Source of the DNA: Asterias rubens
Lineage: Eukaryota
DNA length: 64,000 nt
Direction of reading: 5' to 3'
NCBI RefSeq assembly: GCF_902459465.1
Contig: NC_047070.1
Location: 15,748,001 to 15,812,000 of the forward strand
In this document: positions 1 to 64,000 of the stretch, one piece after another
Layout of the letters: each line of letters opens with the position of its first letter
How positions within the stretch are numbered: the first letter of the stretch is position 1
Notes under the pieces: generated by a model
What the model was told of the DNA's origin: nothing
Databases searched by the model: none
Seen by the model: only the letters and a program-made list of their open reading frames with translations
Program-made: the position numbers and the translations under genes

Positions 1-625
1 TGCATACAAATTAATAAGCCATTTTGAGATATGTTGGACACAAATACACTAATTGGATTGAGTAAACCTTTTAAACTGTCAACCCCAAATCAAACAGTGG
101 CGGACAATTGGTGCCCAGCATATTGCCGTTGGTCCGCTCTCCCTGGAGAAAACCTAGTGTGGAGTTAATAAGAAGTAATTAACGTCAAATGCTTAATTCT
201 CTCCCGTGTTTTAAATTTTAGTTGCTCGATTTCACAATCATCTTAAACACCATCAATTGAGCCTTGATAACGCTCTCGTGAGGGTTGATTTGGTCAAGCA
301 TTAAGTCTTAAAATTTTGACCTCAAAAGAATTTCTCTTTTTGTTTCTGACTGCTTCGTATGCTGAATACGGAAGGAAATCCGAAAACAGAAGACGAACAA
401 TATCTCTAATAAAAATAGAACAGCACTTGGCATTTAATGTTGTGCTGCAATAAAGGCCAACGTGACTTTAATAGAAATTAACAGGATGTGAGCCAATAAG
501 TTGTTTTTATATACGGGATGTTTTGTAAAATGTTTCTTTTTCGTTTTGGTTGAAGCTGTATACAAATTGTGATTGTGTTTCAATGAGTACATGGTTAACT
601 CGTTGACGATTGAACTTTGGTATTA

Positions 626-707
626 AGGTGCCGATTTACCAATTATAAAAGGGGGTAAAATGGGGCAGGTGCCGATTTATCAATTATAAAAGAGGGTAAA
701 ATGGGGC
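626..707. repeat. 41-bp tandem duplication
   Basis: AGGTGCCGATTTA(C/T)CAATTATAAAAG(G/A)GGGTAAAATGGGGC twice, with a decayed third copy near 790-830. Confidence 0.8.
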
Positions 708-3152
708 CGGACGGGAGGACTGTGGGCTAATGAAACGGGAATTTCTGCTGTGTTTCGTCTTGAAATTCTTAAATAAAATAAAAATAAAAGGTGTTGCGAT
801 TTGTCAATCGTGAAAGGGGTAAAATTTGGGCAGGATTATAGGAGTAGTTGCTTAGAAAGTGGTAGGGCCTAATTTCTGCTCTATTTTGTATTAACTGACT
901 CTACAAAATAAAATTATACTCTCTCCAAATGGTTTTAAACCTAGATTGAAACCATTTTCAACCTACATTTTAGACTGACTGGTCCTTATTGAAAGATGAA
1001 TATACTTCATTACTGAACTTCTTCGTTCAGAGCAATTAGCTCTAACTGGTGAAATACATCTCAGTTTAAAGAAGTTCGGCGTGGTCAATTATAATGCATT
1101 CAAATGGAAGGAACTCGAATTATGACATTTGTGGAGTGGAAATGTCATCATCGAGACAACTAGGTTGATTGAAGGAACCTTTGCTCATAGGGGTAAAAAA
1201 AATCGTAAATTTCCAAAACAGTATAGGGCCTACTATAAATATCATTATGAAAATGAAAAACATGGAACAGAAATTAGTATTCAGATGTCACAGTTTGGGG
1301 GTTGTTTTCAAAATAATACCTGCAGGTTTTTTCTAAGGTTTTTTAAATTATAATTATTGTTATTTTGAGGCATGGGTCTTTCTTTTCATGCCCAGATGTT
1401 GTCCCTAATCCATACACATCATACTTTATCTTGACACTATCTATTAAACTCAAGGGGAAATTTTTGTTGAGAATATTTCACAGGGGACTTCGTACAGGAA
1501 AACCATATTGCCCTAACACACGAGGTGCACTTTGTAAAAACAAAAATGCAACAATCTAAAAATTGAGTATGGTATATAGATATTGCTCCTGGTCTAGCTC
1601 TAGTGTTAAAAGGGACTAAAGAATGCAGATTGTTCATAAGAGGCTCAATATTGGTTTGTGTATAGTTATAAGGCACAAGAGAAACGCTGCAACAGGATAA
1701 ATTAATAAAGTTAGCAGACACTGTCTCGATATTAGGTCTTCCAAAATCAGGTCAGATGGTCAAAAGCTCTCAACTCAAGCTGCAGAAATCTCAAGCTTCG
1801 GTCTTCCGAATGTTACCTCGGTCAAAGGCCTTAAGAAAAAGAAAAAAGGAATTGTGTTAAAGAATATTTGACACTATAAGTAATTTCCGAGTTCTGAATC
1901 AATCCACCTTAGAGTGTAGAAGTCCTGAACGGCGGTTGAGCTGATGATCGGTGTTTCTGGTTTTAGGTTTCCGGTATTGTTAGCATTTCGTTAGAGTTTG
2001 TGTAGAAATGCAGCGGTGGAGATGAAACTAAACATTGGGGAACATCTCTGGAGGTTTGGGCATTTTGGGCGAAGAAAAATAATGCCCTCAAGAACATGGT
2101 GTGGCTGCTGTAAGAAGAAACCTTTGCTGAACTGTCAAGTGATTAAGTAGTGACTTGAAGGGTTAGGAAAACAATTTTCGAAACAGTTCACTTAACCCGT
2201 GGTTTGTTCGTTAACATAATTGGCAGTTTAAATGTATTTTAATAAAGGCCTACATGCTGTTTTAATCACTTATTATCGAGAATATACTGACAGTTAAACA
2301 AGATTTTAAATGAACCTAAATATTAAAAATTGGGGGGGGGGGGGCATTCTGCTGTTTATCAAACACTTATAAATGAAATTACTAGGACATATCAAGAGAG
2401 TTTTGAATTCACCATCTTATTTGTATTTGATTTTATTCTCTTAAACTATGTTTTAGGTGGGGAACCGAACAAAACAATTGACAAATGATTGTACTTATTG
2501 ATTTCCTTAAACACTGGGGTATAGTAGGTCTTGCAAATAAAATAAGGATTGTTTGAGTTGTTCTCAGCAACATCACTGGAAAGTAAAAAATTTACTGTCG
2601 CATTTTATAAGATCTTGAAATGTTTTTCATTAAGGGTCAATTATTGATCTATATTCGAATCGGTAGTTTCTTTGAACCAGGGCATATTTTTTTATAAACT
2701 ATACTATAGCGACTATCATAACCTGCCTACATCCAAACCACAGAAAACTCAAGCAACGGAAGCTAAATGCAGCTCCAAAAAACAACTCTTAATATTTGTT
2801 CCGATTGAATGATCGCTAAATGGTGTAGTTGAGTATTGTAATGCACTCGAACAAAAAGCATTCCGCAAACCCCCTGTGTCTTGAGATGTATTCTCGATGC
2901 TCAAGAAGCTTTCATCATGGTAGACATTAATACCCGTAGGCAGGGATGTCTATTTAGTCAAAGAACTCCAAATCCATCTCCCTTTTCTTTCTTTTTACCA
3001 ATCAAGAGAAACGGAACAGAATTGTCTGTTTCAGCTGTTTGTGGATTTTAAAGTGAAAATGTCAAGTTAGTTTAATATGTCAAGTGGTCACAACTCAAAT
3101 CATATGTTTGTTTTTCTTTTTGGTACATCAATATTAATCCAGTCTATATTTA

Positions 3153-3508
3153 AAGGATCTATGTAACTTTTGTAGGACAAAAAACACAATGTCCACAGAT
3201 TTACACTAAACTTACACAGTTTGAAGACAATGACAGTAGAAAGCTGCCCTGAAAATATTACGTGCTGAGGTGCTGTAGTTTTTGGAAAATGAGTAAAACA
3301 ATGTCATGAAAATAATTTTCGTCTCATGAGACGAAAATTATTTTAATCATTTACAAACGTAATTTCATGACATTGTTTTACTCATTTCTCAAAAACTACA
3401 GCACCTCAGTACGTAAAATTTGAAGGGAAGCTTTCCACTCTCATTATCTTCAAATCCTGTAAGTTTAATGTAAATATTATGGACATTTTGAACAGGTACC
3501 CAAATCCT
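3153..3508. mobile_element. TTAA-flanked foldback MITE, family B
   Basis: TTAA-AGGAT...ATCCT-TTAA; long imperfect palindrome centred on TTTTCGTCTCATGAGACGAAAA. Confidence 0.8.
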
Positions 3509-4520
3509 TTAAGTCATAATGGTACACTTGTAATTACAAGTCACAAATTTGTCTTTGATCAAAGGTTTACGTTTGCTAATGACTCTTAAAATTACTAGCA
3601 ATAACAACTTTTGGTTACAAGCCTATAGCAGACTTCGATACAAAACATTTTGAGAAATATTTCGCTTCGAATTCATGTACATGTGAAATGATATCAGTTG
3701 TTTAGCCCAAAAATATGAATCTGAGAAGCGTTACTGTCAGTAAAGTTTTTCAGATTGTGTATTGCTTTTAGGGATTATTCTTCCTGGGTAGCATTCACTA
3801 CGGATTTTCGGCGAAACTAAGTTTCATTAAAAGGTCAGTGTTGTTGTGTACATAAGTTAAAACAATCGCACGGTTCCAAAACTTTGCCTTTAAATTAGAA
3901 GAACGAAACATAGTGCATGTCAGTCATTAAGTCTTGCGATCTTGGAGATTTCTAGAAAGACATTCTGTGTGTTTCCTTTGTGGTGGATGCTCCTCCTTCC
4001 CAACTTCATGAGAAATCAAGAATGAGCAAATCTCGACATGATTCCGACCTCGGTCAACGAGAGAGAGAGAGAGATGTCCATTTTGTGTTCAGTATGCAAA
4101 CACAAAGGCTCGTGAGCTGTGTAGTTTTCTAAACGTATTTAAACAACATAGCACTTATTGACAGTCAGACCATGTATTTATTCAGGATAAGAAAAAAAGT
4201 GACTGTAATACGACTGGACTTGAGTCTTATTAGGTTCGGTATTGTGTTTCTAAACCTAAATCAGTTTTGGGTAACAGTCCGGTATTTTCCTGCAAACAAT
4301 CCTGTCTGGAATCGATATTTTGGACAAGAAGACTCCAGTTAAATTGTCTCTCTTTTCAGGGTAATCAGTTAGACGTCAATCCGCTGTCGGAAAAATGTTG
4401 TTGGTTTTGATCTCCAATTTGAAAATAGTTTAAGTTTGGGAGTGTCATTTGCATATGTTTGTTTGTTATTTTGCTAGTTTTTGTTTTGTTTTGTGTTTTC
4501 TAATTTTTTTTTTTTTAGGT

Positions 4521-4896
4521 TTGCTGATATTGGTGTTTTGATACTCGCTTCTTTCCTTCGTGTTTTGTTGCTGATATTGGTGTTTTGATACTCGCTTCTT
4601 TCCTTCGTGTTTTGTTGCTGATATTGGTGTTTTGATACTCGCTTCTTTCCTTCGTGTTTTGTTGCTGATATTGGTGTTTTGATACTCGCTTCTTTCCTTC
4701 GTGTTTTGTTGCTGATATTGGTGTTTTGATACTCGCTTCTTTCCTTCGTGTTTTGTTGCTGATATTGGTGTTTTGATACTCGCTTCTTTCCTTCGTGTTT
4801 TGTTGCTGATATTGGTGTTTTGATACTCGCTTCTTTCCTTCGTGTTTTGTTGCTGATATTGGTGTTTTGATACTCGCTTCTTTCCTTCGTGTTTTG
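4521..4896. repeat. Minisatellite, 8 identical 47-bp units
   Basis: Unit TTGCTGATATTGGTGTTTTGATACTCGCTTCTTTCCTTCGTGTTTTG starts at 4521, 4568, ... 4850. Confidence 0.95.
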
Positions 4897-5162
4897 AAAT
4901 ATTATTAGGCCTACTCAGGCCTATATCTTGGATCTTTCTAGTTTTTATCTGTTTTTCTAAACTATTTTATTTTGTGTTTTTGGTTACTGGTGTTGTTGTA
5001 CTCTTTTCTTTTCCTTGGTGTTTTGTACTCGCTTCCTTCCTTGGTGTTTTTTAATCATGTTTTGGAGATATTATTAAGCATGATATTTTGGATCTTTCTT
5101 AGTTTTGTATCTGGCACTAAACTTATTGAATGCAGCCCGTGTATTTTTCTTCGGGTAGTTAA

Positions 5163-5541
5163 AGGCAATGGACACTATTGGTAATTACTCAAAATAATTA
5201 TTAGCATAAAACCTCATTTGGTAACGAGTAATGGGGAGAGGTTGATAGTATAAAACATTGTGAGAATTGGCTCCCTCTGAAGTAACATAGTTTTCGAGAA
5301 AGAAGTAATTTTCCACGAACTTGATTTCGAGACCTCAAGTTAACAAACTTGAGGTCTCGAAATCAAGCAACTGAAAGCACACAACTTCGTGTGACAATGG
5401 TGTTTTTTCTTTCATAGTTATCTCGCAACTCCGGCGACCAATCGAGCTCAAATTTTCACAGGTTGGTTATTTTATGCATATGTTGAGATACACCAAGTGA
5501 GAAGACTGGTCTTTGACAATTACCAATAGTGTCCAGTGTCT
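5163..5541. mobile_element. TTAA-flanked MITE, family A (AGG...CT termini; T2/Kolobok-like)
   Basis: TTAA at 5159-5162 and 5542-5545. TIRs AGGCAATGGACACTATTGGTAATT / AATTACCAATAGTGTCCAGTGTCT. Several related copies in the window. Confidence 0.85.
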
Positions 5542-8500
5542 TTAATATCAACTTCTTGTTTGGGCACTAAGTATGGCGGTATCTTTATTGTATGTGACAT
5601 GATTACCAATAACCAACAATACATGACAACTGGCTGTTTCTACTATTCACGGTTATTGTGTAGGCCTTTAGGTTCGCTTAGTATGTGATATGAATTAACA
5701 ACCATTAACACGAGATGCATCTAAGTGCCTCACCTGCTTTAGAAAGAAAGATATACCATCACCAGAGGGAGGGAGATTGTCACAAAGAATACCTCAATCC
5801 CTAAGGAGCGTTCAAGCCAACTGCTGTTTACTGTTAACGTAGCCTACAACTCACCTCTCTCATTGCTCTTCACAGTATACAAGCCGTGCACGGAATAGCC
5901 GTTGGGTTTCTATGTCACGTCCCAAATTGTCAGTTACATTTGGTGTTAACGTTATTATAATTGATGTTTCAATTAGAGTTAAATGCATTAAGAGAGACCA
6001 TTACGCCATTGCATTAGCCACACCAGGTCGATACACCAAACACCCTAAGACGACCAAAATGCAATTGATTCTTTCTATATTTCACGCGATGGGGACTTAA
6101 AGGCAAACATCATCGTTGGCCATTTTAATGCACTTTGTCCCTAGGGACACGTTAAGGTAGCCTCATCTGAGATCTGTGTTGTACACCGAGGATTAATGTT
6201 GCCTGACAGCGCGAAGCATCATGGGTAATTGGTAGAATGAAACAAGATGGGTTACCTGAGGGGGCCCACTCGTTGTGAACATCTTCGAGGGGGTCCGTCA
6301 AAGGACGTCATTGACAACACTATGAAACTGTGTCAGCCCCTTTTAGATAAATGTCTTTTGTCTGATAAGTTGCTCTTGGCAATTGCTAGAAAAGTTTCAA
6401 GATAACTTTCAGATCAAACGGAACTTGAACACGAATGAGAGACAAATAATTGTACATTCATTCTATATAGATAAAATGGTCTATCAAAAAGAGTCCTCGC
6501 AGCACAAAGGCATACACAAAATTGTATTTTTATTGAGATTTATGTCGTCGTGAAACTGCAATAATTTCGGTTTTCCAGTTATTGATATAGATGCTGCTTT
6601 ACCAATATCTTCCATAATACCATGCCCGGTTGGCTCTGTACCGAGGGCATGTCAAATGCGACGGACAATTTTAGATGAATAAATTAAGTTAACCCTCTGG
6701 AAGAAACTTCCCGCATTTTCCATCACCGTAATGGAGAAATGCGCACAATTGCTACCCAGTAATGAGGAATAGATTTGTAGGTAACAAATGGTTGTACTCA
6801 GTTTATTCGTTTATGGTAAGATATTTTACCCATATTTTACACTTTCAACTTATAAAAAGGGTCACATGTGACATTTTTAAATGTGTCAATGTGATCTAAA
6901 ATATTTAGATATTATGTTGTTTGGTTTTCGTTTCCTAGGTTTGTCGTGTTTTATTATTTTCAAATCTGTGTACTACGCTTTTTGTAAGAATGTTGTTGAT
7001 TAATTTTCTTCTGCGCAAAGATAAACAGAAGAATTCCACGGCAAGCAGAACCATAATTTTGAACCCAGTTGCGTCCTCAGTTAAATTATATCTTTCCTGA
7101 GTAGAGCTTTTGTGCATCGATCGCGGTATTAACGTAGTCATTTTGAATATTAAGTCGTATACTGTTTTAAAAACATTTTTCTGTAGGTTTTAAAGAATGT
7201 ATTCCACTGAACATGTAAATATTTGAATGTAGATGTTGGATGGTATCTAAATCACGTAGCGTTAATCCAGTGAGAACCTTCTTAAAGATCTACATAAATT
7301 ATGACGTACATTGCAGGTGTCCTTCCACCCCATCAGAGCAATCGGTACCTAGCCTCTCTGATGCTTAGATTAGACCGCAAAGCTCATGGGCGCCAGCCTA
7401 ATTCAGTGACCTCATCTCACACGCTTCACTCACGGTCGCCATTTTGTTATTCCTTTTTAAAACAAACGCGACCCATTGAACCGTATTAGGAATTCCTTTA
7501 AATCGTGTTTTTTTTAAACCTCACTGCAGAAGTAAGCCAGCGCGATGGTAGCTTTGGCAATAAATGTGAAAATAATATCGCTAAAAGATAGTTTATATCT
7601 ACAACACATGATAACCTACCGGCCTATTTTACACGCTTCCTACATCAGATGACGAAGTAACAAGACACGCAGGGTAATAATTACTTCATTGTCGCATTGC
7701 GGCCGCACGCAATTAAGATGTTCCCGCTATCATTTTATTGTATATTTTGCATTCGATTCTCGGTGTCAGATGACGAATAAAAATCTTACCATTTCCACCC
7801 TTTAGGGAGTCTTTCCAAAAAACAGAAGGCTTTGTAATTTATGTAAAGAGGAAAAATAAATAGAGCTCTCTGACATTTGATGGTTTAATGTAAAGTGGGC
7901 TGGAACTCCGTAACGCGTATCAAGTAACGTAGACATCCTTGGGATACCAGTTGGTTTTGTGTGCTATCCTCAAACCCTATGGGTGTAAAATCACTCGCGC
8001 TTTTACCTTGAAGATTGGGAAATAAGACCTGTTTTAAACTGCGATAACTGATCAAATAGCAGCATATTGTGGGTTTATTTCGTAGTTTCTACACCCTTTG
8101 AAAACATTGACTCTGCCGCTATCGGACGAAGAGACCGCAGTAAGAAAACATGGGTAGGAGTTATAGATCAAAACTCCATTAGTCAAAGGTAGAATCAATT
8201 AATTCTAGGGAATTTAATCTTGTGTTTTTGGTTCAGTTACTGCTGGGTATTATACCTAGGTGATGTACATTGGGTGTATTGATGCTACACTGAATCCAAA
8301 ACCTTCCTTCCTGTTGTCTCTGCGATCATCTTAAAGTCTCGGGCTGCATCTCTGCACTGGTATCTCTCAGTATCTGGATGTAGATTCCTTTAAGAAAACA
8401 AGCAAATCGCATTTTGCACTTTGTGTGTTAGTCAAGCATGTATAAATAAACCAAAGGATACCGTGCCGTGTGCTTTGATGGAGAAAGATACCCTTCGGTA

Positions 8501-9360
8501 AATATCTTAATAAAGGATAATATTCCCAATACTTTTATCTGTCCGAATTATCAAACAAAATTATCTTGTTATCATCTCACGTTCACATGAATCAATCCGT
8601 CTCCAACGCACCTACTTTTTTCCCCCTCATCTTTCTCATGTTCCGCTCGTAACTATAATCTCGTCGTTATATTGATTTTACTCTAAGCGAACATTTTTCA
8701 ACCGACATTTTGTAACTGTAACTAAAGTGCATCCAAGTTATTTTTATTGGTCCAATATTTGGTTAATTGCCTGGGTACGAACAGCTGGCCCCGGCCCCCT
8801 GAGGGTTGCCTGGCCGTAACGGTCTTAACGTCCTCTTAATGTAGATCTTTTTTCTCGTGTTGAACGCAATGTGAGGTGGGCAGAATGTAGTGTATTGTCT
8901 TAGATAAAACGTTGATTGCGTCTCGGTAAACTTCTTCACTGTATCGACTGATCATCAATATGCCTATAAGACTAGAGCATTTACTGGATAACCCCCCTGC
9001 GAAGGGTATTATTTGACAATTTGAACCAAACGAGTAAAGCCCAGTTTGTACTACTTGCGAAAGCGAGCGTAAGCGATAAAGTTCGCAACAACTAATTAGC
9101 AAAGTTTTCTTCTCATGCGAAACAGCCAGTTATTTACTTTTTATTTCTAAGTATTTTTCTTATCATTGCCTTTTGTGTGGTGCTTTAAACGAGAGAAGGT
9201 TAAAATGCTTGTTAGTTTACTATAAGCTGTCGTAAACATTTTCTTCATCTATCTTTAGCTTTTTTAGAGAGCCATTTTGTTCTTCGTGGCTCCCGGGGAT
9301 TGGAGTTATCTTATTGAGATGTTCCGATTCAAAATAAAGAATTATTACTATTGCAGAATA

Positions 9361-9603
9361 TTTGACCAAGGTGGTATTTTGGGGACGTAGTTGAAGTCAT
9401 GGTATGCAAGCAGTTTGCAGAAATCGAACGTGAAGTAAACGTCTTAGAATAATTATTCACATTATGCAAATTGTTGGTAGAGTATAAAGTTACACTTAAG
9501 ATCTGCATAATGTGAATAATTATTCTTAAACGTTTATTTCACGTCCGAATTTCTACTTTGGCACCATGACTTCAACTACGTATCCAAAATACCGCTTGCC
9601 AAA
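9361..9603. mobile_element. Foldback (palindromic) MITE
   Basis: Arms GGTATTTTGGGGACGTAGTTGAAGTCATGGT / ACCATGACTTCAACTACGTATCCAAAATACC plus inner inverted arms. Confidence 0.7.
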
Positions 9604-10047
9604 TTTCCCAACAGAATTAAACATGGCAAACTTCAAATAACACTTTGAATGGAAACATCTCTAAGATGCATCCAGCTCCGGGGGCCACGAAGTCAAATGA
9701 GGCTCCCTAAAGAAGCTAAAGACAGAATATGAAACAGTAAAAGGTATTGGTCATAAGCGAGTGTACATTGTCTCTCGTTGATACACCCTGGACGCTTCAA
9801 TAAAAAGGAATCTAAGAGTATAACTTCTTGTCTTAGCGCGAGTGCAGTTTCGATGTGAAGCGTTTTACCTCTTTCTTATCACGTATGTGGCTTATCTCTA
9901 TACCCAATCATTCTGTTATTTATACTTTTATTATCAAAGTAAACTTGACAAAAGTTGTATAAAAGTATAATATTATGCTTACACACTATACTTTACACAA
10001 TCTTTTTTCCCCCTTACTTTTCAATTTATTCTGTGTGTTTAATAGTC

Positions 10048-10399
10048 AGCTACCGTCCAAGATTCGTATCCTGTCTGACCTTGGGCCTATTACACATAAA
10101 TTATGTTTGAAAGTCCTGTCTTAATACCGGAGTTTTATAAGAAACATGGAACCATTACTTTCGTCTGGGATGAGTGACATTAAATGTTGTTGACGGTGAA
10201 CAAAAATACCGACCACGACTGACAGTAATTCCTTAAGCTGTTGACGAACAAAATGGTGAAAACGACTGACATTAACTCCATAAAGACTGCTGACTGCTGA
10301 CTGCTGAAAGAAATATTTTCGGATATCGATTAATATTTAAGAGTTTGCCTCATACAGAAAAAAATCTTCATCAAAATCAGTCGAGACTTCAAACCTTAA
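10048..10399. repeat. Dispersed ~350-bp repeat; second copy at 24664-24956
   Basis: Shared CCAAGATTCGTATC...ACCTTGGGC, GACTGACATTAACTCC and TTTGCCTCATACAGAA...CTTCATCAAAATCAG...CAAACCTTAA. Confidence 0.7.
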
Positions 10400-10962
10400 T
10401 TCGCTTCAACTTGTTTTTCTAAACATTAAAATAAAACAAACAAAGGATACATTCTTCTCCTTCATTTAAACCACCTTATTATCGTAGCTTTAATATTTCA
10501 GTCTTTATGAATCGTGAAACCAAGTTGTGACCTTTGATGAATTCCCATCACAGACTCTTGTCATCCAATGAAACACTGAATCAATTGATAATTAATTACT
10601 TTACCATCTAGTCAATTATTACAAACAGGTAGATCTACGTGTCAAAGCTCATAAAATATAACACAGTAAACTGTTCGTGCTTCACATTGATGAGAGCCTA
10701 GGCCTGTCAGTTCCTCATACAGTCAGTAAAGCTATTATAACTCGAGATAGCTGTATCAATGACAGCTTCATTCTCTCGAGCCCTGTGGCAGTTTTTGTCG
10801 ATAAATTTCACTCCTGGAGTCGATCTATATTTGATGATTTGTTTTACAGCTAAGGTGTCATAACTGGATTGACACGAAAACAAATCAATCCCAGTTGAAA
10901 TGAAGAGTCGCCCTCATAAATCAAATTAGGCACGAACTCATTTGTTTTCTTAAAGACAAGAC

Positions 10963-11115
10963 AAGGCCTGACACTTCACGGAGGCAATGAAGGCGGTTGC
11001 CTCAATGCCCCATGTCATTACCTTGGTGCCTTTGAGATGTTCCAGTAGAAATTTACAATTTCCCTTTAAGGAGAAAATACCTTGGTGACCTTTAAAAAAC
11101 GAAGCATACAGTTTT
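10963..11115. repeat. Dispersed repeat family with a CAGGCCTG-like terminus; related fragments at 36064-36239 (inverted), ~49590-49720 and ~63770-63890
   Basis: Shared blocks such as CAAGGGCACCAAGGCAATGAC and TGAGGAAAATGT..ATT...GGCACCACAGCAAAAGCACAG. Confidence 0.55.
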
Positions 11116-14100
11116 GCAAGACCCTCAATTTAAATAAAATTTGACCTGAACAAAATGTATTCTTCTAAAACTCCCCATTGTTTTTGTCAACCTTTCTAAA
11201 GAAACTGAAGACAATGATATCCTCGACGGATGTTGAGTGTCTTTGACGGCTAGAGCGATCTGCAGTTCATGAGTAGAACTACCCATGTCACGATCATCAC
11301 ATATAGGACAAGGTGTCATATCTATGTCAAAGACTTCTTCTGATGGATTTCCTTCGATTTAACTGTCACTCCTCGGAACAGCGTGTGAGACGCTGCCGAT
11401 ACGCTATACCGAGGGGTGAACTGTATACATACCTAGCTTTAAATCATTCCAATCCTTTATAATTACTCGGTTGTGGGCTCCTTTTTTCCTCACCCAAACT
11501 TCTGAGGAAAATAAGAGGTGCAAGGGCGGAAACAATGACAGGAAAATCGAATAAGAAGGAAATGTGACGAACCGGATCCAATTTAGAAGGTGACGTAGTA
11601 CGAAGGGTTTTCGGGGCGAGATTCGGGTTGAAAGTCTTGATGATGCAAAGATTAAAAGGACTTGTTTTCATGGGTGACTTAAAATGCGAGTTCTCTAAAG
11701 ATACAGCAGATATCTTTACACTTCTTTTCTTATATCTGTAAGACAGTGAAGATGTGTTCAAGCAAGTAAAGCATCTTCAGGTGACGTCATTGGTTTTGGC
11801 AGTGACGTCATTTTAAAGTTGGTTTATTAATCACAGGTCGGTGAGTTCCGGACATTTACGATTCACGGAACTGAAAAGTAATCCGGTGGAAGTTACTGCA
11901 TGTTCGTCATTCAGTTGTGGATAACCATACCTTAATCACGGTGTGACAGCCATCGTCGGGTTACCTGTATACACACAGTGACAATGACTGTACAGATTCT
12001 TATTACTTGGGTTTGTAAAGACAATGTTATGCTACCAATAAAAACACAATTTTGTTTAAGTACTGTATAGTGATTGCTTTGTGTAATACGTTACTAAAAA
12101 CTCAGTTTTTGCACCATTCATTTATTTATTGGTCATATTGGTTTACCAATGATATTCTAAGAACTTATTGAAGTTAAAATTGCATACTCTTCTAAAACTA
12201 CCAGGTATGACGTCGCATATTACGTCAGTCGCGGCTGTAACTTTCAGGGTTGTTCAGTTTGCCTCCAAAAAGTCTCCCTAAACTGGGTCTCAACGCAATA
12301 AACTGCTATTCGTTTAGTTTGACCAATCAGTCGTGATGACATGTTCAATAATGATGGGGGTCGATACTCCCCGTTTTGTGACTCCCAATAGAACGATACC
12401 GAGTAATTATTAGCAACCAGTCCCGATCGAATTCGGTGCAGCGAACAAAACGTAATTGCAGCAGCATGCGTGGTGCTCTCGTTCCACCAGGCGTATACAA
12501 TACGAGGTTTAACAAAGAAACATCCACATAAAAATCAAATGATGTTACGTATTTGAATGCACATTTATGGATTGCTCCCGCGTTTTTTCCGATTCTTGGC
12601 GGGAACTGGGTCTGTTTTTGTGGCAGTTAAAACAAAAAACAGGTGAGCGAGAGGCGTTGCTATAGAGACAGGTAACCTACGGTTAACCGTAAGTTTCGAC
12701 CGTTGTTTGAACGTCCTTCAAAATGCTATAGCCGACTTTCAACGATCTGACACCAGACCTCGGAGTGATGGACGAAAACATGTAATTTACTTACAGACTA
12801 CTTTTGAATTACTCCATCTATGACAAAAATCTAAAAAGGATTGCGTCAAGTAATGCTTCATTTTTTACTTTTTGATAACCGCGTTTGTAAACGATGTGGT
12901 GGCACTTTAAGAAACTGGGGACATGTCATCGAGGGTTTGAATCTTAATGAGTAAGTTGAATGAAAAATTTAATTTAGATATGAGTCCATCCAACATACTC
13001 ATTTAAATGAATTTGATGGAATAACTGGATTTGAATATGAACGCTCTTGCTTTCTTACACATCAGATGATAACAGTACATCCAATGATCTCAAATTAAGG
13101 CCAGCACTTCATTCAGAAAACCCTTGTAATAAAGACCCATCAGGTCGTTAAATGACCGTTCGATTCCAGTATTTAATGTAGTCTAGTATAAATATCGACT
13201 GAATCCCTGCGTTACAAACCTGAACCCTTGCTCACACACCGCTCAAATCACATGCACGAAAACCCATGTAGAAAGTAAATAGATTCAGTAAAACCATATG
13301 TGATGATGTTGTGATCAACTTTCTGTACGGCTTACCATAGAGAAAGGACCTAACCTATAGACAAGATGTAAGTGATATTAATCACCACCTGTCACTTCTA
13401 AGGAGGTATAGATCTTACTACTGATATTACTGTTACTGTAAATGGCGCATATACCTCTCAACCCATAGTCGAGTGTGCTCAGCCAGCGACATTAAACCTG
13501 AACGACACTGATGTTGTTAGTGTCATTTATGTCCTATACGTTAGGATTTTAAATAATATCTATTTGGCTCATTATGTAGGTATCATGAAAACAGGTGTAT
13601 TTGATATGGGCCTCGGTGCCACAGTATATGGGCAACATTTCCAGCAAAGCTGGGTTACATTTATATGCATACATTTAGTTGTTGTTCATAAACAAAAAAT
13701 AATGGAGATTGATGTTCCATACCATTGCATTGCAGTCAATGTATTATCTTGGTGAGGATGTGTCTAATTGAAAATATTCTGAGTTTGATACCCAGACAAT
13801 TTTGATTGAAATATCCAGACAAATTTGATTGAAATTTAATTTGAAGAAGCACTTTATGAATTACTGAGAAATAATTTGGGGTTATATTAACTGTGTTTCA
13901 TTCAGACACAACCAACTGTGCATATCAATGCTCAAAGGGGTTGTTTATCACAACACCCTCTATTTGACTTTTCTCATGCAATATTCCTTTTTTCAAATTA
14001 TCATAGAGACTCTTTGAAGCCCCATTTTAAAAACTATAAATGGACTCCAAATTGAATTATGATTGTGAGACTGTTCTATTGTAAGAGCCCGTTGTTCGAT

Positions 14101-17100
14101 CGTTCACCGTGTTATAGTGACCAGTCCCTACCGTCTGATTGGTCCAAACAACGGGTGTTATTTGATGTTGCAGACTGGAGGTCGGTTGACGCCACCAAAA
14201 CCGATGACATGTGATTTCAGCCAGTTTTGGGCTAGTTTTTCATCGCGACCTCCTACGCATTATTCAATGTGTCTGTTTGGTTGTGGTGTGTACGTGGCTG
14301 ATGACAACTACACTGGAATTAATCATTGTCGAAAAGATTTTAACCATTCAGGAACTAAAAAAAAGGCACATATTAGTGAAAGGTTACGATGCCTCAACTG
14401 GCAGATATATTTGGGCCACCAAAAAGAAAGCAAAAAACCTTTACAATTGTTGTTGTTGACTGAACCACCTGCTGTAATGTCTTCTTTTTGACAGTTAGAC
14501 TAAAGAATAGATCTGAAAAGCCACGGGCTGTTCATTGATTTGATTATTTCCTTGAGGCAAGATAACTATGTTTAGAGAGGAGACACCTTGACTCCATTCA
14601 TGTTTTAAGAACATGTTGAAATGAAATTAAGAACAACATTTTAAAATGAAATTAAGCAGAGAAAACAACCAAGAGCTGTGTTTATATATTGAGCAAACCA
14701 GTTGCGCTTGAATTGTGCATTATGCAGTATCTGGTCATAATTTCTACTGTGGTTTGTTTACACTGAATAGAGCCAGGCCTCTTGTAAAAGCACTATATCT
14801 ATATTGAAATGCAAATTTCAATTTTTGCATAATCGAAGTTATTGTTTCACAGCCCATTCGATCGGAAACCCGGAAAAGCATGACAATCCACTCACGAAGA
14901 TTGCGGCATCTTTTCTCTCTCTTCTGGAAGTACTGGTTCACGCCCGGTCAATTTTCCTATTCACGGTATTCACCCCCTCGCACATGAATGCTCTAATGTG
15001 ATAAAATAATATTGTCACCCCATGGTGCGTTGCGTGTACTGCTTGACAGCCCCTCCATCATGTTCAATCCATGTTTTTAAAATGATTTTACTGAACGAAT
15101 CACATTTTGCGGACCAGTGAACCTATCATCGAATGATCTTTGCCTCTTCCGTCGCGTCCATTATTGTCAAAAACGGACAGAGGACTTACAACTCTGATAA
15201 ATTTCTAGTGCTTGAGAACACGCCATGTCAATTTAGCTTCATTCTGTGGATTATTAATGCGTTACAGAGCAGTATCAACCTCACCTCAAGAGTCCACTTT
15301 GTCTTGAACAATATTTAATCATCTCACGCGCGCGGGAAAATACTCACACTGTGTGTCTTTATATCGGCGGCACGTGGAGGGATTTAGCGCAGGACTATGT
15401 GAATGTAACGTGGTTTATTGTTTTTAGAGGATCAGCATTTGGCACGGATGTTTGCCGTTGGAAAAAAAGCATTGAACCAATACTAAAGCGATTTCATTCT
15501 AATTCTGGTGCTCACATTTTCAAAGTTGTTTCGTGCTCGAAATTTGCTCGTGGCATCCATCAGTGAATGAGATCTTTGCCTTTTACCGTTCGTCAGCGTT
15601 CACTTCTCGAAACGAAAGAAAATGAGAAAGATCGTCAGGTTTGAAAACAGCCCTTTGAGTTTTGTTCGGATAGGCCTATAAATTGTGGAGGAAAAGCTGC
15701 ACCTTTAAATCAAGATGAGATATTGAATGAAATGTAGTACTAAGGTATTATTTAATTGTGTTCATGTCCCTATAACACTTGCAATTATTACCAATATCAT
15801 AGGATCGCATGTTGTATGTATAATCAGTCTATATGTAAACAAGACCGCCAAGCGATCGGTAACGACCAACATGCAAACCAATTATCATCTGAATCAAGTG
15901 CATTGTTTCTGAGGGCCATATAGGCCTACTCTTTAAAAAGATCTAACCGCTTAATAATTCCATGTTTATATTAATATCAAAGAATGGTGCTAATTTTATT
16001 GGCCGAACCTAGTGTTACTTCAACACTCTCTGTTTTAGCCATTGATTCATGTTTATACGTGGTGTCAATTTTAACACCCTAGTGTTGTAGTGTGAATATT
16101 CTCAACCAAATGTTGTGTGGATTTAGCCTTCGTGGAGAACAAGCAAATGTCATTGGCCAACAAAGACTAATTAACAATTACTTTCATGAGCATTCCCTTC
16201 TCAACCCATAGATGGAAACAAAGCCCATTTCCCCCATCAAATACCACATCAATAATCCGGTGATCACCAATCTGACGAAGGCCTCGCTAATAAATACCAG
16301 GGGGTATCGCGATAGAAATTGGCTTCACGAATTATTGATTCGGACGAGTACCAAACCGAGCCATATTAACAGCGGGGCCCATGCGCTGACTGGACGGTAT
16401 CAACGCTGCCCTTTCACAACCCAATCCACAAACCAACCCCCATCCCAACTCCAAATATTTAATACTGGGATAGTTCCGGAAGGAAATGTGTAATTACCAG
16501 GACTCGCAATCCAGTCCTCTCTCTGCCTAAACTAATAACGAGGCATACACAGAAGCTATTGGTAGTTCGCCCCTGCAGGTTTTTTTTCTTAGCCATACAA
16601 ATTGTTGTTGGGAGGAGTTAATTAAGTCGATGTGACAACTGGCTTGGCTGGATGATTAAGACTTCAAAGTTTGTGCCAAACTCACTGTGGGAATTCTTGC
16701 CACGTTATTATTTGCAGCGCATGTCAAGTGATATCTTCTTCTTTTTCTGGCACCTCGAACAATGTACATGAATACGGAGACTGCCACAATGGGGCTAGAG
16801 AGTCCGGTTGCGGAGAACACCGGAACGTCAATTAATACGTTGGCAGGTTCACTTCCCGCTGTAGTACATTTTTCTCGGTTCATCCAAAATATTATGTTGA
16901 GTTATCAGACTTATTGGGAACACTGTAACACAGAGACAATGGCTGTTGTCCCATAGTATTGGCCTTGGTGCCCCTTAAATGTTCCCGTATACTTCAAGAA
17001 ATCCGTTGGAGTGCCCTATGAAACAAATGAAAATTGTCTTGTCCTTTCAAAGATAACAGTTAACCCCTCACGTGAAACTTGTTCAGGGTTGTTCATCAAA

Positions 17101-20100
17101 CTATGATTAAAACAGGTTCAACCAAAGTCTCCATTTTTCATGAAGTAGATGTTATTGTGTCGTTTTAATAACGTGCACGTCTCTTTAGTTGGTTAACACA
17201 TTTAAGCAAGCAAAACAACAAAATGTTCTTATAAACATCTGTGATGTGTTCCTTTCAAATTTATGTGGCGTTTTACAAGAATAACCTATATTTAGACGTC
17301 CGTCTCTTTTGCTATTTCTCAATATTGGATACCTGAGTATTTCCACCGCACGGAAAAGGAGGTCAGAGATGTCTGGAGTCGTGTGGGCCACTCTTATTGA
17401 GACTTTGTTTCTTCCTTACTCCTTACATGATCGTCTTCATCATGAGACAACAGCCGAGATTTATATCCGCAGCCCCCACCGGCCAAAGACGCAACTCTTC
17501 CGTTGTTGGCGCGCATTGCTACATAATATCCCCCCTTGTTGACATATTTATTGCCTCGTTTACCACGGTTAATATAAAATAGTGACATTTGTCATATTGG
17601 CAGGCTTTGAACAGCCCCCTGGGTTTAATGATAAAGGAAGATCGCCCAGTACCTTCATGCTTGCGTAGTATGACCATGGATAGGTAACGTGACAATGAGT
17701 TATCACCCATGTTGTTCAATTGTCACTCTCCATCGTAGGGTAACATTTTCAGTGTTTTTTAATAGAATGCCTTATTGCGATGTTTGTTGATCTGCGAGGT
17801 ATGATGAGTCTCAGACCACTAACCCAGAACTGCCATTGACTGATAAAGAGTAGACTATCCAGAACATGAAATGGTGTTGATGTTTGTCAGATCACTGTGG
17901 TGTGTAGCTCATGAACTACATGAAAAACAGCACAATTTGATGACATTACCGTTGACCCCCTAATAAGACCTTATTTCTCTGTCAACGAATCAACTGGGCT
18001 CTACATCTTCTAAGGTATCTTTCCAACTTGTTTCCTACCAACACTCATTTCTCAATTCTTTGCGAAGTGTTTAGATGGATGCTGCGGTGTGTTGCTGCTG
18101 TGATGTTGTTGCTGTTACGCAGCGACTATTTATGGCTATATGATAGTGAATCGGGGTTATGGTTGCTTCATTTGTACATGTTGGGGCTCCATTTTGTTTT
18201 TTTCAATTTGACAATTTAAATAGGTATTTTCTTAAGAAGGCAATATTTAACTAACACTTTTAGTTTGAGACACAGACCTACAAGGTCAAACCGGAAATAT
18301 TCTCCAGTTAAATGTTCACAAACTTCCCAATTTTGATCAAACATACAGTCAGAGGAAGAAGACTTTGTATAACTTATAGTTGCACCTCTGTAGGGGTTGC
18401 CCATCGATCGCCAAGGAAGTGAGCAGTGATCTGTAAATCCCAAGGATTGCTGCCGTCCCTAGCGTGTTTTTATAACTGAGTAATTTCACAGCGTGTTGGC
18501 GAATCGGAGCACTCATGCGTTTTATCAAACTTGTCCATCTGTGAAAAGGAACCAATTAGAGTTATGAACCAAAACAAGTTGATACAAACCTGTAAAATAT
18601 TAATATAAAAAAAGACAAATCCTAGTTATTCTCGGTGATGTTTTTTCAGTCCAGACTAATACATCGGTTATAAATTGGCGTATATCGAACTGTATAAATC
18701 AATTAAATGTCTTAATTGTTCACTTGCGGAAGTTTCATTAATACAACACATCGGCTATGATTCCATAATGTACCATTTAATTGTGAAGTTGTACATTGAT
18801 TAATTCTTTCCTATTCACTTACCACGAAATATTGTCTGCGAAAATAACTCAACCCGCAGGGGGTTTGTTTTGTTTACTCATATAATTATTTCGAACACGT
18901 CGATGCTTCAACAAAAATCATCCCCTATGGAACTAGTAGTAAATAAAACTTCATTTTAAGAAATTATTATGGTAGAATAGCAAAACAGAGTACTCATCGA
19001 TGAGTAACTGATAGCCGTATTAGTATGATAGATAGTATAAGAACAAAAGGTAGTAGAGCACTGAACAAAATAACTTAAGTACATACAAAAAACTGCATAA
19101 GCTTTCGTAGCAAAAACTACTACCATTGCATCTCATGATGCTTCACTACACACTTCCTTTTGATTTGTAGTAAACTGATCTATCTTGTTCGGAAGTTATC
19201 ACAAAGTGAGGCATCAGATTTTTATTTTTTTATTTCATATCCATATCATTCTGTCCGCGAACTGAGTTTTCGTCTCGTCCCTGATGACGTCACATCACGT
19301 TACTCTGATGAGATAATAAGGCGAACATTTCTAAGATAAGTCAATTTCCAACAGTTCAAGTTATACTCATGGATTAACCCTTTAAGATTATATGTGAATA
19401 ATAAATAACGCTCCCCTTTACGAAATCTTGAAATAAATCACATGAATACCACGTACTTTTCGCCAACTTTCGGGGAACGACCACACAAATTATCCCAGCA
19501 CCATTAATCGGATATGAGATTGGAGCACAACATCTTCAGATTTCAATCTAAAAAACAATCCATAAAAAGAAGATGCAATTCTCTGCTCCTGCGGCTATAC
19601 AGTGAGGCAAGATTTCCCACGGGGATCAAGCTGTCCATCGGGGGCAGTACGCCCCCGCCCCTTCCCCCATCCCCCACATGATGTGTTTTTGTGTTGGTCC
19701 TTTAGACCAAAACAGATACCCTAGAGCTATATAGAGTCAAAATTAAACTAACACGAATAAAAACCTGGATTGGGTACTATCTAGTGGTGTAATATACAGG
19801 ACAAGCCAGCTGTGTAGAGCGAGGATCTTACTCATCCTGAACCCATCTCCGGCCGGTCTGCCCTGGGAGCAATCTTCATAAGATGAGGATACCTGATTAA
19901 AGGTTCGCCCTGCCCTAACGTCGGCTCGTTTGTACCTGTATTGTGGTTGCCCCTCGAGCAGTACATCGTCCCTGCTTTCACATCCGAATGAGAAGCTTGT
20001 AAATGGGCATCAGGATCCAATTCAGTAAAACGCTGACAGGGTTTTTGCAAACCGCTATTTTTCTTTGCAAATAGTCTAGTTTTGTGGGACTATTAAGAAG

Positions 20101-20639
20101 GTATTTTCCATGTGTATGCTGTGAGGGTACGGATGAACTTTACAATATCGGGCAGGAGCTGACGATCGGGGCACGGATGAGACAAGCTTGACACGTGTTG
20201 CTTAAATAATCGCAATTAAGAACTTGTTCAAGATGGTTACTCTATCGATAAGAAAAACAAAAGAATTCAAGATGTAGGCTGAATATTTATGGAGAAATAA
20301 CCAAAAGGCATTTATGTTTTTCACCTGTAGGTATGAAATTTGAATTGTTTGATACAATTTCTTTCCACGTTGATATAGTAGTCATCCGTCACGAAATAAA
20401 AGGACAAGATTATAAACAGTTTAAACTTAAATCCGATTCATCGAACTTGTTTGTACCGTAGAGATTTGTATAACTTCTTATTGGAGCCCCATGTGTGAGG
20501 TGTCTGTGACGTCGTCATTGGCGAAATGGATTAAGTTCAGGTGTAGCCCTACATATGTGTTACGATATGGTGGTAGAAAATCGAAACTTTAAACCCGAAG
20601 CCTTTTTTCGGCATCTGAAAGCGACTTTTTCGGCATCTG

Positions 20640-20819
20640 AAAAACGCATAAATTAATTTGTGCTACGAGGCTGTTCTTTTCTTTTAATATTCTCTCTTGC
20701 AACTTCGATGACCAACTAAGTCAAAATTGTCAATGACGTGTTATTTGATCCATACTGTTGGGATGAACCAAGTAAAAAAAATGTCTTTGACAATTACCAA
20801 AGGTAAACGGTGCCTTTAA
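20640..20819. mobile_element. MITE family A, decayed right half
   Basis: Ends GTCTTTGACAATTACCAAAGG...TGCCTTTAA, like the end of 5163-5541. Confidence 0.6.
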
Positions 20820-21355
20820 ATGCCCAAATTGTAGCTGGATTCTTAAGCAAACATCCAGGTATACTCAGAAACGAGTTTTTGATTCCATCGATTAACGGTA
20901 CGTTGGTTATCATCCGGCTTGTTAGGAATGTACAAAGTATTAACAGGAAACCAATCAACTATCGATGGGTTTAATAATCTACTCAGTGTTTTTAACTTTA
21001 GTCCCACTGAACTGCATATAAGCTTCTCAATGGTAAAGACCGACCTTGCATCACCCAACATGTAATTCTCTCTAATTACATTATATTGCGTATACAAAAG
21101 AAATGCTCGGTTGAAAGAGAAATGAACCTGCAGAAATGCTCAGGAACCCTGAAGTAACTGACTTAGACTTCGCTGCAATAAAATCAAATATATTTTTTTG
21201 CTCAGTGCGACCATAACGTGTATGCAATGAAAGACTATATCTACAGCATACACTCATTGGAGTGTGTGAATTTAATAACCCCGGGCTTTGAACCATAGCG
21301 TGCTATTCAGATGGCACATTCTTGTTGTACTTGTGTGGAATTTAATTATAAATTT

Positions 21356-21487
21356 GGAAAAGTTTCCGTATGGCGCCACCACTTTTTCATTCGATATAAA
21401 ATAATATAGGAACTTATTTACCTGATTGATATATCCCTTTTTGTAAAAATGAGTGAAAAAGTGGTGGCGCCATACGGAAAGTTATCC
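21356..21487. mobile_element. Short MITE with TTTCCGTATGGCGCCACCAC TIRs and an 8-bp TSD (hAT-like)
   Basis: ATAAATTT is directly repeated at 21348-21355 and 21488-21495; second copy at 59817-59958. Confidence 0.75.
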
Positions 21488-22494
21488 ATAAATTTGCTTA
21501 ATTTATGAAATGATTCTACATTATGTTTTGTCCGTCCTTATTGTCAATTGATAACAGGTTTGTTGTGATTTTGCATTATAATCTAGTATTCACCGTAGAC
21601 AAAGACTTCTGATATCAGCATATTATTGTAATTTAAATTATTTATTCATTTCAAATATTTCTGGTTCCGGTAATGAAACAAAGGGATAGCTAGATTTGTA
21701 TAAGAAGTAAAAACCCTACATTAAAATAGCACGAATCTTGACCCGTATGTAACATAAGGTAATTTGCGAACACGAAACAAAAACAACCAATCAACTAAAA
21801 ACACAGCACTGGTCAGTCACTGAACCTTACCAAGATCTTGATCTCTTGTATCTGATTGTAATCATCCTGATCTAGAACTAGCTCCTGATCCTCGAGTTTG
21901 ATTGAAATTAATACTAAATCAACAAATAATATCAAATCTTACTTCTCAAATCTAATTCTCATTTAATGTAATGGTGGCTTGGAATGACGCATCTTACTTG
22001 TATCTCTGATAGTTAAAACCAGAAATAGTTTGCAAGATTGTTGTGTCACTGGCAATCCAACTTCTTGTTATTCTCTCAAGTGTGGAAATATTGACCCAAG
22101 ACATCCTGTAGTATTCTTAACTCATTACGGAGTTCGTGCAGACCATCCATCACGAGGGATGGGCGCGTAGTCTTCAGCTCAAGTCGCTCTGTTTCTGTTT
22201 GCTCAAGGTTCCGCGATATTCAATGGCAGCCTGTACTTTGGATGCCCCCCCCCCCTCCTCCGGAAGAACCAGCCAAACACAGCGCTTCATCTACCGTTCT
22301 GATGAGATTTCCATTCAGTAGCGATGTATGGCTTGCGAGTCTTTAATAAAGTGTCCAACATCTCTCTTACTTTTCACAGATCAATCAGAACGGGTATAAT
22401 TTGTTGGATAATACCACAGGGCTTACCTTTATAACATGGGTGTGTTCTTGTCTCTTTTGAATGTGGCAGGGGGATCAATATGAAAATGGTTATC

Positions 22495-22970
22495 GTTGTT
22501 CCCTTTGTCTTCATGCGATTGTGATGTTGTCTTTCTTATTTTGGTTCTAAGGTTTACTACAGTACACCAGGTCTTTGTTATGTTCTTATCACAATAAGGA
22601 GAATGAAGGTATTAATCTTGCACTGTGGTGGGAGCTATGAGGGATCAGATTGAAATGATTGTTTCCTTTGTCTTCATGCGATTGTGATGTTGTCTTTCTT
22701 ATTTTGGTTCTTAGGTTTACTACAGTACACCAGGTCTTTGTTATGTTCTTATCACAATAAGGAGAATGAAGGTATTAATCTTGCACTGTGGTGGGAGCTA
22801 TGAGGGATCAGATTGAAATGATTGTTTCCTTTGTCTTCATGCGATTAAGTTGATGTTTTCCTGATGTTTTTTCCTTATTTTTGGTTCTTAGGTTTACTAC
22901 AGTACATCAGGTCTTTACTTTGGTCTTATCATTTGGGATAATAAAGGTACCTGTCATTGTGGGAGCTGTA
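22495..22970. repeat. Tandem repeat, ~3 copies of 163 bp
   Basis: CCTTTGTCTTCATGCGATT at 22502, 22665 and 22828; the third copy is diverged. Confidence 0.9.
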
Positions 22971-24956
22971 GAAATAATCAATATTAACAATATTAGATAG
23001 GCATCCATAGCGGTCTGTAGTCTGGGTGACATAAAGAACTTTGCATGAATCAAAAATGTTCTCTCGATTTACTCGTGGTCAAACTACCACTTTCCTTTCT
23101 GCTTTCCTGCATGTTTTTATACACAAGGACGAGAGACTAAGCTATGAAAAAGAAAAACTCAAATTGTCTTAATGGTTCAAATATAGTTCTTATAACCATC
23201 ATAAGCACCGTCTAGAAATTATAGTTTTGAAAGGCAATAAATGTATTTAACACCTCGGTTTGCATATCATTTGTTTATAAAGTATGCAAAATCTCGTACT
23301 CGGAGACCGAAGTACTTGGTATTCAACTGTTTGACTTTTTTGTCACATACTACAGTAACGCTTCTCAGATTCAGATTTGGGGGGTTAAAAAAACATATTT
23401 ATATATTTTGTTAAATGACCACCTTACTTGGAAGCAAAATGTTTCTCAACATGCTTTATATTATCGAAAGCTGATGTATAGGCTTCTAACCAAAAGTTTG
23501 ACTTTCCATTAATTTAGAGAGTTTTTACCAGACGTATATACCTTCCCTTTAAATGGAAAGACTGTAATTGTTAACTTGGGGTTTCCATGTGATGTACACA
23601 AAGCAATCATAATCTTAGAGTACCCAACTGCTATTTCATTACTTACCCTTTTAAGCTATCAGTGACTATTTCCTGAAGTCTCCGTCAATTGAACGGGTCT
23701 GGTACCCAGTCTTCTAAAATGCAAAGTTCCGTTTAACGACCACATTTATTCATGTTTCTGGTTCATTTTTATGGCCGACATAAGTTGCAACCAGACTACC
23801 CGCAGTGTTTAATATCATAGGGACCATAATTTTGACTTTATATAGACTGTATCAAATTAACTTTTTACTCAAAAGAAGTCTATGAATATTTCATTACAAA
23901 CTGAACCCATGGTTCGACTGACCTTAAAGTCATGCTCAATACAGAATAGATTCTTTAGAATAGAAATTGTTTGATCAAGATCTCCAGAGTCAGAAATGAC
24001 GCCTAACCCACTTCAAGGTTAAGCTTCTGTGTCAATTTGATTCGTTTCGGGTAATTTTGACACTGATCCCGGGTCAATCTGACCCAGAAATCGGACGAAA
24101 TCCATGGTCGCCCAAGAAAGTATCGTTTTGCAGTTTTAACAAAACAAAACATGATTGTTTGAAGAAACCTGGAACATGTTTCAGAGCCAACACTCCCTCA
24201 AAAGAGATTTTACACATGTTTTCCACCGCTATTCTACTATTTATATTTATAATTTATATTTATAGTTATTCTTATGTATTTGTGCTTAGAGCTTTGCCGA
24301 GGCTTGAGTGCTTGGTGGTCTGTATAGACATCCATTGCTGTGAATATTGGTTGTCATGTTCTTTAAGAATAAATAAACAACTTGATTATAACTTGATGAT
24401 TGATCTCACTACCTTCTCACTATAGTCTTATATAAGAAGAACGTCTGTAATATTACATCAATTATGCATGAAGTGAATTGCAAATCGAATGGAAGTCCCG
24501 AGATATCACAATGATTATTCTGGAATTAGATATTTCCCAATGGATATATACTGTCTTGTCGAAGATACATTCAAATGTGTGATGTAAGAATGGATTTACA
24601 GGAGTTGAATTTGTATTCACTTTGTTTAGTGTGTGATATGTAAAGAATACAGCTCTTAGTCTTAGCTGCCCAAGATTCGTATCTTGTTCGACCTTGGGCG
24701 TTATACATAAATTATTTCTTGAAGTCCTTACACAACCCCGAAATTGTTGTTATAAGTAATAAGTAACAAGTTACTTTCCTCAATAAAAATGACTGACATT
24801 AACTCCTTATGTTTTGACGGTGACAGAATTATGAAAGAGACTGATGTTAAAATCGTCAAGCTGTTGACGGTGACAGGAATATCGTGTGGGATCGAATAAT
24901 CTTGAACTGTTTGCCTCATACAGAATGAATCTTCATCAAAATCAGACAAACCTTAA

Positions 24957-25336
24957 AGCCAGTGGATACTATTGGTAATTGTCAAAGACCAGTCTTCTCA
25001 CTTAATGTATCTCAACATATGCATAAAATAACAAACCTGTGAAAATTTGAGCTCGATTGGTCGTCGGAGTTGCGAGATAACTATGAAAGAAAGAAAAAAC
25101 CTTGTCACACGAAGTTGTGTGCTTTTAGATGCTTGATTTCGATACCTCAAATTATAAATTTGAGGTTTCGAAATCAAATTCGTGGAAAATTACTTCCTTC
25201 TCTAAAACTACGTCACTTCAGAGGGAGCCGTTTCTCACAATGTTTTATACCATCAACCTCTCCCTATTACTCGTTACCAAGTGAGGTTTTATGCTAATAA
25301 TTATTTTAAGTAATTACCAATAGTGTCCACTGCCTT
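24957..25336. mobile_element. MITE family A copy, opposite orientation to 5163-5541
   Basis: Near reverse complement of 5163-5541 along its whole length; left TTAA at 24953-24956. Confidence 0.85.
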
Positions 25337-27918
25337 CAAACCTTAATACTGACTTTGGAAAACAACACAACTAAAAACACATGTAAACTAGATCGTTTTG
25401 ATCTAGTGATATATTATAAACTTGCCATGAGGCATAGATGCAATAAGACCCAAGATTGTTGTCAAATTAACCGAACGAGCAAATTGCGGTGAATTACGCA
25501 AGACAAATCATTCTTATTAAAATTGAAAGTCACTTGATTTGTCATGAATCCAAGAACCATTTAATAATCATCTTGATTAGTATCGACAATTTGCCCAGTC
25601 CCTCTAGGGACAACCAATTTACCCATCTGCGAAGCTCTCGGGTAAGCCCCCCCCCCCAACCCCTCCCTCCCAGCCCAGCGGTTGATTGAGGCTTCATCCG
25701 GTAGGATGTGACAGTCCGAATTACTCCCGCGAACCGCTTGCTTATAAGTTGGGTTACCACAAAAGACATCTCTGTCCTGTAAAGATTAGAGACAGGTTCC
25801 ATATCTGATCAGATAAACCTCAGATTTTATGTGAAAACAAAGGGGAAATATACCTCTTTGTTCTTTAGAAGTGCACAATTATCATTGCAGTTCATGGTTG
25901 CTGAACAGACAAAATAATAAACGAACAAAAGGCAAGTTTGATAGAATTATAAAGGGGTATCAGTCGTTGTGTAAGCGCATGTCTAAGTGGTTAAGTACCG
26001 CGGCCAATCCTCACTAATAAAACCAGAAATTTGAAAAGGAGGAAAGCTTTTGAGAAAGCAAAGGCTTTTCCGTTTTTATAATCAGGAGAAGTTGACTACC
26101 CTCTCTGCGAGTCAGAGACCTTGTTTTAATGATTCACCGTTTAGTTGTTGTTTTGATCTAAACATACTGTTTGTGAAGTCTGATCTCAAACTGTAATGAT
26201 AGATCTTCCATTCATGTCATGATTGTTTCGTCATTGTGTCTCATATTTCCAACCTCCTTACAGCTCTACCCACCACATTATTATTAGCCCACAATGCAGT
26301 TCGTAAAACATGTTAAGTCCAAGTCTAAGCTTAAATTGATGTAGTAGGCCTATAGTGGTAAAGATGAAACCTGCCTTAGGCTTAAACGATGGATTGGTTG
26401 GGCTGGGTTGGACAGTCCGTCAAATTATTAGAACACAAGATTTGTTTTCCTCTCCATGATTATGATTGAATCTTACCACGCGACCATGTGTTCCCAACAT
26501 GTACACTTCTCTCTCACGTTCATCTTTCAATCAATTGCAATTACGTTCCGATGTATTGTATTAGTGTTTTTTTCTCTACAACGATCACTTTCTGCGAAAA
26601 CTTATTGGATTTGTCCAGTTTATAGAGAGAGATAAAAGAAAAGTTCGCCTACGATTTGTCAATGGCTTGGTAATTTGAGTATATGACTTTGGTGATAGTT
26701 GAATGACTTCCTACGTGGTTTGATGTTGGATGGGACATCAATGCGAGACAGAGTACAGTGAATGCCAAAACTGTAGACCTAATCATCGTTATTTTTACAT
26801 TTCAAAGAATGATCTGGGGCTGAAATTTCATTTTGGATTGTAAATCACACGGAGTGTAATATCACATAATAACAGCACAGAGATACGCGAAAGTTGATTT
26901 ATATGAGAAAGTGAAAGGATTGTTATAGATGACTTTGCCATACAACAGCGCCACCCATTGTTATCAGGGCATTTTAATGTAGTTCCCGTACTGTCTATAA
27001 TAGACTTTCATGAAGTCTTTGTAAAATCGGCGGATAACCCTTTTTGTGAAAAAACTCCTTTTCACAAAATTCCATGGAAGAACTCACACAATATTTGCAA
27101 AATCGGCATTTAATTTTCTCTTATTTTGAATAATTTTGTCTCTTTGTTTAACTCACGCGCAAAAAGGTTTGATAGAGTTTGTGATATTATATATTTCAGT
27201 TTTTTCTATCCTTGGGTCTATTTAAATTTAAGTGCACGTCCAGATGAAAACGTCAATTTGTGTTTAATTTTTTTATTTGTTTTGTTGCACAAAAGGTATT
27301 CAATTTCACCGTATTAGGCCTACTCATGGCCTTCGGAAGTCAGTTACACACAAAGTCAAAGATGCTCTCCAACAAAAAGCTCATAATCTAACGATGAATT
27401 TATACAAAGAGTTTCCTGTGCAGTGACCCCCTGTCTGTATATAATCATTAATAACTCCATTTGCGTTTTAAATAACTTCGGTGAATTAATTCAAGATGTC
27501 CATGGATTCACCACAAGGTGTACGTGCGGGTTAGAAAGAGATTTAGAAACTATTAAGAAAGTGACATTGTAGGGTCATATTCCCCCTTCTCTGTTAGGTA
27601 GAGTGGTTCAGTGGGAGTAACGAGGCGATTTGCTTGCCAGGCAAAGAGCCAGCTGGTCGGTTTGAAGTGGGGTCATTCCCCCGTGTTTCTTTCTGAACTT
27701 AGAGCAAGGAATTAAGTCAAAGCGGTTGGAAGTAACGAGAAGAACTTATACATGTTTGATCGAGATGTTTGTTGTGACTATTCGCTCTATTGCTGAATAC
27801 ATGCATCTGTTTTTGCTGTGGCAGACTTCTTCTGTTGGTCTTATGGTTCTTGTTGTTCTCGCGATATGAAACTGTTATTGAAACTCTTTCCTTTGGTTTT
27901 ATCTATTTATTTCATAAC

Positions 27919-28168
27919 CTAGTCCGGTTGGCGAATAATGGTATCTTAACTCCCGTTCCACGACCCCGTTTCAAATCCCACCGGGGGGCACTATGTGGAT
28001 TTGGGTTTTCGTACCTGACTTCGTGGGTTCTCCCTTGAATAATTATGTGGGATCGTAAACTAAAGCTCCTTCTTTGTCTTCTCTCCATTGGGTTCTTATG
28101 TATAGTGATGAGTTCACTTTTGTGAGAGTCCTTGGCTGAACAACCAGATATTAATAAATAGAATAAAA
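27919..28168 (+). mobile_element. Decayed tRNA-derived SINE; related fragment at ~44190-44300
   Basis: TTCAAATCCC B-box remnant, then the ATGTGGATT(T)GGGTTTTC...ACCTGA core shared by both loci, and an A-rich tail. Confidence 0.6.
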
Positions 28169-29321
28169 TCTAGAAACGAACACTGCTCCTCCGAGGCTAT
28201 ATCCCTAGGGTAAAAATAATTACACGTTTCGCAATCTAACCATCGGGTCGTATGAAAGTATACCCAACATGACATTGCGATATTGTTATTAGTTTTGAGT
28301 ATCGTTTTTAATCACTCTGACCTTATCTTTGAATAATATCACCGATAATTTCAACCTGGTTTATTCCTTACAAATTAACCCTTACTAATTGGAAATGACA
28401 TATCCATAATTAGAAATCTTTCTTAATTAACACAAAATCCCCCATATAATTATCTGTAGCTATGGAAACTAAAGGAAGCAGTCATTTCGTAACAGTTCTC
28501 CCAGACACGTTGTCTCTTCAACTTGGACATAAAGTATATCAACCCTTAACTTTCTCTTATTGACCTCTGAATAGTCCCCAAGATAATATTCAGTCCTCAT
28601 TGTTCTCATCATTATCATTACAACAATTAGTTACTGCAGTGACGTGTCAACCATAGCAGAGTCTTTCTCAAAGGCTAAGCTTTAATATTCAAACAAATGC
28701 CAGAAATTATAGTCGTGATTCTCACAGTTTTGCGACCAGTTTACGTGACTTGCCATTTAAGAAGGCATCCATGCTCTTTAGTAATAATGACATTCCACAA
28801 TCGTGTAGTTCAAACCTGCCTCATCATGTTTGTTATAGAGGTCCCATTTATCAAAACATAAACTGCCCTCTCCATTGTCTGATGGCAAGGCAAATCCGAA
28901 TAAAAACAGGGAAGTCTCACAAAACCATAAAACACATTTCTTTTTCACATCAAACTTGAATTGTAAAGAAATCAAAAGCGTTGTTGGAAATTCGTATGTT
29001 CAAGGATGTTGGAAATTCGTAAGATCAAGGGATTAAGTAGCAGACTGCTTTGTATTTCCAAGGGCGATCAGAGCCATTATTGAATTACTGGGATTCGGGG
29101 AATAGTCTTCAAGATGTACAGAGCTTTCTAAGAAGCGATTACAAAATGTTCTTCCTTTCTTTGTTCTCCTTCTTTAAACTGATCTGAATCTACATTAAAA
29201 TTGTTAGTTAGGCCTAAGAGTAAGATAGTGAGTAATTCATGATAACATGCCGGTTTTCTGTATAAAGGATAGAGAATGGGGTGGAACACTATCTTAAAAC
29301 AAGAATATGAATGAGTGTTAA

Positions 29322-29663
29322 AGGCACTGGACACCTTTGGTAGTGTTTCAAATACCAGTATTCTCACTTTCCCATCATGCATTAAATAACAAATGTGTGA
29401 CTCAATTTGGACTTATTTGGTCATCGAAGTTACGAGAGAATAATGAAATAAAAAAACCTTGTTGCACAAAACTGTTGTGCTTTCAGATGTCTATTAATTA
29501 TAATAAAAGGGATCAGGCTTGAAGTCTTTTATTATTTGCGTGAGACGTTACGCTTTCTAAAAAAGAAATACGTTACTTCAGAGGGAGCCGTTTCTCACTG
29601 CTATAGTTACTAAGTAAGTTTGTATGCTAACAGTTGAGTAATTACCAACTATGTCCAGTGCCT
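29322..29663. mobile_element. MITE family A, diverged copy
   Basis: TTAA-AGGCACTGGACAC...GTCCAGTGCCT-TTAA; shares the internal GAGGGAGCCGTTTCTCAC block. Confidence 0.8.
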
Positions 29664-30114
29664 TTAAATTAATTAACGTTGCCCTTTGGTGAGCATCAAA
29701 TTTTCACAGTGTATGTGAAAGCGTAACCCATATTCACGACATTTTGCTCAAGACACCATCGGCAATAAAGCAAACCATTTTTAAGGGGGCGTTGTTGTTG
29801 ACTAGTTGTGTTAATATTATAACCTTGTCACCAACCTATGAACTTTTAAACATTTCTTTAACTGCTTCTTCCATAATTATTTGTTGTTAATTATAGATTA
29901 TGTCAATAGTTTGAATAATTATATAATAACATTGGTGTTTTGAACCACTTTTTATTAGCGTTTCACTCTTTGTTCTCTTAGATAGCCAAATATTTTATAA
30001 ATAGACATAATATATTGGTTGTATTCCCATTTGTAAGTTTTTTTGTTGTTGTTTTTTTCAGATTTTGACGAACTAGGAGGGGTGTCGGTGGGACGTGGGG
30101 GATCTAAGCTGGAT

Positions 30115-33100
30115 ATGACCATGGGCAGCAGGTCGTTATTAGTGACAATTGTGATCACAGTAGTCATACCCAGCATCTGGGCAGGTGCAATAGCTGGGGC
30201 TCAAACACAAAAGGTGAGTGAGATACGCTGGGTTGATAATGATATCAATAATTGACGACATTTTTGAGTCACACAATGTCGTCAGTATGATTCCGGACTT
30301 AATATGTGTTTCTGTAGGCCCCCCTAATGGAAGAAAATCAGTATTTCAACAACATAAGTTCTTTTTTTTTTAAATGTATAAAAGAAGCACGGGATAAAAC
30401 TTTCTTGAACCACAATGCATCGGCATTCTTGGCATAAATAACCAACATAATTTGTGGGTCTTTGGCTTCAATTTGTAGGTCGAGTTGACCCAAATATCGA
30501 ATCGTGCTGTTTGAAAAACTGTCCGCCAAAGTTCAACCCATGTTAGTTGACCTTTTGGTGGACACACAGTACCGTAACCGGGGACAAAATCCCCTATGGC
30601 CCGGCTTATTATTGACCGTCGGAACAGCCTTTACGACTTTTGAAGGTTTTGGGGATAGACTTTTGAAGGTTTTGGGGATAGATGGCCAGACCCAAATGAC
30701 AAGTTTCAGAGGTTACATGTTTCTTTGTTGTATATTATAGATCAACTAACCATGAAAACTATTTCATTGTGTTCTATGCACAGATTCGTCGTGAAAGTCG
30801 AGAATCTGGCAAGTACTGGCCAAACTCCGTGGGTATCTCAGACCAACAGCTACGGCAACTCCTAGCACACTCTCTGGCGGACTCGTACAGTACGTCAGGG
30901 GCAAGTCACATACGGGGAGGAGACGGGGATGCAGGGTATATATACGATAGTCGAGATCAGGTCGATGACACGGGGACGAACGAGGAGGAAGGGGAACGCG
31001 TAATCGGGAGCGAGGTTACATCGAGAGACTCGAACCCCGGTACAAGCAAGAGAAATGGGTTCTTCTATGGCAAAAGAAATGGGTTCTTTTATGGAAAGAG
31101 ATCAGCGTCAACCCCTGGCAATGCAAATGAAGTAACTCAAGTGAGTGTATAATGCAATTCAAGTTCTTGAGAATATTATTTCGATTATTTGGCTGTGGCT
31201 AACAGTGCACCTGTATAGAATTACATGTACCAATGCAGCAAAACGTCATAGCTGAACACGCCTTGTTCAATACCTTCCGACATAAGCCAATAGTGAGCGA
31301 CCGTAGGTGTGCTTCTAAATTGCAGCATAGGCTCATGTGGTGCGTATGGCTAGACGTAGAAACCAGGGATGGAGAGTGCAACACCATGAACCCCAAACCA
31401 ACTCACTTAACAAGTAGCTTATTCGCCCCCTCCCCCCCCCCCCTCTACGATCTAGTATTATAAACTTTTGAAATATCTTTATTTATTTTGTTTTTTACAA
31501 TAATAGTACTAGATTAACTGTTATTGTGGTTTATTGCTAAATCTACATTTCCTCTGTCGCTCACAGCAATCTCCAAACTGTGTTAACCATGTTGTGCACT
31601 ATTATGCATAAAACTCCTCATAATTACAAGAAAGACAAGTTTACGGCCGTAATAACAAACTGAAACGACGCCCTCTTGTGACTACTAAATCGCATGTCGA
31701 TTTATGATTCCATTCTCCACCTCCGCCACCTACGCGATATTTCCAGTAGTTCACCCTATCAACAAAACACAAATAAGATGAAAGTAGGTTTGTTTTGACA
31801 ATAGACGCTACCGTCGGAAGTGCCCTTGTTTAGGCGAATCACGTTTTGTTCGCCACGAAGGGACGGAATACGTGCCTACGAACAATCGATGGCCGCCGAC
31901 GATGCGACCAATAGTGGTGGGCGATGGTTCGCTCTAAAATAGCAGAGCATGCAGTGACGTGGCATTGAGCGTCAAACACCATGTAAATAATGGTTTAGAA
32001 AATGGGTCAAAACCCTGACGTGTATATCAATTATAATTTAAATTTCTTCCTAAATGGTTAGCGTAATTAACCGAACAATCAACCTATGTGACGAGGATCT
32101 CTCCCAGTACACGGCTTTCTTATTAAACAAATGCTATTAAATAATCTACCTGTTGGTGAGCAGAGGGGGCGGGATGAACAAAGTGGTATTGGTCAGTGAT
32201 GCATTGTGACCACTAAAAATTAATCATCTACTGATTAATCACCGTCAAAGACAGTCATCGTGTGACGGCAAGCGCGTGACACTCGACAAAATTACTTGAG
32301 AAATGGCACATAATCTGGACAGTGCGTGATATGAAAATACTGTCTGTTCCTAAACGGATTGATTTATAGCCAGTGTACTTTGAATGGGGAGCGGAATTTC
32401 TGTTTGCATGTATGGAAATCACATGTGATTAATTTCAAACAGAACGTGAATTGGATTTCAAAATTCTCACGTGATGTTTGTTTTTTCTTCATTACTTTAT
32501 TTCCCGGTTCCTCTTTGAATCAATCACTTGTCCTTCTTTAAAGGGAGGATGAAACAATAACAGTCTTAAGCCCTTTTCACACTGTATCCATATCCCTTTG
32601 GAATACATCCCTGGGGAGGCCCCAGAGGTTTTTTACCCCACAGCTACCCAGTGCACTTTCGCACTGTCCACTCTGGTCACTATTCCAGGGGGTTCCGGTT
32701 GCCCAAATGAAGACTACCTCGGGGCAGGCTGGGGGTGATTCCCCGGGGTTGGCTCATTTGCAGGTAGATTAGGGGTAAAGCCACTCGCCGTTAATAATCC
32801 CCGGGGTTGCCCCGGGGAATCGTTTTTGTCAACTAATACCTAACGCAGATTTAATCAGCACAGGACTTCCTAATCTTGGATTTTTGTTATTAGTTTGAAA
32901 GAAGAACAAGAGTTTTCTTCATAGACTCGCCTCCCATATTTTTATCAACCCTGGATTTCTCAAAGTTTATGATTTCCTTTCTGTTCTTCTTTCTCTTTGA
33001 CAGTGCATCCCGTGTGGGCCTCAAAACAACGGCCAGTGCGTCATGTTTGGTACATGTTGCAGCTATGAACTAGGTGGCTGCTTTTTCCTGACAGAGGAGG

Positions 33101-33267
33101 CCCTTCCCTGTGTGACGTCAAAATCGTCATCATTATGTGAGCTGAGCGGATTGCCGTGCGGTGACGAGGGATATGGAAGGTGCGTGGCAGACTCTGTCTG
33201 TTGTCTGCCGCAAGAGGGCTCTTGTCATATCAACGCAGAATGTGGAGGCAAGATGACATTTCAATAG
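30115..33267 (+). CDS. NGFFYamide precursor: NGFFYamide (NG peptide, NPS/CCAP-type) neuropeptide precursor with C-terminal neurophysin domain, 239 aa, 3 coding exons
   Basis: Exons 30115-30213, 30784-31140 and 33004-33267, all phase 0 with GT-AG sites. The joined protein has a hydrophobic signal peptide (MTMGSRSLLVTIVITVVIPSIWAGAIAG), an acidic spacer, KR-NGFFYG-KR-NGFFYG-KR (31048-31101) and a 14-Cys neurophysin (CIPCGP...NAEC). The acceptor at 30061 implies an unlocated upstream non-coding exon. AATAAA at 33345 and 34222. Confidence 0.98.
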
Positions 33268-36200
33268 GACTTGCATTATGCGGACTTTAAATTATTTATA
33301 AAGGGATAGGAAAAGGTGGTTAATATCTGTATTTTGAAAAGGGTAATAAAATTTAAGGTTGTTTGAGAAAAGGGACACGAATGTTATTTTGACCTCAATG
33401 TGTAAATTTAAACAATTTTAGCGATTACTTATTTTTAGACCACTACGAATTAACTGTTTTATGTTCTTTACGACGGGAAAGAAATGAAATCTTTTGAGAG
33501 ATTCGAATGTACAAAGAGTGTTATCGTGATGACTTTATTGTTTTATCTTGCGACGTCACATTATTTAAGCAACCTATGTTTAGACAATAGTACAGTCATG
33601 AACAAGTTACCCTCTGACTCGCCAACGAATTAAGGTGTTTTTAACACGTTTTTACGAACAATAACCACTGCTTTCGATCGTCCAATGATTTGCCTCCTTT
33701 TGCCTCAGTGAGGATGCATTTTGGCCTCATCGGTGAGGGCAAATTTTGAGAGTGTGACGTCACGCAAGGGGGTCAAAACGAGTTTCCAATGTTGTAACAG
33801 GGAAGCTACATGGGTAAAATATTGTCGACTGACAGAAGTCTATTGTTCTATTCATGATAGATAACCTATGATAATGTCCACACGGAATTTTTAAAATTAC
33901 TCAAATATTGTCCCAAGAACAAAAAACAATGTCCCCTCCTAGCTCGCTCAAAATTCAACAACATAAGTGATACTCAGAGGAACCTTGTTACAGAAAACGC
34001 CTATGGGTTCAACTCGTTAATTTCAACCGAGGTTTGAATAAGTTCAGAGAGTGCATGACGTTCATTCAGAACGTCGATGTAACTCCCCCCCCCCCCCCCC
34101 CCGCCAATCAATAAAGATGTACCAAAAGAGGTATTTTGGTATATAAAATGCCATATAAATACTGACTCTCTCTCTCTGCAGGTTAAATGACAAAGACAGA
34201 TTATATAATTTTGTTAATGTGAATAAAAATAAGTGTTTAATGATTATCATAATGTAATAGCTTATTTACTTCTAGATTTTCTTATAACATAATTATTAGC
34301 TTCAGGCAGTTACTAATATTTATTTTAGGGGGTAGTGAGTTTCTCCCACACAAATGTTGAAGAATAACATAATACAAAAATTACTGACTAAAACGGTGTA
34401 AGTTTACTTTAAGGGACTATCTTTGGCGTCACTGCGACAACTTCGGTTTGCACGGTTTATCATTCTTTTGTTCATCTGTGACTTCAATGATTACACCGTC
34501 TCTATACTAAATAAGAGACTGTGCGAGACTATACAGTGCGGTAGTAAACACTGTGCGAGATTATAGGCGATGCCGCACGTTATTATCGTTGATCACTACA
34601 CCTGCGATTTACTCTCAGCTTTTTAACAGATTAAGATTTGCCACGAGACTAATCTGTTAATGATACACGTATACCCTGGGAAGCGTTTCCCTTATCGGTC
34701 GTTACATCCCAACATCCATTAAGTAGCAAATCTGTGTGAACAAAATGTTACTCAATTTCTCATCGAAGTTGTAAGAGAAAAATAACAGAAAATACACCCT
34801 TGTTGCACAAATTTGTGTGCTCTCAGATGCCGAATAAAAAGCACTACAAAAACACATCTCTTGTACAAAAATCGTTACCTCAAATTCCAATGGCCCGGAG
34901 ACTGTAGTCTAGTGTCTGTAATTGTTTGGTTATTATGACCTCTTTTGAATGTATACATGCCAACTGTTTTGTTCATTGTCTTGATGTAAACAATAAAAAT
35001 ATATATAATTGGGTTCTTTAAGTTGTATGCTGATGTTATTTTTTTCTGAAAGATCTTGAAGATGAATAAAAATGGTAGGGCGCTGGTCCCCGGCGTCGTG
35101 CCAATGTACAGTGCATTGTCTTATCGTCTGGTTATGTGTGGTCTCCGTCCGAGTACCAGTTTTGTGAAGGCTTCCGTCAATAAGTACGGAATATTAAAAC
35201 AAAAGCTTGTTTAGAGTTGCGTTGTGTGTATTTTGTTTGACTGCAATTATTTCGTATTATCTCGCCAACCATATTTATTTATGCAATACACAAACGCACG
35301 TACCCACATCAAATCTTTGAGCATGTTGCGTCAAACATAATAATGGGTGCGTAGGGGCAGGTGGGGCCGGCAATGGCACGTGTTTAATAGGGAGTGCTGG
35401 CTATTTAACGCATCAAACCACTCATTTGTGTATTTTTAGTTTCGATCTTATGGGGTGGGGTGGGGGGGGGGGGGCTGGTCGATCAAGAGTGGGGCAATGT
35501 GTCTATAAAGCTACCCAGACCATGCCCCTCTCTAGTAACGCATCATGGTGGTTTTAAAACTGATGTGAGTGGCCTCTGCAAATGCTCTCATCAGCCTATT
35601 TGTTGTTTTTCGATTGTATGTCATGCACGGCAAGAGCACTGAAAGTTTGTTTTCCGACAAACTCCATAATAATTGCTTCTGAGGTGGGAAGCATTTTCTC
35701 TGAAGTCTCTGTCAATGATATTTTGAAACAGAACACTCGATTTGTCAGTCCATGATCTTCAATTAGAAGACTTCGAATCCGACCCGTGCATTGAATCAGA
35801 TGGGCAGGGCAAAACAAATAGTTGGAACGAAGAATATGCAAGGTTTGAGGGTATTATACTTGTCTCATATAGACAACTGCTAGAAGATCGTGTTTCAAAT
35901 AAACGGACACTTTTAGCTGGGAGAGGATGTGAGTCGGGTGGGGAGGGGGGCGGGGGGGGGGGGGGTTCTCTGTGCAAAGTGTGCTCCGTTTCACATTACA
36001 GCACTCACTACATTAAACTCATTCACTTATTGGGGGGGGGGTGATATGCAGTCCTCCTGTAATGCTTCGTTTTAAAAGGGCACGGGCACCAAGGCATTTT
36101 ATGTTATCCTCCTTAGTAAATGGCACCCTATGAGGCAATTATACATTTTAAATACCGGCCATTTCAAGGGCACCAAGGCAATGACCATGCAGGTGGCATG

Positions 36201-38519
36201 GGGACAATCGCCTCCTGCCTCCTTGAAGTAGCAGGCCTGGGAATGCGAATTATAAGAAGTTAATTTAAAACCATTTCGTATGCTATAGATGCGGAAGGAG
36301 GTGCCCTGGTTCCTGATCAATTTCTGTTTGTATTGACATAATTATGTTGTTTAGGGGGTGGATGTAGACATTTGTCATCGTTAGAGAAAGTAGATGTATT
36401 CCTGATCGATTTAAAACTTCTGTCATAAAATAACTTAAAATTATTATAAAATCGCTTCCTTATTTCTTCCTTTTCACTGTGGTTTGGATTACACCTGGAG
36501 AGCGGGCAATCACCGGACTGCCTTGTTTTTATGCGTCTGCCTATTTTCATCTCGGCAAAAGCGTGGCTAAGAAATTAAATTCAAGTTAAAACTGAGTGCG
36601 CACCTTTTACTGAATGAAGAGTGTAAAAAGAAAACCACCATTGAGTAAGACCAGGTGCGACGTAGTAATGGTTACGGCATCTTAGACATAGTGGTTTGGG
36701 GATGAATACAGTATGAATACTGACAATTCTCAATGTCTGTGATTGTCGGTACAGTCCTCAGTGATGAGGTGAGGTATAGGATACAATTAAAGACGCAGGC
36801 ACTATTTTCAGAAGTTTATTTTTGATGACACTTTGCGGGTTATTGCTGCTGTGTGTTATATATGGCTACCCGATGTATGTTAATGTATCAAGAAATTAAA
36901 GAATAGTGTCATGTGACGGGAGAGAGAGAGAGAGGGGGGGGGGATTAGAATCACAACCCCGTCTTGACCTACCAAATGAAGTATTCGAAATGCACAAATA
37001 AATGCTCAGATACACCAAAAGCCCCGCCCCTCACCCAATTATTTCCTTACCCCCTCCCCCCCCCCCCCCCCGCGTATGAGAATTTCTACCCACTGGAGAG
37101 CTTTAACATTATCCCCTAGACTTGAATTCAAGTCTGAGACTGCGGTTGTGTCTTTGCATCAGCCACACAGAATTCCCCCGCAGATTCCCTATCACACGCT
37201 CTAACTCGCATCTCTGTGATCGTCGGCCAATGACGAATGTTAATCAACACAATATGTCGTATAGACGCCTTCTTGGGAAGATAATCTAAACAAAGATAAT
37301 CTAATCTAAAATGTCACATAGAGTTACTCAAATAAATTGATAACATTTCACAACTTCTTAATTTTCTTCATTATCAATTTAATGATTTATTATCGAAGAT
37401 CAAATAGAAAAACAAAACTTCTTAAAGATGCTGCTACTAATAATTAAGCATTTATTATAATGATTTATCTTTACATTGCACTGGATTGTCCAAACAAACA
37501 TTATGTATACACAATTACTGTTTATCTATATTGGGTGTATCATTTAAAATTACAATCACTTCAACCATGCTTCAACTATGCTTCAACTCACCGGAATAAC
37601 AATATTTTACAAACAGTAAACCATTTCAAACACAGTTTAGCATACAAATGGGTTCAAATACAGAACAAGTTGCATGATACACAAAACACAACAATCTGAA
37701 AAAAATCGCTTAAATAGCTTGTGTATTTCCTTAGCAAAAATTATCAGGGAACCAGCGACATAATGTTAATTACACACTATTTTGTCTGGTTACCTGTTCC
37801 TGCTAAAGAAGATTGTTTCATGCTAAGCAGGATTATCTAACACGCACCTAGGAAACCAGCTAAGAACAAAGTGATTTTTGACTGGTAACTAGTTCATTGT
37901 TAGTAAATCATAGAAACAAGAACACTGAAAATACGCGACACCCACAGCCATTATCCCACGTACGGTCTTACTACGACCTCAATGAGGGCGCTTTTCACCC
38001 TTGTGACATCATGCAAGGGGGGTCTTAATTATTTATAAATTATGCAAGTGAACCAAAATAATGGATCTCCCATTATTAATGTGCACAGCCACGATCATGG
38101 GTACAACTTTTTGTTCTAAATTTTATGAGGAACAGTTTGAAAACCACTGATGCAGCAGTTTTCTCGATGTTAATTCAATTGAAAGTCGCTGTGTCAATGA
38201 TGAATCAAAAGAGCTTGAGTTTGTCAAATTATATATGTACAAGATCTGCAGCAAAGAATTGCTCAATATTTACATGTTGTCTATTTGGTGTTTTTGTAAC
38301 AAAAAGTAATACCATGATTGTGACTGTGTAATAATTAATTAGTTGCACCTCATACTCAGGTAAAGTGGATGAGCATCTAATAGCAATGTAAAGCAGGGGT
38401 ACATAGACAATATAACAAGGAGGTATGCAAGTATTAGCCAAACAATGTCATGTCATGTACACCAAGAGTGTCACAACATGGCCACAATAAGCTATTAGTG
38501 AGTAACATTTGAATGATGT

Positions 38520-39017
38520 CCGGTGTGGCGGTTTCAGTCTTCCGCCGTGTTCAGTTTTCCGGGTGACGTAGCCAGACATTTCACCACAATGTTGGAACGG
38601 TTTGAGCTTTCCGGCGTGTTCAGTTTTCCGGGTGACCTGTCACATACTGCCGCGAGTACCCTGGCGAATACTGTAGTTCTCTCAGCAGTGACCCCCAAAT
38701 TGTTTATTATTACGATTCTTTTCTGTGTAGTCACATAATCTCTTGCCCCATCTTTACATGTATTCATGGGTACAACTTTAGGCAGGTCACACTCTGCTTG
38801 CATAAAAAACAACTCATACGATCCACGCGTTTGCCGCTAGTTGTACTCGACTCGTGGACGCCGCCATAACAGCTACCGGAGGGTAATGGATGACTCAATA
38901 CGGCACTAAAAATGGTCTACTTTCGCTTGCTGTGCGCAGGCATCGCATGACGTAATGCTACCGTATTTGGTCATTCGGAAAACTGAACACAGCGGAAAGT
39001 TGAAACCGCCGCATCGG
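38520..39017. mobile_element. Non-autonomous DNA transposon with ~40-bp TIRs
   Basis: CCGGTGTGGCGGTTTCAGTCTTCCGCCGTGTTCAGTTTTCCG and its imperfect reverse complement ending at 39017; the terminal motif is duplicated internally near 38578-38634. Confidence 0.7.
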
Positions 39018-40802
39018 GTACAATGCCTTGCTCAGTCACAATTCAATGCTCAGTTTGGAGTTTCTCAGACTCCATCAAGTTTAGCTATGTCACATCAAAG
39101 ATGACACCCATACACATCAACTTGAGCATTATTTGTGATCTAAACATGCATTGTACCAGACATCAATCAAATCTAGTATGAAGAAATAACTGGCATATCA
39201 CTGGAACAATAATGGGGGCGGAGATATGGGGTATCAATCACCCCCCCCCCCCCCCCCCCTTTTGATCATTATGTACAGTATGGCCAGTCTAAAAGTGTAG
39301 ACCTAAGCCTTAGAAACTGTATATACCAGCTTAAGAACAACAAGTAGCTAAGTACAACAAAAATATGATGCTCATTTCTGCTTAGAAAATTGTTCAGCAA
39401 TACTTTCTGCTAAAAAGAAGTTCTATGAAATTTGGCCCTGCATATAACAAGTTGAATGCCCCCTTTCCAATGCAGCAACCTAAGATCCACCCACTTGCCT
39501 ACATGTACACCCCTTGACAAGGAGCGTAGTATAGGACCTACTGTTTGATGTTCAGACTCACCAAACTGAAGATTCATGGAAGGTAAGATTAATCAATTGT
39601 TGTTAAATGGAACTGTGTGTTGTTTTCTTTGCATAAACCTTACTACATCATACCCTACTTGTAATTTTGTAAACAACCCGACAATTTTCTTGGAGCTGTT
39701 TTGTGCAAATGCTTAGAGTGTGGTAACCAACCAACGTGGCCATGTTTTGTATGGTGTGAGGTTCCTTGCTCTAGACCTATGCTTAGTTGGCTATAGTTCA
39801 ACGAAGAGGAAGTAGTCTTAACAGACTAATATGTAACTGCCAACTACAGTCTCCTACAATTGGTTTTTATAACAAATTAATAGCACCACACTATGGATGG
39901 TAAACAATGGATATTATATGGAAATTTGAACACAAACTACAAGAACATACACTCTTAGTTATTATGGCATTGTGACCTTTATCAATAATGTCACTTGAGT
40001 TTGTTTCCTAAACAAATCTAAAAATAATGTTTTATTTAAGTGTCATTGAAGACACTGGTTCAGCCATGCTAGAAAAAAAGGTTTTCTTTCGACTATAAAC
40101 CAGAAATAGATAACTGAAATAACTTTTTCCTTCAGGGTTTGTTTATAAATGAAGGACTTTTATTTTTAAAAGTCAACATTTGGGGAGTTGATAGTATCAG
40201 AACTCTTTTGTTTTCCACACTTTCGATTTGTTAATTGTTTGTGTGGCTTTGATGTGAACTGGTCTAATTTTTTTAAATATTTATACTTTACCACTTTACA
40301 ATCAATTTACACCTTTTATCAAGCTAATATATTTTGTATTTATATACATACGCGCAAACAATATACAAACAAACTTTAAATACATGTTCAAAATGAATCC
40401 CAAAAGATATATATTTGTATAAAAAAAAGTGAAATATTATTATTTAGTAATGATCAGAATGTGGTCCAATTTTTAGTATTAAAACTCCACAGCCAGCATA
40501 CTAGGGACATACTTTCATAGTTGTTGTATTCACATGACATCACAAGACTCCAATTTCACACTGGACCACTAGCCCTGAGGCCAATGATTTTAACAACGGG
40601 CCAGTAAACTCATGACGGGACAAGTCCAATGATAAGACTGTGTTTTTCATTTGAATAATATTACCCCACTCTGTAATATGTTTTTTAAACAAAATGAAGC
40701 GATGTTCAAATGTTGACTTTCGAGGCTAGTAAAAAAAACCTGTTAACTCTGTCCAGTCATGGAGGTACCTCCATGGTCCAGTATAAAAATGTAGGCCTTC
40801 AA

Positions 40803-40992
40803 AAGCCCCTTTCACACGAGAGTAAATTAGCAAAGGTCCCTTGCTTAATTGTAGCATGGTTGTAAAAATTTCAACTCGTGTAAACCTTTTTTTACTGTCC
40901 AAGTTTCCTTGTAAAATATTGTCAAACATTGCATCATTTTACAACCATGCTAAAGTTAAGCAAGGGACCCCCCAGTTAAAGTGCTGTCGTGT
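40803..40992. mobile_element. Palindromic MITE (Harbinger-like termini, tentative)
   Basis: GGTCCCTTGCTTAATTGTAGCATGGTTGTAAAA / TTTTACAACCATGCTAAAGTTAAGCAAGGGACC inverted arms. Confidence 0.55.
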
Positions 40993-42378
40993 GAATAAGG
41001 ATTCTCATACAAGGCAAATGAGATAAATCTTCTCTTAATGCTTGTACAAACCAAAGTAGTTTTCATGTTACACTTGAAAGCTCTTAGACATTAAGATTTT
41101 GGTCCCATAAGATTGTGAATCTACATTGCAGTCTTGTTTTTTTTATACCCAAATTCGAGCCCTCCGTCAGGGTCAAATTTCATAGAACTGCTTAAAAGCA
41201 CAAAAGCTGCTAGGAAAAAAATAACATTTGGCAAAGTGACTTCCACAATGCAAACATCTGATTCGAACAGTAGAATAATGTCATATCTCATTATTAAAAC
41301 TATTCTATTTGAACACCATGAAATTGAGAACTCATGTCAGCTGGTTAGAAAAAAATCCAAGGTCATTTAATGTCCGCTATGCATAATTGTGTGTCCATTT
41401 ACTGCATAAATTATGGTTCAAATCACAAGTTTTAAAGTTACTTCCTGACACAATCTACCTATGTGGACAATGTTGTGACAACGCTATACAGTCAGGAGCT
41501 CTCCACAATCAAAGACTGCTTCTGCAAGAACACTGTTCATGTGCAAGGCTGCCCCAAACAGCGATCAACAGTCCTGCGAAAAACATGGCCAATGTTGCGA
41601 GAATTGCAGAGAGAGTTGGAATGCTTTGATTCCGACAAACAATTAATGACTTGTCAACAAGTCTAGACTCCGTCCATCAGCGGGGATATACAACGCCATT
41701 GTAAAGCTTAAATAATTAATAGCATAAATTATTAGAATATTTAATATCATTTACAATCAATGTGAGATAATATTGCTTACTACAAGGGGTCTACAGAAAA
41801 TGTATAAAAATGCATAAAATATATGTACTTTCACTTTCATCCCAACCATTAAATTTGCCACCAAGGTGCATATTTCTGCAATTGAGATTCCAACAAGAGC
41901 AAATTCAAGAGCAAATGTGTTCCGTTTAAGTGTGACCACTTCAATTTGTGAATCCATTGTTGGTTGCTCTGTATAAAAGTTAAAATACTTTATCATGTAT
42001 CTACCTTTCACCAATTGCTAAGTTCCGCTATCATACATACATGAAATAATTTTCTCTGCATAAACAATTATCATACATTCTACAATGACACATACAACAT
42101 ACGTGTGTGCCATTTTTCTTGTTCAATCTGTGAACCTGTACAACATGTAAAGTAGGAATGGTGGGTTTATAAAAAAGTGCATAATATGTAGAAGACTGAA
42201 ACAAACAAATTCACTTCAATCACATTCTCTCTCCGAAAGTATGCAGGCATCTTCTTCTATCCCTACTTAATAATTACACCAGGTCTTCATTCCACAAAGC
42301 ACTAAAATTCATCTTAAGATGAGTTGTCAACATTACCATTGCCATTTATATTGTGTCATCGCACTTTGTTCAGCAACA

Positions 42379-42622
42379 AAAGGGACTGTGATGTACAGAC
42401 AAAGCCCTTTTAGCATTTAAAGGGGCTGTGATGTACAGACACAGCCCTTTTAGCATTTAAAGGGGCTGTGATGTACAGACACAGCCCTTTTAGCATTTAA
42501 AGGGGCTGTGATGTACAGACACAGCCCTTTTAAAGGGGCTGTGATGTACAGACACAGCCCTTTTAGCATTTAAAGGGGCTGTGATGTACAGACACAGCCC
42601 TTTTAAAGAGGCTGTGATGTAC
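42379..42622. repeat. Minisatellite, ~6.5 units of 40/33 bp, each an internal hairpin
   Basis: AAAGGGGCTGTGATGTACAGACACAGCCCTTTTAGCATTT; units start at 42379, 42419, 42459, 42499, 42532, 42572 and 42605. Confidence 0.9.
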
Positions 42623-43278
42623 TTTGTACAGTCTCTTGCCTGCTTTGATCATGACAATACAGCCCCTTTAAGATTGATAGGCCCCCCTAACATCAATCTT
42701 AGCTCTTCGTGAAATTGATCCCAGCATGAGAATGTTGTGAATCATATGTTTTTGCTTAGTTAGAAAAAGTTGAAAGAAATAACATGAAGGAGAAAACATC
42801 TTTGTATATTACGATTCTCGGACAGTTGATTTGTCTTTGTTAATATGTAAGTTATAAGACTCTGCAGCACTTCATCATATAACGTCAGCTTGGTTTAGAA
42901 CACCGATTCATGAAACAACTTGGGCATCAACAAGGAAATTTGGCACTTGTTATGTACTTGTTACATATTTCCAGTAGTATGTGTGTTTGCTTATCGTACA
43001 AAACCTAGATTCTTTTTAGTTTAAAGAAGGTACTTTTTTAAATGCAGCATTTCAGATTATATTATTTCCAGAGATGACTTTCACGTGTACTCATGATGGT
43101 TGTATTTAATCACCAGTCACAAATCCAGTACTTTATCTTCAAACATATATTTTTTCAAATGTAATCTCTCTCTTAGTTATTGCTATGTTTGTTTTCTAAG
43201 CCCTTATTGTTCTAAGATCACTGTTGGTTTCTCAATGTACCAAGCCGACGTTACATGTAAAGCTTTAAGTACAACGCC

Positions 43279-46200
43279 CTATGTCTTGTAGAATTTAATG
43301 ATGTCATGAATTGGCGCTCGGCAGAGAGGGCAAGGGTCTCCCCTCTCTTTAAGTTTCACCCCGCAGGCAAGGCAACAACAGATGTGGCCGCAGCGGTAGA
43401 ACACCGCATCAGGGAGATTCTCAAAGCATACTGTGCATTCGTTGTCTTGTCTTAGAGGCGGTTTGTTCGGACGAGGGGGTGCTTGCCGACGGGACTTACC
43501 CTGACTGCTACCCCCCTCGCTAGGTTTAGCTTTAGAAGCAGCAGACATTGAGTGAAGTCTTGGAGGAGGGGTTGGAACCTTCTCAAGATCTTCTACATGT
43601 AATGCAAAGGCAGCTGCACCTTCTGCTTCATCAAATATACTCACATTGATATCATTGGTTGCATCCCAGTCAGTCTGTGATGGCACTGGAGGTGGAGGGC
43701 TGTTTTTAAGGGCACCTGCAAGAACAAAAGTAATTGATTTCTAATTAGATTATAAAGTGGTTTATTGTATATGGCGCATATCTGTCACTCCTGCAAGGTA
43801 TGGGGACTACGTTTGAATTATTAGACCCAATCCTTGGTGTAGTGTTCACGTGATCACACTGTAATACATGTAATGTTATACATTTATGCAAATGAGTTGG
43901 CCTCGTGTAAGAGTACATGGAAAGGGGTGGAAAACCGAGGAACGGAATAAAGACACATGTTGATGCACATAAGATTGAATTCGTCTATAGTATTGGTTTA
44001 ATCCGTATGTCTAGTAAGACTCTACACTTGGCATCATGTAATGGTTTACATGGTAATGTAATGGTTTAAGGTGCTGTGGTGCAATATGCTGCCAATCTAA
44101 CCAGGAACACCGGGCAAACCCCTTCTCTTTACGATAAGTGCACTGGGTTCTTTGCACTGGGGGGGGGGGGGAAGTTTCCTCCCATTGGACCCCAGTTTAA
44201 ATCCCAACTCAAACATGTCAAACTGGAGCATTGCATGTGGATTGGGTTTTCAGTCTCTACCTGATTGATGGCTTTTCCCCCTTTCCTCCTACCTAAAACT
44301 GAGCATTTCTTCTTGTTTCCTACTCATCCTATTATTGACACTACTTGTGCTGTTGGATGAATTATCAAATCAAATTTTAAAAACATTAATACTCATCTAA
44401 AGAAATTGTTTACTAACCTAAGATTTTGATTGTCTGAGTGGTGCCGTACAAGTCAAAGAACATCCAGAGTGGTGTGGACGTATCAACGTGCATCAAGACT
44501 TTATCGCTAGCACCCTCCGGTCCAGTCATGTGAATCCTACCATCCTCATCGATTGTGAACCCTAAACTAGCTCCTTCTTCTAGCGTGTCGTAATCCCTGG
44601 TCATGACCCAGTACTCCTTACGGTCACAGACGTCTTCCGCCTCAAGAGGTAAGGTATCTGGGTCCAGACTCTCTGGATCGCATGACGTCAAACCGACACC
44701 CATATGTCCGATATAGCAGTGGTTGACCGTCATAACCTTCACCATGATCTTCTCATTAAACTGGATGGGCCGACTGGTGAAGACTAACCCACCGCTGACG
44801 GTAGTCGCTTTGCGTTCTGCTACAAATCTCTCCTCTTCGAGTACAATGTTACAGCCGTGTTGACTGTGCAGTGGTAGTGGGTCGGGCTTGAGAGCATTGG
44901 TACGTGTTCCGCTCGAACCTTGGAATGGAACCTCCTGGCTACTACTACCACCACTACCAGGGACTAGGTCCGAGACCAAGCGTAGTGGGTCCAAGAATCC
45001 AGACACAGACGAGGCACCTCTTGTCGATATCCGGTTGGATGTTGGGAAGGTATCTATAGAGTGGAGGAACATAGAACAATTATTCAGTATCTTCAACTTA
45101 ATGTTTATGCAGTAAAATAACAAAGTTTTAGAATCATCTTGATTCTCTGTTAGAGGATCGCTTTCAAATGCAACAAGATACAAACAAACACATGTAACTG
45201 TATCTTCAGAAATTATACAGCATGAAACTGCCTTGGAAGGAAAATATACAGTTATGAACTAATTAAAATAGGGAGACCATCACTACAAGGATGTGTTTTC
45301 AAGGTAGAATTACCAACTGTTATGGATGAGTTGGCCATTGGTTGATCACTAGAGAAGGACCAAAACAGTTTTTGTTTGCAGCCGTAAAAACGCTTCCTAG
45401 GGCTAGTTAGCTCAGTTTGTAGAGCACCAGCACATTAATCTGGCGGTCACAGGTTCTTCAAGTCCCAACTCTAATAAATTTTGTCTTTGTTCAACCATGT
45501 CATTTTTCCTAAACTGTTATCTCTAGACACAATGATTACCCAAAACTTGAGCTTACCAACAATTCTAACTCCAGTTGTGTTACCATAAACATCAATTACT
45601 CCCCATACAGGCCTCGATGTGTCTACTCCATTGAAGAACTCCATAAATGGTTCTTGATTAACGCTATAATACACCGTCCCATCTTCACTTAGGACAAAGT
45701 TCAGCACATTGCCATGCTTTGCACAGTTTTCTCTCAGAGCTTTTGCCCAGTTCCCTGCCCTTCCTGTCAGGTCTGGACATGCATACTTAGGGATCCCGTT
45801 ACTACGCATAGAAAATGGATCTTGTGAGGTGTAACCGAAGCGTAACACCCCGCTCCATCCAGCTGTGTTCTGGATTAGTTCAAAGTGTAGGATCTCGCCA
45901 ATGTGTATCGCTCTGTGAGTGAACACCAGGGCGTTGCAGAAACTTCCCATGCGAGATGCTGTTTTGTGGTCAGCCGACAATACGATGTTCTTGCCATGGA
46001 TTGTATGGAAGTGGAAGTCACTGTGGTGTTGTGAAACTGCTGGTTGAAGCATTGAGTCTAGAGGTTGGAGCACATCGTGAGGCCAGCTGGCTCTTCCAGG
46101 TTGTTGCGTAGTACCACGGTAGGTTCTGTTGGGCTTTGCTCTGTAGCCACTTGATGATGCACTAGTGCTTGTGGTTCGTCTGCGTTCTGGTGCCGAGTCT

Positions 46201-47408
46201 GGTCGGGACCTACTCGAAGCCTGCTGACTCGTGCCAGCTGTTGAAGAATGCGCTGGTGGGAAGTAAATATAAAAGAAAACAAACAAATTCTTTATTATGT
46301 TTAAATCTACAAATATAATGGCAAGCCAAGAGAGATCCTGTCTCATTGAAAATATGTTCATACATCACGAACTGATTGTGCTCATTTTATATTTTGTGTT
46401 TTAACTATACCCTTTACTTTTAAGGAAACAGAGGTCATCCCTTTATCGCTGATGCTTCTTTCCCCAATTATTACAAATAAATGGCACTATGGACTTAGTA
46501 TGAGTAGCCTAGGTAATGTATTGTAGATAAACAGAACCGCATTGTCATGTGTGGTTCTGTGCGCACTCATCATGTGACACCCCCATAATTCCCTTCATCC
46601 ATCTACACATCTACGCTGGTACTCAGCAAAGTCTACTTCTGGATGTAAAAGCTGAGGCGAAGACAAGGCGCGCATCGATGGAGCAGGTACACAAAGTTGT
46701 AGATACACCATAGAGTTATATATAAGAACTAGAGGGCGCACTGGCCTATTTACGCGCCCCGACATGCGCGCAGGCGGTCATTTTGTGTCACAGCTTGTGT
46801 TTGTGCGCCCATTTTGTAAGTTGAACAAAAAGCATCTGGAAAAAAACTCAAACGTGTATTTCATATTCAACGCGCGCACAGAATGACGCTTGTCATCTTG
46901 CGGTCCCGTCGCGTTTGTGCAAGCAATAGCAGCATCACCAGTGCGCCCTCTAATTCTTATAAATTACTCTATGAGATACACAGAATTATGTCATGTGGTC
47001 ATGTGACAGCATAAATCCCTATAGGCTATAATATAAACAAACTAAATTTGTAATGACTTAATTATCAATCAACTTTCTTTAAAATTAAATTAAAGGCTAG
47101 AGAAAACAAGCAGATCAGCAGTGAGTAGGCTTTTGCCTTCTTACTTCTTTATTTGTGACTTGCCAAGAAAATGAAGATGAGATTGGGTCTTTAATTAGGC
47201 AGAAAATAATCAGTCTAATCTGTTAATCATGGTTTAATTGGCAGAAAAATTTAATAGAAAATATAAATCGAATTCGAATACATCGGCAGACTAGCAACGA
47301 TTTGTAAACATTTTATCTGTAACAGACATGATTAAGATTATAATATAAGCTTGATTTACCTCTGTTGCCATGGTTAGAATTGGACACCGATGACGAAGTT
47401 TGTCCCAT
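43279..47408 (-). CDS. NEURL1: Neuralized-like E3 ubiquitin ligase (2 NHR domains + C-terminal C3HC4 RING), ~605 aa, 4 exons
   Basis: Exons 47408-47360 (MGQTSSS...), 46252-45557 (NHR1: FHFHTIHGKNIVLS...WGVIDVYGNT), 45053-44418 (NHR2: ...LWMFFDLYGTT) and 43715-43279 (RING CTVCFENLPDAVFYRCGHICCCLAC...CPLCR). All introns phase 1; total 1818 nt, open frame. Confidence 0.95.
45401..45496 (+). mobile_element. Short tRNA-derived SINE or tRNA pseudogene; related copy at 62611-62690
   Basis: A box TAGCTCAGTT, disrupted B box, shared 3' tail CTCTA.TAA.TTTGTC.TTGTT.AACC; the cloverleaf is not intact. Confidence 0.7.
46709..46973. mobile_element. hAT-type MITE in NEURL intron 1
   Basis: ~36-bp TIRs CATAGAGTTATATATAAGAACTAGAGGGCGCACTGG; perfect 8-bp TSD AGATACAC at 46701-46708 and 46974-46981. 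Confidence 0.85.
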
Positions 47409-47930
47409 GTTCAAATCAAGGAGAAATTCGCCCGATTTCTCGCTTTCTAAATGATGTTTTAATGAATCATGTTGTGAAAAAAATCCGTCTATCTTCTTCC
47501 TTTATTATGAACTTTAGCTAAAAATAAACAGCGCCCTCTACCAGTTTATGGCCATCTTCCCACTCAGGGGGTGTCACTCTTTGAGAAAAAACGCAGTCAA
47601 ATGGCGATAATGTTAAATTAGTATCACCTGTAAATTAATATTAGTCTGACATAAATACAATAAATATGATAAATTCTATCAAAAAAGAATATGCTTTTAC
47701 ATATATTTTTTGTAAACACTGATTTAAATTCACAAAATCAAATACTTATTTGAAATGGGGTGTGCTCCGTGCTGTACCTTTTTTCTTTGCGTGAACTTTG
47801 ACCCAATGCCGTCCGTGTACAAATTTGACATCGAGAGAGAAGTGACACGGCGGCGAGCTTTGCGTAAGATTCTGCGAAATTGTACCGAAACGTTCACCAG
47901 AGAGGCAGGGAAACGACTGGATTCGTCAGG
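47409..47930. promoter_or_regulatory. Probable bidirectional promoter between NEURL and TEX261
   Basis: Divergent start codons only 522 bp apart; CTCF-like CAGCGCCCTCTACCAG at 47529-47544. Confidence 0.6.
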
Positions 47931-50900
47931 ATGTGGTTTTTAATCATACTCAGTTGGTTAGCCACGTTTGTGCATGTCTGCCTGGCCACTTTGGCACTTG
48001 GTAAGAATTATACGTTTTTCACGATATTGGTGCAATTGACAACGCCATCCCATTACCCCACACACACAGGCCTAATTCATTGTAATTCCCCAACTAATGA
48101 ATTAATTACATTTATAGCTCTTTGTTTTTTACTATTTCTATCGCCACCCTACTCAACTGTCTGATATCCAACACAACTGACAGAATTATGTCGGTCAAGT
48201 TACAAAAAGAAATACAAATTAATTACAAATTTCCTCTTTGTTGGTTTTGGGACTTTGCTTTGTTAAAAAATTAATTAATTAAACATTTATTGAATTAATT
48301 CATTCATTAAATTTTAATTTTTCATGTAATTGATATATTCAAACAACAGATTTGTTAAAAGGTTGGAAAATATCATGATTGTGTGTATCATTGAAATAAC
48401 TGTAGATCAACAAGTAATATTATATTATTATATTATTAAATACAATATCAATTCATACAAATCTGACAATGACACTAGCTAGGCTACTTATTAAACTTTT
48501 AAAGGGAGGTATTGAGAAAACTTTTCATATTCTGCCACCTCTTTTTCATTGTTTTATTTGTTTGTATTCACTTAACAAACAAGATATTCTTTTGAAGTTA
48601 AAAAGATGAGTGAACAATTGGTGGCAGGATCCAGAAATCTTTCTAAATGTGAAAATTTTGAGCTCAACTTAGCTTAGGCTTACAGTACACCAAAAATAAA
48701 CCAAGTTAAAACCATACATGGGATTTAACCAGTTTTATTAACAATTGGTTCATTGATTGAAAAGTTTTTTTCATCAATGAGCATGAGAAGTTGTTGCGAA
48801 AAACTGTTTCAGCTTTTAAATACCCTGTTTCAACCAAAATCACTTGGAGGAAAATGATTTATTACCATGAATTGGTTAGTAGCATGATTGCTTGTTATGA
48901 TATGATGTCCTTTTCTAATTTCAGCTGCTGGTCTGTACTATTTGGCAGAGTTAGTTGAAGAGTACACAGTTATTACTATGAGAGTCATCAGATGGCTTGT
49001 TGCTGTAAGTATATCAACAGTCTTTCCGTTAACTTGAAAGAACGAGGTGGGGGATGGTTGGTAAACAAAAGTTCCATTCCTCTGTAATCCTTTTTGTAAG
49101 TGTAATGTGGTTCTACTTTAACCCACACCTAAGCTTTATACAAGATGCCCATTGATTACCAGAAGCCCATATGACTTGCAAGTTGCATTCATGAGCTTTT
49201 TTTGTCTTGAGCATTTAATTATACAAGAAATCAAACAGCCCTTTTGAGATATAGTGACACTGGAAGTGCTCTGTTTGGTTTGGGTTTAAACATACAAATC
49301 TTGTTGGAATTTAACTGAGTGTCCAAGTTTTCCACTTTCAATGCTTTTACACTTAAACGACAGATAAAACGGGTGTCCAACCTTTAATCAGGTGTCCAAA
49401 AGACACCCAAACACCCCTCTGGGTAACACTAGATGCCTGCCGCAACGACTCACCGTCAGTTTAGAGCAGTGCTCCTCCTGGTCACTACAATTTCCTTGTA
49501 AAGATGCCTTTTACGCAGGAGAAAATGCCTTGCTGCCCTTGCCCTGTAAATACCAAAGCATGACCTTGAACTTTACTGTGGAAGGGGCACAGTAATGTCC
49601 CTCTGGTAAGCGGCACTTCTAGCTGAGGAAAATGTCAATTTGTATTGGAACCTTGCAAAGGGCACCACAGCAAAAGCACAGGCATGGAAGCAATTGCTAT
49701 GTGTGCCATAGGTTATTTCAAGAACTGCAATGTTTCAAAAGTGTATCCTTCCTTTCTTGAAGTTATTGTCCACAACTATTGACACCTGACTTGTTATTAT
49801 TCTGTCTTCATAGATCACAGCAGGAATCTACGTTGGTTTGATCATCTTTGAAGACTTCCCGTACTATCTGACACTTACAGGATTAGTTTCAATTGGATTC
49901 TACTCTTTACTGCTCAAAACTTTCCCGTTCATAGAGCTGTCTTCACCAGTCTTTATTCTTAGTTGCGGTAAGTTTATTCTACAGTGGAACAAAAGTATCT
50001 GTAAAGAAGCTTTGTTGGATCACTTTTTTAGTACAGTTTTGTATTTGATTACTGTTTTGGTCTAGTTGGTATGGTATGACACTGCTCTAGAATTGCAAAG
50101 GTCGTGGGTTCAAATCCCACCCGAGTAAAATGCCTGTGATTTTTCACAGGACTCGGGGAAAGTACTGAGTATACAGTGCTACACACATCGGTGTATATGG
50201 GTAAAAACCAAAAATTAATAATTACTGTTTTGTTGTAAAGATTTATTTTTATTTTTATTCCTTATTTAATTTGGTTTATCATCAACTCAAATATCATTTA
50301 CACACCATCCATTGATTTTCAGTTATATAAAACTTGCATCTTTATGCTTTTTTCTGCAGTATTAGTGATTGTAAATCATTATCTAGCGTTCCAGTATTTT
50401 GCAGATGTGTGGCATCCATTTTCAGAGGTAAGCCTACATGTCTAAAACTGTACCAAGTACAGTTGGGCCCTCCATCCTGGGCCCAATTTCATAGAGCTGC
50501 TAAGCACCCAATATTTGCTTAGCATGAAATTTCTTCATTGATTCAAACAGGATTACCAACCAAATTTCCATTTGTTGTTTATTGCTTGTTACTAGTATTC
50601 AGCTATTGTTTGCTTATCCTGGAAATCACTTGGAAATTTGGTTGGTAATCCTGTTTTTATCAAGGACAAAATTTCATGCTAAGCAAATTTTTGTGCTTAG
50701 CAGCTCTATGAAATTGGGCCCAGGTCTTATCTCATGGGGCCCTTGTCATTGCGCGGTGTGCGCTTCAGCAGGGATGGTTGCTATATAATACATATGATTA
50801 TTATTATACACATTATTATGATTTATTTGGCCAAGATTTCAACTTACTTGCAGCAAAACCTAGAAAGAAATACTTGTTCCTGTTCTGCTTCTTATGATGT

Positions 50901-51714
50901 AATGGAAAAGTCATAAAAAGAATTTTCAACAAACAAATCTAAAATCAAGATCTAAATCAAACATGTTTATGATTATCTATTATTATCAAAATTGTTGTAC
51001 AGTTCCATCTCTTGATGAGTTTGTTTGTTCTTGTTGATTCTTCAAGGTGATAGCATATTTCACGATGTGCCTTTGGTTGGTACCATTCGGTTTCTTTATC
51101 TCACTGTCAGCAAATGATAACATTCTCCCAACAACACACATGCCTGCCACTGAAGGAAGTAAGTACATGATGGCATAGACTGCCTACTATAGATGGATTG
51201 CACTATTGGTTCATCATCCATAGTGTTTGATGAAATAGGCACGCGTGCAAGGCTATCATTGGCTAAGAGCTGTGCGTAGAGCGTACACGTATGCACTTTT
51301 GCATTGTTTATCATCAGATATGGCGGTTGATGCGCTTAGTGCAATCCATCTATTGGTTTACCCTTAAAGGTTGAAATTATTTTGAACAGTCAATTGTCAT
51401 CAGAACTTGACAGTTAAAGGTTGGTAAATTTTCTTTCAAGTTGGGGGGGGGGGTAGATTTCATCTGGTTTAGAAATTCTTATCCAAGATGCCTAAAATCT
51501 TGGAGGTAAAAGATGCATCCTGATTTGATAAGCCAAGTTTTTTTTTTTCATGTTTAAATTTATTTTCACTGTGTTTCTCTTTGTTATCTCTGCAGAGAAA
51601 TCAGATGATCTCGTCACAAGCTATTTCAACAAGAAAAGTAAACGCAGTGGGATTCTATCGGTATTTGACATGCTTAAGGATACAATCATCCCAGAGAGAA
51701 CTAAGCGTTTCTAG
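47931..51714 (+). CDS. TEX261: TEX261 / Svp26-family ER-Golgi cargo receptor membrane protein, 200 aa, 6 exons
   Basis: Exons 47931-48000, 48925-49004, 49814-49967, 50360-50427, 51047-51158 and 51596-51714 join in frame (603 nt): [38 protein letters not shown]...VNHYLAFQYF...[31 protein letters not shown]...ERTKRF. This matches the recalled family motifs [10 protein letters not shown] and NHYLAFQ. Confidence 0.95.
50060..50220 (+). mobile_element. tRNA-derived SINE with a 12-bp TSD; related copy at ~63157-63296
   Basis: B box GGTTCAAATCCC. TSD ATTACTGTTTTG at 50048-50059 and 50221-50232. Shared ACACTGCTCTAGAATTGCAAA...CCCACCCGAGTAA...ACTGAGTAT. Confidence 0.8.
50476..50724. mobile_element. 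Foldback MITE in TEX261 intron 4
   Basis: TIR CCTGGGCCCAATTTCATAGAGCTGCTAAGCAC; near-palindromic over most of its length. Confidence 0.8.
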
Positions 51715-63600: not shown

Positions 63601-64000
63601 GTCCTTAAGAAAGACCCTTCACTGTAATTGATGAGTATTTAGGCCATCAGCTACGAGTACAAGTGTCTGAGTGTCGAGTTAACAGAAGAAATACTTTTAA
63701 ATTCTTCTTCTAACCAACGATGTCTAGCTTCAGTCAGACAGAAGGCAGGCCAGGAAATTTGTTCTTGAGGAAGCACAGCAGTTTCCTCTAGTAAAGGAAT
63801 ATGAGGAAAATGTAAATTTTGTATTAGAACTTTGCAAATGGCACCACAGCAAAAGCACAGTGCACCATAGCAAGTGGCTGTGGGTAATTAAGAGGCCTAA
63901 GAAGGAATCAATTTTTCAGTCAGGTTAAATAGTAAAGTTGCAAAAATATTTTGTTGTATTTTTAAGGGAGTGCCAAGTCTTCTATGGTCGTTGCCGAAGA
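60700..64000 (+). CDS. ENO4: Enolase 4 (sperm/ciliary enolase-like protein), 5' partial, continues beyond the window
   Basis: Exons 60700-60858, 61513-61641, 62134-62324, 63351-63490 and probably 63967-64000+ join in frame. AVKFYKENGIPERLEEILNSMFYENPPDVYGRL, followed by the enolase N-terminal motif AREVLDSKGQPTVQAEV. Confidence 0.9.
61144..61475 (-). mobile_element. tRNA-derived SINE, near full length, in an ENO4 intron
   Basis: On the minus strand: tRNA-like head with B box GGTTCGATTCCC, central GGTTTTCC...CCGGTTTTCCTCCCC block and (TTA)n tail. Confidence 0.8.
62732..63099. mobile_element. MITE family A-related copy in an ENO4 intron
   Basis: TTAA-AGGGAAGGTACAC...GTGTACCTTTCCT-TTAA; interior similar to 24957-25336. 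Confidence 0.8.

Follow-up and report, generated by a model that had tools for sequence, protein, structure and literature searches.

Does the place of the NG-peptide gene in a starfish genome bear on its relationship to the vertebrate NPS gene? Because neuropeptides are short and fast-evolving and their relationships are hard to prove, gene position is valuable as independent evidence. We analysed a stretch of 64,000 nucleotides of Asterias rubens contig C10 (NC_047070.1, 15,748,001-15,812,000; hereafter the window), which is without any N and in which positions 30115-64000 hold, in this order, the genes for the NGFFYamide precursor (+), NEURL (-), TEX261 (+), ANKRD53 (-) and ENO4 (+). The original prediction held that this five-gene block is an ancestral deuterostome neighbourhood, split by the vertebrate genome duplications across paralogous regions, and that it gives receptor-independent support for NG/NPS orthology. 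As shown in Table 1, all five genes were borne out at the claimed place, order and strand by Pfam domains, tblastn and exon ORFs. An Rfam scan of the window returned zero families at gathering score.

Table 1. Features of the window and of the neuropeptide genes upstream of it; positions are those of the window unless C10 coordinates are given
Feature	Position	Strand	Evidence and remarks
NGFFYamide precursor gene	30115..33267	+	three coding exons; tblastn and Pfam
NG exon 1, signal peptide (MTMGSRSLLV...)	30115-30216	+	exon ORF, tblastn
NG exon 2, two KRNGFFYGKR copies	30781-31146	+	exon ORF, tblastn
NG exon 3, neurophysin and stop	33001-33267	+	Pfam Hormone_5, E 1.8e-8
NEURL (neuralized-type E3 ligase)	43279..46364	-	Pfam; short 5' exon not located
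NEURL RING exon	within 43279-43740	-	C-terminal; zf-C3HC4_3, E 1.4e-13
NEURL NHR2 exon	within 44416-45258	-	Pfam Neuralized
NEURL NHR1 exon	within 45474-46364	-	Pfam Neuralized
TEX261 (Erv26-family)	47931..51714	+	some six short coding exons; head-to-head with NEURL
TEX261 exons with Erv26 matches	48912-49031, 49814-49981, 50954-51163	+	Pfam, E 8e-12 to 2e-5
ANKRD53 orthologue	55104..58662	-	NCBI name 'synphilin-1-like'; convergent with TEX261
ANKRD53 coding exons, four	58390-58662, 57739-57942, 57128-57298, 55104-55970	-	tblastn
ANKRD53/ENO4 spacer	58663..60699	.	~2 kb between divergent start codons
ENO4-type divergent enolase, 5' part	60700..64000	+	Enolase_N/Enolase_C Pfam, exon ORFs
ENO4 exons, including	60700-60912, 61513-61647 (Enolase_N begins)	+	exon ORFs, Pfam
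Asterotocin exon CLVQDCPEGGKR	C10:15,608,879	-	~170 kb from NG gene
ArCRZ exon (HNTFTMGGQNRWKAGGKR)	C10:15,662,120-452	-	peptide confirmed in PMC4923880
ArGnRH exon	C10:15,717,236	+	only match genome-wide

Each exon of the NG gene was matched by the Asterias amurensis precursor at 94-99% identity in tblastn, and the HMMER relatives of the gene were NG precursors from starfish, brittle star, sea urchin and hemichordates. Its two NG-motif peptides, which appear in the DNA as a 24-bp tandem at 31046-31101, are Gly-ended, have dibasic sites on either side and lie behind the signal peptide. The two Neuralized domains of NEURL were matched by Pfam at E 1e-41 and 5.7e-41, and NEURL is the sole locus genome-wide with two adjacent NHR, the other NHR genes carrying one or many repeats; with two NHR followed by a C-terminal RING, its predicted product would fit the NEURL1 type. 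Erv26 matches across the whole genome were confined to the three TEX261 exons listed in Table 1, indicating that this gene is single copy.

The ANKRD53 product has the same sequence as an A. rubens protein of 501 aa, against which the exons showed 96-100% identity in tblastn. In the family search, a clean gap separated members (E <= 1e-39) from generic ankyrin proteins (E >= 1e-28). Turtle ANKRD53 was 31% identical over 70-79% of the window-gene query and, when searched back, hit window exon 2 best (E 6.6e-22; runner-up 5.9e-9), so that the two are reciprocal best hits. The gene tree that the original prediction had proposed for ANKRD53 has a species-like topology, with support of 100/100 for the family branch and 100/99 for the chordate clade. 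Taken together, the family gap, the reciprocal best hit and the tree indicate that the window ankyrin gene is the orthologue of ANKRD53.

The window enolase is deeply divergent: the Pfam matches to Enolase_N and Enolase_C on its exons are weak, and in a comparison to solved enolases one of its exons reached 23.5 bits, compared with 111 bits for the canonical gene on C19. Its probable identity as ENO4 rests on elimination and on architecture; the enolase that adjoins ANKRD53 in six other species is 578-595 aa long. The gene ends at ~C10:15,816,480, i.e. ~4.5 kb beyond the window. For the gene directly 3' of ENO4, a GxGxxG and C-terminal motifs suggested PYROXD2, a reading that remains tentative: six exon ORFs gave no Pfam match, no PDB match was found, and the one lead was a weak Amino_oxidase-like one.

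The gene order here is beyond chance in one part, because ENO4, ANKRD53 and TEX261 are found again with orientation unchanged in other deuterostome genomes. The full triplet, with order and orientation unchanged, is present in S. purpuratus, Acanthaster, Amphiura, Ptychodera and Glandiceps. The amphioxus B. floridae keeps the ENO4/ANKRD53 pair, with TEX261 absent within 10 kb of ANKRD53, and the turtle Gopherus keeps ANKRD53 and TEX261 as a convergent pair. In the scallop, the ANKRD53 neighbourhood contains neither an enolase nor an Erv26 gene, and the triplet may therefore be deuterostome-specific. Because ENO4 and ANKRD53 stand head-to-head from echinoderms to amphioxus and the turtle retains ANKRD53 with TEX261, vertebrates have divided one ancestral block; human ENO4 is at 10q25.3 and ANKRD53-TEX261 at 2p13.3. 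A literature search found no earlier report of a split of the triplet in vertebrates. The head-to-head arrangement is kept in the six other species with 0.56-1.26 kb between the called genes, and from this conservation we infer that the ANKRD53/ENO4 spacer is a putative shared bidirectional promoter. An RFX X-box as the element holding the two genes head-to-head was rejected for now, as the spacers of seven species had no consistent motif; the search gave two single 1-mismatch matches vs 0.15-0.73 expected.

Within the five genes, the tight conserved block is ENO4/ANKRD53/TEX261 only. The proposal that all five form one ancestral unit was not borne out, and of the microsynteny expected around NG elsewhere the triplet was recovered but its closeness to NG was not: in hemichordates, by coordinates, NG lies on the triplet's chromosome but 4.3 Mb (Glandiceps) and 17 Mb (Ptychodera) away. 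It follows from these distances that either the ambulacrarian ancestor lacked the close five-gene order or hemichordates lost it. If the whole order from NG through NEURL, TEX261 and ANKRD53 to ENO4 were that of the deuterostome ancestor and hemichordates had moved NG away secondarily, one would expect what is indeed seen in three respects: the order is present in A. rubens, its triplet part is ancestral, and NG shares the triplet's chromosome in every ambulacrarian testable (in Lytechinus pictus and Diadema setosum, NG and ANKRD53 were assigned to one chromosome from equal-sized contigs). However, the two hemichordates with a distant NG belong to different families and have no neuralized gene <=10 kb from NG, in Diadema antillarum the 10 kb around NG are free of called genes, and NG adjoining NEURL or TEX261 is shown in Asterias alone, so that we consider an ancestral five-gene order unlikely.

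Stronger evidence than that from the window's own gene block came from upstream of it. The original prediction had pointed to a VP/OT-type gene on the starfish NG scaffold, and asterotocin was found there. Together with ArCRZ, ArGnRH and NGFFYamide, asterotocin (VP/OT-type) forms a four-gene array of ~180 kb on C10, with a gene spacing of ~55-60 kb and gene-poor spacers; NGFFYamide is the last member, and directly next come NEURL, TEX261, ANKRD53 and ENO4. The A. rubens genome has two neurophysin loci only, both on C10. No VP/OT-, GnRH- or CRZ-like exons were found +/-10 kb of NG in Diadema, Glandiceps and Ptychodera, a scan that carries no information because of the wide spacing of the starfish array. 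Our searches of the literature outside subscription journals found no earlier account of these four starfish genes as a cluster.

In vertebrates, GnRH2 adjoins VT/OT/PTPRA, GnRH3 sits within DOCK1-FAM196A-FOXI2-CLRN3-PTPRE-MKI67-MGMT-EBF3, and GnRH1 adjoins DOCK5 and, in chicken and gar, also SLC4A5/MTHFD2 (PMC6135963). Human NPS is at 10q26.2, <500 kb from DOCK1, FOXI2, CLRN3, PTPRE and MKI67 (PMC5264598), and the VAX1 locus of chromosome 10 has ENO4 next to SHTN1 (PMC6305670). Amphioxus scaffold 36 carries VT, GnRH-like and NPS-like genes side by side, and human NPS has been placed in the chromosome 10 paralogon of the "ghost GnRH3", the GnRH/VT/NPS paralogon being ALG 7 in the chordate scheme of Putnam et al., which was adopted by Roch et al. 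(2014, PMC3969558); this amphioxus picture has since been updated, with the GnRH-like gene now CRZ (Zandawala et al. 2023, PMC10321317).

Contig C10 (20.56 Mb, 4.9% of the A. rubens genome) appears to match the human regions holding NPS, oxytocin/vasopressin and GnRH, i.e. this same vertebrate paralogon. The genome's single COE/EBF gene and single MGMT gene are both on C10, as is one of the two DOCK_N genes, and these three lie 4.5-14.7 Mb from the neuropeptide cluster. DOCK1 immediately beside VP/OT, the arrangement drawn in PMC10532012, was rejected, the C10 DOCK_N gene being 4.5 Mb off. C10 carries 13 of the 95 homeobox matches found genome-wide, and its homeobox genes, with classes read by eye from the homeodomains, are Lbx, Msx, NK4, NK3, Hhex, Hmx, NK1, Vax, Emx, Not and Nk6. 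The Vax gene anticipated on the NG chromosome is thus present, at C10:17.397 Mb, and Emx is at C10:17.570 Mb. The EPTP (LGI-type) marker from a published paralogon list, whose orthology is uncertain, is on C7, not C10. Three of the four pre-chosen single-locus markers (COE, MGMT and Vax-Emx; not EPTP) are on C10, with a binomial probability of ~5e-4.

These results bear on whether the synteny is a chance agreement between a handful of gene names, a suspicion nourished by the fact that just four flanking genes were named at first and that their human positions were given without a database search. It is refuted by the placing of three of four preselected markers on 4.9% of the genome, by the array, with its four related neuropeptide genes in 180 kb, and by the retention of ENO4/ANKRD53 or the whole triplet in six other genomes, and we leave it a negligible probability. 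Given the human map sites of NEURL1, TEX261/ANKRD53, the NK genes and HHEX, the prediction of an ancestral linkage group split by vertebrate genome duplications is supported for 10q23-26 and 2p13, and also for 8p21, 20p13, 5q35 and 4p16.

The starfish locus is consistent with NG/NPS orthology and extends the amphioxus conclusion to Ambulacraria; synteny support for this orthology is not new, having been drawn from amphioxus (PMC3969558; PMC10321317). Of the receptor-independent support that had been claimed, the agreement of the locus with orthology stands, but the idea had already been published and the block alone speaks at chromosome level. This is because the flanking genes have human orthologues 11-24 Mb away from NPS or on a different chromosome (2p13). 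The same distances would suit a purely generic chromosome-scale conservation as the source of the resemblance to the human NPS region, with NPS a vertebrate novelty or a much-changed VP/OT duplicate of the same paralogon. As NG and VP/OT genes share one cluster, an NG orthologue and a copy of the adjacent VP/OT gene would look alike by synteny alone, and NPS precursors are without neurophysin (PMC5818035). However, NG peptides are activating ligands of NPS/CCAP-type receptors (PMC4422128), amphioxus SFRNGVamide has the same sequence as the NPS N-terminus, and NPS is at the GnRH3 locus, just as NG is beside GnRH/CRZ genes in starfish and amphioxus; on this evidence, a generic match appears very improbable.

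The best explanation as a whole, which we hold with high confidence, is that the C10 stretch comes from an ancestral linkage group, later split in vertebrates. This group would have carried NK/Vax/Emx homeobox genes and a cluster of VP/OT-, GnRH-, corazonin- and NG/NPS-type genes. Its traces would persist at two levels, namely as chromosome-scale linkage of NG, the neuropeptide cluster and the block in echinoderms and hemichordates and as tight microsynteny, with ENO4 head-to-head with ANKRD53 (probably via a short shared promoter) and ANKRD53 tail-to-tail with TEX261. In vertebrates, two genome duplications followed by reciprocal gene loss would have spread these genes over paralogous regions, leaving NEURL1, ENO4, VAX1, EMX2, HMX2/3, NKX1-2, DOCK1, NPS, the lost GnRH3, MGMT and EBF3 to 10q23-26, TEX261, ANKRD53, VAX2, EMX1 and GnRH1 to 2p13/8p21, and GnRH2, OXT and AVP to 20p13. 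NPS in the GnRH3 copy would occupy the place of the NG gene in the invertebrate cluster.

As on amphioxus scaffold 36 and in the human GnRH paralogon (chromosomes 5/8/10/20), VP/OT-, GnRH-family and NG/NPS-type genes are neighbours in the starfish, and, as in the amphioxus system, the region appears to match the human GNRH1, GNRH2-OXT-AVP and ghost GnRH3 + NPS segments. Unlike amphioxus, a chordate, the starfish is an ambulacrarian and has GnRH-type and CRZ-type genes both between VP/OT and NG; its genes are ~55-60 kb apart rather than immediately adjacent, and the flanks of its array (Hhex-Hmx-NK1; NEURL-TEX261-ANKRD53-ENO4) are not described for the amphioxus cluster. The array also resembles the vertebrate GnRH2-VT/OT (20p13) and GnRH3 (10q26.2) loci, one copy of which links a GnRH-family gene with VP/OT and another with NPS, and the GnRH3 locus in that the chromosome with the starfish cluster also carries MGMT, EBF/COE and a DOCK gene. 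In contrast to those loci, the starfish has one unduplicated array, and the three markers lie megabases further off than the ~2 Mb of vertebrates. The C10 homeobox set (by-eye classes) has human counterparts that mark the NK homeobox cluster paralogon (human 10q24-26, 2p13, 4p16, 5q35 and 8p21), reportedly recognized by Pollard and Holland in 2000 and by Luke and colleagues in 2003; beyond that paralogon, the set is here tied to the neuropeptide cluster and the triplet on one invertebrate chromosome. Like the adjacent NGFFFamide and VP/OT-type receptor genes of the sea urchin (Semmens et al. 2015, PMC4422128), the array is an echinoderm relic of the VP/OT-NG/NPS/CCAP tandem duplication, although in the starfish it is the ligand precursor genes that are concerned, joined by the GnRH/CRZ pair.

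A further-reaching proposal, which we put forward tentatively and regard as possible rather than probable, is that the starfish array is an intact remnant of one urbilaterian tandem array, the source of the VP/OT, NG/NPS/CCAP, GnRH/AKH and corazonin ligands, possibly from one precursor gene, and that the array owes its cohesion over >550 million years to regulatory elements in the spacers, either shared or interlocked. If true, ligand and receptor families would have duplicated in step, matching the single origin of the receptors in one superfamily.

Overall, current views are strengthened and extended, and none is overturned. The triplet would be a compact case of reciprocal loss after genome duplication (human sites 10q25 for ENO4 vs 2p13 for ANKRD53-TEX261) and a candidate for microsynteny maintained through a shared promoter. 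With four precursor types in a ~180-kb array of a non-chordate deuterostome, the amphioxus-based conclusion is moved back to the deuterostome ancestor, and the starfish locus offers a clean unduplicated reference for human 10q26 (NPS, lost GnRH3), 20p13 (GNRH2-OXT-AVP) and 8p21/2p13 (GNRH1).

C10, the 20,558,067-base contig of the 417.6-Mb Asterias rubens assembly that carries the window (NC_047070.1), has no N anywhere in the window sequence, and exon searches together with Pfam domain matches confirmed the predicted order and strands of all five genes. The NGFFYamide precursor gene (NG gene) encodes a signal peptide and two KRNGFFYGKR copies, along with a neurophysin domain matched by Hormone_5 at E 1.8e-8; NEURL is the sole two-repeat Neuralized gene genome-wide, and Erv26 matches in the genome are confined to three TEX261 exons. 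The ankyrin gene product is identical to the NCBI A. rubens protein named 'synphilin-1-like', and judged by sequence this gene is the ANKRD53 orthologue: relatives from Trichoplax to turtles matched at E <= 1e-39, with generic ankyrin proteins set apart at E >= 1e-28; searched with turtle ANKRD53, the starfish genome gave the window gene first (E 6.6e-22; next 5.9e-9); and the gene tree proposed as a check matched the species tree (family support 100/100, chordate clade support 100/99). ENO4 exons matched Enolase_N and Enolase_C, both weakly, and against solved animal enolases an ENO4 exon scored 23.5 bits, compared with 111 bits for its homologue in the canonical enolase gene on contig C19. 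The ENO4 assignment is putative and rests on the gene being the long, divergent second enolase. Some 660 bp past the NEURL stop codon is a tandem array (window 42379-42622) of ∼3-6 copies of a 40/73-bp unit, which holds a short inverted repeat, AAAGGGGCTGTG...CACAGCCCTTTT. Scanning the complete window against Rfam at gathering thresholds matched no family.

Features of the window and of C10 (plain positions are window coordinates)
Feature	Position	Strand	Remark
NG gene exons	30115-30216, 30781-31146, 33001-33267	+	three coding exons
NEURL	43279-46364	-	two Neuralized repeats + RING finger
TEX261	47931-51714	+	Erv26 matches on three exons
ANKRD53	55104-58662	-	four exons, 501 aa
ENO4	start 60700, ends ∼4.5 kb past window edge	+	enolase domain matches on exons
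Asterotocin peptide exon CLVQDCPEGGKR	C10:15,608,879	-	VP/OT-type gene
Asterotocin neurophysin exon	C10:15,601,064-282	-	neurophysin domain
ArCRZ exon	C10:15,662,120-452	-	between asterotocin and NG gene
ArGnRH exon	C10:15,717,236	+	between asterotocin and NG gene
COE/EBF	C10:1.0-1.1 Mb		single gene of genome
MGMT	C10:5.06 Mb		single gene of genome
DOCK_N gene	C10:11.08 Mb		one of two in genome

Reading the neighbours of ANKRD53 in other animal genomes, we found the complete ENO4/ANKRD53/TEX261 triplet in Strongylocentrotus purpuratus, Acanthaster planci, Amphiura filiformis, Ptychodera flava and Glandiceps talaboti, each with a 579-595-aa enolase head-to-head with ANKRD53 and Erv26/TEX261 tail-to-tail, as in the window. 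Amphioxus retains the enolase/ANKRD53 pair, with no TEX261 in the 10 kb searched around ANKRD53; the turtle Gopherus retains the ANKRD53/TEX261 pair without the enolase; and in scallop neither enolase nor TEX261 lies beside ANKRD53. The three genes therefore make up an old block of deuterostomes, which was split in vertebrates. Human TEX261 and ANKRD53 are neighbours at 2p13.3, near VAX2. Human ENO4, at chr10:116.88 Mb, adjoins SHTN1 (VAX1 locus; PMC6305670). The short ENO4/ANKRD53 spacer may act as a shared promoter; a search of these spacers turned up no conserved RFX X-box. In amphioxus (Branchiostoma floridae CM022889.1, L048:4528-5958), a 476-aa gene with LRR and Ig domains is nested antisense within the ENO4-type gene.

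The original prediction had taken all five genes as an ancestral deuterostome neighbourhood. One Glandiceps chromosome carries both the NG gene (10.62 Mb) and the triplet (14.94 Mb), and the Ptychodera positions are 13.3 and 30.6 Mb. The contigs that bear the NG gene and ANKRD53 are equal in length within Lytechinus pictus and within Diadema setosum, so in these two species the genes very probably share a chromosome; linkage of the NG gene to the triplet is thus of chromosome scale only. In Diadema antillarum, Glandiceps and Ptychodera, the NG gene has no neuralized gene within 10 kb. The five-gene order is thus not shown to be ancestral: the triplet is conserved, but the larger unit was overstated.

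Stronger evidence came from just outside the window, from a neuropeptide array and further C10 markers. Both neurophysin loci of the genome, the NG gene and the VP/OT-type asterotocin gene, are on C10, which bears out the expected presence of a VP/OT-type gene on the same chromosome. As shown in the table, asterotocin (-), ArCRZ (-), ArGnRH (+) and NGFFYamide (+) form an array of four related neuropeptide genes over ∼180 kb (C10:15,601,064-15,781,267), with the asterotocin exons 139-147 kb upstream of the window and the array ending at window 33267. The ArGnRH exon is the single genome-wide match to the ArGnRH peptide pattern. No long coding ORFs were found between the four genes, and the gene-poor spacers may carry regulatory elements that keep the array together. 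Long open frames built of tandem repeats, e.g. VEFEPRYTHKNKMTRRQSIHQLHSLDVC, ...GNILTVVRCNTAIFLMFLLQAVPP..., at C10:15,704,952-15,705,539 and 15,843,028-15,846,710 are probably satellite-like repeats and not genes.

Immediately upstream of asterotocin is a set of four homeobox genes (C10:15,434,696-15,561,067; loci L038-L041). Three, at 15.43-15.53 Mb, were read from their sequences as Hhex, Hmx and NK1, class assignments being made for these three; the fourth homeodomain is KKRKLRTTFRKEQVEYMEKYFKISMYLNILDRKELAVQLGLEETQV. Elsewhere on C10 we read putative Lbx, Msx, NK4 and NK3 (14.39-14.57 Mb), Not and Nk6 (1.8-2.2 Mb), and Vax (17.40 Mb) plus Emx (17.57 Mb), so that the Vax gene sought on this chromosome was also found. 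C10, 4.9% of the genome, holds three of the four pre-chosen single-locus markers (probability ∼5e-4); the fourth, an EPTP gene, maps to C7. The unplaced contig C103 (28154-28261), probably an uncollapsed haplotype, has a copy of the first DOCK_N exon (C10:11,078,232) with exactly the same score. Next to ENO4 on its downstream side, a multi-exon minus-strand gene (C10:15,818,927-15,824,172; L026:6927-9214, L027:78-2172) with a dinucleotide-binding motif, YDAIIIGAGHNGL, and a C-terminal motif, GLYLCGSGAHPG, was read as a candidate PYROXD2; it had no Pfam or PDB match, and a weak Amino_oxidase-like atlas lead is its sole database support. Human PYROXD2 lies at 10q24.2.

In vertebrates, GnRH2 adjoins VT, OT and PTPRA; the GnRH3 neighbourhood holds DOCK1, FAM196A, FOXI2, CLRN3, PTPRE, MKI67, MGMT and EBF3; and GnRH1 adjoins DOCK5, in chicken and gar also SLC4A5 and MTHFD2 (PMC6135963). 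Human NPS, at 10q26.2, lies within 500 kb of DOCK1, FOXI2, CLRN3, PTPRE and MKI67 (PMC5264598). These arrangements make the starfish array look like an unduplicated equivalent of the three GnRH regions, with NPS in the GnRH3 copy occupying the NG gene's place in the array. This account is built on observed gene order, conservation and chromosome-scale linkage; two genome duplications followed by reciprocal loss would have produced the human distribution of these genes.

Adjacent VT, GnRH-like and NPS-like genes were reported in amphioxus by Roch et al. 2014 (PMC3969558), Semmens et al. 2015 cite the amphioxus VP/OT-NG tandem (PMC4422128), and for amphioxus and Drosophila Zandawala et al. 2023 gave a new synteny drawing that includes GnRH, CRZ, NPS/CCAP and VP/OXT (PMC10321317). 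Another paper from 2023 shows the genes around the A. rubens VP/OT gene, placing it on chromosome 9, and leaves the other neuropeptide genes unmentioned (PMC10532012). Neither the starfish four-gene array nor the split triplet turned up in a literature search covering part of the journals. Overall, the proposed synteny support for NG-peptide/NPS orthology pointed in the right direction, but it leaned too heavily on the five-gene unit, and its concept has the amphioxus precedent. Two elements are new: an ambulacrarian genome with all four neuropeptide genes in one array, and the use of the ENO4/ANKRD53/TEX261 block as a marker linking 10q25 with 2p13.
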